Notes under the pieces: generated by a model
What the model was told of the DNA's origin: nothing
Seen by the model: the letters and a program-made list of their open reading frames with translations, nothing else
Databases searched by the model: none
Source: a virus
Lineage: Duplodnaviria; Caudoviricetes
Reading direction: 5' to 3' (one strand)
IMG/VR virus record: IMGVR_UViG_3300036803_000058
Location: 1-63,566 of that record
DNA length: 63,566 bases
In this document: in pieces, positions 1-63,566 of the stretch
How the letters are laid out: the number at the start of each line of letters is the position of its first letter
Position numbering within the stretch: position 1 is the stretch's first letter
Made by a program: the position numbers and the translations under genes

Positions 1-127
1 ATCCCTCGGGCGCCGCGGTGTTCCGTGGCATGTTCATCCCGCGCTTCCATGTGGTCGACGCGATCGAGCCGATCCCCGGCGCGCCGCTGATCGTCGGCAT
101 GGACTTCGGTCGCGACCCGGTGTGCGT
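1..127. repeat. Terminal overlap, identical to 63440-63566 (circular assembly)
   Basis: First 127 nt equal the last 127 nt; the terL frame continues across the junction. Confidence 0.97.
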
Positions 128-677
128 GATCGGCCAGATCGACTGGAAGGGGAGGCTTCTGGTGCTGGGCGAGATCGCCGCCGAGGACATTGGCCTCACC
201 GGCCAGATCCCGATCATCCGCGGTGCGCTCGCGCAGGAGCGCTACAACGGCCGGCGCCTGTGCATCGTCGGCGACCCGTCGGGCCAGTTCAAGGGCAACA
301 TCGACGAGCGCACCTCGTTCGACATCCTGAAGGCGGCCGGCTTCATGGCGATCCCGGCGCCGACCAACCTGATCGACCCCCGGTTACGCGCGGTCGAACG
401 CTTCCTGCTCGAGCAGCGCGAGGGCGGCCCGGCGATCGTATTCGACCGGCGCCACTGCCCGCGCACTATCTGGGCGATGACCGGCGCCTATCGCTTCAAG
501 TTTGATCAGGCGGGCGAGGCGCAGGCCAAGCCCGAAAAGAACGAGGCCAGCCATTACGCCGACGCGCTGCAGTACCTGGCCCTGGGGGTGAGCGGCACGA
601 CGGCCGGCATGATCGCGCGGAAGCTGTCGCGCAAGACCCAGGAGCGCGCTCGGGTGTCGGCCGCCGGCTGGACATAG
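1..677 (+). CDS. terL: Terminase large subunit, C-terminal nuclease part (gene starts at 62680, about 478 aa in total)
   Basis: RNase H-like motifs IVGMDFGRDP, VGDPSG and SHYADALQY; in frame with the ATG at 62680. Confidence 0.92.
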   Translation, partial: PSGAAVFRGMFIPRFHVVDAIEPIPGAPLIVGMDFGRDPVCVIGQIDWKGRLLVLGEIAAEDIGLTGQIPIIRGALAQERYNGRRLCIVGDPSGQFKGNIDERTSFDILKAAGFMAIPAPTNLIDPRLRAVERFLLEQREGGPAIVFDRRHCPRTIWAMTGAYRFKFDQAGEAQAKPEKNEASHYADALQYLALGVSGTTAGMIARKLSRKTQERARVSAAGWT

Positions 678-690
678 CAATTTTGCGATA

Positions 691-1002
691 TTAGCCGGCG
701 AACAAAACAAGAAGCGCGAACTGGGTCGGGGTGAGCTCGGGGAACGTCTCGATGTCGACCGACAGGGCCATGACCTTATCGCCCTTCCTGACGCGCAGCA
801 GGTGCTCGCCGGTGCGAATGTCCTCCTCGAGCTCGACGTTGTCGAAGCGCACGTTCGGGATGTAGGCCTGCAGCGACTGCTTCACGAGTTCCGTCCGTTT
901 GTCTTCGGTGAAAATCGCCAGCGGGAGCTTGTGCTGCGCGCGCATGAGATGCCATCCCGCCGGCGAGAGTTTGGCGATGTCCGGGAGTTTAGACACCAAC
1001 AT
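691..1002 (-). CDS. Hypothetical protein
   Basis: 103-aa ORF, last gene of the leftward operon, converges on terL. Confidence 0.6.
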   Translation of the reverse strand: MLVSKLPDIAKLSPAGWHLMRAQHKLPLAIFTEDKRTELVKQSLQAYIPNVRFDNVELEEDIRTGEHLLRVRKGDKVMALSVDIETFPELTPTQFALLVLFAG

Positions 1003-2122
1003 TGACGGTGGGTCCGCTGATCTGGCAGAGCCGCTGGTCGGTGCCGACGAGGCGCACGCTGCCCTGGCCGGTCAGGTTGGCGATCTGCGGGTTGCCGCCG
1101 CCGTAGCCCGCGACCGAGCAGGTATCGAGGGAGAACTCGCCCACGACGTAGCCACGCAGGAGCCACGGCTGCGTGCCATGGGTGCTCCCGGTGCACTTGC
1201 GCAAGTAGCAGAAATTCTCGGCGTAGATCGCCGCCGGATTGTCGATGTCGGCGCCGTTGTTCTCGAAGCCGCAGCCGTCGACCAGTTCCAGACCACAGAG
1301 CGCATTGATGCCGTTCTTGTGGTTCTCGCAGAAGTAGAGGCCGTAGAGACGCACATCGTGCGGCCCGCCGTAGTCCTCGTAGAGGATGCCGTGGCCCATG
1401 TTCTGGCGGTGGGTGCCGCCGTACCAGCGCATCGCCGAGAGCACGCCCTTGTTGTTGTCCGGGCCCGCCTGCGCCAGCACCGCGCCGTTGCCCTTGCAGT
1501 TCATCGTGCCGACCGAATAGAGGTTACCCTCGAAGATCGAGCCCCGGAGCACGATGCCGTCGCCGCCCGAGCCCTCCAACCAGAGGGACCTAAACTCCGG
1601 ATTGACCAGCCAGCGGTCGTTGAACGGCACGTCCGCTTGGATCAGCGCGCTCTCGTTGCCACTGCCGATCATGCCCAGGTTGCCGCAGAAGAACCCGCGC
1701 GCGCAGGTGCCCTGGGCCACGCTGTCGTCCATGTAGAACCGGATGGCAGGCCCATTGCCGACGTTGGAGCGGATCTTGTGCATGCCGCCGTCGAGGCCGA
1801 ACCAGCCGATCTGGCTCGAGTTGATCTTCACCGCCACCGGCGTGTCGATCCTGATGTCGGCGTTGAGGTGCAGCACGGTGCCGGCGTCGAGCGCAGCCTG
1901 CAGGGCCTTTTGGAAGTCAGAGTCGGGCATGGGGGGATCCGGTGGGTCTGGAGGATCGGGATTGTCATCAGGGCGCTGGACCGCGCCGTCCGAGATGCGG
2001 GTATCGGGGTTGCCGGGGCTTTGTCCGGCGTAGACCTCGATGTACTCGCCGGGCTCGGTGTCCATGTCGGTGAAAATCTCTTCACCAGTGGCCTGGTCGA
2101 CCAGCTTGTAAGGAGGGTTCAT
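989..2122 (-). CDS. Right-handed beta-helix (pectin-lyase-like) protein
   Basis: Repeated beta-helix-type motifs (GDGIVL, GHGILY, FCENHKNGI, GCGFENNG) after FQKALQAALDAG; acidic Pro-rich N-terminal linker. Confidence 0.6.
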   Translation of the reverse strand: MNPPYKLVDQATGEEIFTDMDTEPGEYIEVYAGQSPGNPDTRISDGAVQRPDDNPDPPDPPDPPMPDSDFQKALQAALDAGTVLHLNADIRIDTPVAVKINSSQIGWFGLDGGMHKIRSNVGNGPAIRFYMDDSVAQGTCARGFFCGNLGMIGSGNESALIQADVPFNDRWLVNPEFRSLWLEGSGGDGIVLRGSIFEGNLYSVGTMNCKGNGAVLAQAGPDNNKGVLSAMRWYGGTHRQNMGHGILYEDYGGPHDVRLYGLYFCENHKNGINALCGLELVDGCGFENNGADIDNPAAIYAENFCYLRKCTGSTHGTQPWLLRGYVVGEFSLDTCSVAGYGGGNPQIANLTGQGSVRLVGTDQRLCQISGPTVNVGV

Positions 2123-2134
2123 GGGCGGGTTACC

Positions 2135-2332
2135 CTATGGGTAAACGTGCGCCGGCTCGTCCTTGCCGCGCTCGCGCGGCATGGGCGGCGGGTAGGGCGT
2201 GGTGTGGTGGGTGGCGCGATGCTTCTCGAACGTCTCGGGGGTCGGTCGCGACGGATGGCGCGACGGGGTCTGCTCCTTGCCCCTATCGCTCTTATGCGGG
2301 GCGGTGTTCTGCGACGCCTGACGCTGTTCCAT
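2135..2332 (-). CDS. Hypothetical protein
   Basis: 65 aa; AAAGGAAG RBS before ATG 2332; stop lies within a palindrome. Confidence 0.45.
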   Translation of the reverse strand: MEQRQASQNTAPHKSDRGKEQTPSRHPSRPTPETFEKHRATHHTTPYPPPMPRERGKDEPAHVYP

Positions 2333-2345
2333 GGCTTGCTTCCTT

Positions 2346-2546
2346 TCACTTTTGACGGAGGACCCGACGAAGCTCTTCACGCTCGCCAGGATCTTCGATC
2401 GTTCGGAGGAATTCGCATTCAAGGCACAACTCCTGATCGTTGGCGGCCATCAGCACAAAGCGGGTGACTTCGATCCCGCAATCCTGGCACACGAAGACGT
2501 GGCCGTCCTCGGATGGCGGCGGGCACGGGAGGTCGGGCGGGATCAC
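2346..2546 (-). CDS. Small CxxC...CxxC zinc-finger protein
   Basis: CQDC and CLEC motifs; GTG start overlaps the upstream TAG. Confidence 0.5.
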   Translation of the reverse strand: MIPPDLPCPPPSEDGHVFVCQDCGIEVTRFVLMAANDQELCLECEFLRTIEDPGEREELRRVLRQK

Positions 2547-2929
2547 TACCAGCCCTCGGCCTGGCGGGTCTTGAGCATGAAGCCCATCAGCGGCCACAAC
2601 TGCCGGAAGGCGTTGTCGTAGGCGAGCTTCTTGCCGAGCTCGAAGTCGAAGTTGGCCGGCGAGACCGGCGTCGAGTGGCCGATCACCCGGAAGCCGTTCT
2701 TCATCACGATCATGCAGAGCGTGGTGAACGTCGCGTCGTGGCGCAGATCGTCGTAGTCGCGGCCGGCGGCCATCGAGCCATGGCCCATCAGGGCGTCGCC
2801 CGACTGGTAGAACGTGCCGGCGATCTCCCCTTCGATGTCAGCCACCGAGATGCGCTCGCCGCCACCTGCCTTGGCAGCGTTGGCCGCCGCCATCTCTTCA
2901 ACTTCCTTGGTCGTCAGCGGTCGTTCCAT
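2546..2929 (-). CDS. Phage N4 Gp49/Sf6 gp66 family protein (possible Acb4-type nucleotide sponge)
   Basis: Family signature TLCMIVMKNGFRVIGHSTPVSPANFDFELGKKLAYDNAFRQLWPLMGF. Confidence 0.8.
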   Translation of the reverse strand: MERPLTTKEVEEMAAANAAKAGGGERISVADIEGEIAGTFYQSGDALMGHGSMAAGRDYDDLRHDATFTTLCMIVMKNGFRVIGHSTPVSPANFDFELGKKLAYDNAFRQLWPLMGFMLKTRQAEGW

Positions 2930-2932
2930 GAA

Positions 2933-3112
2933 TTACCTCGTAGTGCTGGGAACATAGGGGGGAGGAGGCCAGTCGGGGTGCATGACGCGCGAATAGGCTG
3001 GGACGGGGCGACTGGAGTGGGAAGAGATCTGGACGTCGCGTGGGAACTGCCAGCGGGTCTCGATCAGCGCGCCGGTGGCGAGCGCGAAGGCGATGGGAAT
3101 GAGGAAGAACAT
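2933..3112 (-). CDS. Small protein with hydrophobic N-terminus
   Basis: MFFLIPIAFALATGALI; TGATG coupling to the DHH gene. Confidence 0.5.
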   Translation of the reverse strand: MFFLIPIAFALATGALIETRWQFPRDVQISSHSSRPVPAYSRVMHPDWPPPPYVPSTTR

Positions 3113-4056
3113 CACTCGTCGCCCTGCCAGTTGGGGAACGGCGCGGTGAAGCCGGCCGCGTTGTGGTGGCCGCCCCCGCCGTAGGTCTTGGCGATTGCGC
3201 TGACGTCGAGCCCGGGATCGTCGGCCTTCTTGTTGGAGCGCAGCGAGAACACCCGCTTGCCGTCGCCCATGTCGTAGTAGACCGCCGCGGCATGGGTGGT
3301 GTTGCCTGGTTCGCTGGCAAGGATATGGCCGATGTCGGAGGCCATGAAGTAGGGCGCGTTGACCGCCGGCATGCGCACCCCGCCAATCTTGATCATGCGA
3401 CGGCCGGAGACGGCCAGCTGCTGGCAGTTCTTCTTGTGGGCGCGGTCGATTGCGTGGCCCTGCGCCTGCATTGAGTTGTAGTTCGCGTCGTCCTCCATCT
3501 CCATCGCCAGACTCTCCCACACCATGAAGTCGAACGGGTGAGAGTAGAGGACAGCGCCGATCTCGCGCGTGCCGAGGATCTGGAACTTCCAGAGGTCGCG
3601 GTCCTCGACGTGGTTGATGATGCGCGGGCGCGGCTTGTGGCCGATCCCGTGAAAGCCGCCGTAGAAATAATCCCACGCCAGGCCGGCGCCCGAGCGCTCC
3701 ATGTCGAAGTGGGCGACGCAGCCCTCGACGGGGAGGGCGGGGGTGAGCTCGGGCCATGGCTGAGTCCACGGGCGGAGCGCGGCCTCGGCGGTCTTGTGGT
3801 GGTCGAGGATCAGCATCGCGTTGGCGTCGTTCTCCATCTGGCCGATCACCTCGGCGGGATAGCTGAAGTCGACCATGATGACGTTGCGGCCCAGCACGTC
3901 GGGCGGCGACTCGTTGTAGACGCCCTCGTGGAAGTCGCACAGCCCGTTGAGGAAGCGCCACACCACCCAGGCGCTGGTGAAACCGTCGACACAGCCCTTG
4001 TGCCAGATGCACAGCGGGACGTTGTGCGGGTTCTTGGTGCCGTTGGTTTCAGCCAT
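3112..4056 (-). CDS. DHH/DHHA1 phosphoesterase
   Basis: Motifs HKGCVDG, VDFS, LDHH, EDRDLW, FSLRS and GGGGHHNAAG; AAGGGG RBS before ATG 4056. Confidence 0.9.
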   Translation of the reverse strand: MAETNGTKNPHNVPLCIWHKGCVDGFTSAWVVWRFLNGLCDFHEGVYNESPPDVLGRNVIMVDFSYPAEVIGQMENDANAMLILDHHKTAEAALRPWTQPWPELTPALPVEGCVAHFDMERSGAGLAWDYFYGGFHGIGHKPRPRIINHVEDRDLWKFQILGTREIGAVLYSHPFDFMVWESLAMEMEDDANYNSMQAQGHAIDRAHKKNCQQLAVSGRRMIKIGGVRMPAVNAPYFMASDIGHILASEPGNTTHAAAVYYDMGDGKRVFSLRSNKKADDPGLDVSAIAKTYGGGGHHNAAGFTAPFPNWQGDE

Positions 4057-4073
4057 TGGACTTTCCCCCTTCG

Positions 4074-4487
4074 TTAGATTGCTTCGCTCAGCTGGCGTTC
4101 GAGCTCGGTTACCCTGAGGGTAAGTCCATCCCGCTCGTCCTTCAACTGGCGGATACGGGTGATTGAGGTTGCCAGGAGATCGTCGGCCTCCTTGAGGCGC
4201 TTCTGAAGGGAGACGAGCTCTTCCTCCTGCCGGGTGATCATGGCCTGCAGGAGCTTGATGTAGCGCGCGGCCCATTCGAGGCGGGTGCCGACGCCGAGGC
4301 GGCGCGGCGTCATCGGCACGCGCGATGGCAGGAGCGTGATCCTGGCGAAGCTCTCGAGCCAGTCGACGTGGTCCATGCGGGCCAGCATCTCGTCGTCGAT
4401 CGCCTTGGCGCGGAGCTCGGGCGAGGGGACGGGGATATGGGGGTCGAGCGGGGAGCGCTTGAAGAGGGAAGGACGTGGCTTCTTCAT
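4074..4487 (-). CDS. Hypothetical coiled-coil protein
   Basis: 137-aa ORF coupled to the upstream gene. Confidence 0.6.
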   Translation of the reverse strand: MKKPRPSLFKRSPLDPHIPVPSPELRAKAIDDEMLARMDHVDWLESFARITLLPSRVPMTPRRLGVGTRLEWAARYIKLLQAMITRQEEELVSLQKRLKEADDLLATSITRIRQLKDERDGLTLRVTELERQLSEAI

Positions 4488-4822
4488 CGGTTGCGTCCCG
4501 TGCTGTCGAGGAGGTCGATGTACTTCTGGCGCCAGTGGTCGGCACGCTGGTTGGCCTCGGCCAGTTTCTTCGCGAGATCGGCGCGCTGGGGGTCGGGCGG
4601 CTGGCGCAGGCGCGGGTCGTCCGGCATGGGGTAGGACTTGATGTTGACGTTGAGCATGTCAGCTGGCCGCGGCGTTGCCCAGCCGTTGTCGCGCAGAACC
4701 TCCATCATGCGATGGAGGTTCTGGTTGGCGTCCTGCAGGCGGCGGGCTTCGCTCTGGGCGATCTGCACGCGGGCGATCAGCTGATCGCGGTTGAGGGTGG
4801 TAAGGTCGACGTCTTGTACCAT
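4484..4822 (-). CDS. Hypothetical protein
   Basis: GAGGAG RBS; 112 aa. Confidence 0.6.
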   Translation of the reverse strand: MVQDVDLTTLNRDQLIARVQIAQSEARRLQDANQNLHRMMEVLRDNGWATPRPADMLNVNIKSYPMPDDPRLRQPPDPQRADLAKKLAEANQRADHWRQKYIDLLDSTGRNR

Positions 4823-4865
4823 TAGCTCCTCGCTTCGCGCACTACGCGCTGCGCTCGTCGCTTGC

Positions 4866-5384
4866 TCACTTCTGCGCCCTCCCCCAGCGCCGGGGTGGCG
4901 CCTCCATGTCGAGGGTCTGCTCGATCGTCCAGCCGCGCTTCAGCCGGCGCCACGCGGTCGTGTACTTGAGCTTCGGCCGGTGGGTGGCGATCGCTTCGGT
5001 GAGGGTCATCGTTTCGCCGTTGAGCTCGACGATCGGGATCGGCGAGCGCGCGCCGCCGACCAGCTTGTAGCGCTTGTCCTCGAACGGCTTGCGCAGGCGC
5101 GCCATCCAGCGGTCGGCATCGTCCTGGCCGACGTTCTCGCGCAGCACGATGAAGGTGTAGTCCGACGGCGGGATGCGCTTGCCTTCGGGGTCGGTGAGCG
5201 GCAGGTCCTTGATCGAGCTCTTGCCAGAGTCGAGCATGTGGGCCAGCGCGTGGCTGCGCTTCTGCAGGTTTTGGGTCCATGCCAAGTAGGCGGTGCGCCG
5301 GCTCTTGATCGACAGCGCGAAGACGCCGGGCACCCCGTCGATATGGATCGGGTCCCGGTTCATGACATTGGCTTCGGTTGACAT
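4866..5384 (-). CDS. Degenerate GIY-YIG-like protein with a C-terminal homing-endonuclease-type DNA-binding motif
   Basis: GVFALSIKSRRTAYLAWTQNLQKR resembles GIY..YIG..N..R; C-terminal LNGETMTLTE...WRRLKRGWTIEQTL; CAGGAG RBS. Confidence 0.5.
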   Translation of the reverse strand: MSTEANVMNRDPIHIDGVPGVFALSIKSRRTAYLAWTQNLQKRSHALAHMLDSGKSSIKDLPLTDPEGKRIPPSDYTFIVLRENVGQDDADRWMARLRKPFEDKRYKLVGGARSPIPIVELNGETMTLTEAIATHRPKLKYTTAWRRLKRGWTIEQTLDMEAPPRRWGRAQK

Positions 5385-5457
5385 CTGATACTCCTGGGGA
5401 GGGTGGGGATACGGGGCCCCGCGAGCGCGCGCCGTGAGGCCGCGCGTTGCGGGGGGA

Positions 5458-6141
5458 CTAATGCCCGATCTCGGCAAGCGCCTGATCGCGCGCGAGGTTG
5501 AGTTCGCGCAGTCGGTTGGTGTCGGTGGCCGCCGCCTTGGCGAGCGAGCGATAGGCCACCTTGACGTCGTCGGGGGTGACGTCGGTGAGTGGCGGGAAGC
5601 GCAGCACGGCGCGCCACACCGCGCGGTTCTCGGCCGAGGGAGCAGGCAGTGCGTCATAGCCGGCAAAGGCCTGCTCGAGCGTTCCCACGCCGTAGCGGTC
5701 GATCCGCCGAATGGCCTCGATGTGACTGGCGACGGCGGCGATGTTCTGGGCCACCGTCAGCCAGCGATCGCACGCCAGCACTCTATCGTGGTCATTGAGG
5801 GTGAAGTAGACCGCGGCGCCGGGATCGGCGGGCTCGGCCCGGCCGCCCCTTGGTTCACCATAAGCGGTGAGCTCGACGTTGGTCGACAGGATCACGTCGT
5901 CGGCACCGAGACGATCGAGCTGATCGGAGAGGCGCTGGCGCGCGGTCGGCATGGTGATCGGCTTGGTGCCCGGCACGATCTGGTCTTCGCGGCGTTGGAG
6001 CGTCGAGTTCCAGGTCGAGCGGGTCGCCATGGTGGCCTCGCGCGCGGTGAAGCGGCTGCGATCTGCAGGGTTGGTGCGCTTCCAGAGCGGTGGCCAGACA
6101 AGGGGAAACTTGGTGACCTTCTTGGGCAGGTGGGAGGGCAT
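5458..6141 (-). CDS. Phage protein with C-terminal J-like domain lacking HPD
   Basis: FPLVWP, DPGAAVYF, ACDRW and AFAGYDALPAP motifs; WRAVL...VKVAYRSLAK...LNLARDQAL. Confidence 0.7.
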   Translation of the reverse strand: MPSHLPKKVTKFPLVWPPLWKRTNPADRSRFTAREATMATRSTWNSTLQRREDQIVPGTKPITMPTARQRLSDQLDRLGADDVILSTNVELTAYGEPRGGRAEPADPGAAVYFTLNDHDRVLACDRWLTVAQNIAAVASHIEAIRRIDRYGVGTLEQAFAGYDALPAPSAENRAVWRAVLRFPPLTDVTPDDVKVAYRSLAKAAATDTNRLRELNLARDQALAEIGH

Positions 6142-6180
6142 GAGGAGACCGCGCGCTGAGGGGGTTTGGGGCTGTGGGGA

Positions 6181-6210
6181 TTTTATGGTGCGGCGGGTAG
6201 GGGTTGTCAA
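6181..6210 (-). promoter_or_regulatory. Putative sigma70 promoter for the leftward operon
   Basis: Minus-strand TTGACA (6205-6210) followed 17-19 nt later by CATAAAAT. Confidence 0.4.
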
Positions 6211-6392
6211 GTAGGAAGTGTGGAAAAACGGTGACCCATATTTTTCAAGGGGCTAAGCACCGAGGGGGTCCCCCCACCCCTGTCCAGTACCGTTACCCGG
6301 TGGGTAACAGCTAGGCCGTTACCTACTGGGTAAAAGCCCAGACACTTAGCTATTAGTATGGGGCAATCCAGTCCCGCGAAAGGTAAAGTAAG

Positions 6393-7088
6393 ATGGCTAA
6401 GGACATTACGAAGATCGACAACCTGACTGACACGCAGGTTGACGCCAGCATCAAAGACTTGTGGAAGGCTGAAGCCGAGGGACAAGTCGCGATGCGGGAT
6501 ATCTGCTTGCGGGCCGCCGCTGCGACGCTGGCCGGCAAGTATCCCATCGGCGATATCACGGCCGTTGGAAAGCGTGTCTACACGCTGAGCGGCCGCGATA
6601 CCAGCGACGCGCGGTCCTTCTCGGCTCAGGCGAGCAAGATCGCAAAGACGATCAAGCTCGCGGCCCGTTGGGACAAGGCGGGGCTGCCGGTTCTGGAAGC
6701 GGCGTTCAGCGTCGCCGGAACCTACAACAACACGCTGGACTTGATCGGCTATATCAATGCCGCAACCAAGGACGCGAAGGCGCCGCCGACCGCCGCGCAA
6801 GTGTCGGATATCTGGATCAAGGGAAAGCCCAAGTCGGTTGCGAAGGAGAAGTCCAACGCGGACATGGGCGCGGAGGTGGTCGCACTCCTCCTGAAGCTCG
6901 TCGAAGCCGATCCTTCGGGCAAGGGCCTAAAGGCTGCGTTGACCGGCATGCAGGAATACACAAAGTTTGCCGGTCTCACGACCGCCGAGCAGAAGGCAGC
7001 GAAGATGCAGGCCAAGCGCGCCAGCGATATCACGGAAGCGCTTGCCATGATCGGCAAGAAGCCGAGCAATGGCGCCCAAGCCAACTAG
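6393..7088 (+). CDS. Hypothetical Ala/Lys-rich early protein (probable paralog of 14399-15148)
   Basis: 231 aa; first rightward gene; followed by a hairpin. Confidence 0.75.
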   Translation: MAKDITKIDNLTDTQVDASIKDLWKAEAEGQVAMRDICLRAAAATLAGKYPIGDITAVGKRVYTLSGRDTSDARSFSAQASKIAKTIKLAARWDKAGLPVLEAAFSVAGTYNNTLDLIGYINAATKDAKAPPTAAQVSDIWIKGKPKSVAKEKSNADMGAEVVALLLKLVEADPSGKGLKAALTGMQEYTKFAGLTTAEQKAAKMQAKRASDITEALAMIGKKPSNGAQAN

Positions 7089-7101
7089 TCACGACGAACA
7101 C

Positions 7102-7134
7102 CCCGCGGCCAGCATATGCTGGCCGCGGGATTTC
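7102..7134 (+). terminator. Hairpin terminator
   Basis: CCCGCGGCCAGC-ATAT-GCTGGCCGCGGG then ATTTC. Confidence 0.6.
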
Positions 7135-7223
7135 GTGCGTCTGGGCTCTGGCCGTTACCCACTAGGTAACGCCCATCGCCCCCGCATTTGAGACAGTGAA
7201 CACAACGGACGCAGGTGAGGACG

Positions 7224-7610
7224 ATGGCAACGTGGAATGAAATCATCGCGGGCGCTGACGGCACCACATACATAGGGCGCAATACGGACGGACGTAAGGT
7301 AAAGGTATTCGTTCCGGTTGACGGTCGGGCCAAGACACGGCAGTGGCTATGGGATCGCTTTCGCAAAGTGTGGATTGAGAAGATCATGGCAACGGGCGGT
7401 CATGTCACTTTGCCAAAGCCGGCCAAGGTTGCCAAGGATCAAGAGCTCTTGCCTGCACCGGATCGCTACGTTGTGGACTGGCAGTCCATTAGGAAGACAA
7501 AGGATGGGTACGTGCCGAACACACCTGAGCATACGAAGCGCGGAAAGCGCCTGCAGATGGGTGAAGTGCGGGGGCAGCGGGGTAATCGGGGGACTGCAGG
7601 CAACGTTTAA
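7224..7610 (+). CDS. Hypothetical protein
   Basis: GAGG RBS; 128 aa. Confidence 0.6.
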   Translation: MATWNEIIAGADGTTYIGRNTDGRKVKVFVPVDGRAKTRQWLWDRFRKVWIEKIMATGGHVTLPKPAKVAKDQELLPAPDRYVVDWQSIRKTKDGYVPNTPEHTKRGKRLQMGEVRGQRGNRGTAGNV

Positions 7611-7830
7611 TGATGTGTCAACGTAGTTTCATCATAGTATTCACAATGATTTATAACGCTGATCTATATAGCTTATCCTCACATATAAAGTTATTACTTC
7701 TCTGTGTTATAGAGAGAGTTATATTATGGGAGCAAGTTTGAGCAACATGATTGGCGCGCGTGCACACCCCTACACTACCACCCCCGACCTAGAGTACGTG
7801 TATAACCGCCCTTTCTGGCATAGTTTCTAC

Positions 7831-7860
7831 TTGACAATAGGGTTAAGTCATTGATATCAT
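7831..7860 (+). promoter_or_regulatory. Sigma70 promoter with extended -10
   Basis: TTGACA-N18-TATCAT preceded by TGn, in an AT-rich intergenic region. Confidence 0.6.
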
Positions 7861-7946
7861 TGGGCGATTAAATTAAAGTTCGTACTTCACTAGCACTTTC
7901 GGCGCCATAGTTATTACCCACTGGGTAAAATAAGGAGACAATGTAA

Positions 7947-8111
7947 ATGGACGAACTAGCCTTACTCATCCTACTTGAAGTGACATGGATGCTCAATCCC
8001 TATCGCTCACGCACCAACATCGCGACCGACGCGATCCTCACCATCAACCGCCGGCATATGATCGAGCAAGCCGGTTACAAGCTGCGCGGCGATGTTGCCG
8101 CGTTCAGATAA
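7947..8111 (+). CDS. Small hypothetical protein
   Basis: TAAGGAG RBS; 54 aa starting MDELALLILLE. Confidence 0.5.
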   Translation: MDELALLILLEVTWMLNPYRSRTNIATDAILTINRRHMIEQAGYKLRGDVAAFR

Positions 8112-8124
8112 GGAGACAAACGTC

Positions 8125-8424
8125 ATGATCTACATGTCATCAGGCATCAACTGGAACTGGTACTTGCGCCTTGCCTCGATTGCAGGCGACACCTGCGTGA
8201 TCGACTACGAGTGGCGCGTTCATCGCTCGCAGGACCAGCCTGCAGGCATCCTCGGCAACTACCATATCGTCGAGCAGCCCGGCACTGGCCCTGACAATCG
8301 CATGGCGATTGCCGTCGATATCACCGTCGGCCAGGATCGCAAGCGCTACAAGCTGCAGGATCCGATCCCGCGTTGGAGCATACCGACCCCTGACAACCGC
8401 GCCCCTCTCGCTGTGAGACAGTGA
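8125..8424 (+). CDS. Hypothetical protein
   Basis: TAAGGAG RBS. Confidence 0.55.
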   Translation: MIYMSSGINWNWYLRLASIAGDTCVIDYEWRVHRSQDQPAGILGNYHIVEQPGTGPDNRMAIAVDITVGQDRKRYKLQDPIPRWSIPTPDNRAPLAVRQ

Positions 8425-8475
8425 TTGCAACGGACGTTACCTAGTGGGTAACATATCAAATAGGAGCAGAATATC

Positions 8476-8751
8476 ATGTTAATCAGACGCCGCGACCCGA
8501 TCCTCAACGGTCGGCCAAACCTCTTCCTCATGATCCTGGGCGCGCTGTTCGCGCCCAGTCCAGCCACTGCAGCCCAGCGAGCGCGGCGCCATGCGCGCAG
8601 CATGGCCGCTCGACGCCGCATCTATCCGTCATCGGTTATAGGAACCGTCCTGCCAGCACCGGGATCGCTCCTGAGCCGCACCGCACGCGACCTGATCAGC
8701 CCTGTGCCCAACGTCATTCGTAGCCTACGCTACCCGCACTTGAACGACTGA
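8476..8751 (+). CDS. Hypothetical protein
   Basis: TAGGAG RBS; flanked by palindromes. Confidence 0.5.
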   Translation: MLIRRRDPILNGRPNLFLMILGALFAPSPATAAQRARRHARSMAARRRIYPSSVIGTVLPAPGSLLSRTARDLISPVPNVIRSLRYPHLND

Positions 8752-8805
8752 TCCGACCCGTTACCCACCGGGTAACGACCACGCTTCTTGGGGACCATCA
8801 CCACT

Positions 8806-9132
8806 ATGCCGACCTTCATCCCGCCCATGCCAACGCCACGTAAGCCAGAGCGGCGCCTCGGTGCGCAAACCAACAGGCGGCCGACAATCCGCCTGATGAT
8901 GCCGACCAGAACCACCACGCCGGACGGCAAGACCAACGACTTCAAATCGTTCCGCTCAGCCTGGCTGTTCCACTTCTACGGCCAGCCCACCTGCACCAAG
9001 GGCTTGCGCGAGCTCGCCCCCATCTACCGTGCCGACAGATCGCTGATCTACAACGGCGTCATCTTCACGTTCCTCCCCCCAACGGTCGCATCCGCTCCCT
9101 CTGGGGGCCCCGATACCATGAAGGACAAGTGA
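8806..9132 (+). CDS. Hypothetical protein
   Basis: ORF in the early cluster. Confidence 0.5.
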   Translation: MPTFIPPMPTPRKPERRLGAQTNRRPTIRLMMPTRTTTPDGKTNDFKSFRSAWLFHFYGQPTCTKGLRELAPIYRADRSLIYNGVIFTFLPPTVASAPSGGPDTMKDK

Positions 9133-9136
9133 AACC

Positions 9137-9487
9137 ATGCTCCGCTTCCTGATAGGCCTCGCCATACTCCCGTTCGCCATGATCGGGTTGATACTGGCCA
9201 TCTACATCCTGATGATCGTCGTCGACCCAAGCATCGCTCACGCCGCTGACTACCTGCAGAACCACAAGCTCGAACCTTGGAACCCACAATCTGGCGTGAA
9301 GATTTACAACGCGCCCAAGCCCTACATCCCGAGCTACACGACACCGACGCCAGCACCGCGACACGAACTGTCGCCGCTGATCACCAAGCACAACTCGTTC
9401 TTCGGCTACACGGAATACTGCGACGCGACGGGCTGCAGTTCACCGGTCTGGGATCGCGGCGACACCACCAATGATGAAGAGGACTGA
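9137..9487 (+). CDS. Hypothetical membrane protein
   Basis: Hydrophobic N-terminus. Confidence 0.5.
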   Translation: MLRFLIGLAILPFAMIGLILAIYILMIVVDPSIAHAADYLQNHKLEPWNPQSGVKIYNAPKPYIPSYTTPTPAPRHELSPLITKHNSFFGYTEYCDATGCSSPVWDRGDTTNDEED

Positions 9488-9490
9488 CCA

Positions 9491-9994
9491 ATGACCGACA
9501 ACGACACCCTTCTCGGCTGGTTCGAGAACATCCTCGAACGCCTGCAACCGATGGCGCTCGCCATGATCAACGACGAGACCGAGCATGTGCCGATGTTCCT
9601 CGTCTACTCGTCCGATCGACCGCACAAGGTGGCGGCGATACCGCTGTTCGAGCTCAACAACGACGTCAAGGACGCGGCGTTCGGCGTGCTGCGCTCGCTC
9701 GGCAGCAGCGACGGCGTGCACGCCGCGATCCTCGTGACCGAGGCATGGACGGTCGAGCGCAGCACCGACGACCCCCGAGCCAGCGACATGACCAGATCGC
9801 TCGAGTTCGAGCCCGATCGGCAGGAGACTATGATCTGGAATTGCGTCAGTCACGGCCAGCAACTGATGGCGATGCGCAAGATCGACCGCACCACCAAGGG
9901 CTGGGGCGGTGAGCTCAAGATCATCGACCCGTCCAAGGACATGATGAGCGGCCGCATGGTGGCCGACGACAAGGATACGTCCACCAGGCACTAA
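9491..9994 (+). CDS. Hypothetical protein
   Basis: 167 aa; GAGGA RBS; genome-typical codon usage. Confidence 0.7.
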   Translation: MTDNDTLLGWFENILERLQPMALAMINDETEHVPMFLVYSSDRPHKVAAIPLFELNNDVKDAAFGVLRSLGSSDGVHAAILVTEAWTVERSTDDPRASDMTRSLEFEPDRQETMIWNCVSHGQQLMAMRKIDRTTKGWGGELKIIDPSKDMMSGRMVADDKDTSTRH

Positions 9995-10061
9995 CCAAGA
10001 CAGTGATCGCAACGTTACACCCATCCGTTACCCGGTGGGTAAAACAAGGAGATGTAGGCAA

Positions 10062-10370
10062 ATGAATATCATGGCAATGAACAGAACCAACGACGGCAGC
10101 CTTGCCGTCCACCGTATCGGCCGGCCGCAAGCCGGCATCCTCTACACGATCTGCTTCGATACGACCCGCTTAACGGACATCGCCAGCTACGAGGTGCTGT
10201 TCCCGATCCAGGCCAGGCATGGCGTCAGCGTTCTCAAGGACGGCAAGCGCGTGCTGCCGGGCACCAAGCACTACAAGCTAGCGCGCCTGCTGGTCGAGGC
10301 GTTCACTGCAGGCGAAGCGCTCGGCCTCGCCACCCATGTCATCGCCCCTTCCCGCAAGAAGGCGGCCTGA
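10062..10370 (+). CDS. Hypothetical protein
   Basis: AAGGAG RBS; bracketed by palindromes 10028 and 10374. Confidence 0.6.
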   Translation: MNIMAMNRTNDGSLAVHRIGRPQAGILYTICFDTTRLTDIASYEVLFPIQARHGVSVLKDGKRVLPGTKHYKLARLLVEAFTAGEALGLATHVIAPSRKKAA

Positions 10371-10447
10371 CCGTTACCCGGTGGGTAACAAGCGTAGCGT
10401 AAGCGTAGAGTACAGACTATAACTCAACTAGGAAGAGCGAGAACGAA

Positions 10448-11188
10448 ATGCTAAGACGTATGATGCTGATCGCGGCAGCCGCCGCGCTCATGGCAGTCAG
10501 CCTGCCGCTCGATGTAATGGCTAAGGGAGGCGGTGGTGGATCTGGCGGTGGCTCTGGCGGCAGTGGCGGTGGGTCTGGTGGTGGCGGCGCTGGTGGTGGG
10601 TCCGGTGGCGGATCGGGCGGTGGCGGCAGCGGCGGCGGCTCTGGTGGCGGCGGTGGTGGTTCGGGCGGTGGTGGAGGCGGTGGAGGTTCCGGTGGAGGCT
10701 CTGGTGGTTCTGGTGGCGGTGGGTCTGGTGGTGGCGGCGGTGGCTCGGGTGGCGGGTCCGGCGGCGGCTCTGGCGGTGGTGGCGGGTCTGGTGGCGCTGG
10801 CGGCGGGTCCGGTGGCGGCGGCGGATCCGGCGGTGGTTCAGGCGGGTCCGGTTCTGGTTCCGGCGGAGGCGGCGGCTCGGGCGCTGGCGGCGGTGGCGCT
10901 GGGTCTGGTGGCGGTGCTGGCGGCGGCAGCAGCGGCGGCAGTGGCGGTGGCGCTGGTGGTGGAGGCTCGGGGGGCGGGTCGTCCGGTGGTTCTGGCAGCA
11001 GCGGCGCTGGTGCTGGCAGCGGCGCTGGCTCTGCTTCTGGCAGCGCTTCTGCTGGCAATGGATCAACAGGCTCGAGCATCGACCCAGGCAACAACGACGT
11101 CGGCGCCTACTTCCGGCATCGTGACGCGCTTACACGCTATCGACTGAGCGTACCGTCCAACCAGCAGGGGCAGGCACGCCAGCCCTAA
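10448..11188 (+). CDS. Exported Gly/Ser-rich low-complexity protein
   Basis: Signal-peptide-like N-terminus, then about 180 residues of GGGS/GGA repeats, then a short unique C-terminus. Confidence 0.75.
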   Translation: MLRRMMLIAAAAALMAVSLPLDVMAKGGGGGSGGGSGGSGGGSGGGGAGGGSGGGSGGGGSGGGSGGGGGGSGGGGGGGGSGGGSGGSGGGGSGGGGGGSGGGSGGGSGGGGGSGGAGGGSGGGGGSGGGSGGSGSGSGGGGGSGAGGGGAGSGGGAGGGSSGGSGGGAGGGGSGGGSSGGSGSSGAGAGSGAGSASGSASAGNGSTGSSIDPGNNDVGAYFRHRDALTRYRLSVPSNQQGQARQP

Positions 11189-11191
11189 CAC

Positions 11192-11390
11192 GAACGACCC
11201 CGTGCCTTTTCTAAAGGGGTAGGCACGGGTACTTGGCGGGCGTCGCCATGTCCCCCGGCGACGCCCGCTCTTTTTATTCATAATTCATGAACCACCCCTG
11301 CAGCATCGCAACATCTCCCCCGATGGTAGGGCGAGTGCAGGGTACTTGGGCGGGCGTCGCCACCTCCCCCGGCGACGCCCGCTCCTCTTT
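11192..11390 (+). ncRNA. Two tandem candidate sRNAs (stem, TACTTGG linker, terminator hairpin with C-rich loop)
   Basis: Units 11192-11275 and 11289-11390 share GAAC.ACCCC, GGGTACTTGG and CGGGCGTCGCC..TCCCCCGGCGACGCCCGCTC; the first stem differs in sequence but still pairs. Confidence 0.55.
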
Positions 11391-11486
11391 ATCCATTTTA
11401 TTCGGACAGTGGTTTGGCGTACTTACCCAGTGGGTAAGTCGAGCGTAAGCGTAGCGTATGATGTTAACATCAACTAGGAGCAAACT

Positions 11487-12017
11487 ATGTGTGAAGGATC
11501 TATCCACGTTGCTCACCGCAAGGCAACCACGAAGGAGTCCCTCGTGGTCAGGACCATCCCCGGACACGGGCTCAAGGGGTACTATCCCGCCGAACCGACC
11601 AGCAAGGACAACAGGCTGGTCTGCACCCTGCGTCGTCACAACGACGTGCGCATCGCCGAGCTGCATCTCGTGCAGGAAGTGAAGGCCCAGCTGGGCGCAG
11701 CCATCCAGAAGTACGATGGCAAGAAGGACCTCAAGGTGTCGTTGATCCACAACGGCTCCGACTTCATCGAGCTCGAGCCGGGCGTCCTGCTGCCGCTCGT
11801 CTACGTGCAGGACGGCGTGCGGGTCGAGATCGGCCAGCCCGTCATCACCGGCGATGCCGGCATGAAGGCCGTCGAGCAGGCGCTCGATGAGCAGACCAAG
11901 ACGACCACTTCCAAGGTCGGCAAGGTCCTCAGCATGACGCGCGAGGCGATCCGTTCGCGCGCGCGTCGGGCAGCGGCTGCCGCCCAGCGCCGACCGCTGG
12001 CGACCAACCGCGTCTAA
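11487..12017 (+). CDS. Hypothetical protein
   Basis: TAGGAG RBS; 176 aa. Confidence 0.7.
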   Translation: MCEGSIHVAHRKATTKESLVVRTIPGHGLKGYYPAEPTSKDNRLVCTLRRHNDVRIAELHLVQEVKAQLGAAIQKYDGKKDLKVSLIHNGSDFIELEPGVLLPLVYVQDGVRVEIGQPVITGDAGMKAVEQALDEQTKTTTSKVGKVLSMTREAIRSRARRAAAAAQRRPLATNRV

Positions 12018-12033
12018 TCTTTCACCCACGAAC

Positions 12034-12057
12034 GGGAGCGACCTTCGGGTCGCTCCC
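12034..12057 (+). terminator. UUCG-loop hairpin
   Basis: GGGAGCGACC-TTCG-GGTCGCTCCC. Confidence 0.6.
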
Positions 12058-12089
12058 ACTCGCTCAACCCATTACCCACGGGGTAACTC

Positions 12090-12296
12090 ATGTACGTCAT
12101 CCGCGGCATCGACGATCGAAAGCACGAGGTCTCGGTCGTGCACAACGGCACGTTCATCCCGATCCAGACCTTCCAGGTGCGCGCCAATGCCTTCAGCTTC
12201 GTGTCGTTCCTGAACGGCAACGCGCGCATCGAGCTGGTCGATCTGGGCGAGGCCGACCTCAACAACACCACCTACCAACCCGCATCCCTGCGCTAA
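12090..12296 (+). CDS. Hypothetical protein
   Basis: ATG directly after palindrome 12072. Confidence 0.55.
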   Translation: MYVIRGIDDRKHEVSVVHNGTFIPIQTFQVRANAFSFVSFLNGNARIELVDLGEADLNNTTYQPASLR

Positions 12297-12306
12297 GGAG
12301 CAACCG

Positions 12307-12534
12307 ATGTATCCTCTGATTGACTTCCGCGAGCTCTACTACTGGATCGTGCTCGAGATCTACTACCAGCGCTACCTGACGCTGTGTCTCAAGTTTGAGG
12401 TGCCGCCGCGCGACCGCCGCGGCTTCGCCGATGCTGGCACCGAGGAGAACCCCAACTTCGCCCCGATGATCCGCGCCCAGCTTCTGAGCCGCTGGCCGGG
12501 CGAGAGCCTGTCGAGGGCCAGCCAATGGCACTGA
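12307..12534 (+). CDS. Hypothetical protein
   Basis: TAAGGAG RBS. Confidence 0.55.
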   Translation: MYPLIDFRELYYWIVLEIYYQRYLTLCLKFEVPPRDRRGFADAGTEENPNFAPMIRAQLLSRWPGESLSRASQWH

Positions 12535-12812
12535 ACCGAACCGTCACCGGCGCCATCATCGACATCACCCGCCTCGCCAACGGCGATCGCGACAAGGCGA
12601 CCCGTCAGCTGCAGAGCGTCTGCTTCGTTGCGGCGTGGGCCGGCATGATAACAGCCGAGGACCGCGACCGGGTCTTCGAGCTCTGGCTCAAGTACGGCAA
12701 GTACAACCTGCCGGCCACCTGCCGGCACACCCTGCGCCGGGTGATCCGCGACCTGATCGAGGAAGGTCAGGCGATGAAGCTGCAGGCAAAACCCTTGTTA
12801 CCCACCGGGTAA
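12525..12812 (+). CDS. Hypothetical protein
   Basis: Stop codon is the TAA of palindrome 12798. Confidence 0.55.
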   Translation: MALNRTVTGAIIDITRLANGDRDKATRQLQSVCFVAAWAGMITAEDRDRVFELWLKYGKYNLPATCRHTLRRVIRDLIEEGQAMKLQAKPLLPTG

Positions 12813-12841
12813 CTGTTGTATATGTCCAATGGGAGCAAACA

Positions 12842-13363
12842 ATGCATAAGAAACGGTGTATATTTGGGTTCGTCATGGTCCTGTCATGCGTCTTATCTGT
12901 CCCTCCCCCATCAGGGGCCGCCGATCTCTCGGGTACGATCCGGGTGGTCGACGGCGACTCGCTGGTGGTGGGTGGCGAGCGCGTCCGCCTCGAAGGCATC
13001 GACGCGCCCGAGATGGGCCAGACATGCGAACGGTTAAAGCTCACGTACGATTGTGGTCAGGAGGCGCGCGACCTCATGGTGATGCTGGTGAGCGACGGCT
13101 CGGTCCACTGCCGCGTCAACGAACGCGACATTTACCAACGATGGTTGGGACAGTGTTTTGGTCGCGACCCGATTACCGGCGAGGCGACCAACCTCAACCT
13201 GCAGATGGTCGGGCGCGGCTATGCCGTGGTCTACCACGGCAGGAACCACGGCACGCCCGAGCTCCTGCAGGCCGAGCGTGACGCACGCGAGGCCAGGCGT
13301 GGCATCTGGGCTGGCCGCTTCGACTATCCCTGGGACTGGCGCCGGAACCATCCGCACCACTGA
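12842..13363 (+). CDS. Thermonuclease (SNase-like) with signal peptide
   Basis: VVDGDSL, RVRLEGIDAPE, DIYQR, NLQMVGRGYA and ARRGIWAG motifs. Confidence 0.9.
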   Translation: MHKKRCIFGFVMVLSCVLSVPPPSGAADLSGTIRVVDGDSLVVGGERVRLEGIDAPEMGQTCERLKLTYDCGQEARDLMVMLVSDGSVHCRVNERDIYQRWLGQCFGRDPITGEATNLNLQMVGRGYAVVYHGRNHGTPELLQAERDAREARRGIWAGRFDYPWDWRRNHPHH

Positions 13364-13377
13364 GAAGGTGTTACCCA

Positions 13378-13665
13378 ATGGGTAAATGCACATTCGTCGA
13401 CGGCGACGACCCCGACCTCGAGACCAAGTATCCGTGGCTCAAGCGCGTGCCACCCGAGTGGCAGGCCTATCACCTGATGCGGGCGCGCCAGTGGAAGCAT
13501 CAGATCAAGCTGATCCGCGAGCAGGCCCGGTTCGAGGCCGCGATCGAGGATTTCATCGCACAACTGGAACAACAACGGCGCGACCGGCGACGGCGCGCAC
13601 TTTTGTCAGGCACGGCTTTTGCTCTCTTGGCCGTGCTTGTCATGTGGGCAGGGAGCGTAATCTAG
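13378..13665 (+). CDS. Hypothetical protein with C-terminal TM segment
   Basis: ATG lies within palindrome 13371. Confidence 0.55.
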   Translation: MGKCTFVDGDDPDLETKYPWLKRVPPEWQAYHLMRARQWKHQIKLIREQARFEAAIEDFIAQLEQQRRDRRRRALLSGTAFALLAVLVMWAGSVI

Positions 13666-13681
13666 GGACATGGTGAACTAA

Positions 13682-14056
13682 ATGATCGACTCAGGCTTTG
13701 GCATGAGCCTGCTCTACGGGCTTGTGCTGGCAATGGTGTGCGGCTCCATCGCGCTTGTCGCACGCTATACCGACCGCGCTCCGTGGCTGCGCGCGGTCTA
13801 CGACTATTCGGGCTTCATCATCGTGTTGACGCCCGTCGCAATCCTGGTGTGGCATATCACCTACGTGCAGGAGCAACGCCATGAGCGCCGCCGTAACGCC
13901 GCAACCGAAGTGCCGATGGTGCGAGAAGACAACGCACCGGAGCGAGCAATGCCCGAGGATCAGTGCCCTCGAGTTCTATCCGCAGCTGTCGCCCGAGCAG
14001 CCGGTGCAGCTGAAGCGTGTCGAGTTTCACCACCCGCATCTGTCATCATCCAATAG
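13682..14056 (+). CDS. Hypothetical two-TM protein (3' part overlaps the next ORF)
   Basis: Two hydrophobic segments. Confidence 0.45.
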   Translation: MIDSGFGMSLLYGLVLAMVCGSIALVARYTDRAPWLRAVYDYSGFIIVLTPVAILVWHITYVQEQRHERRRNAATEVPMVREDNAPERAMPEDQCPRVLSAAVARAAGAAEACRVSPPASVIIQ

Positions 14057-14114
14057 GTCTGCCGGCCGGGTTCCTACATCCCCGGTCGATCAGCGGAGGG
14101 AGCCCGGTCAGTAG
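13881..14114 (+). CDS. Small CCHC zinc-knuckle-like protein
   Basis: CAGGAG RBS; CRWCEKTTHRSEQC fits CX2CX4HX4C. Confidence 0.55.
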   Translation: MSAAVTPQPKCRWCEKTTHRSEQCPRISALEFYPQLSPEQPVQLKRVEFHHPHLSSSNRSAGRVPTSPVDQRREPGQ

Positions 14115-14315
14115 CCCGCTACCCCGGTCCATCGGTGCGCAGAGACGCCGATGGATTGGCCATGCGGTTAGCCGGGCTCCTTCCGAGCGAGCTTCCCTGC
14201 CGGGCACAGTTAGACCGCTTGGCTAGGCAGGGGTCAGGGGAGGGTCAGGGCGAGTAGCCCGCTAAAGTGATCTTGGGAAGACGCACTGATGCGGTTAGTC
14301 CTGACCCAACCTCCC
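14062..14315 (+). ncRNA. Candidate structured ncRNA: four hairpins, two sharing a conserved core
   Basis: AGTAGCCCGCTA...ATGCGGTTAG at 14110/14162 and 14253/14289, each enclosed by a different paired stem; G-U pairs point to the + strand. Confidence 0.6.
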
Positions 14316-14338
14316 GTTACCCTGTGGGTAATCAGCCC

Positions 14339-14366
14339 TTGACACAATAAGGGCATAGTGTATAAT
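14339..14366 (+). promoter_or_regulatory. Consensus sigma70 promoter
   Basis: TTGACA-N16-TATAAT, 7 nt downstream of palindrome 14317. Confidence 0.8.
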
Positions 14367-14398
14367 AGTAATACTATAGCAACTAGAAAGGCAATCCC

Positions 14399-15148
14399 AT
14401 GTCGACACAACCACCGGCACCGGGCGACAACAGCGCCAACGCCTACAAGCTATTCCTCGACCAGATGCGCGAGCTTGGGCGCGTCAAGGGTCGCGGCGCC
14501 AACGCCCAGATCGAGGCAGCCGTGCAGTGCGTCGAGCGCGCCAGCGAGGGCATCATCGACGTCAAGAACACCGAGGAAGTATACGATGCCTTCTTGGGCG
14601 GCGAGACTCAGGCCGGCGGCGCCACCGGCACGGCCAACGAGGAGAAATCTGACCGGACAGTGCGCATCAGCGAGCTCCGCCAATTCGTCAAGATGGGCGG
14701 CATCAAGACGATCGACCCGGTGGCTTTGATCCACAACGCCGTGACGTGGATCAGGAACGCCAAGCAGGTCGAGAAGCTGGGTAAAGGCGTCAAGGTCTAT
14801 TCGGCGATGGTCGACGTGGCGCGCGCCCAGAACAAGATCCCCGAGCATGCGCTCACCGAGGACGAGTGCATCGCCGCGGCGCAGCCCAAGGCCGGCCGCG
14901 ACAAGGACGAGGCCGACTACTGGGGTCAGGTGCGCGACCGGATCGACAAGATCGAGAAGAAGTTCGGCACCAGCGACGAGATCACCAGGATACGCGATCA
15001 GGTCCAGCTGGTGATCGACGATCTGGGCGGCACCAGTGCCGACCGCAAGAAGGCCGAGAAAGCGGCGAAGGAACTGGCCAAGCTGCAGGGCAAGACCCCG
15101 GCAGCCGCGCCAGCGCCGGCCGGCAAGAAGGGCAAGGGGAAGAAGTAG
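14399..15148 (+). CDS. Hypothetical Lys/Ala-rich protein (probable paralog of 6393-7088)
   Basis: 249 aa behind the strong promoter; palindrome right after the stop. Confidence 0.8.
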   Translation: MSTQPPAPGDNSANAYKLFLDQMRELGRVKGRGANAQIEAAVQCVERASEGIIDVKNTEEVYDAFLGGETQAGGATGTANEEKSDRTVRISELRQFVKMGGIKTIDPVALIHNAVTWIRNAKQVEKLGKGVKVYSAMVDVARAQNKIPEHALTEDECIAAAQPKAGRDKDEADYWGQVRDRIDKIEKKFGTSDEITRIRDQVQLVIDDLGGTSADRKKAEKAAKELAKLQGKTPAAAPAPAGKKGKGKK

Positions 15149-15206
15149 TTACCCACCGGGTAACGTGAACTGCTGAGGGGCAGGTCCAACAGAGAGCGAG
15201 GGCAAT

Positions 15207-15401
15207 ATGAAAGTAGTCATAATCTATGCGGAGCTTCCGCATGTCTCGGAGATCTCGGTGAACCGGGAAGGCGTGATCGTGACGATCGACAAGTCACGGG
15301 TCGACAGCGGCTTCCTGGCACCCCTTATGACGTTCGAGATCGCAAGAGGAAGAGTGCAATGGCAAAAGGAGTATCCCGATGTCCCTACAAATCCCGATTA
15401 A
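15207..15401 (+). CDS. Hypothetical protein
   Basis: GAGG RBS. Confidence 0.45.
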   Translation: MKVVIIYAELPHVSEISVNREGVIVTIDKSRVDSGFLAPLMTFEIARGRVQWQKEYPDVPTNPD

Positions 15402-15579
15402 CAAGATCGCCTTGATCAGCTTCGAGTCGGCTGATCAGGCGGTCGCCATCCTGACCGATTGGATCAAGCTCAACGAGGACAACATGGATACACGGGTCTG
15501 GCATAGCGTTGATCAGGTGCGCACGGCGCTCGGCAAGCTGATGGACGATGCCGACGTGATCATGCTGGAGGACAACTGA
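15379..15579 (+). CDS. Hypothetical protein
   Basis: AAGGAG RBS. Confidence 0.55.
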   Translation: MSLQIPINKIALISFESADQAVAILTDWIKLNEDNMDTRVWHSVDQVRTALGKLMDDADVIMLEDN

Positions 15580-15681
15580 TGGACTGGAAGGGAAGCGACG
15601 TGTTCTGGGGCTGGGTCGTCGGCCTGCTGATGACCTTCGCGATCTGTGGCATCGCCATCGCCATCAACCATGGGAGATAAC

Positions 15682-15942
15682 ATGCGTACGTTCCTGTTCA
15701 TCGTGGCTCTCTGCATCTTTGCTTTCTGGGTGGTGCCGTGGCTGAAGTTGCGCAAGGTGGCCCGGTGGGCTGCCTTGCACGAACACATCCGCCCCAAGCG
15801 TATCCTGCTGTACGGGCCGGATGCCTGTGCTGACGTCGCCATCGCCGGCATGAAGGCGATCATCTGGCTCAGCAAGCTGGCGCACCGTCATCCCGTTATG
15901 ATGGCCGCCAACGTCAACGATCCGAAAGGCTACCGCTCATGA
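15682..15942 (+). CDS. Hypothetical membrane-anchored protein
   Basis: GGGAG RBS; N-terminal TM segment. Confidence 0.5.
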   Translation: MRTFLFIVALCIFAFWVVPWLKLRKVARWAALHEHIRPKRILLYGPDACADVAIAGMKAIIWLSKLAHRHPVMMAANVNDPKGYRS

Positions 15943-16196
15943 TCACCAAGATCTTCACGCCGCTGCAGGTGGTCCATCTGTGGGGCCACCAGTTCGGCCC
16001 CTGGCGTAGTCCCTTCACGGTCGGCGACGAACATATGCCGATGCCGATGCATCCGTTCACCTGCCCCAACCGGGGCGATCATCCAGAGCTCGCCGGTGAC
16101 AAGGGCGTGCTCGTGCCGACGGTCCGCGGCTGGATATGTCCGTTCTGCGACTACACGCAGGACTGGGCACACGACTTCATGATGGGCCACCGCTAG
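15939..16196 (+). CDS. Small Zn-binding hypothetical protein
   Basis: HPFTCPNRGDH...GWICPFCDYTQDWAH. Confidence 0.6.
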   Translation: MITKIFTPLQVVHLWGHQFGPWRSPFTVGDEHMPMPMHPFTCPNRGDHPELAGDKGVLVPTVRGWICPFCDYTQDWAHDFMMGHR

Positions 16197-16246
16197 TTTT
16201 ACCCAGTGGGTAAAGGAGAAGTTACATGTCAAATGGAGACACATAG

Positions 16247-16705
16247 ATGGCCAAGCCACGCAAAAAGATCGTGCTCGATCTGCCCGTCAAGGACGCGAAA
16301 CGAGATCTCGTCCTGCATATAACCCCGGCAGACATCAAGGGCAGCAAGCCGGGCGATGGCGATTACTGCGCCGTCGCCAACGCGCTCTGCCGGCAGGAGA
16401 AGTTCAAGACGGCAAGGGTCCACAAGGGTGTGACCTACGTCATGCACACCGATGGCACGGTCACGCGCTACAAGACCCCGCAGTCGCTCTACGTCGAGCT
16501 TCTGATCTTCGATCGCGGTGGTCGTATGGAGCCCGGCGAGCACAAGCTGCAGGCGCCGCGGGGCAGCGAACGCCTGGGCCATCACGAGAAGCCAAAGGGA
16601 CCAAAGGCCAGGACCGGCAAGCCGGTCCGGGCAGTCCATTTGGTGAAGAGCGTCCGCGAGGACGCGCCCAAGGGGATCCAGTCCCTGAAGGCTTTGTTCG
16701 AGTAA
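16247..16705 (+). CDS. Hypothetical protein
   Basis: GGAG RBS; 152 aa. Confidence 0.7.
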   Translation: MAKPRKKIVLDLPVKDAKRDLVLHITPADIKGSKPGDGDYCAVANALCRQEKFKTARVHKGVTYVMHTDGTVTRYKTPQSLYVELLIFDRGGRMEPGEHKLQAPRGSERLGHHEKPKGPKARTGKPVRAVHLVKSVREDAPKGIQSLKALFE

Positions 16706-16724
16706 ACAACAAAGGAGAGAAGCA

Positions 16725-16901
16725 ATGACGGAACAGGAGATCGAGACCGCCGTCCAGCAAGCGCAGGCGGCCATCGAAGAGCTCTGCTTGCCCGGCAAGA
16801 TGACGCCTGCCGAAGCCAAGGACTTTCTCGAGCGGGTGATCGAGCAGTGCCAGTCCTCGGTCGAGGCGCTGATCGAGGAGAACGAAGACCTCGAGGCCTG
16901 A
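16725..16901 (+). CDS. Small acidic protein
   Basis: AAGGAG RBS; starts MTEQEIETAV. Confidence 0.55.
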   Translation: MTEQEIETAVQQAQAAIEELCLPGKMTPAEAKDFLERVIEQCQSSVEALIEENEDLEA

Positions 16902-16908
16902 TTACCCG

Positions 16909-17154
16909 GTGGGTAAATCGGCCAATGGCAATCCGAACCTCGCAGCTATCCGCCGCACGGTGCGAGAGTTGGGCGGTACGATCACGGCGAGGGATGCGGG
17001 CGGCCGCACCCTTCGCCTCACCATCAAGACCAAACAGGGTGCAGTGTTCACGTACGGCGTAATCCGCCGCAAGGTGGACGACATGAAGCTGGCCGGTTGG
17101 CTCCGGCAGGAGTTCAACCGGGCCAACGCCGCGCACAAGAGGAGGAAGAAGTAA
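16909..17154 (+). CDS. Small basic protein
   Basis: GTG start within palindrome 16902. Confidence 0.5.
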   Translation: MGKSANGNPNLAAIRRTVRELGGTITARDAGGRTLRLTIKTKQGAVFTYGVIRRKVDDMKLAGWLRQEFNRANAAHKRRKK

Positions 17155-17408
17155 TGCCGATCTACAAAGCGACGCTTCAAGTCCTGGTGCTGGCTGAGGC
17201 CGACAGCGAAGGGCAACTTCGCGAAAGGATCAACGACATGACCCTCGGCCAGATCGGATACGAGATGGACGATGGCGACTGGACGGGCAGCCGCTTCATC
17301 GCGGATATCGTCCCGGTTCCCCCTGAACAAGTCACCGACCTGCTGGAGGAGGTGGGCACTGACGCCAACTTCTTCGGCCGCCTCGATGACAATGACCGAC
17401 CCTTCTAA
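17154..17408 (+). CDS. Hypothetical acidic protein
   Basis: TAATG coupling. Confidence 0.55.
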   Translation: MPIYKATLQVLVLAEADSEGQLRERINDMTLGQIGYEMDDGDWTGSRFIADIVPVPPEQVTDLLEEVGTDANFFGRLDDNDRPF

Positions 17409-17421
17409 GAAACGAACCAAG

Positions 17422-17445
17422 GCTCCGGGCAGCAATGCCCGGAGC
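17422..17445 (+). terminator. GNRA-loop hairpin
   Basis: GCTCCGGGCA-GCAA-TGCCCGGAGC. Confidence 0.5.
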
Positions 17446-17489
17446 TTCGGACAGTGACAGCGTTACCTCCTGGGTAAAATGAGGACACG

Positions 17490-18590
17490 ATGTATATTCG
17501 ACAACTCCAAGAAGAGCTTCCCTACTTCCTTGACGCCCGCGTGCCGGTCGAGGTCGGCTCCAGCCCCGGTGCCGGCAAGAGCGAGTCGATCGACCAGTTG
17601 GTCGAGCGATTGTCCCGGCGCGACGGTTTCGAATGGGGACTGGTCAAGGTGTTCATCGCCACCTTGAGCCCGGTCGACCTGCTGGGCTTCATGGTGCCGG
17701 GCTATGTCGATATCACCAAGCCCGACGGCACGATCGAGAAGGTGCGCATCAGCGAGTTCACGATGCCGCCGTGGATGATCTCGACCAAGGGCCGGCCGAT
17801 CAACGAGTACCGCCGCGCCATCATCGTGTTCGAGGAATGGGACAAGGGCGAGCCCGACGTCAAGAAAGCCTCGGCCGAGATCATCCTGAACGGCCGGGCC
17901 GGCAAGTGGGCGGTGCACGACGGCATTGCCCGCATCATGCTGGTCAACCGCACGGTCGATCGAAGTGGGTCCACCAAGAACTTCGACTTCATCATCAACC
18001 GGCGATGCGAGCTCACGGTGTCGGCCGAAGTGGAAGGCTGGCTGGGCTACGCCGACATCGCCAAGGTAGACCCGGTGTTCACCTCGTTCGCCGCCAAGTT
18101 CCCCGAAGTCGTGTTCAACAACGAGATCCCCGAGAAGCAGGGCCCGTTCTGCACGCCGCGCTCCTTGGTCAAGCTCAGCCAGGTGTTACCCAGACGGGTA
18201 ACCGACCAAGGCAAGATGAAGAACGACAGCATCGCCACCGAGATCGCCCACGGCACGGTCGGCACCGCGGCAGCGATGCAGCTGATGAGTTGGATCAAGC
18301 TGCGACAGGATACGCCGGACTGGGCCGATATCATCCGCGCGCCCGACCGCTGCCCGGTGCCGGACAAGCCCGATGCCCGGCTGATGACCTGCTACGAGTG
18401 CGCCCATCACGTCGACGAGAAGACGGTCGGCCGGGCGATCACCTACATCCAGCGCATGAGTGCGGAGTACGCCGTGACGTTCGCGCAAGCCGCCACTCGA
18501 CGGAACCACAACCTGATCAACTCCGACGCCATGCTGAAGTGGGTCGAGAAGAACGCCAGCCTCCTGAACGCGATCGGTGGTGCGCGATGA
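17490..18590 (+). CDS. MoxR-like AAA+ ATPase
   Basis: Walker A SSPGAGKS, Walker B IIVFEEWD, INRR arginine finger, TPRS sensor. Confidence 0.85.
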   Translation: MYIRQLQEELPYFLDARVPVEVGSSPGAGKSESIDQLVERLSRRDGFEWGLVKVFIATLSPVDLLGFMVPGYVDITKPDGTIEKVRISEFTMPPWMISTKGRPINEYRRAIIVFEEWDKGEPDVKKASAEIILNGRAGKWAVHDGIARIMLVNRTVDRSGSTKNFDFIINRRCELTVSAEVEGWLGYADIAKVDPVFTSFAAKFPEVVFNNEIPEKQGPFCTPRSLVKLSQVLPRRVTDQGKMKNDSIATEIAHGTVGTAAAMQLMSWIKLRQDTPDWADIIRAPDRCPVPDKPDARLMTCYECAHHVDEKTVGRAITYIQRMSAEYAVTFAQAATRRNHNLINSDAMLKWVEKNASLLNAIGGAR

Positions 18591-18880
18591 CGGAAGACCT
18601 CGACACCACCCGCACACCGGCCAACTTCTGCCTGAAGTGCGGCTATCTGATCGACGCCGCGTCGAGCATTCGGCAGCCGGATGCCAAGCCCAAGGCAGGC
18701 GACGTCTCTATGTGCATCAACTGCGGTGCCTTGAGCCGCTTCAGGGTCGACCTGACGCTCGAGCCGCTGGGCCAGCAGGGGCTCGAAGGACTGGACGCGC
18801 AGGCGAAGCGCATCATCAGCGTAGGGCAAGCCTACATCTGGGCACGAGGACCCATCCACAAGAGGGAGACCAAGCAATGA
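18587..18880 (+). CDS. Zn-ribbon hypothetical protein
   Basis: CLKCG and CINCG motifs. Confidence 0.55.
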   Translation: MTEDLDTTRTPANFCLKCGYLIDAASSIRQPDAKPKAGDVSMCINCGALSRFRVDLTLEPLGQQGLEGLDAQAKRIISVGQAYIWARGPIHKRETKQ

Positions 18881-19095
18881 CGGACAAGCAGATCGTCACG
18901 TACTTCCATTGTCGGCGATGCCTGATCGAGAGGCCGCCCCATACCAGCATGTCCGAATGGGCGCGGCTCGAGATGGGTCTCACCCAGAGAGGCATGCAGG
19001 TCTGGTGCCTGCGCCACAACATCAACGTCGTTTTGCTCGAGGACGCCCCGATGGTCGTCGTTGCCAACGACAAAGGAGAGGACGATGGATCGTAA
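18877..19095 (+). CDS. Hypothetical protein
   Basis: YFHCRRC...QVWCLRH; ATGA coupling. Confidence 0.55.
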   Translation: MTDKQIVTYFHCRRCLIERPPHTSMSEWARLEMGLTQRGMQVWCLRHNINVVLLEDAPMVVVANDKGEDDGS

Positions 19096-19294
19096 ACCCG
19101 GAAAGGTGAGTAACTGGGTCGAGCCGGCGCCGACCAAGCAGCCGGGCTGGGAAATCCGCCACGACGACGAGCTCTGGTTCACCGGGCGGATGATCCTGCA
19201 GAGCAACTTCCGGCCTGACATCAAGCGTGTCGACCGCGAGCGCATGCTCGCGGCGATCGCCCGATGCCTTAACATGCAAGGAGTGGTGCCATGA
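19085..19294 (+). CDS. Hypothetical protein
   Basis: GAGG RBS. Confidence 0.5.
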   Translation: MDRKPGKVSNWVEPAPTKQPGWEIRHDDELWFTGRMILQSNFRPDIKRVDRERMLAAIARCLNMQGVVP

Positions 19295-19521
19295 AGCCGA
19301 GCTTCGCAATGCTGATGGACGACCAGCAGGGCCGCATGCTGCGGCTGGTCCTGCACGCAGGTAGGGTGGGCCTGATACAGGACGCGCTCACCAGCACCAT
19401 GCCGGACGACCTCAAGAAGTTTTCCAAGAGCTCGGTCGAGTTCGCCGAGGACATCATCAGCAATATCGACGCGGTGCTCGGCCATGTGCCGTGGCCGGAC
19501 GAACCGAGCGATGCGGGGTAA
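19291..19521 (+). CDS. Hypothetical protein
   Basis: ATGA coupling. Confidence 0.5.
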   Translation: MKPSFAMLMDDQQGRMLRLVLHAGRVGLIQDALTSTMPDDLKKFSKSSVEFAEDIISNIDAVLGHVPWPDEPSDAG

Positions 19522-19564
19522 TGTGTATAATAGGAATATTACCCACCGGGTAACAGGAGGACCC

Positions 19565-20053
19565 ATGGCTAACACCAAGCTGACCTCAAGACAGGTGATC
19601 GCCATCCACGCCCTGATGGCGCAGCACTGCAAGAAGGGCGACGACGGCTTTGCCAACTATGACGAGGGCTGGGACGACAACCGCATCATGAAGGATGTTG
19701 TCAATCCCGAGCTTGATCGGTCGATCCCGATCACGTCGGTTGCCCGGCTGCGCATGGAGAACTTCGGCCGCATCAGGAAAATCGACCCGATGGCCGATGG
19801 CCGGGTCGCTGCCCTCGAGAAACGTCTCGTCGAGCTCGAAGAGGACCAAAAGGGGCTGCTCGACTGGATTACGCGCGTCGCCCGCTTGCTGCAGGACAAA
19901 TACCCGAACCAGCGAAATCTCTATGCCCCGCCGCAGGGCCGGCCGCGATCGGTCCCGCCGATGGGCATGGGCGTTCGCCATCCGCGTTCTGGTCCACCAA
20001 CCGATGACGCCGAGACTTTGATTGGCGAAAAACTGAAAGGGTTGCTCAAGTAA
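19565..20053 (+). CDS. Hypothetical protein (possibly DNA-binding, coiled coil)
   Basis: AGGAGG RBS after TATAAT (19526) and palindrome 19539. Confidence 0.65.
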   Translation: MANTKLTSRQVIAIHALMAQHCKKGDDGFANYDEGWDDNRIMKDVVNPELDRSIPITSVARLRMENFGRIRKIDPMADGRVAALEKRLVELEEDQKGLLDWITRVARLLQDKYPNQRNLYAPPQGRPRSVPPMGMGVRHPRSGPPTDDAETLIGEKLKGLLK

Positions 20054-20529
20054 TGCATCGGCACGCTCCCTACTATTTGTCCATCGTGCAGGTGATTGAG
20101 TTCCACTCGATGGCGCCTGACGCGAACGGCTGCAGGCTATGGGACGGTGCCAAGACGAAGCGCGGTTATCCGAAGCTGCGCTATCACGACAAGATGCACA
20201 CGGCGACGCGCGTCCTCTTGGCGCGAAAGCTAGGTCGCGCTCTGCGACCCGGCATGGAGGCGTGCCATACCTGCGATGTCCCGTCGTGCTGCACACCGGC
20301 GCATCTGTTCGAGGGGACGCGCAAGGACAATCAGGGAGACATGGCGCGCAAAGGTCGTTCGCTGCGAGGCGAGCGCCACAACTTAGCGAAGCTCGATAAC
20401 CAGAAGGTTCTCGATATTCGTCGGGCGTTTGCTCAAGGGCAACGCCGATCTGATCTAGCCCGGCAGTACGGCGTCAGCTGGGGGATGATCAACTTCATCG
20501 TACGACGCCAAAACTGGAAACACATTTAA
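20053..20529 (+). CDS. HNH homing endonuclease
   Basis: CRLWDG; ACHTCDVPSCCTPAHLFEGTRKDNQGDM; C-terminal HTH; lower GC3. Confidence 0.85.
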   Translation: MHRHAPYYLSIVQVIEFHSMAPDANGCRLWDGAKTKRGYPKLRYHDKMHTATRVLLARKLGRALRPGMEACHTCDVPSCCTPAHLFEGTRKDNQGDMARKGRSLRGERHNLAKLDNQKVLDIRRAFAQGQRRSDLARQYGVSWGMINFIVRRQNWKHI

Positions 20530-20585
20530 GGCTAGGAGGTCTGTGATGTCGTCACAGAAGACATTTCCACGTTGAGCTTCGCTGC

Positions 20586-20789
20586 ATGAACGTCGATGAT
20601 CCCGAGAAGTTCGAGAGCCTGAAGAAGGTCGCCCAGCGCGCGGCGCGCACCATGCACGGTGCCGCCATGCTGATCCTGGGCAGCCAGACGCCGCCGAAGG
20701 TCATCCTGTACGGCGAGGATTTCATCAACGGGATCGAAGAGATCGAAAGCGCCGTCGGCACCGACGAGACAGTGGAGGATGACGGATGA
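20586..20789 (+). CDS. Hypothetical protein (may start at 20546 via a +1 frameshift)
   Basis: The strong RBS precedes an out-of-frame ATG at 20546. Confidence 0.5.
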   Translation: MNVDDPEKFESLKKVAQRAARTMHGAAMLILGSQTPPKVILYGEDFINGIEEIESAVGTDETVEDDG

Positions 20790-21007
20790 AGCGGCCCAAG
20801 ACCGGTGTTACCCAGAGGGTAAAAACGCTTGGGCCACAAGCGAAGAAGTGGGCGGTGACCTACACGGCCAATGGCCGGGACGCCACCATCAACGTCCGTG
20901 CCGCCAATCGCGAGATGGCGTTCCTGCTGGCCCGCCACTCCAATATCCCGAAGAACGCGGAGATGAAGGAGGCCGTCGAACTGAGGACAACTACGAGCGA
21001 TTGGTAA
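20786..21007 (+). CDS. Hypothetical protein
   Basis: ATGA coupling. Confidence 0.5.
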   Translation: MKRPKTGVTQRVKTLGPQAKKWAVTYTANGRDATINVRAANREMAFLLARHSNIPKNAEMKEAVELRTTTSDW

Positions 21008-21072
21008 AGTAGGAAGATGGGATTTTTCCACTTTCCCAAAATTTTGGCTAGAGTGCCTATTAGGGAGAAAAC

Positions 21073-22539
21073 ATGACTGACGATCGTCGTTCGTTCCAGA
21101 GCGCCCCGCGCCGGGGCTACACCGAGGCGGTGCTGACCGGCACCCATAAGCGCCAGTGGGAGGAGACGCTGGCGGCCGTCAACTGGGTGGCACCGGGCTT
21201 CGCCCATATCCTCTACACCATGCTCAATCGGCGGGGCGACACTCAGGTCGCCCTGTTCACCGAAGAGATCAAGTACATCGCCGCCACCGACGGCCTGCAG
21301 TTGCTGTTCAAGCCGAGCGAGTTCTTCAAGCTCACCTTGATGCGGCGGGTCTTCATTGTGCTGCACGAGATCATGCACAACGTGTTCGACCACTGCTATC
21401 AGGGCTATCGCCTGCGCAAGCAAGGCACGCTGACCTGGGAAGGCCGGGTCCTGCCCTACGTCCACGAGCCGGCCAACATCATCCAGGATCTGATCATCAA
21501 CGACGGCCTGATCGAGAGCCGGATCGGCGAGTGGCCGGGCTTCGGCTGGCACGACCCCAAGGTCGCCACCCATCACGACAGCTGGGTCGAGGTCTACTTC
21601 CGGGTGGTCAAGGTGATGCCGTCGCCCAGAGGCCGGGGCGGTGCCGGCAAGGGGCAGGGCAAAGGTGACATGAGCGTCACCCTGCCCGGCGTGAACCCGG
21701 ACGGCAGCCCGGTTACCCAGCCGGGTAAGCCGAAGGGCCGGCGGACTGATGCCAAGGCCGAGCCGGCCGACCCGCAGGGCGACCAGGCCGACCAAGGCAC
21801 GCCAGAAAGGGCTCAGGGCTCGTGGGATGAGCATCTCGACCCCGGCATGTCCGAGGGCACCAAGCCGGCCCAAGCCCCTGAGCGAAGCCCGCAGGAGTGG
21901 CAGCAGGCGGTCGCCGCTGCACTCGTGGTGAGCCGGGCGCAGGGCAAGCTGCCGGCCGCGCTCGAGCATATGTTCAAGTCGGTGCTCGAGCCGAAAGTTG
22001 ACTGGACCGAGCACATTCACGGCATCATCGCCCGCAAGGTGGGGTCGGGCGGCTACGACTGGCACAAGCCCGACCGCCGGCTGCTGGTCCGCGACATCGT
22101 GATCCCCGGCCGCTCCGGGCATGGCGTCGACTGCGTGGTGCTGGGGGCCGACAGCTCGGGCTCGATCTATGCCGACCCCGACGTGCTCGATATCTGGCTG
22201 GGCGAATGCAAGGGGATTTTGGAAGAGCTTCGCCCGCGCAAGATGTTCCTCGTGTGGTGCGACGCCAAGATCCAGCGGGTCGACGAGCTCACCGATCCGG
22301 GCGACCTCGACTGGGTCCGCATGAAGGGCGCCAAGGGTGGCGGCGGCACGTCGTTCGTGCCGGTGTTCGAGTGGATTAACAACGAGCACCTGCAGCCCGA
22401 CTGCCTGCTCTACCTGACCGACATGATGGGGACGTTCCCGAAGTCGGCACCGAGGTATCCCGTGATCTGGGGAAGCATCTTCCCCGACAAGCGAGCGCCG
22501 TTCGGGGACGTCGTTCACGTTCCATACAATCCCCGATAG
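21073..22539 (+). CDS. DUF2201-type protein: HExxH metallopeptidase plus vWA domain
   Basis: AATDG, LHEIMH, MIDAS-like DSSGS, GGGGTSF and YLTD motifs. Confidence 0.85.
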   Translation: MTDDRRSFQSAPRRGYTEAVLTGTHKRQWEETLAAVNWVAPGFAHILYTMLNRRGDTQVALFTEEIKYIAATDGLQLLFKPSEFFKLTLMRRVFIVLHEIMHNVFDHCYQGYRLRKQGTLTWEGRVLPYVHEPANIIQDLIINDGLIESRIGEWPGFGWHDPKVATHHDSWVEVYFRVVKVMPSPRGRGGAGKGQGKGDMSVTLPGVNPDGSPVTQPGKPKGRRTDAKAEPADPQGDQADQGTPERAQGSWDEHLDPGMSEGTKPAQAPERSPQEWQQAVAAALVVSRAQGKLPAALEHMFKSVLEPKVDWTEHIHGIIARKVGSGGYDWHKPDRRLLVRDIVIPGRSGHGVDCVVLGADSSGSIYADPDVLDIWLGECKGILEELRPRKMFLVWCDAKIQRVDELTDPGDLDWVRMKGAKGGGGTSFVPVFEWINNEHLQPDCLLYLTDMMGTFPKSAPRYPVIWGSIFPDKRAPFGDVVHVPYNPR

Positions 22540-22548
22540 GAGGAAGCG

Positions 22549-22743
22549 ATGATCTACTACCGAGAGCCGCCCAACCGCTGGCGAGGCAGCGGCACCTACC
22601 ATCCGAAGGAGCCATCGACCAGCACCCTGCGCTTCATCATGACTGGCCTCATCGTCACGCTGATGCTCATCGCGACGTGGGTGTGCGACGAAGTCTGGCC
22701 GGTGCCCGACAGCGTCATGCCGCCGATTGTCAAGCAGAAGTAG
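22549..22743 (+). CDS. Small membrane protein
   Basis: AGGAGG RBS; one TM segment. Confidence 0.55.
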   Translation: MIYYREPPNRWRGSGTYHPKEPSTSTLRFIMTGLIVTLMLIATWVCDEVWPVPDSVMPPIVKQK

Positions 22744-22781
22744 AGCGTAGAGTAAAAGCGTCCAACCAAAGGGAGAAAGCA

Positions 22782-23069
22782 ATGCGTAGTCTAGTGATCC
22801 TGTCTGCAGCGGTGGCGGGGCTCGGCCTCTGTCTCGGGCTTGCCGCCTGCGTGAGCGACGGCACGACGCCGAACTACAACGACCGGTTCATCCCGGCGTC
22901 GTACAACGTGCTGCCGACCCAACACCAGCCGGTGCAGACCTATCGGCCGGCACCGGTCTACACGCCACCCCGGCAGGTTACCTATCCGCGGTCCGGCGGC
23001 GGCAGTGGCCAGTGCGTCTGCGGCGATGCGTCGGGCTGCCCGCCCGGCGTCGTTCCCGCCTGTCGCTAG
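22782..23069 (+). CDS. Putative lipoprotein
   Basis: Signal peptide with LAAC lipobox. Confidence 0.6.
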   Translation: MRSLVILSAAVAGLGLCLGLAACVSDGTTPNYNDRFIPASYNVLPTQHQPVQTYRPAPVYTPPRQVTYPRSGGGSGQCVCGDASGCPPGVVPACR

Positions 23070-23117
23070 GGAGATTACCCACTGGGTAACTGGAGAACAC
23101 TGAAGGGGTTCGTCGAC

Positions 23118-23381
23118 ATGATCGTGCGCAAGCCGCAACGAGAGTGGCAAAGCTCGGTGCCGCAGACCCCTTCAGACTTTCCCATGTGGCGCATCCGCCA
23201 CGCCATCAACCCCAAGCTCTATTACAGCCACCGCGACGGCCGCTTCGTGCGCGAGGCCTACTCGACATGGACCAACCAAGAGCGCTTCGCGAAGTTTCCC
23301 AATCCCGATCCCGAGCGGATCTGGGAGTCGTTCGGCTTCTACATCCCGCTCTACGATCCCGACGACCCGGAGCTTTTATGA
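23118..23381 (+). CDS. Hypothetical protein
   Basis: ORF after palindrome 23075. Confidence 0.5.
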   Translation: MIVRKPQREWQSSVPQTPSDFPMWRIRHAINPKLYYSHRDGRFVREAYSTWTNQERFAKFPNPDPERIWESFGFYIPLYDPDDPELL

Positions 23382-23521
23382 TCGACGACTACAACCGACT
23401 GCAGGAACTAATCCAGGCGATCCAGCGCGAGCTCGACGCCAAGCCATGGTCGCCTGAAACCCTCGAGGCGATCGCCAGCCTGCTGCGTGACGCAGGCTTT
23501 GACGTGAGGGATGTCAACTAA
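23378..23521 (+). CDS. Small hypothetical protein
   Basis: ATGA coupling; GGAG RBS. Confidence 0.5.
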   Translation: MIDDYNRLQELIQAIQRELDAKPWSPETLEAIASLLRDAGFDVRDVN

Positions 23522-23532
23522 GGAGACGTGCA

Positions 23533-23910
23533 ATGTTCACCGAAGTATTGCGAGTGACGCCGACCCAGGACGTCGGCATCGGCAACGAGGCGTGGTCCCG
23601 GACCCGGACTATGTTCAAGGACTTCGCTGCCAGCATGCAGCGCTACGTCATACTGGAAGGCCGTAGCCGCGGCGACCACATGGTCGTGATCCGCTTCTAC
23701 AGCCGTGAGGACTTCAACACGGCACACGACACTGTGGCCGAGCAGTGGGCCGCGCTGATCAAGTTCGTCAATGAGGGGGGATACATCATCCAGGAAGTGA
23801 TGTTGCTGGACGAGATCCTTGAGCCCGTTACGACGGCCGATCTGGAGCAGCCCGTGGCGGAGATCGAGCCCGCGGCGCTGGCGACACGGGAGCCGGCCGG
23901 CGAGGCTTAG
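23533..23910 (+). CDS. Hypothetical protein
   Basis: TAAGGAG RBS. Confidence 0.65.
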   Translation: MFTEVLRVTPTQDVGIGNEAWSRTRTMFKDFAASMQRYVILEGRSRGDHMVVIRFYSREDFNTAHDTVAEQWAALIKFVNEGGYIIQEVMLLDEILEPVTTADLEQPVAEIEPAALATREPAGEA

Positions 23911-23985
23911 GTTACCCACTGGGTAACGGATATCTACCGGCCGCGAGGTTCGCGGCCGGCCCTTCCCTCCAACGAAAGACCCTCA

Positions 23986-24759
23986 ATGTCAGACGACAAG
24001 CGTACCAGAGCGTTCGCCGGCGGCCGCTCCCTCAGGGTGCTGTCCGGTATCTACAAGCTGGCCAACCACGCCAGTGCCTTGAACAAAGTATCCTTCGATC
24101 CCGATGAGCTTCGTTTGTTGTTCGTTCAGGACTGGCAGCGAAGTTCGCTCACCACGGCGTACGAGCTCACCGAAGCCGGACCGCTCAACCGGCAGACGCT
24201 CTATGTCGAGATCGAGAACCCGATGCCGCTCAACTGGATGGCTCCGCGCCTGGAGTTCACCTTCAACTGGGCGACCTGCAGGGAAGGCTTCCTCGTGCCG
24301 CGGCGCAAGGGCTACACGGTCGAGGAGCCGGCCAGGATCCTGATCGGCCAGACACCGCTTCGCTCCAAGTTCGAGGAGGTGGTGATGCATGAGTGCCGGA
24401 TCGCCTACGAATGGGGGCTGGTGCTCTGGGTGTTCGAGCAGCTGAACCAGCCGGCATACAACACCACGCCGGCGCAAGTCCGCTACATCTGGCCGGCCCT
24501 CCTGCCGATCCTGCGCATGGCGAACGAGCACGCAATGGCCAACGAGCTCGCGTCACCGTCGTCGCGTGCCGGCGACAGCGCCCGCTGCCCATCCTGGGTG
24601 CTGCCGTACATCAAACCGACGTATGACATTATCGCGAAGGGTGTGATCCTTCACGAGGTGCCGGAGGTGGAGGTCGACAAGACGATCACCTACAAGCTCT
24701 ACTCCCCCACCTTCAAAATGGATAACGGCCTGAGCTTCAAAGGCTATGTTCCTACTTGA
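23986..24759 (+). CDS. Hypothetical protein
   Basis: 257-aa ORF. Confidence 0.7.
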   Translation: MSDDKRTRAFAGGRSLRVLSGIYKLANHASALNKVSFDPDELRLLFVQDWQRSSLTTAYELTEAGPLNRQTLYVEIENPMPLNWMAPRLEFTFNWATCREGFLVPRRKGYTVEEPARILIGQTPLRSKFEEVVMHECRIAYEWGLVLWVFEQLNQPAYNTTPAQVRYIWPALLPILRMANEHAMANELASPSSRAGDSARCPSWVLPYIKPTYDIIAKGVILHEVPEVEVDKTITYKLYSPTFKMDNGLSFKGYVPT

Positions 24760-24806
24760 CGCCGGCTTTCCGTTGGCTTAGATAGGCGGCGTCTCCCCCC
24801 GAGACC

Positions 24807-24866
24807 GAGCCCGGCCATGCAACCACCGTCGCCATCCCAAGCACGGTGTGGCCGGGCTCACTTTTT
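24807..24866 (+). terminator. Long hairpin plus U-tract upstream of the polymerase gene
   Basis: GAGCCCGGCCA...TGGCCGGGCTC-ACTTTTT. Confidence 0.55.
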
Positions 24867-24883
24867 ACCCATAGGGTAACAGG

Positions 24884-26761
24884 ATGCGGTGGATCTTCGG
24901 CGACAGCGAGACCTTCTACTCGAAGGACTACTCCCTCACCAAGCTAGATCCCTGCCAGTACATCCTCAGTCCTCAGTTCGAGCACATTTGCCTTGGCATT
25001 GCCGAGGGCTCGAGCACGCCCTATCTGGTTGACGGGCCAGATATCGGGAAATGGTGCGATGATATCGGTGACCCCGAAGACATCGCCTTCGTCACTCACA
25101 ACGCTCTCTTCGACTCCTGCATCATGTCGTGGGTCTACGACTGGGTGCCGGGCTTCTACGCCTGCACGCTCAGCATGGCGCGCACCCTGCTCAGCCCATG
25201 GCTGCGTTCCAAGGCGCTCGGCTCGGTCGCCAAGTATTACGGCTGGCAGAAGGGCGACACGATCCACAAGGTCAAGGGCATGGGCCGCGCCGACATCCAG
25301 GCGAGCGGCATCTGGCCCGAGTACAAATCCTATTGCCTGCAGGACGTGGCTCTCTGCCGCGCCGCGTTCATGCAGATGCGCGACAAGCTGCCTCTCGAAG
25401 AGCTTGTCCTCCACGACATCATCCTGCGCACCGCGATCGAGCCGACCTTGCGCGCCAACGGCGACAAGCTCGCTGAAAATCTTCAGACAGTGCGCGCCGA
25501 GAAGGAAACCACCTTCGCCAAGGCGATGCTGTGCGGCATCAACCACCTCGACGATCTCAAGGATGACAACCGGCTGGCCCAGGTGCTCGAGCGACTGGGC
25601 ATCGAGCCGCCGACCAAGGTCTCACCGACCACCGGGCTGAAGCGCTTCGCGTTCGCCCGCACCGACACTGAGTTCATGGACCTGCTGGACCACGAAGACC
25701 CGGCCGTCCAGATCATCGTGCAGTCGCGGCTCGATCACAAATCCAACATCGAAGAGACGCGCAGCCAGCGCATGCTCGACATCAGCCAGATGGAATTCCC
25801 GAGCCTCGGGTCCAGCGGCTGGATGCCGATCCCGCTCAAGATCGGTGCCGCGCACACGCTCAGATTAGGCGGCGACTGGCGGCTCAACGCCCAGAACTGG
25901 GGCCGGCAGAGCCGCATACGCGAAGCGATCGAGGCGCCTGAGGGACGCACCTTGGTGGTCGGCGACTCCGAGCAGATCGAGTGCCGGATGAACGCCACTT
26001 ACTGCGGCCAGTGGGATCTCGTGGCTGCGTTCCGCGACAAGCGCGACGTCTATGCCGACTTCGCCAGCCAGATCTTCAACGTCCCGGTCACCAAGCTAAC
26101 CCATCCCGGCGAGCGCTTCGTCGGCAAGACCGGCCAGCTGCAGCTGGGCTATCAATCCGGCTGGATGAAGTTCCAGACCTCGGTCAAGCTCAGGAGCCGC
26201 GAGGAAGCCGGCCGGGTGATCGAGCTCAGCGACGCCGAGGCGTTCGACGTGGTGAGCAAGTACCGCTCGATCAACGCGGCGATCACCAACAAGTGGCTCT
26301 ACAACAAGGAGATCATCGCCTTCATGGCGACCGCGCACGAAGGCGCCTACCTCGACGACGGCCCGATGCGCTTCAGCTACCAGAAGATGACCGGACCCAA
26401 TGGTCTGGTGATGCACTACCACGGCCTGCACTACGACCAGAACCTCGGGCAGTGGATGTTTCAGTACGCCGAGCGCTGGCACAAGCTCTACGGCGGCAAG
26501 CTCGAAGAGAACATCATCCAGTTCCTCGCCCGCATCGGCATCATGCAAGCCTGCGTCCGACTAAGAAAGCCCATGCAGGCGCTCGATGCCTGGCTGGTGA
26601 TGACTAGCCACGACGAGCTCGCCTACCTGGTGCCCGACGCCAATGTCAGGGACGCGATGGCGCTCTTGAAGGAAGAGATGGGCCGGCCGCTGCCGTGGAT
26701 GCCCGACCTGCCGATCTCGGCCTCGATCGCTGCCGGAAAATGCTATGCCGACGCCAAGTGA
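24884..26761 (+). CDS. Family A DNA polymerase with 3'-5' exonuclease
   Basis: Exonuclease DSET, HNALFD and YCLQD; motif A DSEQIECR, motif B RFVGKTGQLQLGY, motif C HDEL. Confidence 0.93.
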   Translation: MRWIFGDSETFYSKDYSLTKLDPCQYILSPQFEHICLGIAEGSSTPYLVDGPDIGKWCDDIGDPEDIAFVTHNALFDSCIMSWVYDWVPGFYACTLSMARTLLSPWLRSKALGSVAKYYGWQKGDTIHKVKGMGRADIQASGIWPEYKSYCLQDVALCRAAFMQMRDKLPLEELVLHDIILRTAIEPTLRANGDKLAENLQTVRAEKETTFAKAMLCGINHLDDLKDDNRLAQVLERLGIEPPTKVSPTTGLKRFAFARTDTEFMDLLDHEDPAVQIIVQSRLDHKSNIEETRSQRMLDISQMEFPSLGSSGWMPIPLKIGAAHTLRLGGDWRLNAQNWGRQSRIREAIEAPEGRTLVVGDSEQIECRMNATYCGQWDLVAAFRDKRDVYADFASQIFNVPVTKLTHPGERFVGKTGQLQLGYQSGWMKFQTSVKLRSREEAGRVIELSDAEAFDVVSKYRSINAAITNKWLYNKEIIAFMATAHEGAYLDDGPMRFSYQKMTGPNGLVMHYHGLHYDQNLGQWMFQYAERWHKLYGGKLEENIIQFLARIGIMQACVRLRKPMQALDAWLVMTSHDELAYLVPDANVRDAMALLKEEMGRPLPWMPDLPISASIAAGKCYADAK

Positions 26762-26810
26762 TCAGTTATCGTGGCGCGGTTAGAGGGTAGTACGACATAG
26801 ACGCGCCATC

Positions 26811-26847
26811 TGGGCCGGGACCTTGAGGGGGACCGGCCCAATTTTTT
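26811..26847 (+). terminator. Rho-independent terminator
   Basis: TGGGCCGG...CCGGCCCA-ATTTTTT. Confidence 0.65.
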
Positions 26848-26900
26848 AGTCTATACTCCCCTCGTGTCCTTGCTTGTGTCATTGCATCCTAGTTGACCTC

Positions 26901-26940
26901 ATGAGCCGGTTTTACCCCTTGGGTAACCGGCTCATTTTTT
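26901..26940 (+). terminator. Terminator-like hairpin with the palindrome at its apex
   Basis: ATGAGCCGG-TT-TTACCC-CTT-GGGTAA-CCGGCTCAT-TTTTT. Confidence 0.65.
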
Positions 26941-26971
26941 GTATAGTGCCCCGTTGAACTCGGGGTATGAC

Positions 26972-27469
26972 ATGCCATCTATACAACTCTCGCCGCATTT
27001 CACGCTCAACGAACTGATCGCCTCCGACACTGCCGTCGAGGAGGACATCGACAACTCGCCCAACCTCCAGCAGATCATCGAGCTCACGTTGCTCTGTAAC
27101 AACACGCTCGAGAAGATCCGCCAGATCTGTGGCGCCAAGCCGATCGAGGTCACCTCGGGCTTCCGCTGCCCCGAGCTCAACGCCGCGGTTGGCGGCGCTT
27201 CCAACAGCGCCCATCTGTTCGGCTGCGCGGCCGACATCGTGATCCCCGACTTCGGCGATCCCCTCAAGGTCTGCGAGGCGCTGCACGCCTATGTCATCGA
27301 CCTGCAGATCGACCAGCTGATCTACGAGACCAATGCGGCGGGTGGCGTGTGGGTCCACGTCGGCCGGGCGACCCTCGACGAGGGCTATGGTGGCGAGTGC
27401 TTCTCGGTGATCGACGGCTGTACCGTCTACGACCCGTTCCCCAACGCCGTCGCTCAGTCGATGGCATGA
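26972..27469 (+). CDS. Peptidase M15 family protein (putative endolysin)
   Basis: LSPHFTLNEL, SGFRCPELNAAVGG, SAH...AAD and WVH motifs. Confidence 0.85.
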   Translation: MPSIQLSPHFTLNELIASDTAVEEDIDNSPNLQQIIELTLLCNNTLEKIRQICGAKPIEVTSGFRCPELNAAVGGASNSAHLFGCAADIVIPDFGDPLKVCEALHAYVIDLQIDQLIYETNAAGGVWVHVGRATLDEGYGGECFSVIDGCTVYDPFPNAVAQSMA

Positions 27470-27473
27470 TCCG

Positions 27474-28193
27474 ATGCCCGACACCCTCGTTCCCCCCAAG
27501 CCCTTCTTCTGGTCGTGGTCCAGGCTGCAGTCCTTCGAGACCTGCGCCAAGCAGTTCTACCACGTCGACGTCGCCAAGGACGTCGCCAAGAACGTCAACC
27601 TCCAGCAGAACTGGGGCCTCGAGGTCCACAAGGCACTGGCCGATCGCATCATGCATGCCAAGCCCCTGCCGATGGGCATGGAGCAATACGAATACTGGGT
27701 CGAGCGCATCTGCAAGGGCTGGAACCGCCTCGAAGGCCCGATCATCAGCTGCGAGAAGAAGTTCGCGATCACCGCTGACTACCAGCCTTGTGAATACTTC
27801 GACCGCAAGAAGCAGGTCTGGCTGCGCGTCGTCGCTGACGTGCTGAAGCAGCACGACGACATCGCCCTGATCGTCGACTGGAAGACCGGCAAGCGAAAGG
27901 ACGACCTCGACCAGCTGCAGGTCTCCGCCGCCGTGCTGTTCGCCCACTTCCCCAACCTCCAGAGGATCCGCTCGGACTTCGTCTGGCTGCAGGAGCCGCC
28001 GGGCGACAATGCGCTCACTACCGCGTACGTCCATCGCGGCGACCTCACGCGCCTGTGGCAGCGCCTCTTGCCGCGGGTCGGCCGCATGCAGAAGGCGCTC
28101 AACGATCTTGAGTTCGCGCCCAATCCCTCCGGCCTCTGCAAGAAGCACTGCAACGTGATCAGTTGCCCGTACCATGGGCGAGGATCGCAGTGA
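27474..28193 (+). CDS. PD-(D/E)XK exonuclease (RecB/Cas4-like)
   Basis: WSWSRLQSFETC, VADV, IVDWKTGK, QL and a C-terminal Cys cluster. Confidence 0.85.
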   Translation: MPDTLVPPKPFFWSWSRLQSFETCAKQFYHVDVAKDVAKNVNLQQNWGLEVHKALADRIMHAKPLPMGMEQYEYWVERICKGWNRLEGPIISCEKKFAITADYQPCEYFDRKKQVWLRVVADVLKQHDDIALIVDWKTGKRKDDLDQLQVSAAVLFAHFPNLQRIRSDFVWLQEPPGDNALTTAYVHRGDLTRLWQRLLPRVGRMQKALNDLEFAPNPSGLCKKHCNVISCPYHGRGSQ

Positions 28194-28507
28194 CCCCGGA
28201 GGGGAAAGTCAAGCGGACGATAAAACTCCTACTTGACAGGCTCTTCCCAGAAGACTACCCCTGCTACACCGAAACCCTGGTCACTCAGGGCTACGGCCGT
28301 GCCGGCCTCGACTTCACCTGCTGCCTGTTCGGGTGGTTCGTGGCGATCGAGGCCAAGGCACCGGGCGAATGGCTGACACCGCGCCAACGGCTCACCGCCA
28401 TCGAGATCCTGGCAGCCGGCGGCAAGGTGTTCATCATCTCAAACGACGAGGGCCTGTGGGCTCTCGAGCGCTGGATCGTCAAGAATTACCCCGTGGGTAA
28501 ACCATGA
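28190..28507 (+). CDS. VRR-NUC domain nuclease
   Basis: TPEGKVK, GLDF, FVAIEAKA and TPRQ motifs. Confidence 0.85.
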   Translation: MTPEGKVKRTIKLLLDRLFPEDYPCYTETLVTQGYGRAGLDFTCCLFGWFVAIEAKAPGEWLTPRQRLTAIEILAAGGKVFIISNDEGLWALERWIVKNYPVGKP

Positions 28508-29949
28508 CCGTCATGTCGTCGCTCCGCCAGATGGGCCTGATCCACTTCCCGCCAGTGCTGGAGTGGTACGACTTCCCCGGCGTGCAGCAGCCGTTCGACA
28601 TCCAGCGCCATACCGTCAGCCACCTCACCGAGAACCCGCACTCCTACGTGCTGAGCAGCATGGGCACCGGCAAGACCAAGTGCGTGCTGTGGGCGTTCGA
28701 CGCCCTGCGCAAGGCCAAGGCCGCGCGGAAGATGCTGGTGGTGGCGCCGCTCTCGACGCTCAATTTCACTTGGGGTCGCGAGATCTTATCGACCGTTCCT
28801 CATCTCAAGTATCAAGTGCTGTGGCACAACAAGGCTGACGTCCGGCGCGAGCGGCTGAAGATGGACGCCGACATCTACATCATCAACCACGACGGCCTGA
28901 AGCTCCTGCACAACGATATCCTGCTGCGACCCGACATCGACGTGATCTGCTTCGACGAGCTCGCGATCTACCGCAACAAGACCGATCGCACCCTCAAGGC
29001 CGCCGCGCTCGCACGCACCAAGTCGGTGGTGTGGGGGCTGACCGGTGCGCCGACGCCGAACGAGCCGACCGACGTGTTCTGGCAGAGCAAGCTCGTCACG
29101 CCCGAGACGACGCCGAAGTTCTGGGGCCGCTTCCGCGAAGAGCTCATGTTCCGCATCAGCCAGTTCAAGTGGGTGCCCAAGCCCGATGCCGGCATCAAGG
29201 CGATCAACGCACTCAGACCCAACGTGCGCTTCAATCTCGACGACGTGGTCGAGCTCCCCGACTTCGTCAGCCAGCGCATCGACGTGCCGATGGGGCCCAA
29301 GCAGGCCAAGATCTATACCGAGATGACTAACGTCTGCGTTTCGATGGTGCAGGACAGGATCATCACCGCGGCGAACGCCGCCGGCGTGATGTCGAAGTTG
29401 CAGCAGATCAGCCTCGGCTGGGTCTACGACAAGCACCATGACATCGTGCAGCTCGACAATCAGGCGCGCATCGGCACCATGCTCGACATCGTCAACACGT
29501 CGGCGCGCAAGGTGCTGATCCTGGTGCCGTTCAAGCACGCGCTCGCCGGCATCAGCAAGGCCTTAACCGATGACGGCTATGTCAACTTTCCGGTCGACGG
29601 CGACACCAGCCCCGGCAAGCGCGACAAGATCTTCCACGAGTTCCAAACGATGGATGACATCAAGGTGCTGCCGGCCCATCCGCAGTGCATCGCCCATGGT
29701 GTCACGCTGACGGCGGCCGACACCGTGCTGTGGTTCGCGCCGACCTTGTCGGCCGAGCACTATCAGCAGGCGAACGCGCGCATCCGACGTGTCGGTCAGA
29801 AATTCAAGCAGTTGTTTCTGCACCTGCAGGCGACCAAGGTCGAGAGCAAGCTCTATAGCTTGCTGCAGGGCAAGGTGGTCCGGCAAGACGCCCTGCTCTC
29901 GATCCTCGAAGACGAAAGCTGGACCGACATGAACAACGCGCTACCCTAG
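28504..29949 (+). CDS. SNF2-like helicase
   Basis: MGTGKT, FDE, LTGAP, HGVTLT and QANARIRRVGQ motifs. Confidence 0.9.
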   Translation: MTVMSSLRQMGLIHFPPVLEWYDFPGVQQPFDIQRHTVSHLTENPHSYVLSSMGTGKTKCVLWAFDALRKAKAARKMLVVAPLSTLNFTWGREILSTVPHLKYQVLWHNKADVRRERLKMDADIYIINHDGLKLLHNDILLRPDIDVICFDELAIYRNKTDRTLKAAALARTKSVVWGLTGAPTPNEPTDVFWQSKLVTPETTPKFWGRFREELMFRISQFKWVPKPDAGIKAINALRPNVRFNLDDVVELPDFVSQRIDVPMGPKQAKIYTEMTNVCVSMVQDRIITAANAAGVMSKLQQISLGWVYDKHHDIVQLDNQARIGTMLDIVNTSARKVLILVPFKHALAGISKALTDDGYVNFPVDGDTSPGKRDKIFHEFQTMDDIKVLPAHPQCIAHGVTLTAADTVLWFAPTLSAEHYQQANARIRRVGQKFKQLFLHLQATKVESKLYSLLQGKVVRQDALLSILEDESWTDMNNALP

Positions 29950-29957
29950 GAGCACCT

Positions 29958-30401
29958 ATGGACACTATGGACACCACGCAAGCACCATCAGCACCACCAT
30001 CAGCACCCGGTCCGATCGACCCTTCGGCGCTGATCGGTCTCTACATCGAAATCCGCGACGCGAAGAAGGCGCTAGAGAAAGCGCACGAAGAACAACTCAA
30101 GCCCTATACCGAGCGCATGGAGCGGATCGAGCAGGCGCTTCATCGGTATATGTTAGAAACAAAACTTAATAGCTTGCCGACGGACAGTGGGACGGCCTAT
30201 ACTGCGGTCAAGAGGAGTGCGTCAGTTGCAGACGCTGTTGCGTTTAAGGGCCATATCATCGAAAACCGCGACTGGGACCTTGCCGACTGGCGAGTGAACG
30301 TGAACGCGGCTGAGGCCTTCGTCAAAGAACATGGCAGCGGACCACCTGGCGTGAACTATCGAGAGTTCGAGACGGTAGGTGTCAGACGGCCAACAAAGTA
30401 A
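29958..30401 (+). CDS. Conserved-looking replication-module protein
   Basis: YIEIRDAK...GTAY...PPGVN; TAGGAG RBS. Confidence 0.7.
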   Translation: MDTMDTTQAPSAPPSAPGPIDPSALIGLYIEIRDAKKALEKAHEEQLKPYTERMERIEQALHRYMLETKLNSLPTDSGTAYTAVKRSASVADAVAFKGHIIENRDWDLADWRVNVNAAEAFVKEHGSGPPGVNYREFETVGVRRPTK

Positions 30402-30417
30402 ACGAAGGAGCGATGCA

Positions 30418-31875
30418 ATGAGCAATGGTATCACCACGATCGCGAGCCATCCGAACTTCGGCGTGATGCCGGTCGAGGCCCGCAACCTCAAGATCGACAG
30501 CAAGGCACTCGGCGGCGGCATTCAGGGCAGCTTCGGAGTGCTCAGCTTCAAGGGCAAGAACTGGGCGGTGCGTTACCACGGCGAGACGTACCCGATCTGG
30601 CAGTACGATACGCAGGGCCGGCCGATCGGCACCGTGCCGGCGCTCGAGGTGGTGCTGATCAATGTCAGCCCGTCGATTGCTAAGACCTACTACGAGGGCA
30701 CCTACGTCGAGGGCTCGACCGATGCGCCCGACTGCTGGTCGCCCAACGGCATCGTGCCCGATCCGTCCTCGCCCAAGCTGCAGAGCCAGACGTGCGGCAC
30801 CTGCAAGTGGAACCGGTTCGGCAGCAAGATCACCGACAACGGCAGCCAGTCGAAAGCATGTCAGGACCACAAGCGCATGGCGTTCGTGCCAGCCGCCGAC
30901 ATGCAGAACGAGCGCTACGGCGGGCCGATGCTGCTGCGCGCGCCACCGGCCTCGCTTACCGGCGTGCTCGACTACGCCGACAAGCTGCGCCAGATGGGCT
31001 GGGAGTGGTACGCGCTGGTGACCCAGATCAGCTTTGACCCGACCAAGGCGTACCCGCTGATCAAGTTCCACGAGGTGCGGCCGCTCACGCCGCAGGAGAT
31101 CGCCTACGTCCACCAGCTGCAGGACGACCCGCGCGTCGCCCGCATCATCAACGAGGGCGTCGAATTCGATCCGCTGACGCCCGAGCAGATGGCCGAACGT
31201 GGTATCGTTCCGGCCGCCGCGGGTGCTCCCCCGCACCCGCAGCACGCTGCGCCCCCTCCCCTCGCTCAGGCGCAGCCGGCACCCCCGGCGCCAACGGCTC
31301 ATACCCCACCTGGCGCTTGGGGTGCCCCCACGCCTGTTACCCAGCCGGGTAACGCCCCTCCCCCGCAAGCCCAGGGCGCGCCTGCAGCGCCGCCGGCTGG
31401 TGGCTGGGGTGGACCGCCGGCTCAGGCGCAAGCCCCTGCAGCCCCGCCCGCAGCCCCGCCAGCGACGGGTCCTATGGGTGTACCGCCCGGCATGGACGCC
31501 GAGCAGTTTCGGGCCTTCCAGGAGTGGCAGCGCCAGCAGGCCGCCAGCGGCACCGGCCAGCAGGCTCCCGTTCAAGCCCAACCCCCGGCTGATGCGGCTC
31601 CTGCTGCGGCTCAACCGGCTGCCAAGCGCCCGCGAAACCGGCGCACGCCGGCGGTGAGCCCGGGCCCGGCCGCGGCGTCGACGCCGGCGGCGCCTGCACA
31701 GGCGAGCGCACCACCCGAAGGACAGGTGGCAGCGCCCCCGGCAGCCCCTGCAGGGGCCTGGGGCGCACCACCCGCCGGAGCTCCGGCGCAGGCCAATGGT
31801 GCCGCTGCCCCGGCAGCCCCCACCAACGACCCCGGCATGGCGCAGTTCGACGATCGTCTGAACAAGCTGCTTTAG
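30418..31875 (+). CDS. Putative ssDNA-binding protein with Cys motif and long Pro/Ala linker
   Basis: PDCWS, CGTCKWNRFGS, KAC and LRAPPASL motifs; acidic/hydrophobic tip; lies between helicase and primase. Confidence 0.6.
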   Translation: MSNGITTIASHPNFGVMPVEARNLKIDSKALGGGIQGSFGVLSFKGKNWAVRYHGETYPIWQYDTQGRPIGTVPALEVVLINVSPSIAKTYYEGTYVEGSTDAPDCWSPNGIVPDPSSPKLQSQTCGTCKWNRFGSKITDNGSQSKACQDHKRMAFVPAADMQNERYGGPMLLRAPPASLTGVLDYADKLRQMGWEWYALVTQISFDPTKAYPLIKFHEVRPLTPQEIAYVHQLQDDPRVARIINEGVEFDPLTPEQMAERGIVPAAAGAPPHPQHAAPPPLAQAQPAPPAPTAHTPPGAWGAPTPVTQPGNAPPPQAQGAPAAPPAGGWGGPPAQAQAPAAPPAAPPATGPMGVPPGMDAEQFRAFQEWQRQQAASGTGQQAPVQAQPPADAAPAAAQPAAKRPRNRRTPAVSPGPAAASTPAAPAQASAPPEGQVAAPPAAPAGAWGAPPAGAPAQANGAAAPAAPTNDPGMAQFDDRLNKLL

Positions 31876-31929
31876 CGTAACGGGCCGGCTGGGCTCATCC
31901 CGGCCGGCCGCCTCGGGGGAGGCCTTTTG

Positions 31930-34914
31930 ATGCTGTCTCAGGCCGCTGCTTTTCTTGCCTCCGTGGTGCCGTGGCCGGCACCGGGCGACCCGCCACCCTG
32001 GTTCGTCAACGTCCACTGGACGATCGACATCACCGAAGGCGGCAAGGCCAAGCAGATCTTCCCCGGCCGGGCCTGCACCACGCTCGAGCAAGCGCTGAAC
32101 CAGATCGAGTACCGGCTGACGCACGCCGGCGGCACCAATCTCTTCGTCTGCATGTCGGCGCAGCCCCAGGGCAAGGAGAAGCTCGACCGCCGCGGCCGCA
32201 AATACTGGAACGCCATCCGATCGCGGCTCACCGCACTCTGGCTGAAGTCGATCTGGATCGACATCGACGTCAAGGACAAGGGCTACAAGACCACGCTCGA
32301 AGCGGCCGAAGCCTTCAACCGGTGGCGCCTGGCGGCCGGCCTGCCCGAGCCCAGTTTCGTGGTGATGACCGGAGGCGGTGGCTTCCACGTCCATTGGGCG
32401 CTCGCCGAGGCGATCCCGGTCGATCGCTGGTTCGCCCTCGCAAGCCGGCTGGTCGCGGCGATCCAGCAGCACGGCCTGCTCGCCGACACCGCCGTCACGA
32501 TCGACGCCGCGCGCGTGCTGCGCCTGCCGCAGACGTTCAACTACAAATACACACCACCCAAGCCAGCCTTCCTGCAGGCGGCACGGGCTGAGTACCGGCC
32601 GGAGTACCTGGAGGACCTGCTCAAGGGCTACCAGCCGGTCGCGATCGCGCGTCCCGCCGCCGTCGTGCAGTCCACGATGGGCCCGTTGTTCGAGCGCCGG
32701 CCGGCGCTGCCATACTCGGCGCTGGGCGATGGTATCGAACGCGCAACCTTTGACATTGATCAAGTCGCCGAGGTCTGCCCGCTGGTGAAGGACGCGGTTA
32801 CCCACGGGGGTAACTGGCACCCCAATCCGTTGTGGCACGCCATGGCGGCGCTCAGCGTGCACGTCCTCGAAGGCCGCAACGTCTTCCACGATCTCGCCAA
32901 CGGCCATCCTGACTACGATCGTGCCACCAGTGACGAGCTCTACGATCGGGTCGAGGGCGATCACCAGCGGCTCAATACCGGCTGGACGACCTGCGCCCAT
33001 CTCGACCGTGCCGGCGGATCACCACATTGCGCGAACTGCGCGCACCGCCTCGAAGGTCGGAGCCCGCTCAACTTCGTGAACCGCTACTTGCCGCCGCCGG
33101 CCATCCCGGTCTCGCCGCTCGCCCAGCCGGCAAGAGGGGTCGCGGACTACAGCCGCAACTGGCTGCCGGCAGGCTACCGCTACGACGCTGAGCAATGCGT
33201 CGTGCGCGATGTACCATCCGACAAAGAGGGTGAGCCCGACAAAGTCCTGCTGGTGTTCGAGCATCCGCTGCTCGATCCATGGCCACAGGAAGGCGAGCAG
33301 GTTGGTGACGGCCGCGACGGCATCAACTTCGTGAGTGTATTCGGAACACGCCGGCGAAACATGCAAGTGCTCGCGATCGACATGTCGACGTCCGATCAGC
33401 TGGGTCGTGTGCTCGCCAAGCAAGGCTTGCCAGTCTCCAACAAGGCGGAAGCATTGAGGTTGTTCATGGCGTTCATCACCGATCTCAGGAAGCGCAAGGA
33501 GAACGCCGTCAAAGTCGCCCGGATGGGCTGGGACTTCGAGGATGGCGCCGCCTCGGCGTTCACCTTCGGCGGCACACGCTTCAACTGCAAGGGCGACCTG
33601 CCGGCCATCCTCAGCGACCCCGTCATGCAGCAGCACTACACGCCAGTCGGCTCGCCCGATCCCTGGATACAGGCCGCCAAGCTGATGATCGGGATCAATT
33701 CGTCGCTCGACCTGTTGGTGGCCGGTGCGTTCGCGTCGCCTCTGGTTGCCTTCACCGGCCACTCGGGCATCACGCTGTCGTGCTGGTCGTCGCAGTCGGG
33801 CGTCGGCAAGACGTCGGCAATGACCGTCGGCCAGTGCGTCTTCGGCCATCCTGCGTCGATGATGCGCATGGGCGACACGCACAACTCGATCACGGCGCGC
33901 CTTGGCATCTTGAACAACTGCGCCGGCTACTTCGACGAGGCGTTGGGCAATACCCAGACCGACAAGCAATGGCTGGGCACGCTCCATTCCGTAACCCAGG
34001 GGCGGGATCGCTCGCGGCTCGGGCGTAACTCCAAAATGCTCGATACCCAGACGTTTTCGCTCATGATGATCGGTGCCGCCAATGGCAGTCTGATCAGTCA
34101 CGTCAATGACCTCAACAAGAAGACGCCGGCAGCAATGATGCGCCTGATCGAGTGCGAGGTGCCGCCGCTGATCGGGTCGAGCTCGATCCTGATGCGCGAG
34201 ATAAACAGCCTGATGGCCAAGCTGCAGAACAACTACGGCCACGCTGGCATGCGCTATGCCCAGTATCTTGGACAGAACGCCACCGCGGTCGAGACAATGG
34301 TCAACCGCATGGAGGATCGCGTCGCCCAGAAATTCAACATCCAGCCGGCCGAGCGCTTCTGGTCGGCCGGCATCGCCGTGCTGCTGGTCGGCGCCATGCT
34401 GGCCAACGATCTCGGGCTTACCAAGTTCAACGTCGAAGGCATGCGCGACTATCTCAGGCAGGTGCTCGACAAGATGCGGGTCATCAAGTCCACCAACACC
34501 ATGGAGTTCACCGACCCGAACGCGCTGGCGCTTTTAATCAAGAACTATCTCGGTTCGCACCGCAGCACGGTCATCGAGACCATGGACATCCCGGTGATGG
34601 TGAGCGCCGGCCGCCCTCACGGCACACCCGAGGTGCCGTTGAATTTCACCAACCTCGCGCAGACCCGCGACCGCTGGGCAGCCCGCTACGCTCATAACCC
34701 TCACACGTTGTGGATCGACCGCTACGGGCTCTTGCGCTGGCTCGAGAAGGAAGGGTTCTCGCCGACGCACGCCGTCGACTGCATCAAACGCTTCCTCTTC
34801 GCCAAGATCCTCGACAGCGTCACCATCACGCGCGGCACCAACCTGCGCGGGACACAGGCGGTCCTGCTCGAAGTGAACTGCAACCAGCCCGCGTTGCAGG
34901 GGCTGTTCAACTAG
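31930..34914 (+). CDS. DNA primase / DUF927 helicase fusion
   Basis: WIDID, TGGGGFHVHW and RVLRLP primase motifs; P-loop SGVGKT, FDE and GRDRSRL. Confidence 0.85.
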   Translation: MLSQAAAFLASVVPWPAPGDPPPWFVNVHWTIDITEGGKAKQIFPGRACTTLEQALNQIEYRLTHAGGTNLFVCMSAQPQGKEKLDRRGRKYWNAIRSRLTALWLKSIWIDIDVKDKGYKTTLEAAEAFNRWRLAAGLPEPSFVVMTGGGGFHVHWALAEAIPVDRWFALASRLVAAIQQHGLLADTAVTIDAARVLRLPQTFNYKYTPPKPAFLQAARAEYRPEYLEDLLKGYQPVAIARPAAVVQSTMGPLFERRPALPYSALGDGIERATFDIDQVAEVCPLVKDAVTHGGNWHPNPLWHAMAALSVHVLEGRNVFHDLANGHPDYDRATSDELYDRVEGDHQRLNTGWTTCAHLDRAGGSPHCANCAHRLEGRSPLNFVNRYLPPPAIPVSPLAQPARGVADYSRNWLPAGYRYDAEQCVVRDVPSDKEGEPDKVLLVFEHPLLDPWPQEGEQVGDGRDGINFVSVFGTRRRNMQVLAIDMSTSDQLGRVLAKQGLPVSNKAEALRLFMAFITDLRKRKENAVKVARMGWDFEDGAASAFTFGGTRFNCKGDLPAILSDPVMQQHYTPVGSPDPWIQAAKLMIGINSSLDLLVAGAFASPLVAFTGHSGITLSCWSSQSGVGKTSAMTVGQCVFGHPASMMRMGDTHNSITARLGILNNCAGYFDEALGNTQTDKQWLGTLHSVTQGRDRSRLGRNSKMLDTQTFSLMMIGAANGSLISHVNDLNKKTPAAMMRLIECEVPPLIGSSSILMREINSLMAKLQNNYGHAGMRYAQYLGQNATAVETMVNRMEDRVAQKFNIQPAERFWSAGIAVLLVGAMLANDLGLTKFNVEGMRDYLRQVLDKMRVIKSTNTMEFTDPNALALLIKNYLGSHRSTVIETMDIPVMVSAGRPHGTPEVPLNFTNLAQTRDRWAARYAHNPHTLWIDRYGLLRWLEKEGFSPTHAVDCIKRFLFAKILDSVTITRGTNLRGTQAVLLEVNCNQPALQGLFN

Positions 34915-34924
34915 GGAGCAAACA

Positions 34925-35158
34925 ATGAGTGCAAAGTATCGCGTGGAAAGGACGATCAAGCAGGGCTTCGGCTACGACGACGCCGACGTCACACGCTTCA
35001 CGATCGAGCGCACCGGCGATGGTCCGCTGGTGCGCTCCGACGATCCGGTGCTGCTCAACCGGATCTGCGATCTGCTCAATGCCGACGAAGGTGGAACGGG
35101 TGATAGCCCGCCTCGTGGACGAAGCTCTTGTCACCCCGGTTCGAGTGAACCGACCTGA
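34925..35158 (+). CDS. Hypothetical protein
   Basis: GGGAG RBS. Confidence 0.45.
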   Translation: MSAKYRVERTIKQGFGYDDADVTRFTIERTGDGPLVRSDDPVLLNRICDLLNADEGGTGDSPPRGRSSCHPGSSEPT

Positions 35159-35363
35159 GCCGCCAGTTGGAGGGGTCGTTGTCGCCGCCGGTCGCGATCG
35201 AGTGCTTGTGGTCGATGTCGATCCCCTTCAACGCTTCCTTGCCGAGCTTCTTCACCTCGGCGTAGCGCGCCCGCAGCCGCATCCGATGACCGACCTTGTA
35301 GCGCTCGGTCTTCTCATAGGCCTTGTCGTAGGCCGTGTAGTGGTGGGTGGGGCGGTCGGTCAC
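35076..35363 (-). CDS. Small HNH endonuclease
   Basis: DIDHKHSIATGG...NWRLRSVHSNR. Confidence 0.75.
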   Translation of the reverse strand: MTDRPTHHYTAYDKAYEKTERYKVGHRMRLRARYAEVKKLGKEALKGIDIDHKHSIATGGDNDPSNWRLRSVHSNRGDKSFVHEAGYHPFHLRRH

Positions 35364-35620
35364 TTCAGCGTCGCCCGGTTGCTCTTCGGATCGTACTTGT
35401 AGTCACCGGTCTTGCGGCCGCTCTCCTTGGCGGCACGGTCCTTGGCCCGCCCGGCAGCCCCCATCGCCTGGCGCTTGGCGCCCTTCGGCGTGAGCTCCTG
35501 CGAGCCCTTCTTCAGGTCACCGTGCTTCTGCAGTTGCGACGTCGCCACGGCGAAGGCTTGCGAGGTCGGCATGCCCTTGGCTTCCAGCTGGCTCTTCAGG
35601 CGCTCGAGGATCTTGGGCAT
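35360..35620 (-). CDS. Small basic protein
   Basis: Starts MPKILERLKSQL. Confidence 0.6.
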   Translation of the reverse strand: MPKILERLKSQLEAKGMPTSQAFAVATSQLQKHGDLKKGSQELTPKGAKRQAMGAAGRAKDRAAKESGRKTGDYKYDPKSNRATLK

Positions 35621-35624
35621 GGTG

Positions 35625-35801
35625 TCACCAGTGATAGGCGCCGAGCCCGCCGCCGAAGAACAGCAGCACGAGCACCAGCAGGATGACGAAGAAGATCCCC
35701 GACGGCCAGTAGCCATAGCCGTAGCCGCTCATGTACGGCCACGACGGCAGGGCCCCGAAGATCAGGATCAGCAGGAAGACGAGTACGATGATGGCGATCA
35801 T
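35625..35801 (-). CDS. DUF3309-like small membrane protein (holin candidate)
   Basis: LLILIFGALPSWPYMSGYGYGYWPSG; two TM segments. Confidence 0.6.
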   Translation of the reverse strand: MIAIIVLVFLLILIFGALPSWPYMSGYGYGYWPSGIFFVILLVLVLLFFGGGLGAYHW

Positions 35802-35828
35802 GGCGCCCTCCAGTTACCCCGTGGGTAA

Positions 35829-36029
35829 CTACTTCTTGCCCTTGGGAAACGGGAACTTCCCGCCCTTTCTGAACGAGCCGACCTTGGTGGCCGATGGCGA
35901 GTTGCCGCCACCGACGCCGCCGATCCGGGCGCTTGCTGCTGCCTCGCTGCCGGGGCCCTTGAGCGGACGATCGGTCTTCTCCTTGCCGATCCGGTCCTTG
36001 TCCTTCGCGCCGTACCCCTGCTTCGTCAT
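35829..36029 (-). CDS. Small basic protein with FRKGGK motif
   Basis: TGATG coupling. Confidence 0.55.
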   Translation of the reverse strand: MTKQGYGAKDKDRIGKEKTDRPLKGPGSEAAASARIGGVGGGNSPSATKVGSFRKGGKFPFPKGKK

Positions 36030-36184
36030 CACTTCTTCCCCACCTTGCCGCCTTTGCGGAAGCCGCCGGCGAACATCTGCTTCTTGTCGAGCGCCTTGTC
36101 GGCCTTGCTGCCTTCCTTGACGCCCTTCGGATCGACGTCCTTGCCGGATTTCTCGAACGCCTTGAAGCCTTTGCCCTTTGCCAT
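36029..36184 (-). CDS. Small basic protein with FRKGGK motif
   Basis: AGGAGG RBS; MAKGKGFKAFEKSG...GFRKGGKVGKK. Confidence 0.6.
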   Translation of the reverse strand: MAKGKGFKAFEKSGKDVDPKGVKEGSKADKALDKKQMFAGGFRKGGKVGKK

Positions 36185-36193
36185 GCTGTCCTC

Positions 36194-39100
36194 CTAGTGG
36201 ACGGGGAGATTGTAGACGTCGTAGCTGTCGCGCAGCGTACGATCGTGCTTGCCGAACTGCACGCCGAGATTGCTGGCCGGCGTGCGCGACTGGCGTCCGG
36301 CCTGCGCCTGCGCCTTGATGACCTGTCCCAGGGTGATCTTCTGATCGTCCGGCCGATCGCGGTTGTACTCCTGCAGGAACGCATTGCGCGAGCCTGGCGG
36401 CATGCCGACGAGCTCCTTCATCGTCGCCGTGCGGCTCTGCTGCTGGACCTGCTTCTCGGCCTGGGCGTAGCGCCGCGCCTCGCCCGTCTCGGCTTCCCAG
36501 CCCGGCGTGAAGCCCAAGCCGCGGATCAACTGATCGCCAACACCGTACAGCGGCTGGCGCTCGGCGCCCGACGGCATCGTGGTGAACCGGCTCTTGGTCG
36601 CCCGCAGGTAGGCGTCGATCACGTCGGCGCCGACCTTCATCGGCAGGATGTTGCGCCCGACCTCGAGCGCCTTCTGGTCGGCCTGCTCGGTCGCGCCATC
36701 GTGATAGAGCTTCGCCGCTGACGCGCTGTCCTGCAGTGCCTGGATCCAGTCGGCAGCCAGCCCACCCGGCGCGCCGGCGATCAGGTTGAACGCCGATGCC
36801 TTCAGGTCCTGCGGCTTGTTGGATGGCGGCGTGCCGAACGTGACCAAGCTGTCGTGACCCAGACGGCCGGCGTCGATGCCGGCATAGCGGGGCAAGCCGC
36901 GCATGAAGATCTCACCGGCCGTCGCCCCGAAGTGCCGGGTCATGAACGCACGCGCATTGTGCTCTTCTTCATCCCAGCTGGGCGTCAGGCCAAGGATGTT
37001 GCCGGCGGTGAACACCGCCTTCAGGGGCTCGGTCGGCAGGCCGAGCGCGCCGGCCACCAGGGTCTGGGTCACCGTCGCCAGCAAGAGCCCGTGCAAGGCT
37101 TCGCGCCTCGCCTCGCCTTCTCCCTTCAGAGCGCCGGCCATCAGGCGGATGTAGTTGCCGATCACGCGCTGGGGGTACTTCTTGAACTGCAGCGCCAGCC
37201 GCCCCAGAGGATGGTTGAACACCGGCGGGGCGTTGTACGCCGAGTAATTACCAGCCGTCTCGCCGAGCTTTTCCTGCGCATAGTTCATCGCCTCTTCGTG
37301 GCTGGCGTTCTTGCGCGCGCGCTCGAGGCGATAGGCAGCGAGTGCCGTCACGCCACGGTTCAGGTTCTCGACCGCCGTGTTCAGCTGGCGGAAGGAGTTG
37401 TCGGCGTGGTCCAGCACGCGACCGGCACGGCTAGGGCTGGGACCGAACTGCTTCTCGATCTCCATCTCGGCCGACTGGCTGAACCAGCCACGGTCGGCCA
37501 GGTGCTGCAGCAGCGCCTTCTCGTTCTCATCCTTCAGCTGGTTCTTGAGGTAGTCGATCCACTGGAAGCCGACATCCCGACCGCGCATCGCCTTCATGAA
37601 GTCGGCACCGCCCTGCTTGAGCATCGTCAACCCGCCGAGGTCGCGGTACGCCTTCATCAGCGCGCCGGCCGCGCGCATGCCGCCATGGCGCATGCCGATC
37701 ATCGGGATGCCGAGCATCATGGGCTCGGTCGAGTTCACCGCGAGGAAGCCGGGGCTCATCAGCTTGTCGAGGTAGCTCATGCCGAGCACCCGGCTGATTG
37801 CGTGGCCGACGACGTTGTCGTTCCAGACCTGCGGCCGGCTGTTTACCCTGCGGGTAATCTCATCCATCACCCCCTGCCGGAGCTCGTGGCCACCACCGTA
37901 CTGATAGTCCTGAACATACTTCTGAGCTGCCTTCGTCGTCTGGTCGAGCTCGAACTGGTGCTTGGCGCGCGCCATGTAGTTCGCGGTCGAGACGAAGAAC
38001 TCGGTGTAGTTGCGTAGGAGATCAGTCGACGCGCCTTTGGTCAGCTGCCGGGGCAGGAAGCGCGCGCTCGCCGCCGAGCGGATCTTCGAGCGCGCGGCGG
38101 CATCCTCGAACGCCCGCATCACGTCGGACTGCATGCCTTCCGGCAGGTTCTGGAAGTGCGCCGAGTTCCTGAACCGGCCGACGATGCGCCCGAGCTCCTG
38201 GCTCATGTGCTGGGCGCTGACGTTGCCCGACGCCGGGTCGCGCAGCCGCTCGACGTCGCGCACCTGCAGGGGAACCTTGTTGTCAGCAGCATGCTTGCGC
38301 AGCTGGTCGATGCGCTTGGCCGCGTCGCCCCGGCGATCGTAGGTCTCGAAGTGCTCGGGGTTCATCGTCACCTGATGGCGCACCTCGTACTTCGCCGCCT
38401 CGGCCGGATCGGTCGTCTTGAGATCGTCGAGCTCCTGGGCCGTGCTCGGCTGGTCGGCCCGGCTGACCGGCTCGTCGGCGCCCTTCTCGTAGATCTTGCG
38501 CTCGGCCGACTGCTGGGCCAGCCCGAGCTCGTCGGTCACGCCCTTGATGTAGCGCCTGGCCTGATCCTCGGTGCCGAACACCGCGGTCTTGGCGTTGTCG
38601 AGCAGCTTGCCGCCGAAGCGCTCGACGTGCTTGGTGAGATCGTAAGTGCCGCGCACCACGAAGTTGCCGTGCCGCATCAGGGGCGAGTACGGGCCGGGCG
38701 TGCGACGGAAGTCCGGGGTGGCGCGCGCCTCGCTCATCGTGCGCTTGAAGAGATCGGGGTCGGCCGTCTCGGCAGCGTCGATCAGCGCCTGCTCGGCCGG
38801 CGTGCGCGCCTCGCGCATCAGGAGCTTGGTCTTGGCAGTGGCGAGCTCGGGCTTGTCGCCCATCCCTTGGAAGTAGTGGCCGACCACCTGGCTGTTGATG
38901 TCGTTCACGCCCATCTTGCGCGCGGTGCCGAGCAGATCGTTCCACAGCTTCTCGGCCTCGGGCTTGCCGCGCACTAGTTCGTTGTAGCGCTTCTGGAAGG
39001 AGGGGTGCTGCAGGCGGGTCTGCTCGTCCTCCAGCCCCGTGCCGATATGGGCGTTCTTGGGATCGTTGAGGCCGACGTCGGGATAGGCCTCGTGCATCGT

Positions 39101-42100
39101 CGTGTCGGTCAGCAGCTGGCGGAACGTGTCGCCGTCTTTGCGCGGCTTGTCCTGCCGCTCGAATTTTTCCAGTCGCTCGAGCAACGGGCGGATCTTGTAC
39201 TGGTCGAGAATGCCCTTGCGCGTCTCGGCGATCTTGGCCACCGCCTCATAGATCGGCCGCGTCACCGCCTGAAACGCCTGCTCGCCGCGCCGCGTCAAAT
39301 CGTGGAACGTGTGCAGACCGAGGACGCCGCGCCGCGCCGTCGTGCCTTCAGTCATACGGTTGAGCAGCGTCTTCGGTGACGTCTCCTCGTGGTCGCCGGT
39401 GCCGTCGGCCCGCCGGCGCGTCGGCAGGATCGGCACGTCCTCGAACTCCTGGTGGATGACGTGGCCTTCGGTCGTGTTCCGCCAGTTGCCCTGATGCTCG
39501 GTCGGGATGCGATCGGTCATTTGCATCACCGCTTCGAGCGCGGTGCGGTTGAACTTGCCGTAGCCTAGCGCCCGGCTGAGCAGGTTGACCAGCGCGCGCC
39601 AGACGTTGCGCGTTGCCGGCGGAGCGTAGGGCTCAAGGCCAAGACTGCGCCATTCGTCGGCCGTCATGTTGACCTTGCTGAGATGGTCCTGGAAGTCGGG
39701 ATTGTTCCACGCCTCGGCCATGAACTCGTGGATGTTCTCGATGCCGTAGAGCTTGCGGTCCTTGAGATTGTAGCCGCGCTCGCGCGCGTGATCGGTCACG
39801 AAGGTCAGGAGCTTGCCCATGCCCTCGCGCAGCACCGGATCGGTATGAAGCGCCCGCCAGCTGGCGGCGTGGGCGATTTCGTGACCGATGATCTCGTTGG
39901 CCTGGGAGTCGTCCAGGAACTCCCGGTTCACCACGATGTGGCCGGTCTCGGGATTGAACAGGCCAGCGGTGCCTTCGAGTTGGAAGTTCTCGCTGGCGTA
40001 GCGCTTGTAGCCTTCCGGGCTCAGCACCGTGACCGGCGTGTCATGCACGGCATTCCTGAAACGGGCGAGGAACAGGCTGCGCAGGCCGGCATTGGCCGTA
40101 CGTGGCGTGCGCGCGAGGATCAGGTCGATGATCTTGCCGGCCGACAGCTGCGTCTCGAAATACTCGGGGTGCTCGGCGAACAGATCGGCCAGGCCCTTGT
40201 CGCTCAGGCTCACCACGTCGCGGCCGTAGATCAGCCCCTTCTTCTGGTTGTCGACCATCTGGCGCAGGTACTTCGCCAGCGCGTCGGCGAGCGGCAGGTC
40301 GCCCGGCTCGTCGCCATTGAGCTTGTCGGCCGACCTCATGATCGCTTCGATCGCGTCGCGATTGGCGTTGGGGTCGAGCGGTCGGTTCTGCACGTCGTCG
40401 ATCACCCGTGCCGTCTCGGGATCGCGCTTGCGCAAGAGGTCGAGATGATCGTCGCTGAGATCGGGATCGTTGCGCCGGCGCACCGGCTTGGCGAACAGCG
40501 GCTTCTCCTTGAAGCCACCCTCGACGCCCGCCCGTTCCTCGGTGGTCGGGCGCGCCGGCTCAGCCGGCCGCTTCTTGGCCTCGATCGCCTCCTTGGTGCG
40601 ACGTTCGATCTCGGCGGCGCTGACGATCGGCGTGCCCTTCTCACGCTTCTGCAGTTCCTTGATGCGGCGCTTGAGCTCGGCGCCCTTGAGCGCGCGGCCA
40701 GGTTCAGCCGCCTTCGCACGCTCGACATCGAGCAAGGGCACGCGCGGCCGGCTGCCACCCGGCGTACGCTTGTTCTCGCGGAACAGGTCGGTGCGGTACT
40801 CGAGCTCCTCGCGCTCCTGCTCGTCCTCGGACTTGGGCAGCGGCTCGGGCTGCTCGTGCGCAAGCTCTTCACCCGTGTCCGTCTTGGCTTCGGCCTGCTC
40901 GGCGAACACACGCTCAGCTGCAGCCTCCTGGGTCGGAGGCGTGAAGCCGCCTTCGTCGCCTTCCTTCAACTCCTGACCACGCCGCTTCGCCGTGGTCTCT
41001 TCGTTGTACCCCTTGCGCATCGCAGCGTGCGCCTCGATCGCTTCGGGGCCGTCGCGCATCGCTCTGTCGAGGCTCCAGATCTCGTCGGCGCGCAACGACA
41101 GCAGACCGCGCTTGCTCGCGGCGTCGGGCCGGGGCTGCCATTCGCTCTCGGGCCTGTCGGGGTCGAAGCCCATGTCGCGCAGAAGGTTGCGGGTGTTATC
41201 GTAGACCGTCGACGCGCGCTTCAAGATGTTGTGGTAGAGCCCGACGTGCTCACGGCCTGGCCGGCCGCCTTCGACCCGCAAGCTCACGGCCTTCGACGGC
41301 TCACGATTGTATTTCGCGCGAATTTGGTCGGCCTGCCAGTTATACATCTCCTGGGTGGTGCCGCGCAGATCCCGCAGGTATTGGTTCAGCTGGTAGAGCG
41401 CCCGAGCGCGTTGCTCGATCGTAGCGTCGGGATTGTTGGCCCGCGCGTTGATGCTAGTGAGCTCGTCAGGCGTGCCGTCTACGTAGTTCTTGACCACTGC
41501 CTGCGCGACCTGATTGCGCTCGGTGCGTTCGAGCAGCCGGTCGAACTTCCTCTGTTCGTTGCCTTCCAGCGTGTTGCGGTCCGCGAGGTTGAGCGCTTCG
41601 TGGCCTTCGACGATTTCCCTCTCGCGGCCCTTCACCTTCTCCCATCGCAGCTTCTCGGTCGCCCGGCTGAGAAGGTTCTGGAACGCCCGGATGTTGGCGA
41701 CGATCTTGTCCATCGTCGCACCGCGCTCAGCGACCCGCTCGGCCGGTGGTTGGATGTCGAACGTCTTGGCCTGGCGCGTCGGCTCGAACTCGGCAACGCG
41801 CTGCTTCTTGAGCGCACCCTTGGTCTCGGACAGGACCTGACCGTTCTCGCCCACCACCTGCCGGCGGCCGTCGGGCCGCTCCCAGACCTGCCGGCCGGCA
41901 GCGTTGTGGCCCACCAGCGTGGCGTCGGGGTCGACCTTGGGCGGTCGCTCGGCGGGCTGCTCGACGGCAGGGCCCTCGCGCGGGGTGGCAGCGCCCTCGG
42001 CCAGGGGCATCTCGCCACCGGCCGGCTTGGCCGGCTCGGCAGGGGCCTCAGGCTCGGCCTGCAGGGGCTGCACAGGGGCTTCCTCGGTGGGGGCGGCCTC

Positions 42101-43621
42101 TGGCGCCTCGGCCGGCGCCTTGCGCTTGCGGCCCTTGGCAGCGCCTTCCTGAGCGGCCTGCTTGCCTTTACCCACCGGGGTAACAGTCTCGGCCGCTGGC
42201 GTGGCGGGAGTGGCAGGGGTGGCGGGCTGCGCTTGCAGGCGCTCGTTGTCGGCTTGCCACGCCTGCACGCGCTGCACGAAGTCGGGGTTGCTCTGCGCGC
42301 TGTCGCCCAGACGCGCGTACTCCTCGGCCAGGGCTTGCCGGGTCGCTTCATGCGCCGCCGGATCGACGAGAGGGGGAGCCGCGATGTTACCCGGACGTGT
42401 AACTTCGGCGGCTAATGCTGGCGCAGCCGGTGGAATTCCAGTTGGAGCCGCAGCCCCAGGGGTGGGTGCTGGCCCTGTCGGTGGAACAGGAGGCGGTTCA
42501 CCCCCTGCCGGCGGTGGCGGAGCTCCCGGTGGCGGCCGGTTGGCCGGGTCGTTCCGCATCGACATGATCGTGCCGGGGTCACCCCTGCCGGCTATGACAG
42601 GAGGCGTCGCCGGTCCGGGCGGCGTGCCCGGTGCTGGCCGGTTGTCCGGGCCCGGTGGCGGCAGCGCCAGCTGCGGCTGGGTCTTGGCGGTGAGCGCCGT
42701 CTCGACGTCGGGTGGCACGACCTTGGGCGTGGTGTCGATCGCCGCCGGCTGGCGGTGCACAGCACCCAGGATTGCGCCGGGCAACGCACTCGAGAGAACC
42801 GACTGGACGGCAGGGTCGACCACGTTCGCCCAGTTGATCCGGTCCTGCAGGCCCATCTTGGTCTTGGCCTGCTCGGTGGCGTAGCCGCCGGCCGCCGTCT
42901 GGCCGCCCATGCCGATGCCGAACTCGCCGGCGCCCAGCGCTGCACGCGCGCCCAAGCCAGCGCCACGCGCCAGCCCACCGGCGATCGGACCACCGGCGAC
43001 CGCGCCCGTTCCCGCCGCAAACAGCTGGGCGAGTGGGTCGAGCGAGGCGTGGTAGAAGTCGTTGCGCGCGGCCTTCTCGTCACCGTTGTTGTCGGCCAGC
43101 GCCTGCCGGAACTTCTCCGACTTCTGCATCTCCTCGATCGGCGTCTTGTCGGCGACCTCACGAACGGCCTTGCGCGACTCAGCCCAACTCATGCCGGAGA
43201 ACAGACCGCGCGCACCGAGCGCCGTCACCGCGGCGGGGATCTCGACCTCGGGCGCCAGCAACGCGCCGGCAACGAACGGGACGACGCCGGCGAGCGTGTG
43301 CACGGTCGAGGCGATCGGCCGATCCATGAAGCCCTGCTTGCCGGTGGCGATCGCCTCGCCGACCGGGGAGTATTGCTTGGAGAGCCAGTCATCCGCCGTC
43401 TTGGCGATCTCGTCGGCCTTCGACCAGGCACCGCCTTCGCCCGCGAAGTCGCGGCCGAGACCGGTGACGTCGGTCGCGAGACCGGTGACGCCCTTGCCGA
43501 TGTCGATCGCGGTATCCTTGCCAGCTTCCAGCCACGACCGGTCCTGCGTTGCAGGGTCGGGCGCCTCGTCGGACGGCGTCGTGAGATAGCCGGCCCTGCC
43601 GTAGCTCGGCACATATGCCAT
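36194..43621 (-). CDS. Giant internal virion / polyvalent protein with zincin-like and PLxRFG-like regions
   Basis: 2475 aa; GHEIAH...HEFMAEA; YSPLMRHG; located at the end of the virion operon. Confidence 0.75.
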   Translation of the reverse strand: MAYVPSYGRAGYLTTPSDEAPDPATQDRSWLEAGKDTAIDIGKGVTGLATDVTGLGRDFAGEGGAWSKADEIAKTADDWLSKQYSPVGEAIATGKQGFMDRPIASTVHTLAGVVPFVAGALLAPEVEIPAAVTALGARGLFSGMSWAESRKAVREVADKTPIEEMQKSEKFRQALADNNGDEKAARNDFYHASLDPLAQLFAAGTGAVAGGPIAGGLARGAGLGARAALGAGEFGIGMGGQTAAGGYATEQAKTKMGLQDRINWANVVDPAVQSVLSSALPGAILGAVHRQPAAIDTTPKVVPPDVETALTAKTQPQLALPPPGPDNRPAPGTPPGPATPPVIAGRGDPGTIMSMRNDPANRPPPGAPPPPAGGEPPPVPPTGPAPTPGAAAPTGIPPAAPALAAEVTRPGNIAAPPLVDPAAHEATRQALAEEYARLGDSAQSNPDFVQRVQAWQADNERLQAQPATPATPATPAAETVTPVGKGKQAAQEGAAKGRKRKAPAEAPEAAPTEEAPVQPLQAEPEAPAEPAKPAGGEMPLAEGAATPREGPAVEQPAERPPKVDPDATLVGHNAAGRQVWERPDGRRQVVGENGQVLSETKGALKKQRVAEFEPTRQAKTFDIQPPAERVAERGATMDKIVANIRAFQNLLSRATEKLRWEKVKGREREIVEGHEALNLADRNTLEGNEQRKFDRLLERTERNQVAQAVVKNYVDGTPDELTSINARANNPDATIEQRARALYQLNQYLRDLRGTTQEMYNWQADQIRAKYNREPSKAVSLRVEGGRPGREHVGLYHNILKRASTVYDNTRNLLRDMGFDPDRPESEWQPRPDAASKRGLLSLRADEIWSLDRAMRDGPEAIEAHAAMRKGYNEETTAKRRGQELKEGDEGGFTPPTQEAAAERVFAEQAEAKTDTGEELAHEQPEPLPKSEDEQEREELEYRTDLFRENKRTPGGSRPRVPLLDVERAKAAEPGRALKGAELKRRIKELQKREKGTPIVSAAEIERRTKEAIEAKKRPAEPARPTTEERAGVEGGFKEKPLFAKPVRRRNDPDLSDDHLDLLRKRDPETARVIDDVQNRPLDPNANRDAIEAIMRSADKLNGDEPGDLPLADALAKYLRQMVDNQKKGLIYGRDVVSLSDKGLADLFAEHPEYFETQLSAGKIIDLILARTPRTANAGLRSLFLARFRNAVHDTPVTVLSPEGYKRYASENFQLEGTAGLFNPETGHIVVNREFLDDSQANEIIGHEIAHAASWRALHTDPVLREGMGKLLTFVTDHARERGYNLKDRKLYGIENIHEFMAEAWNNPDFQDHLSKVNMTADEWRSLGLEPYAPPATRNVWRALVNLLSRALGYGKFNRTALEAVMQMTDRIPTEHQGNWRNTTEGHVIHQEFEDVPILPTRRRADGTGDHEETSPKTLLNRMTEGTTARRGVLGLHTFHDLTRRGEQAFQAVTRPIYEAVAKIAETRKGILDQYKIRPLLERLEKFERQDKPRKDGDTFRQLLTDTTMHEAYPDVGLNDPKNAHIGTGLEDEQTRLQHPSFQKRYNELVRGKPEAEKLWNDLLGTARKMGVNDINSQVVGHYFQGMGDKPELATAKTKLLMREARTPAEQALIDAAETADPDLFKRTMSEARATPDFRRTPGPYSPLMRHGNFVVRGTYDLTKHVERFGGKLLDNAKTAVFGTEDQARRYIKGVTDELGLAQQSAERKIYEKGADEPVSRADQPSTAQELDDLKTTDPAEAAKYEVRHQVTMNPEHFETYDRRGDAAKRIDQLRKHAADNKVPLQVRDVERLRDPASGNVSAQHMSQELGRIVGRFRNSAHFQNLPEGMQSDVMRAFEDAAARSKIRSAASARFLPRQLTKGASTDLLRNYTEFFVSTANYMARAKHQFELDQTTKAAQKYVQDYQYGGGHELRQGVMDEITRRVNSRPQVWNDNVVGHAISRVLGMSYLDKLMSPGFLAVNSTEPMMLGIPMIGMRHGGMRAAGALMKAYRDLGGLTMLKQGGADFMKAMRGRDVGFQWIDYLKNQLKDENEKALLQHLADRGWFSQSAEMEIEKQFGPSPSRAGRVLDHADNSFRQLNTAVENLNRGVTALAAYRLERARKNASHEEAMNYAQEKLGETAGNYSAYNAPPVFNHPLGRLALQFKKYPQRVIGNYIRLMAGALKGEGEARREALHGLLLATVTQTLVAGALGLPTEPLKAVFTAGNILGLTPSWDEEEHNARAFMTRHFGATAGEIFMRGLPRYAGIDAGRLGHDSLVTFGTPPSNKPQDLKASAFNLIAGAPGGLAADWIQALQDSASAAKLYHDGATEQADQKALEVGRNILPMKVGADVIDAYLRATKSRFTTMPSGAERQPLYGVGDQLIRGLGFTPGWEAETGEARRYAQAEKQVQQQSRTATMKELVGMPPGSRNAFLQEYNRDRPDDQKITLGQVIKAQAQAGRQSRTPASNLGVQFGKHDRTLRDSYDVYNLPVH

Positions 43622-43625
43622 GCGG

Positions 43626-44717
43626 TCACCTGATCTGGTCGTTCACCCACTGCCCGATCGTACGGGTCGGCGGCGTGGTCTTGCGCTGCTGCTCGATCTT
43701 CTTGATCGCGAAGTAGCCCTTCTGTCGAGCCCGATTGATCTGGTCGTAGGTGTTGGGCGGCACACGGATCTTGCCGCCGTCGGTCTGCAGCCAGACGTTG
43801 CCCACGGCGTCGCTGCCAATCACCTTGTAGTTCGCTGCCGCCACGCCCTTGCGGCCGTTGTATGCGCCGTTCGGCGCGGCGAGATGCATCACGAGCTCGC
43901 TCGCGCGCTGCGGCGGCAGGTTGTTGAACTGGCCGAGGCGAACCGTGGTCTCGCTGAAGTTGCTCGGCGCCATGTTGGTCGTGGCGGCACCGGCCTTCTC
44001 GAGATCGGCGTTGGGCCCCTTAATCTCGGTGAGGTTCTTGGCGATCGTGTCGCGCGCCGTGTCGGCAGTCGCCCAGTTCTGCTCAAGCCCCGTGCCGGTC
44101 AGCTTGTCGCCTTCGATACCCTTCAGCTGCTCGGCCTCGCTCAGCTTCCACTGGTTGTACTGGCTCTTGTAGTCGTTGTCGTAGCGCTTCTGGAGCGCCG
44201 TCTGCTTGGCCTTGACCATGTTGTACGCGCGGGCAATCTCCGCCGGTTTGCGCGTACCGGCGTGCTGCTGGATGTACTCCTGTGCCGCCTGCAGCGTCTG
44301 GTACTCAGGATCGGTGCGGTAGTCCTGCTGCTTGGGCATCGGCGTCAGGAAGCGATTGTCGCCGTAGTGGCTGAGCGTGTTGTCCAGAGCCTTGGCGTCT
44401 TCGTCGAGCGCCTGCTTGTTGACCGCGTTGTCGTCGACGTCTTCCTCGGCGGGCGGTGGTGCCGTCCCGATTGGCGTTGCCTGTCCCGACACCGGAAGAC
44501 CAGCTGCCTGCGCGAAGGCGCCATAGCCCGGCCCGGTCTGGATCGCCGGCGCCTGCGGGGGCGCCGGCGCAGCCGGTGGGGGTTGCATCTGCGAAGGGTC
44601 AGGCTGATCGAGACCTTGCATCGGCGGCAGGCCAATGCCGCCTGGCACGTAGTCAGGCTGCAGGCCGCCGGCCTGAAAAGCAGTTACCCTCGGGGTAAAC
44701 TGGATGACGCCCATCAC
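43626..44717 (-). CDS. Putative internal virion protein
   Basis: Position, composition and coupled starts. Confidence 0.6.
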   Translation of the reverse strand: MMGVIQFTPRVTAFQAGGLQPDYVPGGIGLPPMQGLDQPDPSQMQPPPAAPAPPQAPAIQTGPGYGAFAQAAGLPVSGQATPIGTAPPPAEEDVDDNAVNKQALDEDAKALDNTLSHYGDNRFLTPMPKQQDYRTDPEYQTLQAAQEYIQQHAGTRKPAEIARAYNMVKAKQTALQKRYDNDYKSQYNQWKLSEAEQLKGIEGDKLTGTGLEQNWATADTARDTIAKNLTEIKGPNADLEKAGAATTNMAPSNFSETTVRLGQFNNLPPQRASELVMHLAAPNGAYNGRKGVAAANYKVIGSDAVGNVWLQTDGGKIRVPPNTYDQINRARQKGYFAIKKIEQQRKTTPPTRTIGQWVNDQIR

Positions 44718-47050
44718 TCGTCATCCCTGGAGACGCTCACGTTGACCTGCTGGGGCCGTGGCGCGCTCGGGTTCAGGATCGCGTTGAGGCCCGCAATGAA
44801 ATCGCCACTACCGCCACCGCTGCCCCGAGCCCCGAGCGAGCGCGTGCGCGCCGTGCGCGCCTGCACGTTCTCGATGTCGTAGCGCATCTTCATGTGCTTC
44901 AGCTGGGTGCCGATCGGATCCTTGTCGCGCTGGCCCATGCTCGCGGCATGCCGGTTGATCATGTTCCACAGCATCGTGCCGTTCTGCAGGCCTTGGCTCG
45001 CCGCCAGGATCACGCGGCCGTCGAGCGGCACCTGCGAGACCTTGCCGTGCATGTCGGTGACGTAGAGCTTGTTGCGATCGGGCGAGAGGTTCACATGCGT
45101 GCCGTCGGTCGTCCAATCGAGGCCGCGCACGAGGAACTGCTTGGCCACCTCGGGGTGGCCGTTCTGCATCGCCGCCGCGGCCGCCTCGCCGTTCTTCGCC
45201 GCCTCGAGGTTGGCACGCTGCACGATCGAGAAGGCCATCCGGCCAGCCCCGGCCACGTCGCCCATCTCGAGCATGCGCATGTAGACCGCCGTCATGCCAG
45301 CCACCATCGCGGTGCCGGGCGTGAGACGACCATTGCCACCGTACTTCTGCAGGATCTGGTTGGTCGCTTGCGGGCTCGCCGCCCCCCAGCCCTGCTGGAT
45401 CTGCTGCGGCGTGGCCTGGCCGCTCTTGATCGCACTGACCGCCGTGTTGTGTGCACCGAGCGTGGCGTGCGCGAAGTCGGCGGTGCCGTCGTTGGTCGAC
45501 AGGCCTGCTTGCTGGTTGCCAGCCATGTCACCCGACTGCGCCACCTGAGGCGCACCGCCGCGAATGTCGCGACCGCTCGCGTCGACCGCGCCGATGCCCT
45601 GCTCGGTCGCCGGGTTGAACGCCGCCGTGCGGGTCTGGCTGGACAACGCACCCGGAACAGGCGCCGCGACCGGGGCGTTGGACATGCCGCCCGGCGTCGA
45701 GGTGCCAGCGCCAGCTGCAGCCTGTGGGGAGACGCCTGTCGCCGTTCTCCCCGCAGGTGACGCGGGACCCGTCGCCGGCGCCGGCTGCCCCGTCACGCCC
45801 GCCGGGTTGACCGGCGGCAAGAGCATGCTGGGGTTGGTCTGGATGCCAGCCGCCACGCTCCCTGGAGTCATCGGCAAGGGTGGCTGACCGGTGTTCGGCC
45901 GACCCGCGTTGGGCGCCGGCGTCGTCGCGGGCGCCACGGCCGGCACGGCTGGCGCACCCGGCGCCACCGCGCCTTGGCTCACCGCCGCCGGAACTGGCGC
46001 GGGGACCGCTGCCGGAGCTGCCGCCGGTACATTCGCACGCATCTGCTGGCGCAGCTGAGTGATCTGACCGTCGATCTCGCCTTGCTTGCGAGCAACCTCG
46101 GCCCGTTCGCGCGCTGTCGTCCCCGTGAAAATACCGGGCTCGAGGGCAGCCTTCTCTCGCTGCAGCTGCTCGATCTGCCGCTGGATTAGGTATTGCCCGC
46201 CAGCAGGCCCCCGCAGAAACTCGCGGGCCGCTGACGTGCGCTCTTCGTCCGCCGCCGCTGCCGCTGGCGGCGCTGACGGCTGGTCGAGATCGAAGCGCGG
46301 CTGGGTATCCAGTGTCGGTCCAGCCGGCGTCGGCGCACCTCGGCCGGTCATGATCGCCTGGCGCTGCTGGGTGAAGGGGTTGCTCGCCGGCGGCACGTCG
46401 GGCCCCTGCACCGGTGCCGGCGGCAGCGCGGGGTCAGCCCTCGCGGGCTCCGGCGTCTCAGCCTGACGGCGCGCAAGCTCGGTCGCCGCGCGAGCCTTCT
46501 GCTCGGGCGATCCGGTTTGCATGGTGCGCAGGAGCTCGGCCGACATGACGGGCGGCTGACCTCGGTTGATCTGCTGGGGCAACTCACCGTCGACGATGTC
46601 AGCGCCGGCGTTGGGGTCGACCTGGTTCAGCATGTCGAACAGAGGATCGCCCGGCCCGCCACTGGCATTGGGCTGCTGCGTGTCGATCGCCTCGCCGCCC
46701 CCCTGATAGTGCGGCACCATCCCGCCGGCCGAATACGCCGACGTGCTGTCATCCCCCGCCGCCACGTCGCTCGAGACCTGATCCTGCGGCGACATCGCGC
46801 CATAGCTACCCTGTGGGTAACTGCCGGTCGCGGCACCGCCGGTCGGGTTGGCCGTCATGCAGTCGGGATCGGGACCGGGATCGGGCAAGCCTTGCTGAGC
46901 CGCCTTGAAGGTCTTCGACAGGTTGGCGTCGATGCACTTCTGCCGGTTCAGCATGTGCCGGTAGTAGTCGTCGTGAGCGTTGCCCTTCATCGCCGTATTC
47001 ATCTTGGTGAATGCGTCGATGCCTTGCATGATGTCGCGGCCGGTAACCAT
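44714..47050 (-). CDS. Putative internal virion protein
   Basis: 778 aa, Ala/Pro/Gln-rich. Confidence 0.6.
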   Translation of the reverse strand: MVTGRDIMQGIDAFTKMNTAMKGNAHDDYYRHMLNRQKCIDANLSKTFKAAQQGLPDPGPDPDCMTANPTGGAATGSYPQGSYGAMSPQDQVSSDVAAGDDSTSAYSAGGMVPHYQGGGEAIDTQQPNASGGPGDPLFDMLNQVDPNAGADIVDGELPQQINRGQPPVMSAELLRTMQTGSPEQKARAATELARRQAETPEPARADPALPPAPVQGPDVPPASNPFTQQRQAIMTGRGAPTPAGPTLDTQPRFDLDQPSAPPAAAAADEERTSAAREFLRGPAGGQYLIQRQIEQLQREKAALEPGIFTGTTARERAEVARKQGEIDGQITQLRQQMRANVPAAAPAAVPAPVPAAVSQGAVAPGAPAVPAVAPATTPAPNAGRPNTGQPPLPMTPGSVAAGIQTNPSMLLPPVNPAGVTGQPAPATGPASPAGRTATGVSPQAAAGAGTSTPGGMSNAPVAAPVPGALSSQTRTAAFNPATEQGIGAVDASGRDIRGGAPQVAQSGDMAGNQQAGLSTNDGTADFAHATLGAHNTAVSAIKSGQATPQQIQQGWGAASPQATNQILQKYGGNGRLTPGTAMVAGMTAVYMRMLEMGDVAGAGRMAFSIVQRANLEAAKNGEAAAAAMQNGHPEVAKQFLVRGLDWTTDGTHVNLSPDRNKLYVTDMHGKVSQVPLDGRVILAASQGLQNGTMLWNMINRHAASMGQRDKDPIGTQLKHMKMRYDIENVQARTARTRSLGARGSGGGSGDFIAGLNAILNPSAPRPQQVNVSVSRDDE

Positions 47051-48291
47051 CAGGCGGGTGCTCCTGTCTGGATGGCGCCCTGAGCGCCGGGGCTGACGAA
47101 CGACGGCGGTGCGCCCTGCTGCACCGGCGGGATGCGCTTCAGGCTCGGCTTGGCCACCGTCTGTTCGGCGCGCTCCTTATGCGCCTTCTGCACGAGGTTC
47201 TGCAGGAACTTCTCGCCGTACCAGCTGGCCGCCGTCTCGGGCATCACGAACTCGCCGGGCTCGACGCGGGCGTTCACGTCGTCCTGCTGCGCACCGCCTG
47301 AGGGCGAGGCCGACACCGGCACCGTGGCGCCAGGGGCGCCCATCGGTGGCGCACCGGTGGCGATCGCGCCACCACCGTCCGCATAGTGCGGGATCGTGCC
47401 GCCGCCGTGCGCCGCCGCGGCAAGCGGCGCCACGGTGCCAAGCCAGCTACCGACGCCGCCCAGCATGCCGCTGGAACCGAACATGCCGCTCGAGCCCATC
47501 ATGCCGTTGAGCGCGCCTAGGCCACCCATCGCGGCGGTGATGCCGGCGTTGCCGGACTGCGCATCGAGCTTAGCTTGATCCTGGAACAGATTGGCCTGCG
47601 CCTGCTCAGCCTGCGCCCACTGCGCCTGCTCGGGGCCGGCGACGCCATACCACTGCACCGGCGACCCTAACGTCGAAGCGTCGGTTGAGGCCGCGGCGAG
47701 CGGTGCGTTGACCGCCTGGTTCTGCGCCGACAGTGCCACGCCGGCCCCGGTCGCCGCCTGGCCTGGCAACTGCAGGCCCGTCTGGATCGCCTGATTGAGC
47801 AGCTGCTGGCCGGTCATCGTCGTGTTGATGTCGCTCTGGGTGCCGGCCGCCGCTTCCGATCCCGCCGTCGCTACGCCGGCGCTGCGCAGCGCGCCTCCAG
47901 CCATGCCACCCGACGGGTCAGACACCCCGTAGGACGCGAGCTTCTGCTTGGCGTTGGAGAGCGCGGCGTCACCCGCCTGCGCGGCTCCCGAGACTGCCTG
48001 CCCCCGGTTCAGCGCCAGCCGACCGGGCGTCGCATAGTTCTTGGCGAAATCCAGCTGCTGCTGCATCGCCGGCATGTACTGCTTGTTGTACGTATCGAGC
48101 AGGTTCTGAGCCTGGCCGCCCCACATGGAGCCCTGGCCCATGGCGCTGCTCGACACCTTGTTCGCAGTCGCCAGATTATTCGCCATCGCACCGGAGAGCG
48201 TATTCCACTGCGTGTCGCCGTAGCCGCTCTCCTTGTTCGCCATGTTAGTGGCGGCGGTGACGTAGGCTGAGGGGTCGTAGGTGACGGCCAT
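47050..48291 (-). CDS. Putative internal virion (ejection) protein
   Basis: Ala/Gly/Gln-rich; DDVNARVEPGEFVMP...YGEKFL motif. Confidence 0.65.
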   Translation of the reverse strand: MAVTYDPSAYVTAATNMANKESGYGDTQWNTLSGAMANNLATANKVSSSAMGQGSMWGGQAQNLLDTYNKQYMPAMQQQLDFAKNYATPGRLALNRGQAVSGAAQAGDAALSNAKQKLASYGVSDPSGGMAGGALRSAGVATAGSEAAAGTQSDINTTMTGQQLLNQAIQTGLQLPGQAATGAGVALSAQNQAVNAPLAAASTDASTLGSPVQWYGVAGPEQAQWAQAEQAQANLFQDQAKLDAQSGNAGITAAMGGLGALNGMMGSSGMFGSSGMLGGVGSWLGTVAPLAAAAHGGGTIPHYADGGGAIATGAPPMGAPGATVPVSASPSGGAQQDDVNARVEPGEFVMPETAASWYGEKFLQNLVQKAHKERAEQTVAKPSLKRIPPVQQGAPPSFVSPGAQGAIQTGAPA

Positions 48292-48300
48292 TGTGATCCC

Positions 48301-48594
48301 CTAGGTCGTGTGCAACGTACCATCATCGTGGGCGACAAGGACAGGCAGCCACGCGGTGCCGTCCCAGTAGCTCATGGTGAGGTTGGGCAGTTCGGTAAAC
48401 CAGAGGTCGCCCATCGTCTGAGCAACCGGCGGCTGGCTCTGCACGAAGACGCGCGTCGCCGGCTTGCTGCCGCGCGTGCCCAGCAGCCATTCCACGCTGG
48501 ACTTGAGCGCGTTGATCGACGCCAGCATCCCCTCCTGCGTTTCGTCGGGCAGCGGGATCGCCGGCAGCTTGGGAGGCCTGAAAGTGGCCATCAT
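48301..48594 (-). CDS. Hypothetical virion protein
   Basis: PPVAQTMGDLWF...YWDGTAW module. Confidence 0.55.
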   Translation of the reverse strand: MMATFRPPKLPAIPLPDETQEGMLASINALKSSVEWLLGTRGSKPATRVFVQSQPPVAQTMGDLWFTELPNLTMSYWDGTAWLPVLVAHDDGTLHTT

Positions 48595-50348
48595 ACCTGC
48601 CTCAGGTCATGCGGGCTCTGGCCGATCTGCACGTTCAGGATGTCGAGATAGCCTTCGAGCTCGAACTGCACGACGTCCGGCTTGAAGCCCGAAGGCATGC
48701 GGAACACCTGGCCGCTCTTGCCGCTGAGCGTCTGCTGGAACTTCACCATGCCATCGCAGATGAAGCGGAACACGGTCGGCCCCTCGAGCGGGGGACCCGG
48801 CGGCGTGAAGCAGAAGATGCGCGCCGCACCCCAGTTCTGCCGGTACGGCATCTGGAATTCCTTCGAGCGCCAGCGGTATTTGTTGCGCGGAGCGGCCTGT
48901 GTGAAGTCGATATGCTGGACCTGCCCGTTGCGGATGATCAGCACCTCGCCAGTCCAGTTGTCCTGCATGACGTTGAAGATCGGGTCGGCGCTCGGGAACC
49001 ACACGACGCCGACGCGCGGGTCGATGTAGTCGACCCAGATGCCCTTATAGGCGCCGGTGTAGTCCTCCAACTGGATCATGTCGGTCTGCCACGCATTGGG
49101 CTCGCTGGTCGGCACGGTGCCATCCTGGAACACCTGCTCGCTTACGCCGCCGACCGTGAAGTAGCCGTTCATCAGCCAAGCCGCGTGCATGTACTCGACC
49201 CGCAGCATCTGCGGGAACTGGCTCTTGTCGAACATGTTCGTGGTGACGTTCTGGCCGCCATACGGGCTGATCTGGATCAGTCCGTTCTGGCTGGCGTAGA
49301 CCACGCCCTTGGGCGTGTTCACGATCGAGCCCTTGCAGCCGACCGGCTCGAGCGGCGCGATCTTCGAAAGCGCCATCGCGTCAGGCGTGATGCCGGTTAC
49401 GACATAGGTCTGGCCGGCGCTCAGGATCACGGCCGACTGGCCCCAGACGCCCACGCCGATCACCTCGGCCTCGACGCCCAGCATGTACTTGGTCGGCCAC
49501 GCATGCGGCAGATAGGGCTCACTGAACCAGACCTGGTTCGAGCGCCAGCCCACCATGATGCCGTTGGGCATCGGCACCATGCCCTTGAGATCGGTGGCCG
49601 GCTGTTCGTAGTCGGTGCTGGCGAGCTCGTTGTTCTCCGCGACCGTGCCGTCGGGAATGCTGTCGTCGTAGGTCAGCGTGGCGATCGGGAGCTCGACCAC
49701 GAAGAAGAACGAGGCCATGCCCTGGGTCGACGTCACCGTGCGGTAGATGCGAACGGTCGCGAGATCGCGGTTCGCCAGTTCGCCCGAGGTCGGCGGCGTC
49801 AAGCCGATCGTCCACACGCCATCGACGTTGCCCGGCAGCACCGTCGGGATCGCCGGCTGACCTTCCTCGCCGTAAGCGCTCACCCAGGTGTAGGTGTAGG
49901 CGCGCGTCTCGACCGGCCCAGTGCCACCCGCCACCGTCACGCTGGGCGGCGTGTTGGGGAACGGGATGCCGAGGAGCAGCCGGGGGTCGTCCGCGGTGAT
50001 CCGGCTCTCGGTGGTGTAGCCCGGCGGGTTCTGGCCGTCCGTCCAGTAGTAGCGCGGGTCGTCCTGGCCGGTGACCGGGCTCTTCACGACAACGGTATCG
50101 GCGTTATCAAATTCGAGCCACTGGCTGTCGGCGATGTTCTTCACCGACGAGCTCACCAGCGGGATGCGATAGGCGTAGCGCGTGGTCGAGTTCTGCAGGG
50201 TGTAGATCGGCACGATCGCCGCAACAGGCGCGATCCGTCCATTGAGCAGCCAGGAGTTCTCAGCATACGACGCATTATTCTGCTTCAGCAGATAATCGTC
50301 GATCAGCGGGATCATCCCGCCGAACTCCTCGACCTTGATCGCTACCAT
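48591..50348 (-). CDS. Tail nozzle / stabilisation protein
   Basis: FGGMIP, YTYTWVSAYGEEG, FSEPYLPHAWP and WRSKEF motifs. Confidence 0.7.
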   Translation of the reverse strand: MVAIKVEEFGGMIPLIDDYLLKQNNASYAENSWLLNGRIAPVAAIVPIYTLQNSTTRYAYRIPLVSSSVKNIADSQWLEFDNADTVVVKSPVTGQDDPRYYWTDGQNPPGYTTESRITADDPRLLLGIPFPNTPPSVTVAGGTGPVETRAYTYTWVSAYGEEGQPAIPTVLPGNVDGVWTIGLTPPTSGELANRDLATVRIYRTVTSTQGMASFFFVVELPIATLTYDDSIPDGTVAENNELASTDYEQPATDLKGMVPMPNGIMVGWRSNQVWFSEPYLPHAWPTKYMLGVEAEVIGVGVWGQSAVILSAGQTYVVTGITPDAMALSKIAPLEPVGCKGSIVNTPKGVVYASQNGLIQISPYGGQNVTTNMFDKSQFPQMLRVEYMHAAWLMNGYFTVGGVSEQVFQDGTVPTSEPNAWQTDMIQLEDYTGAYKGIWVDYIDPRVGVVWFPSADPIFNVMQDNWTGEVLIIRNGQVQHIDFTQAAPRNKYRWRSKEFQMPYRQNWGAARIFCFTPPGPPLEGPTVFRFICDGMVKFQQTLSGKSGQVFRMPSGFKPDVVQFELEGYLDILNVQIGQSPHDLRQV

Positions 50349-50364
50349 CTTACCCTCTGGGTAA

Positions 50365-50619
50365 TTACTTGCCGCGCTTGCGTCGCACCGCCGCTTCGAT
50401 CTCTTCTTCGGTCGGCGGCGGCAATGGGGCGACCGGCACCACCGGCTTGGCGATCTCATAGTTGCGGCCGAGCGCCCGGATCTCCTCCATGCGTACCTCG
50501 TCCTCATCGCGATCGGCCTGCTGCTTGCGCGCCCATGCTTCCTTCTGGCGCACGGTATCGGCAGCCCGTGCCTCGGTGATCTTGCGTCCCAGTTCGATCT
50601 CGGCTCGTGTGTTGCCCAT
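50365..50619 (-). CDS. Hypothetical protein
   Basis: TAGGAG RBS. Confidence 0.55.
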   Translation of the reverse strand: MGNTRAEIELGRKITEARAADTVRQKEAWARKQQADRDEDEVRMEEIRALGRNYEIAKPVVPVAPLPPPTEEEIEAAVRRKRGK

Positions 50620-50627
50620 GGTGTCTC

Positions 50628-51539
50628 CTAGAACTTGATGATCGTGTTCTTGATCATGGTCCGCTGCACGGTGTTGTGCGGCCCGTCGCCACCGGTGTTG
50701 CCGGTCGTGACACTGCCGTCTGGCACAGGGATACCAGAGCCACCCCCCGACCCGGCGAAGCCCCCTGACTTGGTGCCAGGATGGTTGTGGCCCGGCATCT
50801 CGGCGATGACCAGCGTGTGCAGGCTCTCGCCGCCGACGTAGCCCAGCTTGGTGCCGTCGACGCCCGCCGGATTGGCGACGATGTCGAGGTGGCCGGCGGT
50901 GGCCGTGCCGCCCATCGTGTCGGAGCCGGCCGTCACCGCGCCGCGCTCATCGGGCAGGCCCATCGGGTTTCCCGCCGCCCAGTCAGCGGCCGCCGTCGCG
51001 CCGCGGCCGCCGGTCACCGGGCACACCGTGTTGTCGAGATTGGTCCAGCAGAACAGGTACAGGTTCTCGTAGAGATCGTTGGCGTGCGTCGCCGCCGATG
51101 CCCCGCTGCCGAACGTCTCGCCGTTGCAGAACAGCCAGCCGCCCGCCGGCAGGGTGTTGGAGTACCAGCCGATCGTGCCGCCGACCGGCATGGCGCTGCC
51201 CGTGACGACTGTCGTCCAGCTGCCGTTGACGTAAGCCTCGAGCAGGTTGTTGTCGACGTTGTAGCGGATCATCCCGTTGGACGCGGGCGCCGGCCGCTGG
51301 GCCGACGTGCCGCTCGGCAGGTCGATCGCCCCGTTGCCACCGACGTGCATCGTGCCGTCTGGGTCGATCGCCAGCGGGAGCTCCTGGATGTCGCCGCTGT
51401 CCGACGTATCGCGGCCCAGCACGATGCCCGACTGGTCGGTTGTGAGCGCGTGCTCATCGTTCCACGCCGACGGCCCTAGCAGTGTGCTGTCCGGGCCATC
51501 CGCCTTGGGCGAGATGAACTTGTGGAGGAAGCTCAGCAT
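50628..51539 (-). CDS. Tail fibre with collar domain
   Basis: PSGTSAQRP, GWLFCNG, LPDERG, GGESLHTL...EMPGHNH and HNTVQ motifs. Confidence 0.8.
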   Translation of the reverse strand: MLSFLHKFISPKADGPDSTLLGPSAWNDEHALTTDQSGIVLGRDTSDSGDIQELPLAIDPDGTMHVGGNGAIDLPSGTSAQRPAPASNGMIRYNVDNNLLEAYVNGSWTTVVTGSAMPVGGTIGWYSNTLPAGGWLFCNGETFGSGASAATHANDLYENLYLFCWTNLDNTVCPVTGGRGATAAADWAAGNPMGLPDERGAVTAGSDTMGGTATAGHLDIVANPAGVDGTKLGYVGGESLHTLVIAEMPGHNHPGTKSGGFAGSGGGSGIPVPDGSVTTGNTGGDGPHNTVQRTMIKNTIIKF

Positions 51540-52180
51540 CAGGCCCATCCCTTTCGGCTGATCGTCGACCAGCCTTGCGGGTAGCTCCACGCCTGCCCGC
51601 CGTAGAGGTTCATGCGCTGCACCTCGACCTTCGCCTGGCTCTTGCCCGAGCGATAGCGAACGCCAGCGCCGCTCGACGACTTGGGATCGCTGAACGTCTT
51701 GGAAGGTTCACCCTGCAGATAGGCCAGCACGCCGTAGTAAAAATCGTCGTGCCACTTGTCGATGATCCAGTCATCGACCACTGGGTAACCGGTTAGAACC
51801 GGCGGAGTGCCAGTGACGGCCGGCGTCGAGCACGCCTTGGCGATGCGCGCCACCCAGTTCTTGCCAGGCTCGGGCGCGTAGTAGAAATGCAGCTGGCCGG
51901 GCACCGGCATGCTGATGCCGTTCATCACCCAGCGCGGCGGCTGCACGGTGGGATCGAACACCAGCATCAGCCGGTTCGCCGTACCGCCATCGAGCACCAT
52001 CTCGTAGTCGACTTCGTCCTGCGCCGTGACGAACGGCACGTCCTCGGTCCAGCAGTTGGTGTCCTGCGTCCAGTCGACCAGCACGGCGGTGATCTCGAGC
52101 CGGATCATGGCGTCGGTCGCGCCGGGCACCGACGCCTTGATGCGCTGGAACAGCGTGGTCCAGGGTGCGGGTTCGCTCAT
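51539..52180 (-). CDS. Putative tail adaptor protein
   Basis: Position and size. Confidence 0.55.
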   Translation of the reverse strand: MSEPAPWTTLFQRIKASVPGATDAMIRLEITAVLVDWTQDTNCWTEDVPFVTAQDEVDYEMVLDGGTANRLMLVFDPTVQPPRWVMNGISMPVPGQLHFYYAPEPGKNWVARIAKACSTPAVTGTPPVLTGYPVVDDWIIDKWHDDFYYGVLAYLQGEPSKTFSDPKSSSGAGVRYRSGKSQAKVEVQRMNLYGGQAWSYPQGWSTISRKGWA

Positions 52181-52653
52181 GTCACCCCCAAGAGGATCTG
52201 GCTGAAGCGCTGCACCAGCGCGCCGGCGCGCTGATCCTGCGTCTCCTCGTCGTCGCGCATCTGGGTGAGGCCGACGGTGTAGTAGACGAGCGGCGGCACG
52301 TACTGCGGCTCGATTACCATCGAGTCGCCCATGTTGACGCTTGAGAACGACGGGATCTTGAAGTCGTTCTCGAGGAAGATGTCGGGGCGCAACCGGTACA
52401 TCTCAATCATGCCCATGTTGATGTTCGCCACGATCTCGTCGTCGGGATACCGGTACTGGCCCGACGAAGCATCGGTGTCCTGCAGGAGCACCCGCACCTG
52501 GTCGACCACGTCGCCGACCAGCGTGAAGTTGGCGGCGAGGCTGTAGAGCCCGATCACCCATGCGGTGCCGTCCCACTGGTACGTGATACCAGCAGCGCCG
52601 GTGTACTTGTCACCGACGTTCGGACTGGACGGGAAGTCGAGCTCGATCGCCAT
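52177..52653 (-). CDS. Putative head-tail adaptor with N-terminal FPxxP..YxWDG module
   Basis: VRVLLQD...YRY...RLRPDIF. Confidence 0.55.
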   Translation of the reverse strand: MAIELDFPSSPNVGDKYTGAAGITYQWDGTAWVIGLYSLAANFTLVGDVVDQVRVLLQDTDASSGQYRYPDDEIVANINMGMIEMYRLRPDIFLENDFKIPSFSSVNMGDSMVIEPQYVPPLVYYTVGLTQMRDDEETQDQRAGALVQRFSQILLGVT

Positions 52654-52655
52654 GG

Positions 52656-53660
52656 CTAACCCTGCGGCTGCTGCGGCTGCTCAGGCGCTGGCTGAGGTTG
52701 GTCGCCCGTCGTCTCGACATGATCAGCGTGCTCGACATTGTCGGCGTGCTCGACGTTCTCGGCGTGATGGCCGCGATGCCGGTGCCGACGCTTGTGGTGC
52801 TCGGGATGATCCGGGTGGTCGGGGTGGTTCGGATCATGCGAGTGATCCTGCTCGTCGTGCTGCTGGTCGCCCGTCTGTCCGTAGGACGGGTCGTGGGTCA
52901 CCCGCCGCGGCTCGTTACCCTCGTGGGTAACCTTCGCCTGGCGCTCCTTGGCTTCCTTAGTGCGCTTCTCGTCGAGCTTCGCCTTAGCCGCCTCCGATGG
53001 GATCTTGATCGGCAGGCCGGTGTCCGGGTCGGTCAGGGGATCGACCGGCGGGTCGTCGCCGTACTCCTCGTAGATCTGCTCAGGCGTCATGTAGCGGAGC
53101 TCGAGCCAGCGCCCCACCTCGAGCGCCTTGGCCATGACCTCCTCGTCGATCACGTCCTCGGCGCGTGGCATCGCCTCGACCTCGTCGTCGGGATGGTTGC
53201 CCGGCGCCACGGCATGGTCCGGGGCCGGCGTCCCGCCGTAGATCGGTCCGTCCGTGGTGGGCGATGCCGTCCGGCGAGCAGGCGGCGGCGCCTCGGGTGC
53301 TTCCGGGAGCGCCCAGTAGTCGGCCGGGTAGTAGCGCTGCATGTAGCGCAGCCCAACCGCGGTCGCCTCGTCGTCGTCCATATGCTGGAACTCAGGCTTC
53401 GGATGGGGCACCTCGCCATCCTTCTCCGTCGGCACCGCGCTGTCGAACGGCTTGGGCAACAGCCGGCCGTGGTGCTCGTTGACCTGCGCCTGCGCCTTGG
53501 CGGCGCTGTCGGGCGTGTTGTCGCCCGGCCGGCGCGCGCCGGGATCGAGCGTGCGATGGGCCTCGGCCTGGGCTTCGGTCGTGTCGGGCTGACGGCCGGC
53601 CATGCCGGTCGTCTCGGGTCCGCCGGTGTTGGTGGCGGTCGGCAGTGGGTCGGTCATCAC
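52656..53660 (-). CDS. Acidic, His-rich, probably disordered protein
   Basis: 334 aa; AAGGAG RBS. Confidence 0.6.
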   Translation of the reverse strand: MMTDPLPTATNTGGPETTGMAGRQPDTTEAQAEAHRTLDPGARRPGDNTPDSAAKAQAQVNEHHGRLLPKPFDSAVPTEKDGEVPHPKPEFQHMDDDEATAVGLRYMQRYYPADYWALPEAPEAPPPARRTASPTTDGPIYGGTPAPDHAVAPGNHPDDEVEAMPRAEDVIDEEVMAKALEVGRWLELRYMTPEQIYEEYGDDPPVDPLTDPDTGLPIKIPSEAAKAKLDEKRTKEAKERQAKVTHEGNEPRRVTHDPSYGQTGDQQHDEQDHSHDPNHPDHPDHPEHHKRRHRHRGHHAENVEHADNVEHADHVETTGDQPQPAPEQPQQPQG

Positions 53661-53893
53661 TTGGCTCCTTCCATGAGTTCACGGACTTTGTCGCACGTTT
53701 CGATGACGCTGATGATCTTGCCGTTGCTGAGGGCAAGCACGCAATTCACTCCACTCGTCACGAGCTTGTTCTTCGACTGGCCGGCGCCCTCTCGCGTCGT
53801 ATGCAGCGCCACGATATGCGCCGGGTTCAAGTCGATCTCGGCCCCGCCGCCTTCGTGCAGGATGATGAAAGCGGTGGCCACCAGCTCGATCAC
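53657..53893 (-). CDS. Small hypothetical protein
   Basis: GTG coupled to the upstream stop; EIDLNPAHI...VIET. Confidence 0.5.
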   Translation of the reverse strand: MIELVATAFIILHEGGGAEIDLNPAHIVALHTTREGAGQSKNKLVTSGVNCVLALSNGKIISVIETCDKVRELMEGAK

Positions 53894-54948
53894 GGTCCCA
53901 ACTCGCGAACGACCATCCACGACTTGATGTTCGGATTGTTCTGGGACGTCGCACCATCGTTCGTCTGTCCCTGCCGCCACGTCTGGGCGCTGTTGCCACC
54001 CAGTCGAAAGTTGAGCGTCATGGCTGCAGTGCCAGGCGAGGGCATCACTGTTTTGAACGGCAACGTCTGCTGGATCACGTTGCCTGCCCCGATGTAACAC
54101 TGCTGACAATCGACGTAGGTTGATCCATTGAACAGCGCCAGCGTCCAACATTCCGTCGCGTTCCCGTTGCCCTTGAACGTCCCCTCGACCTCGATCTTGC
54201 TGGTGGCGCTCATCGGCGTGAAGTTGATGCTGTCGAGCGCCGCTCCCTGCGAAATGAGGAACGGCGTCAACTGACCGGAGTTGAACGTCCCTATGATGTT
54301 GCCGGTCACCAAGCTCTGCTTGACGGCCGTCTGCAGCACCACGTTGCCGAGGCCCGGTGGACCTTGCACGCCCGGTGGACCTTGCGCGCCGACACCGACC
54401 TCGGTAATCGACATCGTGGCCTGAAGCGCACCGCCATAAAAGCGACCACTGTCGTTACGGTTAATATACGCCGCCGAGCCGCCGCCGTAGCGCAGTTCAA
54501 AAGTGTGCGTCCCCGCTGCGAGCACGCCACGCCAACGAATGCGCAGTGGCACCAGAGCCTGTGCAACATTGACGTTCATCGCCTTGGCCGCAACCGCATC
54601 CGGCGCGTTGTCGATGAACAGACAGAGCCCGTAGTTGACACCCGCACCGCCGGTGCCTGTGACGATCTCAGCGTCCACGTCGATAGGATTACCGGCGTTC
54701 TGTGCCGTGAACACGCGCTGGAAGACGCGCGCACCTTCGCTGATCTGCGGGATCGTATCGTCGAAAGGAATGACACCAACAGCGGGGAACGTCGCGTTGG
54801 TCATGTCGAAAGTCGGCGCAGCCGTCGGCAGGAGCGCCGCAGGCGAGTAGACCTTCCAGATCGACCCCGTCCAGATGTACGCCACGCCGTTGGGCGCGTT
54901 GAACACCTGATTGGCGGCCGGTGCGTTGGGGAAGTCGATGGCGGCCAT
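53890..54948 (-). CDS. Fibre/decoration protein with short collagen stretch
   Basis: IDFPNAP...YIWTG module, GXY triplets, beta-rich C-terminal domain. Confidence 0.7.
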   Translation of the reverse strand: MAAIDFPNAPAANQVFNAPNGVAYIWTGSIWKVYSPAALLPTAAPTFDMTNATFPAVGVIPFDDTIPQISEGARVFQRVFTAQNAGNPIDVDAEIVTGTGGAGVNYGLCLFIDNAPDAVAAKAMNVNVAQALVPLRIRWRGVLAAGTHTFELRYGGGSAAYINRNDSGRFYGGALQATMSITEVGVGAQGPPGVQGPPGLGNVVLQTAVKQSLVTGNIIGTFNSGQLTPFLISQGAALDSINFTPMSATSKIEVEGTFKGNGNATECWTLALFNGSTYVDCQQCYIGAGNVIQQTLPFKTVMPSPGTAAMTLNFRLGGNSAQTWRQGQTNDGATSQNNPNIKSWMVVRELGP

Positions 54949-56297
54949 CAAGCGTACTCCCTGACAGTCATCCACGAGCGCAGGTTCGGGTTCGCCGAAA
55001 AGCCCGCGCCAGTGTTGGTCATGCCCTGCGGCCAGCCGTTACCGCTGTTGGCCCCGACCCGGAAGTTGAAAGTGATCGCCGCCGTGCCGGGCGACGGCAT
55101 GACGGCCCGCAAATGGGCGTTCGCCACGGCTCCGACTACAGACACTCCCTGAAGCTGTACCTGATCGAGGAAGGTCGTGCCGTTGAACAGGGCGATGGAA
55201 AAGACATCGGTACCAGCAGCCGACTTAAAATCAGCGTCGATCACCAGCGTGCTGGCCGCGCTCTTGGGCGTGAAGGTGAGGTTGTCGAGCGCCGCGCCAC
55301 CTGTCGCCAGAGGTGTCGTCACCACCGATGACGAATAGGTGCCCGTCACGACGGCGCGGACGGTGCACTCCTTCTCGACGTGCTGCAGCACCATGCCGCT
55401 CACGGCTGGAGCCGCTGGGACCCACTGCTGCGAAGTGCCGTCGTCGTACCAGAGGTACATGACGCCGTCGTCGGACTTCCACCACATCTGCCCGACAGCG
55501 GGTGATGCAGGCGGCGCAGTGCCGATGAAGATGTTCGCGCCGGCGGGACCCTGGGGACCCGTGGCTCCCGTCGCACCGACGGGACCTTGCGCACCCGTGT
55601 CGCCCTTGACGCCCTGCGGACCTTGAGCGCCGGTGTTACCGACAGGACCCTGCGGACCTTGGGCACCCGTGTTGCCAATTGGACCCTGCGGGCCCGTCGC
55701 GCCCGTGTTGCCAATCGGACCCTGTGGGCCAGGGCTGCCCTGCGCACCGGTGTCGCCCTTCGCACCCTGTGGGCCGATCGGGCCAACCGGGCCCTGTGCG
55801 CCGGTGTCGCCCTTCGCCCCCTGGGGACCGGGATCGCCCTGCTCACCCTGCGCGCCTTGCGGACCGGGGAAGCCCTGAATGCCTTGCGGGCCAGGATCGC
55901 CCTGCTCACCTTGCACACCCTGCGGGCCGAGATCGCCGGTTTGGCCGGGCGGGCCTTCCTCGCGGCCGATGCCAGGATTGCACACGACCCACTGCTTCGT
56001 GTTGCCGTCGTCGTACCAGATGAACAGGAAACCGCGCGCCGTGTCGTACCAGAGATCGTTGTCGGCCGGGTTACCCGGTGGGTAAGGCGAACTGGTGAGC
56101 GTCGGCGTCGAGGTCACCACGGTGGGCGACGGCGCCTGAAGACGCCGATGGCTACCCTGCAGCGACACCACGCGCGCCGCGCGCTGGACCCAGGCCCCGT
56201 GCCCGTTGGCATTCACCAACCAGTCGAACGTGAGCCCGGTCCGCGGGTCGTGCCAGCTGTCGCCCGGCTTCGGCGTCGACGTCGGCGCAGTGCTCAT
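54948..56297 (-). CDS. Collagen-repeat fibre protein
   Basis: About 46 GXY triplets flanked by two LW..D..WYDDG..QWV modules. Confidence 0.85.
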
Positions 56298-56314
56298 ACG
56301 ATCCTCCAGATGGT

Positions 56315-56353
56315 AGACGGCCAGTTACCCACCGGGTAACCGGCCGCCTGTCT
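56315..56353 (-). terminator. Hairpin after the capsid gene with the palindrome at its apex
   Basis: CGGCC-A-GTTACCC-ACC-GGGTAAC-C-GGCCG. Confidence 0.45.
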
Positions 56354-56364
56354 CCGCCCGGATC

Positions 56365-57486
56365 TTACGGGATCACCGCTTCGGTCACGATCGCTTCGGC
56401 GACCGCCTTGCCGTCGATCACCTTGTAGCCGAACACCTGCAGGCCGCGGAGCAGCGTGCCGAAGGTGAACTCCGACCGCAGCGTCTCGACCTTGCTGATC
56501 TGCGAGGCGAAGGTGAGGCCGTGCGCATGGCCCGCGAAGAACACCCACTCGCCCGCCGCCAGACCCGCCGGCACGCCGTTGGGCAGGAGGTTGGAGACGT
56601 ACAGGGTGAAGCGGTCGATCATGCCGAGCTTGCCGTTGCGCAGCGGCGAGACGCTGTCGCCGGTCACGTACGCCTGGCGGAGCTCCGACTCCTTGATCAT
56701 CGTCGCGGCCCACGCCGGGATGATGACCCACCGCCCCTGCTCGGGGATGTTCTGCTCGTCGAGCGCCTGGCCCAGCCGCAGGATGACCTGCAGCACGGTG
56801 ATCTGGCCGGCCACCGGCGGGTTCGCCTGATTGGCGACCATCGGGACCGGCGTGCCGGTGACACCCAGATTGATGTTGGCCGAGATCTTGCCGGCGGTCA
56901 GGCCGCGGTTGGCAGGATCGGCCTGATGAAGGATGCCCAGCATGACGATGGTGTCGACCTGGATCTTCATCTGCTGCGCGGCGTCGTCGGACCAGATGCC
57001 CATCATGTTGATGTCGCTCTGGATCTCCATCACGTCGTCGAGGATTTCGTTGAAGTACAGACCCTGGTCGATCGTGAGGTCGACGATGTTGGAGCCCGGC
57101 CGCTCGACCGCGAGGTTGCCGCCCGACAGGTACGGCTTGATGGTGATGGTCGGCTTGGTGCGGATATGGACCCGGTCGCCCTGGTTCCTGATCTCGCCTT
57201 CGTAGTCGGTGTTGCTGATCACCGCGAGCACGGTCGAGGCGTAGAACTTCTCGATCAGCTTGCCCGACCAGATCTCCGGGATGAACGTGCCCGAGTACGG
57301 CGGCGAGGGCTGCACCGAACCCGTCGGGAAGATCGGCGGGGTGGTGCCGCTGGTCGCGAGACCGTAGGCGAACGCGGTGTTGATCGAGAGCTCACCCGGG
57401 TTCGGGATCAGGCCGGGATCGAGCTCGGGGAGCTCAGCGACGGCCGCGCTCAGCTGAACTTTGGGAACGAAGGGACGAAGGCGCAT
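56365..57486 (-). CDS. Major capsid protein
   Basis: FIPEIWSGKL, NTDYEGEI..GDRVHI, LDEQNIP..GRW and RGLQVFGYKV motifs. Confidence 0.9.
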   Translation of the reverse strand: MRLRPFVPKVQLSAAVAELPELDPGLIPNPGELSINTAFAYGLATSGTTPPIFPTGSVQPSPPYSGTFIPEIWSGKLIEKFYASTVLAVISNTDYEGEIRNQGDRVHIRTKPTITIKPYLSGGNLAVERPGSNIVDLTIDQGLYFNEILDDVMEIQSDINMMGIWSDDAAQQMKIQVDTIVMLGILHQADPANRGLTAGKISANINLGVTGTPVPMVANQANPPVAGQITVLQVILRLGQALDEQNIPEQGRWVIIPAWAATMIKESELRQAYVTGDSVSPLRNGKLGMIDRFTLYVSNLLPNGVPAGLAAGEWVFFAGHAHGLTFASQISKVETLRSEFTFGTLLRGLQVFGYKVIDGKAVAEAIVTEAVIP

Positions 57487-57521
57487 GGCACAACCTCTGT
57501 GTGTTGCGACGGCGCCTCCCC

Positions 57522-58622
57522 CTATCGTGTGAACCCTGCGGGTGGTCGAGCCGCCTGTCGCTGGTCTACGAGAATTCGACCCTCGTGCTGGGCGGCGATG
57601 ATGTCGGCATCAATCGCTGCCCTGTCCGCCTCCGTGCCGCCGAACCTTCCGGTCGCGACATCGGTGTAGAACTTGAGGATCTGTTGCTGCGTGTAGACAG
57701 GCTTGTCGGCGGGCTGTGGCGGGGCCGACCTGGCGCGCCCGGGAGCGGCAAGGGACTCAAGCGTTACTCGGGGCTGCGCCGGTGCAGCGGAGCCGTTCCC
57801 GTTGGGACGCGGCTGGGGCTGTTGTACCGGTGCAGCGGGAGCCAGCTGCGCCCACTGCGGATCGAGGGCTGATTGCTCAGCGATGAAGCCTCTAAAGAAT
57901 GCCTCGACGCGGGGGCCGTCCCCCTTGTTCCAGGCATCCTGCATCAGGGTTTGACGAATAGCACCGGAGAAAACATCCGGCAAGCGCGACCATGCAATGA
58001 AGTCGGGATGGTTGTTGATCGCCGCCCACTGCGGCAGGCGCTCGGCCATGAACTCGTGCATGCGATCGTTCGCACTGACCGCCATGCGCCGACCTGTCGC
58101 TTGGAGCTCAGCTTCCAGACCGGTAATCTTCTGGAGCAGCGGCCGCTGGCTCTGCTGCGCCACGCGCTCGACCAGGTTCACGAAGTCGGGACCGTAGTCG
58201 GCGATCTCCTCGGGCGACAGCAAGGGCTGCTCGGGAGCCGTCGGTTGCGGCGGCGTCGCGCGGGTCGCGAGCTCACGTTCGAGCTGCATCACGCGCTCAG
58301 CCGAGCGCTGCATGTCCGAGCGATAACGGCCCTCGAACGAGCGGTAGCGCTGCTCCCAATCCTCGGACTGCGGCGGGTCCTGAGGTGCCGGCGGTGCCGG
58401 CTGCGGCGGGTCCTGCTGGGGCGCCGGCGAAGCCGCGCCGTTAGGGGGCGGCGGGTCCTGCGGTGCGTTGGGATCCGGGTCGGCCGGCGGCTGAAGCTCC
58501 TGCTGCAGCGCTTCCGAGCGCTCGATCTGGCGGCGCACCGAGCGCGGCAATGTCCGCTCGACGGCCGGATCGGTCGCCGGCGGCTTCGCCACGGGTGCTG
58601 CGCGCGTCACTTCCACTGCCAT
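57522..58622 (-). CDS. Putative scaffolding protein
   Basis: Directly upstream of the capsid gene; WEQRYRSFEGRY; C-terminal AQHEGRI. Confidence 0.7.
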   Translation of the reverse strand: MAVEVTRAAPVAKPPATDPAVERTLPRSVRRQIERSEALQQELQPPADPDPNAPQDPPPPNGAASPAPQQDPPQPAPPAPQDPPQSEDWEQRYRSFEGRYRSDMQRSAERVMQLERELATRATPPQPTAPEQPLLSPEEIADYGPDFVNLVERVAQQSQRPLLQKITGLEAELQATGRRMAVSANDRMHEFMAERLPQWAAINNHPDFIAWSRLPDVFSGAIRQTLMQDAWNKGDGPRVEAFFRGFIAEQSALDPQWAQLAPAAPVQQPQPRPNGNGSAAPAQPRVTLESLAAPGRARSAPPQPADKPVYTQQQILKFYTDVATGRFGGTEADRAAIDADIIAAQHEGRILVDQRQAARPPAGFTR

Positions 58623-58865
58623 CTATGTCCTCCGTTTGAGCTCTTCCCTCAACTTGATGCAGTCGTCGAGCTTCTTAAAAAGCTGTCCGGCCAGCTGGCA
58701 TTTACCCTGCTGGGTAAAAACCATGTCCTTGTCGGCGGCCACCAAGTCGGCTCTGAGCCGTTCCTCGAGATCTCCGAGCGCCCTCATCATGGCGTTGTAC
58801 TGCGGCATCGCCGCGATCTTGAGCTCCGCTGCCGCCAGCACGATCGCCGAGTAGGGGTCGCTCAC
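58623..58865 (-). CDS. Hypothetical protein
   Basis: 80 aa in the head module. Confidence 0.55.
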   Translation of the reverse strand: MSDPYSAIVLAAAELKIAAMPQYNAMMRALGDLEERLRADLVAADKDMVFTQQGKCQLAGQLFKKLDDCIKLREELKRRT

Positions 58866-58867
58866 GC

Positions 58868-59107
58868 CTAGCTCATGTCAGGGACCGTCGGGCCCTGCTG
58901 CGCCATGTCCTGAATATCCTGATACGTACCCGGCGCGCCAGCGCCCGAGGGCGTCATCTTGGCGTAGTTGCCGAGCGAGCGCTGGACGGGGCTGCCCCCG
59001 ACCAGTTCGCTGACGGCGTGACGGGACGGCAGCATCTCCTGCTTGCCGCCCTTGCCGGCGTGCCGCGTGATCGACGGCTGGCCGCGTGCGCCTGCTTTAG
59101 GTGCCAT
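58868..59107 (-). CDS. Hypothetical protein
   Basis: 79 aa. Confidence 0.55.
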   Translation of the reverse strand: MAPKAGARGQPSITRHAGKGGKQEMLPSRHAVSELVGGSPVQRSLGNYAKMTPSGAGAPGTYQDIQDMAQQGPTVPDMS

Positions 59108-59375
59108 CGTCGAAGCCCTCCAGCTGGAACTTGCCGCCGGTCGGCACCTCGTGCTTGTACGGCGCGTTGCTCGAGTCCATCGGCGGCGGATCGACCTTGG
59201 GGTTGGTCCCGGTCGACATGGTGTAGCGGCCCTTGCGCGGGTTGAAGCCGGCCACGTAGTTGGTGTCCCGCGACCCGGCCGACTTCGGCACGCGCGAGGT
59301 CCCGGTGATCGGCTTCACGATGCCGAGCTTCGGCGGCTTGAACTTCATCCCGCCTTGGCCAACTTTCGAGAGCAT
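59097..59375 (-). CDS. Hypothetical protein
   Basis: AGGAGG RBS. Confidence 0.55.
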   Translation of the reverse strand: MLSKVGQGGMKFKPPKLGIVKPITGTSRVPKSAGSRDTNYVAGFNPRKGRYTMSTGTNPKVDPPPMDSSNAPYKHEVPTGGKFQLEGFDDGT

Positions 59376-59384
59376 GGCTGCCTC

Positions 59385-59717
59385 CTAGGCGGGGCCCTGT
59401 CGCTGCGATCCCCGATTTCCGAACATGTGCGTGCTGCCGCCATGGGCGAAGCCGTCCTGGCGCTTGCCGGCCTGCGAGCTCGAACCGGGCTCCTGCGTGC
59501 CGGCGCCGAACTTGTTCTTGGTGTCGCTCGAATAGAACCCGGCGCTGGCGCTCCCGGCCTGCGCCTTCTGATCGCGCCGGCCGCCGCCCTGTCCGTCGAC
59601 CGCGCTGCCGCCCGGCGCCTGAGTGCCGACGCCCTTGAAGCTGTGCATCTTGGTGTCGCCACCGAAGCTGCCCCAGTTGCCCTTCTTCTCCGACGTCGCA
59701 TGCTTGTTTGAAACCAT
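59385..59717 (-). CDS. Gly-rich hypothetical protein
   Basis: AGGAGG RBS; internal repeats (GVGTQAPG/GAGTQEPG and GGDTKMHSF/GGSTHMF). Confidence 0.6.
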   Translation of the reverse strand: MVSNKHATSEKKGNWGSFGGDTKMHSFKGVGTQAPGGSAVDGQGGGRRDQKAQAGSASAGFYSSDTKNKFGAGTQEPGSSSQAGKRQDGFAHGGSTHMFGNRGSQRQGPA

Positions 59718-59734
59718 CTCATCCTCCTGTGTTG

Positions 59735-61945
59735 TCATCCGGCCGCTGCGGGCGCTGCCTGTGGGGCTTGCTGGTGAAGGTTTACACGAGGACCGCCCTG
59801 TTGGGCAGCCGGTGCCTGCTGGCCCTGTGCCGCGGCGCCGGGGCTCGCTGCAGCGCTGCCAGGCCCGGCCGGGCCTCCGGGTCCGCCTGGGCCAGGGGGC
59901 CCCTGTGCATGCCCCGGAGCCCCCTGCATCGCCGCATTGGCCTTCGCCATCGCCTGCTGCTCGTCCATCTCGCTGTCGCTCGGCACGATCTCTTCGCCGT
60001 CGAGGCCGATGGTCTGGCTGACGCTGCGCAGCACGCTGGCGCGGCCTTTGGGGCCGATGATCCCCATGTCGAGCGGGTTCGCGGTGATCTGAAGGAACTC
60101 CAGCTGGCGCTGGCGCATGGTTTCCTTCTGCATCGCCACGATCACGCCCTTGGGGACGACTTCCTCTTCGCCCGTCAGGATGCCCGTGCTGTCCGTCAGG
60201 AGGATCATGTCGAACAAGTTCTGAAGGTTGGGTGAGACGATGTCCTGATCGAGGTTGGCGCAGACGGTCTGGAGCAGCTTCGAGGCGTTGCCCATCAGCA
60301 TGGCCAGACCAGAAGAAGTACGCCCAGCGCCACCGCCAGGAGAATTGCCCGACATGTAACGCGGAATGGCCGAGATATCATCAGCCAGGCCGTAGAAGGC
60401 ATTAAAGACACCGAGGTTCTCCTGCGCGTTGGATTGCGGCTGGAAGAATTCGATCGCCTTGTCCTGCGTCCCCGACACCGTGGGATTGGTGACGTGCCAG
60501 CGCTTCCACGGGTAGAGCTCGTCGGAGTTCTCCTGGCCGGCCAGCCGGTCGTCGTTCACCACCACCTGCGGGCCCGAGCTGATCGACATGTTGTTGACCA
60601 CCGACCGAAGCGCGGCGTTGCAGACTTCCTGAATGTCGGAGAGCACATCGGGAATGCCGTTGCCGACCGGCGTGCCGGGCACCTTCTCCCAGCTGGTGAC
60701 GTAGTAGTTGTGCCGGCGACGCGGCGAAGGGTTCATCTGAACCTTGATCAGGTAGGGCCCGATCAGCCAGGCCTCGACCGAATAGTCGCGCAGATCGTCG
60801 GGCACTTCTTCGGTGGAGAACCCATACTCGAGCAGCAAGGTGCCCTGCACGTTGCCGTGGAACTCGAGACAATCGAGCAGGTTAGTCATGTTCATCGTCG
60901 GGTTCTCGCGGCTCTCGAGCACCGAGCGCGAGGCATCCGTCGAGTCCCAGTTCCAGATGAAGCCCTGCGTGCCGTAGTTGCGCAGCACCTCGCGAATGTT
61001 GGCGGTGTTGTAGCCCGGCAGGTCGAGGCAGTCGTTCAGATCAGCGCGCGTAAGCCGCCGTCGCTCCACCATCTGGGCGTCCTCGACGTCGGCGACACCG
61101 GGGCTCCACCAGATATCGAACGGGCTGACCCGCTCCCACCAGAGCCGGGGGACGCGCTGGGGTATCGCTTTGTTCCCCTGCCATTGCACGGTGTGGACCA
61201 TGCGAACGGTGGGGCCTTTCAGGCAACCGAACGGGAACAGCGGGACGTCGGCCAGGATCTCAGCCCACGCCTTGTAGTAATTTCCCTCGGTCAGGATCTC
61301 GTCGATCTTGTCTTCGGCGCGCTGCGTCTGGTCGACCGACTTGCGGCGCGCCGCATCCTGCGCCGACTCCATGAGCTCGCGCACGCGATCGCGCATCTGT
61401 TCCTGCTGCATCGGCTGCGGCGGTGTCGGCTGACCCGTCGCAGGGTCAGGCGGGCCCGGCTGGGTGCTCTGCTGGTACTCGATCATCACGACTTGCTGGA
61501 TCGCCGCCTGAACTTCTTCGGTGATCGTGGGGTCGCTGGGCGGGTTGAGGCCCCACGATCGGTCAGCACCGAGGTACACGTCGCGCAACAGCGCGGTCGC
61601 GCCCCGGCACTTGGCCGCCGTCAGTCGGGCATAGACCTCGGAGCCGCCGAACTTCCGGATCTCCGCCAGCTTGGACGGTTCGTATTGACCATTGAAGGCA
61701 CGAAGGGCACTGAGAAGACGGTCGCTCCAGCCAGCGATCGTGTTGCGATGCCGGACCATCATGTCCCACTGGGTCTTGATGTAGCCGGCGAGACCGGTGT
61801 ACTGCGCCTCGGGCTGCGGCGGGTTGCGCGCCGCCTTGTCACGCTCTTCCTGTTCCTGCAGTTGCTGGTTGGACACGACCCGCAGCAGCCCATACGGGTT
61901 GCGCGGCTGCACGGAGGGGTCGGCTGAGGCTTGTGGTGCAACCAT
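59735..61945 (-). CDS. Portal protein
   Basis: About 736 aa; GCLKGP, RVSPFDIW, GNGIPD, NNMSISSGPQ and RTSSGLAMLM motifs. Confidence 0.85.
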   Translation of the reverse strand: MVAPQASADPSVQPRNPYGLLRVVSNQQLQEQEERDKAARNPPQPEAQYTGLAGYIKTQWDMMVRHRNTIAGWSDRLLSALRAFNGQYEPSKLAEIRKFGGSEVYARLTAAKCRGATALLRDVYLGADRSWGLNPPSDPTITEEVQAAIQQVVMIEYQQSTQPGPPDPATGQPTPPQPMQQEQMRDRVRELMESAQDAARRKSVDQTQRAEDKIDEILTEGNYYKAWAEILADVPLFPFGCLKGPTVRMVHTVQWQGNKAIPQRVPRLWWERVSPFDIWWSPGVADVEDAQMVERRRLTRADLNDCLDLPGYNTANIREVLRNYGTQGFIWNWDSTDASRSVLESRENPTMNMTNLLDCLEFHGNVQGTLLLEYGFSTEEVPDDLRDYSVEAWLIGPYLIKVQMNPSPRRRHNYYVTSWEKVPGTPVGNGIPDVLSDIQEVCNAALRSVVNNMSISSGPQVVVNDDRLAGQENSDELYPWKRWHVTNPTVSGTQDKAIEFFQPQSNAQENLGVFNAFYGLADDISAIPRYMSGNSPGGGAGRTSSGLAMLMGNASKLLQTVCANLDQDIVSPNLQNLFDMILLTDSTGILTGEEEVVPKGVIVAMQKETMRQRQLEFLQITANPLDMGIIGPKGRASVLRSVSQTIGLDGEEIVPSDSEMDEQQAMAKANAAMQGAPGHAQGPPGPGGPGGPAGPGSAAASPGAAAQGQQAPAAQQGGPRVNLHQQAPQAAPAAAG

Positions 61946-61982
61946 AGCCGCGGATACTATGCCTAGAGGACAGGATCGCACA

Positions 61983-62477
61983 ATGCCCGACCAGAACCTC
62001 CGCACCGTCGTCACCGAGATCACGATCAGCCGGCTCGCCCGCGACATCGCCCGCGACATTGTCCCCGTGACGGACATCCTGAAGACCCACCACCTCTCGG
62101 TGCAGCAGTACGAAGGCATCCTCAACACCAAGATCTTCCAGACCAGGCTCGAGGAAGAGGTCTCGTCGTGGGCGTCGAATGGTCGGGAAAGGATCGCCGC
62201 CAAGGCGATGGCGATCGTCGAGGAGGGGTTGCTGGAGCTCTTCGATCTGATCCACGACCGCGCCCAGCCGATGACCGCCAAGATCGAGGCGTTGAAGTTC
62301 ACCGCCAAGCTCGCCGCCATGGAGAACGGCGCGACCGAGCTCGACCCTGACGACAAGATCGTGTTCAACATCACGATCAACGGCCAGCGCAAGACGTTCG
62401 AGGATCGCGCGGCCGATCCGGCTGAAGCGGCCAAGGTGATCGACGGCGAAGTTACCCAGCTGGGTAACACCCCGTGA
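61983..62477 (+). CDS. Putative terminase small subunit
   Basis: 164-aa helical protein upstream of terL; C-terminal IVFNITING...VIDGE. Confidence 0.5.
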   Translation: MPDQNLRTVVTEITISRLARDIARDIVPVTDILKTHHLSVQQYEGILNTKIFQTRLEEEVSSWASNGRERIAAKAMAIVEEGLLELFDLIHDRAQPMTAKIEALKFTAKLAAMENGATELDPDDKIVFNITINGQRKTFEDRAADPAEAAKVIDGEVTQLGNTP

Positions 62478-62680
62478 CCGTCATCCCCTTCCCGGTGCCC
62501 GAGCAGTTCAAGGGCAACGGCGCGCGCGAGGCGCTCGAGCGTGTGCTCGATACCGAGTGCGAGATCCACCCGCCCGATCCCGAGAAGGACTACGCGCTCA
62601 CCCTGCCCGATCGGCTGCTCGCGCTCCTGTGGGTCGAGGGCTACAAGATCGTCCCGCTCGAAGACGGCGACGTGCCCTGA
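62474..62680 (+). CDS. Hypothetical protein
   Basis: Coupled at both ends. Confidence 0.55.
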   Translation: MTVIPFPVPEQFKGNGAREALERVLDTECEIHPPDPEKDYALTLPDRLLALLWVEGYKIVPLEDGDVP

Positions 62681-63566
62681 TGGAGATCAACTTCGAGGCG
62701 GGCCCGACGTCCAGCGCGTTCATGGACTCCGACGCCTTCTTCCGATTGTTGGCGGGACCGGTGGGTTCGGGCAAGACCACGACCTGTCTGATGGAGCTCA
62801 TGCGGCGCGCCTTCGAGCAGCGCCGCTCGATGCAGGATGGATTGCGCAAAACCCGCTTCGCAATCTGCCGGCAGACCTTGAGCCAGCTCAAAAACACGGT
62901 CCTCAAGGACATCGTGACGTGGTTCCAGCCGATTGCGCAGTGGAAGGTTTCGGAGAGCACGATCTACTTCAACTTCAAGGACGTTAGGAGCGAATGGCTC
63001 CTGCTGCCGCTGGAGACGCCCGAGGATCAGCGCCGCATCCTGTCGTTGCAGCTGACCGGCGCGATGCTCTCCGAGGCGATCGAGACCGACGTCGATCTCC
63101 TGGGCCCGATCGCCGGCCGCTGTGGCCGTTACCCACCGGGTAAGGAGGGTGGACCCAGCTGGCACGGCATGATCGGCGACACCAACTTCCCGGCCGAAGG
63201 CTCGCCGTGGCACCAGATCATGGAGAGCCCGCCGGTCGACTATCAGGTCTTCAAGCAGCCGGGCGGCCTATCGCCCGGCGCCGAGAACCTGAACTACCTG
63301 CTGCAAACGCCCGAGACGATCGTCCTGCCGTACGACCATCCCCTGCGCCTGGCGCGCGGCCAGCTCTACTACGAGCGCCTGGCGCGCTCGACCAATCCCG
63401 ACTGGGTGAAGCGCTACGTTCACGCCGAGTACGCGCCGGATCCCTCGGGCGCCGCGGTGTTCCGTGGCATGTTCATCCCGCGCTTCCATGTGGTCGACGC
63501 GATCGAGCCGATCCCCGGCGCGCCGCTGATCGTCGGCATGGACTTCGGTCGCGACCCGGTGTGCGT
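62680..63566 (+). CDS. terL: Terminase large subunit, N-terminal ATPase part (continues into 1-677)
   Basis: Manual translation MEINFEAGPTSSAFMDSDAFFRLLAGPVGSGKTT...SLQLTGAMLSEA...DTN. Confidence 0.92.
   Translation, partial: MEINFEAGPTSSAFMDSDAFFRLLAGPVGSGKTTTCLMELMRRAFEQRRSMQDGLRKTRFAICRQTLSQLKNTVLKDIVTWFQPIAQWKVSESTIYFNFKDVRSEWLLLPLETPEDQRRILSLQLTGAMLSEAIETDVDLLGPIAGRCGRYPPGKEGGPSWHGMIGDTNFPAEGSPWHQIMESPPVDYQVFKQPGGLSPGAENLNYLLQTPETIVLPYDHPLRLARGQLYYERLARSTNPDWVKRYVHAEYAPDPSGAAVFRGMFIPRFHVVDAIEPIPGAPLIVGMDFGRDPVC

Follow-up and report, generated by a model that had tools for sequence, protein, structure and literature searches.

A palindrome array dispersed over the genomes of an uncultured podophage family: putative binding sites of a phage protein

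The window analyzed in this work is the complete genome, 63,566 bp long, of an uncultured soil podophage (IMGVR_UViG_3300036803_000058, positions 1-63,566), in which we called 83 genes of our own. A pattern search of the whole window revealed 37 perfect copies of the palindrome TTACCC-N3/4-GGGTAA, spanning 2130 to 63143, with a spacer of three nucleotides (N3) in 29 and of four (N4) in 8. A perfect site was present in 0 of 100 dinucleotide-preserving shuffles of the window, and a backwards control pattern gave 0 matches. These results confirm the array as such, which a preliminary description had placed far above chance in DNA of about 65% GC (64.5% by our measure); its 37 perfect copies stand, but its five one-mismatch copies became six on recount (6319, 7155, 8437, 17463, 42387, and 46806). 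Counting both classes, 37 of 43 sites are therefore perfect, and 79 of the 84 half-sites among the TTAC...GTAA sites of the window read TTACCC.

In the left part of the genome (sites are perfect unless stated, with the spacer in brackets), 2130-2144 (TAT) overlaps the stop codon of ORF 2135-2332(-) and is 7 nt upstream of the start (ATG) of 989-2122(-), and 4109-4123 (TGA) lies deep in ORF 4074-4487(-), where it is read LTLRVT. The non-coding gap separating the divergent gene blocks holds 6293-6307 (GGT), 12 nt past which comes a one-mismatch copy with a TTACCT arm (6319-6333); another, with an AGGTAA arm (7155-7169), is found as its exact reverse complement in a variant strain from a soil metagenome. 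Site 7914-7928 (ACT) is located 53 nt past a promoter-like sequence (7831-7860, 11/12) and 18 nt before the ATG at 7947, the one-mismatch 8437-8451 (TTACCT arm) 13 nt past a GACAGTG box, and the intergenic 8761-8775 (ACC) is followed by 10028-10042 (GGT), between 9491-9994 and 10062-10370 and with AAGGAG after it. Site 10374-10388 (GGT) begins 3 nt past the stop of 10062-10370, 11423-11437 (AGT) is intergenic, 11 nt past a GACAGTG box, and 12072-12086 (ACG) ends 3 nt before the ATG at 12090. As had been proposed, some sites supply codons or adjoin promoters: the TAA of 12798-12812 (ACC) itself is the stop of 12525-12812, just as 2130 overlaps a minus-strand stop; the called starts of 13378-13665 (ATG 13378) and of the gene at GTG 16909 fall within the spacers of 13371-13385 (AAT) and 16902-16916 (GGT), the latter directly 3' of the TGA stop of 16725-16901; and 14317-14331 (TGT) is followed, after 7 nt, by the -35 of a 12/12 sigma-70-like promoter (14339-14366).

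Further on, 15149-15163 (ACC) lies directly 3' of the TAG stop of 14399-15148, 16199-16213 (AGT) is 2 nt past the stop of 15939-16196 and followed by AGGAG, and a one-mismatch copy (17463-17477, TTACCT arm) precedes the ATG at 17490. Within the MoxR-like ATPase gene 17490-18590, the deep site 18186-18201 (N4, AGAC) is read LPRRVT, and the related contig G001 carries a one-mismatch version at the corresponding position. Site 19539-19553 (ACC) is just 3' of a TATAAT and 11 nt before the ATG at 19565, 20808-20822 (AGA) is 7 codons into 20786-21007, and 21713-21728 (N4, AGCC) is deep in the DUF2201 gene 21073-22539 (VTQPGK). The intergenic 23075-23089 (ACT) is upstream of 23118-23381; 23912-23926 (ACT) begins 1 nt past the stop of 23533-23910 and is followed by a separate GC-rich hairpin; 24865-24879 (ATA) is 4 nt upstream of the DNA polymerase start (gene 24884-26761, ATG); 26912-26926 (CTT) is contained within a longer hairpin that resembles a terminator, with a T-run after it; and 28486-28500 (CGT) takes up the final codons of 28190-28507, with the helicase ATG at 28504 following after 3 nt.

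Beyond these, two N4 sites are deep in genes, 31337-31352 (AGCC) in 30418-31875 (VTQPGN) and 32798-32813 (ACGG) in the primase-helicase gene 31930-34914 (VTHGGN), and 35814-35828 (CGT) lies between ORFs 35829-36032(-) and 35625-35801(-). The 2475-aa ORF 36194-43621(-), which had no Pfam match, no PDB sequence match and only one unnamed PHROG, contains two deep sites, 37843-37857 (TGC) and 42168-42183 (N4, ACCG), and a one-mismatch N4 copy with a GTGTAA arm (42387-42402). Codons 6-10 of 43626-44714(-) hold 44684-44698 (TCG), ORF 44714-47050(-) holds a one-mismatch copy with a CTACCC arm (46806-46820), and 50350-50364 (TCT) lies where 50365-50619(-) ends (TAA) and 48591-50348(-) begins (ATG). 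Site 52915-52930 (N4, TCGT) is deep in 52656-53657(-) and 56071-56085 (GGT) in the tail-fibre-like gene 54948-56297(-), whose junction with the capsid gene 56365-57486(-) carries 56325-56339 (ACC). The last three are 58702-58717 (N4, TGCT) in 58623-58865(-), 62452-62467 (N4, AGCT) in the last codons of 61983-62477(+), and 63129-63143 (ACC) deep in the large terminase ORF 62680-63564(+).

When junctions are taken as sequence between genes or at most 5 codons from a gene end, 24 of the 37 sites are at junctions, though junction sequence makes up 13.8% of the genome (binomial p 1e-12), and the other 13 are deep in genes (12 of 42 when all TTAC...GTAA sites of the window are considered); the mostly junctional placement reported before is thus borne out. 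N4 spacers are found in 7 of the 13 deep sites versus 1 of the 24 junction sites (Fisher p 0.0011). The spacer bias noted earlier (ACN or its reverse, NGT) is also real, as TTACCCAC is read on one strand in 23 of the 37 sites versus about 11% by chance, the AC extension being sense in 13 sites and antisense in 9-10. Outside the arms, G precedes the site in 23/37 and C follows it in 19/37. In 187 family sites with 6-bp arms, complementarity of the flanks was 71 observed versus 61.8 expected at offset 1 (p 0.07) and at chance level at offsets 3-4, which shows that the flanks carry independent base preferences and not covariation. The word "lattice", used in the preliminary description, overstates the regularity of the array: even spacing is mild, with a coefficient of variation of the gaps of 0.79 versus 0.97-0.99 in nulls (p 0.06).

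The expectation that related phages would conserve the motif was upheld. The same word occurs in three related contigs, G001, G002, and G003, with 22, 26, and 21 perfect copies, respectively, and TTAC...GTAA variants occur in nine further genomes, at 18-49 sites per genome. Versions of the TTACCT, TTACTT, TTACCG, TTACGG or TTACAG type are found in Rhizobium phage RHph_TM27A, whose group of cultured phages has 34-47 sites, and in other relatives. All array-bearing relatives retain the outer TTAC...GTAA, across phages of 45-65% GC, and lineages differ at positions 5-6 (CCC, CCT, CTT, CCG, CGG, CAG), the change being concerted on both arms. Most genomes have one spacing in at least 84% of their sites (G007 47/49, G009 21/21, G012 17/18, G013 22/23, G010 21/24, G011 38/45), and G001 has a 23:25 mix of inner lengths. 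The array characterizes a very large family of uncultured podophages, with at least 589 capsid relatives in IMG/VR; its presence was examined in 14 genomes. G006, a complete relative, has no enriched palindrome and keeps all the widely conserved gene families.

Selection on the sites can be read from the 11 that G003 and G002 have in common, where the arms show 3 changes in 132 positions versus 252 in 1386 for the flanks and the spacers 12 in 38; purifying selection is strong on the arms, whereas the spacers vary freely. Sites deep in genes are likewise retained between these two contigs. Compensated double variants of the arms were not enriched over independent decay of the half-sites in G001, G002, and G003: with expected values from our own arithmetic, TTACTC pairs number 1 versus about 2.6 expected in G001 and 0 versus about 1.9 in G002, and TAACCC pairs 2 versus about 1.9 in G002 and 2 versus about 5.8 in G003.

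Based on these patterns, we propose, with a confidence that falls slightly short of even, that the sites are sequence-specific duplex-DNA sites for a fast-evolving symmetric phage protein. Since relatives have their own versions of the palindrome, the sites are probably docking sites for a phage protein, and we infer that this reader acts on dsDNA and is encoded by the phage. It would be symmetric, probably dimeric, with (G)TTACCC(A) as each half-site and a specificity that drifts between lineages. About 40 sites would be kept, placed at gene junctions, where coding constraint would be weakest, and further copies would be accommodated in long genes, in the register that codons tolerate best, xTT ACC CNN NNG GGT AAx, which would explain the N4 spacers found there. 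One candidate role is to block or time transcription irrespective of orientation, most densely over the early genes; another would be the marking or compaction of the phage chromosome.

Several observations support duplex binding: the arms are near-invariant within a genome and, around a free centre, follow the usual pattern of palindromic operators; arm variants show no base-pair compensation; spacers and inner pairs are symmetric between strands; more than a third of the window sites (13/37) are deep in genes, and such sites are kept in G002 and G003; positions 5-6 have changed on both arms together, with mostly one spacing per genome; the flank preferences are independent, without covariation; and site density is far above that of five bacterial genomes. 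The layout is the same in Cluster O mycobacteriophages, where its authors read it alike (PMC4351075). The argument made earlier from the presence of both orientations is weak, because the stem is identical on both strands and the spacers flip between strains.

Other observations do not fit duplex binding so well. N3 and N4 coexist with perfect arms (29:8; 23:25 in G001), which is unusual for a rigid dimer, and the geometry to promoters is not fixed, since a motif is nearby at only 12 of 53 promoter-like sites in 14 genomes, at scattered distances. In 59 Pfam and 20 PHROG queries, we recognized no DNA-binding protein and, specifically, no repressor, ParB or RNA polymerase, in agreement with the earlier remark that the array has no recognizable cognate regulator; a ParB, MatP or KorB homologue was likewise not found in the 58 of 83 called genes scanned with Pfam, the other 25 being mostly structural. 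The 249-aa protein encoded by 14399-15148(+), all-helical with a Lys-rich tail, is the only widely conserved early protein without a recognized family; it had no fold match and no family match, and it is a weak candidate for the reader. An Atlas lead (0.80) to phiC31 repressor c was rejected for this protein, as the hhalign probability was 0.2% and PF25746 was matched by 0 of 9 homologues. Moreover, G006 lacks the array yet keeps every widely conserved family, the 249-aa protein included. Room for hairpin readings is left by the coexistence of the two spacer lengths and by relatives in which the 3' arm is used as a Shine-Dalgarno (SD) sequence.

The first of these, which we regard as rather unlikely, is an RNA hairpin at junctions, whose 6-7 bp stem would hold or abut the SD sequence or the start codon and allow gene-by-gene control, either by a phage factor (a translational repressor or endoribonuclease, for which T4 RegA and RegB are the models) or by translational coupling. 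Besides the 24/37 junction sites, it would account for the 21-43% of sites that fall within -12 to +30 nt of a called start in seven genomes, versus about 5% expected, and for the 3' arm, (GG)AGGTAA or GGGTAA, which stands 1-7 nt before an ATG with no other SD sequence in G007, TM27A, G002, and G003 and serves as SD at many sites of the first two. The TAACCC variant, often the upstream stop codon, is sense-oriented in 29 cases versus 3 antisense, both spacer lengths would be tolerable in a loop, and the predicted RNA fold is of -5.9 to -10.2 kcal/mol. However, 29-51% of the sites are deep in genes and conserved there, others are in the divergent non-coding region, and in the window a separate AGGAG-type SD sequence is found 3' of most junction sites. 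The distance to the start codon ranges from -8 to +30 without a fixed register (-8, +1 to +7, +11 to +30), and neither the fixed short distance nor the sense-strand specificity typical of SAS or of SD-sequestering hairpins was found in the window. An invariant stem with a free loop is the reverse of most RNA-protein hairpin recognition, the arms show no compensation, spacers flip freely, and no Rfam family was matched. As for wobble, G-U outnumbers A-C by 82:60 over the two inner pairs of 370 family sites; on the sense strand the excess is confined to pair 1 (49 versus 26), which also counts against duplex binding, while pair 2 is even (33:34), and this asymmetry of strand and wobble is weak.

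An unlikely alternative is that a hairpin forms in single-stranded DNA, on either strand, and is read by a replication protein once the duplex is unwound, as an N4-type hairpin promoter or as a priming or loading signal for the primase-helicase (31930-34914), similar to plasmid ssi. The latter version alone, with genome-wide sites at about Okazaki-fragment spacing, usable on either lagging strand and co-evolving with the replication protein, is somewhat less probable still. Strand symmetry, free loops, N3/N4 tolerance, copies written into long genes, and a predicted DNA fold of -3.9 to -6.1 kcal/mol would fit, as would the wobble-compatible (transition-type) mismatches at inner pair 1 (75 versus 18 others) and the mean site spacing of 1.3-1.7 kb, with gap variation below the null mean in 7/7 genomes (0.69-0.87 versus about 0.97). 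However, this regularity is weak (p 0.005-0.3 per genome), the arms are invariant in sequence and not merely paired, the primase does not track motif type (residual of same-type pairs, -0.8 points) and is retained in G006, and the 2475-aa protein has no detectable polymerase similarity. N4 virion RNA polymerase promoters resemble the palindrome in stem and loop size (5-7 bp stem, 3-nt loop), but they are few, in one orientation and upstream of early genes, unlike the 37 symmetric copies of the window, spread genome-wide and with 13 inside genes.

We give only a small chance to the sites being a host-protein binding box, copied many times by the phage, so that lineage differences would reflect different hosts. 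The failure to find a phage regulator and the constancy of the outer TTAC...GTAA across phages of such different GC would agree with it, as would TTACCCAC, which we take to resemble a DnaA box with one change. Nevertheless, the motif occurs once in each of five bacterial genomes of 1.9-7.8 Mb; this is the level of the control pattern, and the phage density is thousands of times higher. The first 120 matches listed in a contig scan are single, scattered and from unrelated taxa, and positions 5-6, invariant within a genome and fast-changing between close relatives, would fit a phage-borne specificity better.

Finally, recombination linkers or a small mobile palindrome (PeSL, REP or MITE type) that spreads or shuffles genes are highly improbable: homology-block ends between G003 and G002 are within 25 nt of a site in 11/36 cases versus 2.15 expected, one site is flipped in a variant strain and deletions between repeats were seen by the Cluster O authors (PMC4351075), but block ends fall at 7/18 junctions with a site versus 6/25 without (p 0.33), 16-nt copies that stay in frame within conserved domains cannot have arisen by insertion, flanks are not conserved, and no transposase was found. 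We therefore rejected a REP/MITE or PeSL-type repeat on account of the intragenic copies, the unconserved flanks and a breakpoint excess that is not significant.

Returning to duplex binding, arrays of palindromes over whole genomes have reportedly been known from a few actinophage clusters since 2015. Cluster A stoperators and phiC31 CIR elements are many dispersed sites, within and between genes over the whole genome, for one phage protein; however, stoperators are asymmetric and oriented with transcription, and both kinds of phages are temperate with a known repressor, whereas the window sites are palindromic without orientation bias, no repressor family appeared in 59 Pfam queries, and the 249-aa protein proved unrelated to phiC31 repressor c. 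The matS/MatP, parS/ParB and KorB operator systems are short palindromes over a replicon on which one dimeric protein docks, but site density in the window is much higher and spacer length varies.

Among known systems, the array comes closest to the 17-bp repeat TGTTCGG-N3-CCGAACA of Cluster O mycobacteriophages. A Cluster O genome holds over 30 copies (Corndog has 34), some intergenic, some close to gene 5' ends and some deep within genes, and they follow no clear orientation relative to transcription; the repeat is conserved across the cluster, absent from host genomes and only in a few cases near promoters, and a dimeric DNA-binding protein was suggested by its authors (PMC4351075). The window array (37 plus 6 one-mismatch copies) is likewise an inverted repeat of invariant arms and variable centre, without orientation to transcription, both between genes and inside them, and kept in related phages and not in the bacterial genomes checked. 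It differs in its sequence, in having N4 in 8/37 sites where Cluster O has a reported spacer fixed at 3, in the lineage-specific half-sites around a constant TTAC...GTAA and in the 3' arm often doubling as SD sequence in its family; Cluster O phages are unrelated siphoviruses of Actinobacteria. The earlier interpretation of an undescribed system that would organise, silence, protect or translocate the whole phage chromosome is supported in part: a sequence-specific reader at the DNA level is our preferred reading as well, but the 7-N3-7 palindrome of Cluster O, with the same layout, shows that the kind is not undescribed (PMC4351075). The 18-bp inverted repeat of Microbacterium Cluster EG and the SAS/ESAS of Clusters K and EF (PMC7302621, PMC3203893) are also short and conserved and occupy small gaps between genes, upstream of starts; they are retained in relatives despite diverged surrounding DNA; however, they are described there as having 8-19 copies, mostly in one direction, at a set distance from the start (14-22 nt or at the ribosome-binding site), unlike the 37 window sites, 13 of them deep and with no fixed register (PMC7302621).

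What is new is the array as a family trait, in a very large group of uncultured podophages, the stepwise change of the half-site around a constant TTAC...GTAA, which provides natural specificity variants, and a complete relative without the array, G006, which serves as a natural control. The cultured, harmless Rhizobium phages of the RHph_TM27A group belong to this family, so that the question is open to bench work. If the sites are those of a new DNA-marking or timing protein, or replication sites, they would represent a general feature of phage genome biology.

The exact palindrome TTACCC-N3/4-GGGTAA occurs 37 times in the window, 29 times with a three-nucleotide and eight times with a four-nucleotide spacer, and it appeared in none of 100 shuffles; a backwards control pattern gave no match either. 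The array described from the sequence at first is thus confirmed as far above chance, with its count of perfect copies unchanged and that of one-mismatch copies raised from five to six. Unpaired hexamers are scarce (three TTACCC and eight GGGTAA, about 12 of each being expected from base composition), so that the unit consists of the paired arms. The half-site is longer than six bases; TTACCCAC can be read on one strand at 23 of the 37 sites, about 11% being expected by chance, and a G precedes 23 sites and a C follows 19. Along the genome, the sites are spaced with no more than slight regularity: their gaps have a coefficient of variation of 0.79 here and 0.69-0.87 over seven genomes, under the nulls of about 0.97 in all seven (p 0.005-0.3 each).

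The record spans a whole virus of 63,566 bp with a terminal repeat of 127 bp and 64.5% GC, podophage-like by its PHROG and Pfam matches. These include portal, capsid, internal virion protein, tail fibre and a 2475-aa virion-type ORF, together with a family A DNA polymerase, an SNF2-type helicase, a PD-(D/E)XK exonuclease and a DUF927 primase-helicase; a MoxR-like ATPase and a DUF2201 partner are also encoded. The + strand carries the genes between about 6.4 and 34.9 kb, and the - strand carries them over most of the remainder. The closest cultured relatives are the Rhizobium phages RHph_TM27A/B, TM29 and TM3_14A (55% amino acid identity in the portal, 64% in the capsid), RHph_TM27A being a phage of Rhizobium phaseoli; megablast with 20 kb of the window matched no cultured phage. 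The DNA was found in soil metagenomes only, all of the runs listed being DNA and none RNA, and at least 589 capsid relatives were confirmed in IMG/VR. In the RHph_TM27A record (MN988461.1), the homologue of the DUF927 primase-helicase (42248-45331) is labelled 'putative integrase' and a 14-bp attL/attR is marked; its domain content points to a replication protein rather than an integrase.

We found the array to be characteristic of the family. Searching IMG/VR with the 17-letter form returned 78 stretches, single hits for the most part, but three contigs carried 22, 26 and 21 copies of the same word (G001, G002 and G003, respectively) and a fourth carried two. These three are syntenic with the window at 30-80% protein identity, and further relatives carry variant half-sites, which bears out the expected conservation among related phages. 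The TTACCC palindrome was not found in RHph_TM27A, which instead has 18 copies of GTTACC-N5/6-GGTAAC, 12 of them TTACCT-N4-AGGTAA, within a total of 34 TTACC-N5/6-GGTAA. The outer TTAC...GTAA does not vary among the 14 genomes compared, all of them whole or large, while positions 5-6 are lineage-specific and altered on both arms together: the half-site is CCC in the window and G001-G003, CCT in TM27A, in G007 (49 sites) and, mixed, in G005, CTT in G011 (45 sites), CCG in G009, G012 and G013, CGG in G010 and CAG in G008. A 3-nt centre accompanies arms that end in C or G, and a 4-nt centre those that end in T; a single spacing accounts for 84-100% of sites in most genomes, the CCC clade and TM27A being mixed. 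In the complete relative G006 (63,673 bp), no palindrome of whatever type is enriched; this genome offers a natural control.

Between G003 and G002, the 11 common sites had changed at 3 of 132 arm positions, 12 of 38 spacer positions and 252 of 1386 flank positions, and the conserved copies include some deep within genes. Among more distant relatives, a site may lie elsewhere in the gene: that of the ATPase gene is at codon 232 in the window, where G001 has a one-mismatch copy, but at about codons 83 and 275 in G002 and G003. In one variant from a soil metagenome, three coordinated changes have replaced the degenerate site at 7155-7169 by its exact reverse complement; this single case comes from a comparison of contigs only, among 40 listed of 557 differences. 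The spacer can thus be inverted, and this explains why the sites show no bias in orientation.

According to our own gene calls, made with a self-trained codon-usage caller that reproduced most GenBank coordinates of TM27A as judged by eye and uncounted, 24 of the 37 sites are intergenic or no more than five codons away from a gene end, although such sequence makes up 13.8% of the window (p 1e-12). The remaining 13 are deep within genes, and the N4 spacer is found in seven of these versus one of the 24 junction sites (Fisher p 0.0011). This pattern arises from the reading frames: seven of the eight N4 copies are in the register xTT ACC CNN NNG GGT AAx (V/F-T-x-x-G-K/N), which contains no stop codon and none of the rare TTA or GTA codons (14 and 34, respectively, of 19,098 codons) and leaves two codons free. 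The function therefore accepts N4, with N3 preferred wherever coding leaves the choice free. A longer GC-rich hairpin with a T-run behind it (26890-26950), directly 3' of the DNA polymerase gene, holds the site at 26912 in its loop, and therefore the palindrome can nest in an ordinary terminator; separate terminators adjoin or surround some sites (26912, 23912). ARAGORN called a tRNA-Asp (anticodon atc) at 26115-26191 inside the same polymerase gene, which is probably spurious.

We tentatively favor the reading in which the sites are putative docking sites on double-stranded DNA for a co-evolving phage protein. A sequence-specific reader would act symmetrically on them, the simplest form being a dimer that binds duplex DNA. 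Since TAA and a run of G are part of the word, the copies at junctions may have gained a secondary use as stop codons, Shine-Dalgarno elements or start contexts. The choice of a duplex-DNA dimer over an RNA signal in the preliminary description thus remains the best reading, tentative as it is.

An RNA hairpin at translation starts, which we regard as rather unlikely, has several observations in its favor. N3 and N4 spacers coexist, 21-43% of sites fall within -12 to +30 of a start codon where about 5% would be expected, and in G007, TM27A, G002 and G003 the 3' arm is the sole Shine-Dalgarno-like element 1-7 nt before many ATGs. The variant TAACCC is sense-oriented by 29 to 3 and often constitutes the upstream stop, and hairpins are predicted both as RNA (-5.9 to -10.2 kcal/mol) and as DNA (-3.9 to -6.1 kcal/mol). 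However, a sense-strand RNA is disfavored by the ratios of G-U to A-C at the two inner pairs (49:26 and 33:34 over 370 sites), by the AC extension of the spacer on both strands (13 times on the sense and 9-10 times on the antisense strand), by the 29-51% of sites deep within genes, and by a register to start codons that is variable. No Rfam family was matched.

The predicted DNA folds would also suit a hairpin signal in single-stranded DNA, an unlikely explanation in our estimate. A role of pairing alone is disfavored, since compensated double-arm variants were not enriched in G001, G002 or G003: TTACTC pairs numbered one in G001 and none in G002 (about 2.6 and 1.9 expected), and TAACCC pairs two in G002 and two in G003 (about 1.9 and 5.8 expected). 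Moreover, positions 5-6 in any one genome are a single sequence and not any complementary pair, and the flanks show a preference for G at -1 and C at +1 with little covariation, complementary pairs numbering 71 versus 61.8 expected at offset 1 (p 0.07), a marginal 59 versus 48.7 at offset 2 (p 0.046) and chance values at offsets 3-4.

That the word is a box of the host is quite improbable. It occurred at chance level in five bacterial genomes, chosen for having one hit, and neither these nor the genome-scan matches listed gave any sign of a host box; to this extent, for the bacteria scanned, the anticipated absence from host genomes holds. A linker or mobile element is very improbable: ends of homology blocks between G003 and G002 lie near sites in 11 of 36 cases versus 2.15 expected, but junctions with a site were not significantly more often block ends (7 of 18) than those without (6 of 25), and the excess follows from the junction position of the sites.

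We found no fixed geometry between the sites and sigma-70-like promoters; a site was near 12 of 53 promoter-like hits, at scattered distances. Separately, GACAGTG stands at five + strand gene boundaries (7192, 8417, 9999, 11405 and 17450), and at four of them a palindrome or degenerate copy follows 6-22 nt downstream; GACAGTGA-N3/4-CAACG is common to three of the five. Overall, GACAGTG is not enriched in the window (12 versus 8.9 expected); at the boundaries it may be a directional promoter or an RNA element.

As in the preliminary description, no cognate regulator could be recognized: neither 59 Pfam queries, covering 58 of the 83 called genes, nor 20 PHROG queries found a family of HTH, ParB, repressor, sigma or polymerase type. 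The only widely conserved early protein without a recognized family is a 249-aa product (14399-15148, + strand), present in 13 of 14 genomes (EVB29_028 in RHph_TM27A), with sites on either side of it in the window, in G001 and in G007. Its model is all-helical (pLDDT 79) with a Lys-rich tail and had no Foldseek match at E<=0.001 and no family match; the best VIA Z, 6.6, was to unrelated helical proteins, and sigma-factor rows were weak (E ~1). A scan of viral contigs with the protein confirmed 0 of 323 candidate stretches. An Atlas lead to the phiC31 repressor c was not confirmed by a follow-up comparison, and the two are unrelated. Among genomes of one motif type, this protein is relatively more similar than 11 other core proteins are: its residual is +4.7 points over six same-type pairs and -1.0 over all others, the top value among 12 families, with pairs that are few and non-independent and pairwise identities near saturation (16-37%). 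The protein is only a weak candidate for the reader. All widely conserved genes, including that of the 249-aa protein, are present in the array-less G006, and blastp clustering, which misses fast-evolving small proteins, found no widely conserved family missing from G006 alone.

Other features of the genome were also noted. The MoxR-like ATPase (17490-18590), named from the TM27A record only and with no Pfam hit in the window, is present in 13 of 14 relatives and the DUF2201 metallopeptidase/VWA protein (21073-22539) in 14 of 14. An HNH_3 endonuclease ORF (20053-20529) looks like a mobile homing endonuclease; it is absent from a variant strain, where a contig from a soil metagenome runs from 20049 to 20565 with 18 different letters in their place. 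The conserved 485-aa protein at 30418-31875 had no Pfam hit and looks like a phage single-strand DNA-binding protein, with a Cys-rich N-terminal domain of about 250 aa, a long Pro/Ala/Gln-rich tail and an acidic-hydrophobic tip. The early region contains a staphylococcal-nuclease homologue (12944-13363), and the - strand a Gp49/66-family protein (2546-2929) beside a DHH/DHHA1 phosphoesterase (3112-4056). In three soil metagenomes, the Gly/Ser-rich ORF region at 10536-11147 had a contig depth 10-30 times that of its neighbours and many odd joints; the excess is an artefact of cross-mapping in low-complexity sequence, not biology.

Our literature search found no report of the TTACCC palindrome motif or of the RHph_TM27A group. 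An 18-bp inverted repeat upstream of starts is described for Microbacterium Cluster EG phages (PMC7302621). The Cluster O mycobacteriophages carry TGTTCGG-N3-CCGAACA, with 34 copies in Corndog, for which a dimeric protein was proposed and the role left open (PMC4351075). Like that repeat, the array has invariant arms, a variable centre, an unclear orientation and sites both between and within genes; the Cluster O repeat is likewise kept in its cluster, absent from hosts and seldom near promoters (PMC4351075). Because the layout matches, the array belongs to a known, unexplained kind, and the proposal of an undescribed system does not stand. To this kind the present phage family adds its huge size, stepwise variants of the half-site, spacers of mixed length, one natural loss of the array and relatives in culture.

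What the first reader, a model, noticed from the sequence alone, without database searches (positions are those of the whole stretch)
14062..14315. Candidate new structured RNA: duplicated core enclosed by fully different stems
Seen: unit 1 (14094-14185) is CGGAGGGAGCCCGG-TC-AGTAGCCCGCTA-[14-bp hairpin]-ATGCGGTTAG-CCGGGCTCCTTCCG. Unit 2 (14238-14315) is GGGAGGGTCAGGG-CG-AGTAGCCCGCTA-[short hairpin]-ATGCGGTTAG-TCCTGACCCAACCTCCC. The 22 core nucleotides are identical, while outer and inner stems differ in sequence yet still pair. G-U pairs all favour the + strand. Two more hairpins (14063-14088, 14195-14232) alternate with the units. I cannot match it to a family I know. Inference: a ribozyme-like element, a protein decoy or antitoxin-mimic RNA, or a processing site.
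Basis: partly seen in the sequence, partly recalled or inferred. Interest (0 to 1): 0.82.

Follow-up and report, generated by a model that had tools for sequence, protein, structure and literature searches.

The report
New folded RNA inside phage terminators
The two look-alike RNA folds are real members of an uncatalogued RNA family of uncultured soil phages, and the family sits where related phages carry ordinary transcription stop signals; its job has not been tested.

Summary
Two units (14094-14185, 14238-14315, + strand) share an identical split core (12 + 10 nt), enclosed by an outer stem (P1) and an inner hairpin (P2) that differ in sequence but still pair.

It is a real family. Pattern scans and a covariance model gave 27 distinct copies in uncultured phage and metagenome contigs, with none in 185,579 prokaryote species genomes. 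P1 and P2 covary strongly: 95% of cells pair against 72% when shuffled, and 18 of 26 pairs change on both sides. There are 103 G-U cells against 7 A-C cells, so the RNA is read on the gene-sense strand. Rfam 15 has no match.

Four other phage records, three of them rated complete, carry one copy each. Only this window has two.

The family lies just behind genes. It has no promoter of its own, and 8 of 22 copies have a U-rich tail. At two gene slots where relatives carry the motif, the nearest cultured phage (Rhizobium phage RHph_TM27A) has a plain hairpin-plus-U terminator.

Best reading (0.42): a terminator or attenuator hairpin whose top is an invariant docking module for a conserved host factor or ligand. 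Ribozyme, trans-acting decoy and riboswitch readings are not excluded. No RNA data exist.

The parts
14063..14088 (+). Upstream hairpin H0 (8 bp, 10-nt loop holding CCUAC), 5 nt before unit 1. A comparable hairpin directly upstream occurs in many family members.
   Evidence: MFE fold. Upstream hairpins in other loci. CTACC found in 5 of 21 upstream regions against 0.8 expected.
14094..14185 (+). Unit 1. P1 5' arm 14094-14108, bulge CAG, 5' core AGUAGCCCGCUA 14110-14121, long P2 hairpin 14122-14161, 3' core AUGCGGUUAG 14162-14171, P1 3' arm 14172-14185.
   Evidence: Covariance-model hit 14085-14196, 67.8 bits, E 3e-12.
14194..14232 (+). Hairpin H2 between the two units, the counterpart of H0 for unit 2.
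   Evidence: MFE fold. Alignment of the two half-regions.
14238..14315 (+). Unit 2. P1 5' arm 14238-14250, CG + AG bulge region, 5' core 14253-14264, P2 14265-14288 with a GGGAAGAC loop, 3' core 14289-14298, P1 3' arm 14299-14315.
   Evidence: Covariance-model hit 14228-14323, 80.9 bits, E 4e-15. In a related strain's contig (X4) the core is unchanged while P1/P2 positions 14287, 14302 and 14304 differ.
14317..14333 (+). Copy of the phage's recurring GTTACCC-N3-GGGTAA(C/T) palindrome, directly after unit 2. It is a separate boundary element, not part of the family.
   Evidence: Other copies at 12797, 15148 and 19537 and inside the post-capsid hairpin 56324-56340.
14339..14366 (+). Perfect sigma-70-type promoter (TTGACA-16-TATAAT, 12 of 12) for the next gene. 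The RNA units therefore lie at the end of the upstream transcription unit.
14399..15148 (+). Downstream gene, a 249-aa protein of unknown function. Its homologs lie next to the motif in L018, L024, L040 and L042, sometimes before it and sometimes after it.
   Evidence: No Pfam or PHROG family.
13682..14114 (+). Upstream coding region: two overlapping candidate ORFs, 13682-14056 and 13881-14114. The second ends on the UAG inside the unit 1 core. Which one is real is not settled.
   Evidence: (GC3; weak holin-like match below cut-off).

Best explanation
The element is a cis-acting RNA made as the tail of the upstream message. Its long G+C-rich outer stem (P1, 12-15 bp, often followed by a U-rich run) acts as an intrinsic terminator or attenuator and as a 3'-end-protecting hairpin at a gene boundary. 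The top of that hairpin has been replaced by an invariant module of about 25 nt: a 3-nt bulge, a 5-bp helix with a bulged C, a 2-bp step, a UAA/GAU internal loop, and then P2, which usually has a purine-rich ...AGA loop.

This module most likely docks a conserved trans factor, either a host protein or a small ligand. That factor would set how much transcription reads through into the next gene, or how long the upstream message survives. In this window two such units plus two plain hairpins close the early gene block just before the strongest promoter of the region.

Shown: the structure, the strand, the position, the U-tails, and the equivalence of slots with plain terminators. Inferred: termination itself and the existence and identity of a partner.
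For: (1) Structure. In alignment A3 (25 sequences) 95.1% of pair cells are standard pairs against 71.9% in shuffles. 18 of 26 pairs change on both sides. The covariation score is 0.589 against 0.174 (0 of 500 shuffles reach it), and slid controls give 0.07-0.17.

(2) Strand. 103 G-U cells against 7 A-C cells, so the complementary strand would pair in only 80% of cells.

(3) Position. Wherever flanking ORFs are supported by homology they lie on the motif's strand (capsid, 249-aa, 152-aa and ATPase families). The upstream stop codon lies 4-57 nt before the model span in most loci. A sigma-70-like promoter was found upstream in 1 of 23 copies and downstream in 3 of 23.

(4) U-tail. 8 of 22 non-redundant copies have at least 5 U in 8 nt just 3' of P1, against 4.3% of random segments of the same loci (binomial p 2e-6).

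(5) Slot equivalence. Behind the major capsid gene, L004, L006 and L023 carry the motif. Rhizobium phage RHph_TM27A (capsid 68% identical) has a G+C hairpin followed by CUUUCUUUUAU there. Behind the homolog of the 249-aa gene, L018, L024 and L040 carry the motif, and RHph_TM27A has a G+C hairpin followed by UUUUAUUAU. L035 carries that tail (UUUUAUUA) after its motif, and L029 and L041 a shorter form (UUUUAUU).

(6) The core does not drift. Scans that freed the GCC/GGU triple, or both ends of the core, found only two one- or two-letter variants, L073 and L111. A related strain keeps both units identical while its flanks differ.
Against: 14 of 22 copies lack a clear U-tract, including both units of this window.

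In several copies an SD and start codon follow P1 within about 5-25 nt (L004, L006, L007, L008, L029, L032). Termination there cannot be complete.

The control for the U-tail test is mostly coding DNA, which is poorer in T than intergenic DNA.

A plain terminator needs no invariant core, so the core's role is pure inference and no partner was identified. The only protein shared by all five motif-bearing phage records is an M15 endolysin.

A very stable 15-bp P1 leaves little room for a switching mechanism.

Slot equivalence was checked against only one cultured lineage.
Confidence: 0.42

Rival explanations
1. Trans-acting stable RNA. The hairpin survives as the 3' fragment of the message, and its invariant module sequesters or mimics the target of a conserved host protein (a defence protein, RNA chaperone or nuclease). 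It would then be a decoy rather than a regulator of its own transcript.
For: One copy in each of four other phage records, three of them rated complete, placed in different gene neighbourhoods like a movable cassette. The core is identical across phages that otherwise share only host-linked genes: an endolysin in 5 of 5 and a tail protein in 4 of 5. The very stable P1 would protect the RNA. The family is absent from 185,579 prokaryote species genomes, so it is a phage invention.
Against: No promoter of its own. No host RNA with this core was found, so there is no mimicry of a host gene at this spacing. There is no systematic likeness to E. coli 23S, 16S or 5S rRNA. No RNA data are available.
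Confidence: 0.18
2. A new class of small self-cleaving ribozyme, or a site for a host endonuclease, that cuts polycistronic phage messages at gene boundaries.
For: The pattern of an invariant core in internal loops, flanked by freely covarying helices and a semi-conserved distal loop, is what small ribozymes show. The element lies between cistrons, often with the next start codon 5-25 nt after it. The tandem copy here is also seen for phage ribozymes (general knowledge).
Against: No match to any Rfam ribozyme family even at E up to 10. The fold is one continuous irregular hairpin with no junction and no supported pseudoknot. A 15-bp G+C-rich P1 would hold cleavage products together. The two natural variants change core letters (L073, L111).
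Confidence: 0.12
3. A riboswitch with a terminator-embedded aptamer. The module binds a small molecule, for example a nucleotide signal of host state, and ligand binding changes terminator efficiency.
For: The architecture, with conserved loops inside a terminator stem, has a precedent in the HMP-PP riboswitch (PMC6478431, seen as title and start of abstract only). Core invariance across unrelated phages is typical of aptamers. The tandem arrangement in this window resembles tandem riboswitches.
Against: There is no consistent downstream gene function: tail fibre, 119-aa protein, 249-aa protein and terminase region all occur. P1 is too stable for an obvious alternative fold. No Rfam riboswitch match.
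Confidence: 0.1
4. A selfish or relic insertion. A short mobile sequence lands in terminator loops and is carried along with no function of its own for the phage.
For: The variable outer stems look like local terminators, the inner part is constant, and the positions are scattered.
Against: P2 covaries (4 of 4 pairs change on both sides) while the core stays fixed, which indicates selection on the RNA fold. No transposase or other machinery is associated. The core is identical between strains whose flanks differ.
Confidence: 0.06
5. A DNA-level signal (cruciform, operator or origin element) rather than an RNA.
For: It lies next to a promoter and a recurring palindrome in this window.
Against: 103 G-U cells against 7 A-C cells. 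The orientation always matches that of the genes. The spacing between the two core halves varies from 19 to 44 nt.
Confidence: 0.03

Closest known systems
Intrinsic (Rho-independent) terminators, e.g. those of Rhizobium phage RHph_TM27A behind its capsid gene and behind gene EVB29_028
   Same: A G+C-rich hairpin directly behind a gene on the sense strand, with a U-rich tail in 8 of 22 copies. It occupies the same two gene slots, and the UUUUAUU(A) tail recurs.
   Different: An ordinary terminator has a short free loop and no conserved sequence. Here the top is a ~25-nt invariant module plus a second covarying hairpin. 14 of 22 copies lack a clear U-tract, and in the four other phage records searched there was one copy each.
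HMP-PP (thiS) riboswitch, 'terminator-embedded aptamer' (PMC6478431; title and start of abstract seen)
   Same: A conserved binding module built into a terminator stem rather than placed upstream of it.
   Different: No sequence or model match (Rfam scan). No consistent gene association. No ligand is known. The family is phage-only.
HK022 putL/putR antiterminator RNAs (recalled from general knowledge)
   Same: Phage RNAs of one or two copies per genome, built from irregular hairpins with conserved bulges, that act on the transcribing host polymerase without phage proteins.
   Different: put sites lie just downstream of early promoters, whereas this family lies at gene 3' ends and before promoters. 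Model R2 finds nothing in the HK022 genome at E up to 10.
T7-type RNase III processing hairpins (general knowledge, not tested)
   Same: Irregular intercistronic hairpins with internal loops, which leave a stabilising 3' hairpin on the upstream message.
   Different: T7 has about ten such sites per genome and they need no invariant 25-nt core. Here there are one or two per genome.
Candidate structured RNAs of viruses and phages (Fremin, Bhatt, Kyrpides 2023, PMC10690425; abstract and outline seen)
   Same: Comparative discovery in IMG/VR of covarying phage RNAs, including terminator-like and cis-regulatory ones.
   Different: I therefore cannot say whether this family is among them.

Membership tests
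Any Rfam 15 family | Match to a covariance model at the gathering score, or any match at E up to 10 over the units | tested here: not met
   0 matches in the whole window at the gathering score. In 13900-14450 at E up to 10 there were only 3 weak matches, none on the units.
Intrinsic terminator | Stable G+C-rich hairpin on the sense strand directly behind a gene | tested here: met
   P1 of 12-15 bp in all copies. Same strand as homology-supported flanking genes. Stop codon 4-57 nt upstream in most loci.
Intrinsic terminator | U-rich tract immediately 3' of the stem | tested here: inconclusive
   8 of 22 copies have at least 5 U in 8, against 4.3% of controls. Both units of this window lack it.
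Intrinsic terminator | Causes transcript release | not testable with these tools
   No RNA run holds the locus. This needs Term-seq or in vitro transcription.
HK022 put-type antiterminator RNA | Promoter-proximal position in an early operon | tested here: not met
   A promoter-like site within 200 nt upstream in 1 of 23 copies. The window's units lie upstream of the promoter, not downstream.
HK022 put-type antiterminator RNA | Sequence and structure likeness to putL/putR | tested here: not met
   R2 against the whole HK022 genome gave 0 matches at E up to 10.
Known self-cleaving ribozyme classes (hammerhead, twister, twister-sister, pistol, hatchet, HDV-like, hairpin) | Match to the class's conserved core and fold | tested here: not met
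   No Rfam match at E up to 10. Self-cleavage itself is not testable here.
Riboswitch with terminator-embedded aptamer | Consistent association with genes of one pathway | tested here: not met
   Downstream genes differ: tail-fibre-like, 119-aa, 249-aa, 130-aa plus small terminase.
Type III antitoxin RNA (ToxI-like) | Array of near-identical short direct repeats next to a toxin gene | tested here: not met
   The two units differ outside the core. There is one copy in each of the 4 other phage records. No toxin family was found among the neighbours.
CRISPR-repeat mimic (RNA anti-CRISPR) | Likeness to a CRISPR direct repeat | tested here: not met
   No Rfam CRISPR-DR family matched at E up to 10. 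Host arrays could not be compared because the host is unknown.

The most novel reading that the evidence does not exclude
The invariant module is a new aptamer or catalytic core built into a terminator. It would sense a conserved host signal (a small molecule or a protein of the infected cell) and gate read-through from one phage gene block into the next. That would make it a phage-specific, protein-free timing or counter-defence switch, spread by horizontal transfer among unrelated phages that appear to share similar hosts.
Probability: 0.15. Interest if true: 0.85.

Novelty: new variant of a known kind. Interest (0 to 1): 0.6.

Why it matters
If the module binds a factor or ligand, it would be a phage example of regulation built into the terminator hairpin itself. 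I know that design only from one bacterial riboswitch class. It would also be a compact (~60-nt) portable part for controlling read-through.

The family is well suited to experiment. It has 27 natural sequence variants with clear covariation and an invariant core, and it has natural negative controls: cultured Rhizobium phages carry plain terminators at the same two slots. Even on the modest reading, it shows that phage terminators can carry conserved add-on domains that ordinary annotation misses.

Tried and rejected
rRNA mimicry. I suspected likeness to the 23S peptidyl-transferase region. I fetched E. coli rrlH, rrsH and rrfH and compared 24 motif regions with 120 control regions, and compared the core halves with up to 3 mismatches. 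Only one 14-nt identity stood out (L031 upstream hairpin against 23S 2611-2624, E 0.002 for that single query). Everything else was at chance level, so I rejected the idea.

Leader peptide from the conserved AUG. Rejected, because 5 of 27 copies read ACG there.

Own promoter. None found.

Phage RNA polymerase terminator. PF00940 was not found in 5 of 5 phage records, but nothing matched in the control genomes either, so this is weak.

Partner protein. The only protein shared by all five phage records is an M15 endolysin, and there is no common neighbour gene.

Pseudoknot between upstream-loop CUAC and core GUAG. CTACC is enriched upstream (5 of 21 against 0.8 expected). The pairing would be only 4 bp and the enrichment is not universal, so I left it open.

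Cultured phages. blastn of unit 2 against 50,697 phage records gave only chance hits. R2 found nothing in RHph_TM27A, phiM6 or RHph_N3_13.

Wider relatives of the 249-aa gene. A single-protein scan found none, and a profile scan found only L018's contig. There are 25 homologs in the protein collection, but their contigs could not be fetched.

RNA evidence. No RNA holder is listed for the locus. Read laying used DNA contigs only.

Literature. Full-text searches for the core strings found nothing relevant. A term search gave PMC10690425, whose candidate list is in closed supplements.

Earlier notes of this scan. Look-ups by sequence found no other window with this family.

Full report
WHAT IS THERE

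The window is a complete 63,566-bp virus record with direct terminal repeats. Between the last early-block ORFs and a perfect sigma-70-type promoter (14339-14366, 12 of 12) lies a 280-nt non-coding stretch. On the + strand it folds into four hairpins in a row: 14063-14088, unit 1 at 14094-14185, 14194-14232, and unit 2 at 14238-14315. The energy is -143.8 kcal/mol, z -4.7. The - strand is weaker, at -129.5 and z -3.2.

Both units contain AGTAGCCCGCTA and ATGCGGTTAG exactly, and these strings occur exactly nowhere else in the genome. Their 5' arms share TCAG(C/G)GGAGGG, and both inner loops share AGACGC.

IT IS A FAMILY

- An exact-core scan of IMG/VR gave 8 loci.
- A looser scan gave 18 loci, of which only L018 was a new true member. 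The others have no enclosing stem.
- The same kind of pattern gave 23 metagenome loci.
- In one genome for each of 185,579 prokaryote species it gave only 2 loci, both without a stem and so chance hits.
- A covariance model built from 7 sequences (R1) recovered 25 copies at E below 2e-7 in 24 sources. It found no second copy in any locus except the window.
- Scans that freed parts of the core added two variants, L073 (GGUCAG) and L111 (AUCAGCC).

That makes 27 distinct sequences. Several are close pairs: L006/L009, L004/L023, L032/L036 and L029/L041.

On the 25-sequence alignment, 95.1% of 635 pair cells are standard pairs, against 71.9% when the 3' letters are shuffled. 18 of 26 pairs change on both sides. 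The covariation score is 0.589 against 0.174 (0 of 500 shuffles reach it), and structures slid by 1-3 columns give 0.07-0.17.

The 7 pairs of the core helix never vary. That is partly by construction, because the scans fixed them. However, freeing the GCC/GGU triple found no new member.

G-U cells outnumber A-C cells 103 to 7. The folded molecule is therefore RNA of the gene-sense strand, not DNA.

ANATOMY

The order is as follows:
- P1, 12-15 bp, with a G-rich 5' arm
- a closing C-G or U-G pair
- a 3-nt bulge, (C/G/A)AG
- UAGCC paired with GGUUA
- a bulged C
- GC paired with GC
- an internal loop, UAA opposite GAU, with a few variants
- P2

In 17 of 27 copies P2 is a simple 4-7-bp stem with a 5-9-nt purine-rich loop ending in ...AGA before a closing C. 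The rest carry a longer or branched P2.

The two natural core variants break the U-A or the A-U 'pair' next to the bulge. That end of the helix may therefore be part of a larger non-canonical loop. From recall only, the inner loop resembles the UAA/GAN motif and the AGUA stretch resembles bulged-G modules. I did not test this.

NOT A KNOWN FAMILY

Rfam 15 gave no match at the gathering score in the window and none over the units at E up to 10. R2 finds nothing in phage HK022, which carries the put RNAs. Full-text searches for the core strings found nothing relevant.

A 2023 survey predicted 10,006 candidate structured RNAs in IMG/VR (PMC10690425; abstract and outline read). Its list is in supplements that I could not open, so the family may be listed there without a name.

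CONTEXT

Four other phage records, three of them rated complete, carry exactly one copy each. Only this window has two.

Flanking genes differ:
- behind the major capsid gene and before a tail-fibre-like gene (L004, L006, L023)
- between an ATPase region and a 119-aa gene (L007, L008)
- before a 130-aa gene and the small terminase (L003)
- in about ten loci related to the window, next to homologs of the 249-aa, 152-aa or a third small protein family, sometimes before and sometimes after a given gene

Homology-supported neighbours are always on the motif's strand. The upstream stop codon is usually 4-57 nt away. A promoter-like site lies upstream in 1 of 23 copies and downstream in 3 of 23. The RNA is therefore made as the tail of the upstream message.

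8 of 22 non-redundant copies have at least 5 U in 8 nt just after P1, against 4.3% of random segments (p 2e-6). This control is mostly coding DNA.

Yet in several copies an SD and start codon follow within about 5-25 nt. Read-through must occur there.

THE TELLING COMPARISON

The nearest cultured phages are the Rhizobium phages of the RHph_TM27A group. The window's portal is 55% identical to theirs, and the L004 capsid is 68% identical. The window's own capsid at 56374-57366 (-) is 80% identical to L004's. R2 finds no motif in RHph_TM27A.

Behind the capsid gene:
- RHph_TM27A has a GTTACC palindrome hairpin and then a classic terminator, a G+C hairpin followed by CUUUCUUUUAU.
- The window has a 16-bp hairpin built round its own palindrome, then an SD and AUG.
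- L004, L006 and L023 have the motif.

Behind the homolog of the 249-aa gene:
- RHph_TM27A again has a G+C hairpin followed by UUUUAUUAU.
- L018, L024 and L040 have the motif there.
- L035, L029 and L041 end their motif with UUUUAUU(A).

So in two independent slots the motif replaces an ordinary terminator. This is my main ground for reading P1 plus tail as a terminator or attenuator, with the invariant top as an added module.

WHAT THE MODULE DOES IS INFERRED

The core is identical in phages that share little else. The only protein common to all five phage records is an M15 endolysin, and four share a tail protein. Both are host-linked genes, which suggests similar hosts. The portal and capsid relatives suggest Alphaproteobacteria, though the endolysin's relatives span other groups.

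A related strain keeps both units unchanged while its flanks differ. A more distant one keeps the core and changes P1 and P2.

This pattern fits a partner that does not co-evolve with the phage: a host protein, the transcription machinery, or a small molecule. I found no evidence about which one. Mimicry of E. coli rRNA was tested and rejected.

The ribozyme, trans-acting decoy and riboswitch readings remain open, as set out under the rivals. No RNA-seq run holds the locus.

VERDICT

It is a real, uncatalogued, strongly covarying RNA family of uncultured soil phages. Its most likely role is a terminator or attenuator hairpin with an embedded invariant docking module (0.42). I rate its novelty as a new variant of a known kind, meaning terminators or terminator-embedded regulators, and its interest as 0.6.

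Noticed in passing
window 12797-12813, 14317-14333, 15148-15164, 19537-19555, 56324-56340: A palindrome, GTTACCC-N3-GGGTAAC, recurs at gene boundaries on both halves of the genome. Related GTTACC/GGTAAC palindromes follow the motif or the terminators in L024, L040, L025 and in Rhizobium phage RHph_TM27A. It may be a shared operator or a second boundary hairpin.
   Followed up: partly
window 14339-14366: A perfect TTGACA-16-TATAAT promoter in an AT-rich island, the best promoter match in 6000-20000. It drives a 249-aa lysine-tailed protein of unknown function, which is conserved in RHph_TM27A (EVB29_028) and in 25 metagenome proteins.
   Followed up: partly
L031 2753-2766 (upstream hairpin of its motif): A 14-nt stretch is identical to E. 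coli 23S rRNA 2611-2624 (3' arm of helix 73). L035 has a similar hairpin with compensatory changes. This is probably chance (E 0.002 for one of 24 queries) but it remains unexplained.
   Followed up: partly
regions 12-75 nt upstream of the core in 21 family members: CTACC and ACCTA are enriched (5 and 4 loci against 0.8 and 0.5 expected), often in the loop of a hairpin that abuts P1. GUCUACC also follows the window's post-capsid hairpin (about 56310).
   Followed up: partly
window 26115-26191: ARAGORN calls a tRNA-Asp with the odd anticodon 'atc' inside the DNA polymerase ORF (24884-26761). This is probably a false call.
   Followed up: no
window 36194-43621 (-): A 2475-aa ORF with no Pfam family and only a PHROG of unknown function (phrog_37402) over its last 800 residues.
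   Followed up: no
window 13881-14114: A 77-aa candidate ORF with a CxxC...C stretch ends exactly on the UAG inside the unit 1 core. It overlaps the alternative 124-aa ORF 13682-14056, so the true upstream gene end is unsettled.
   Followed up: no
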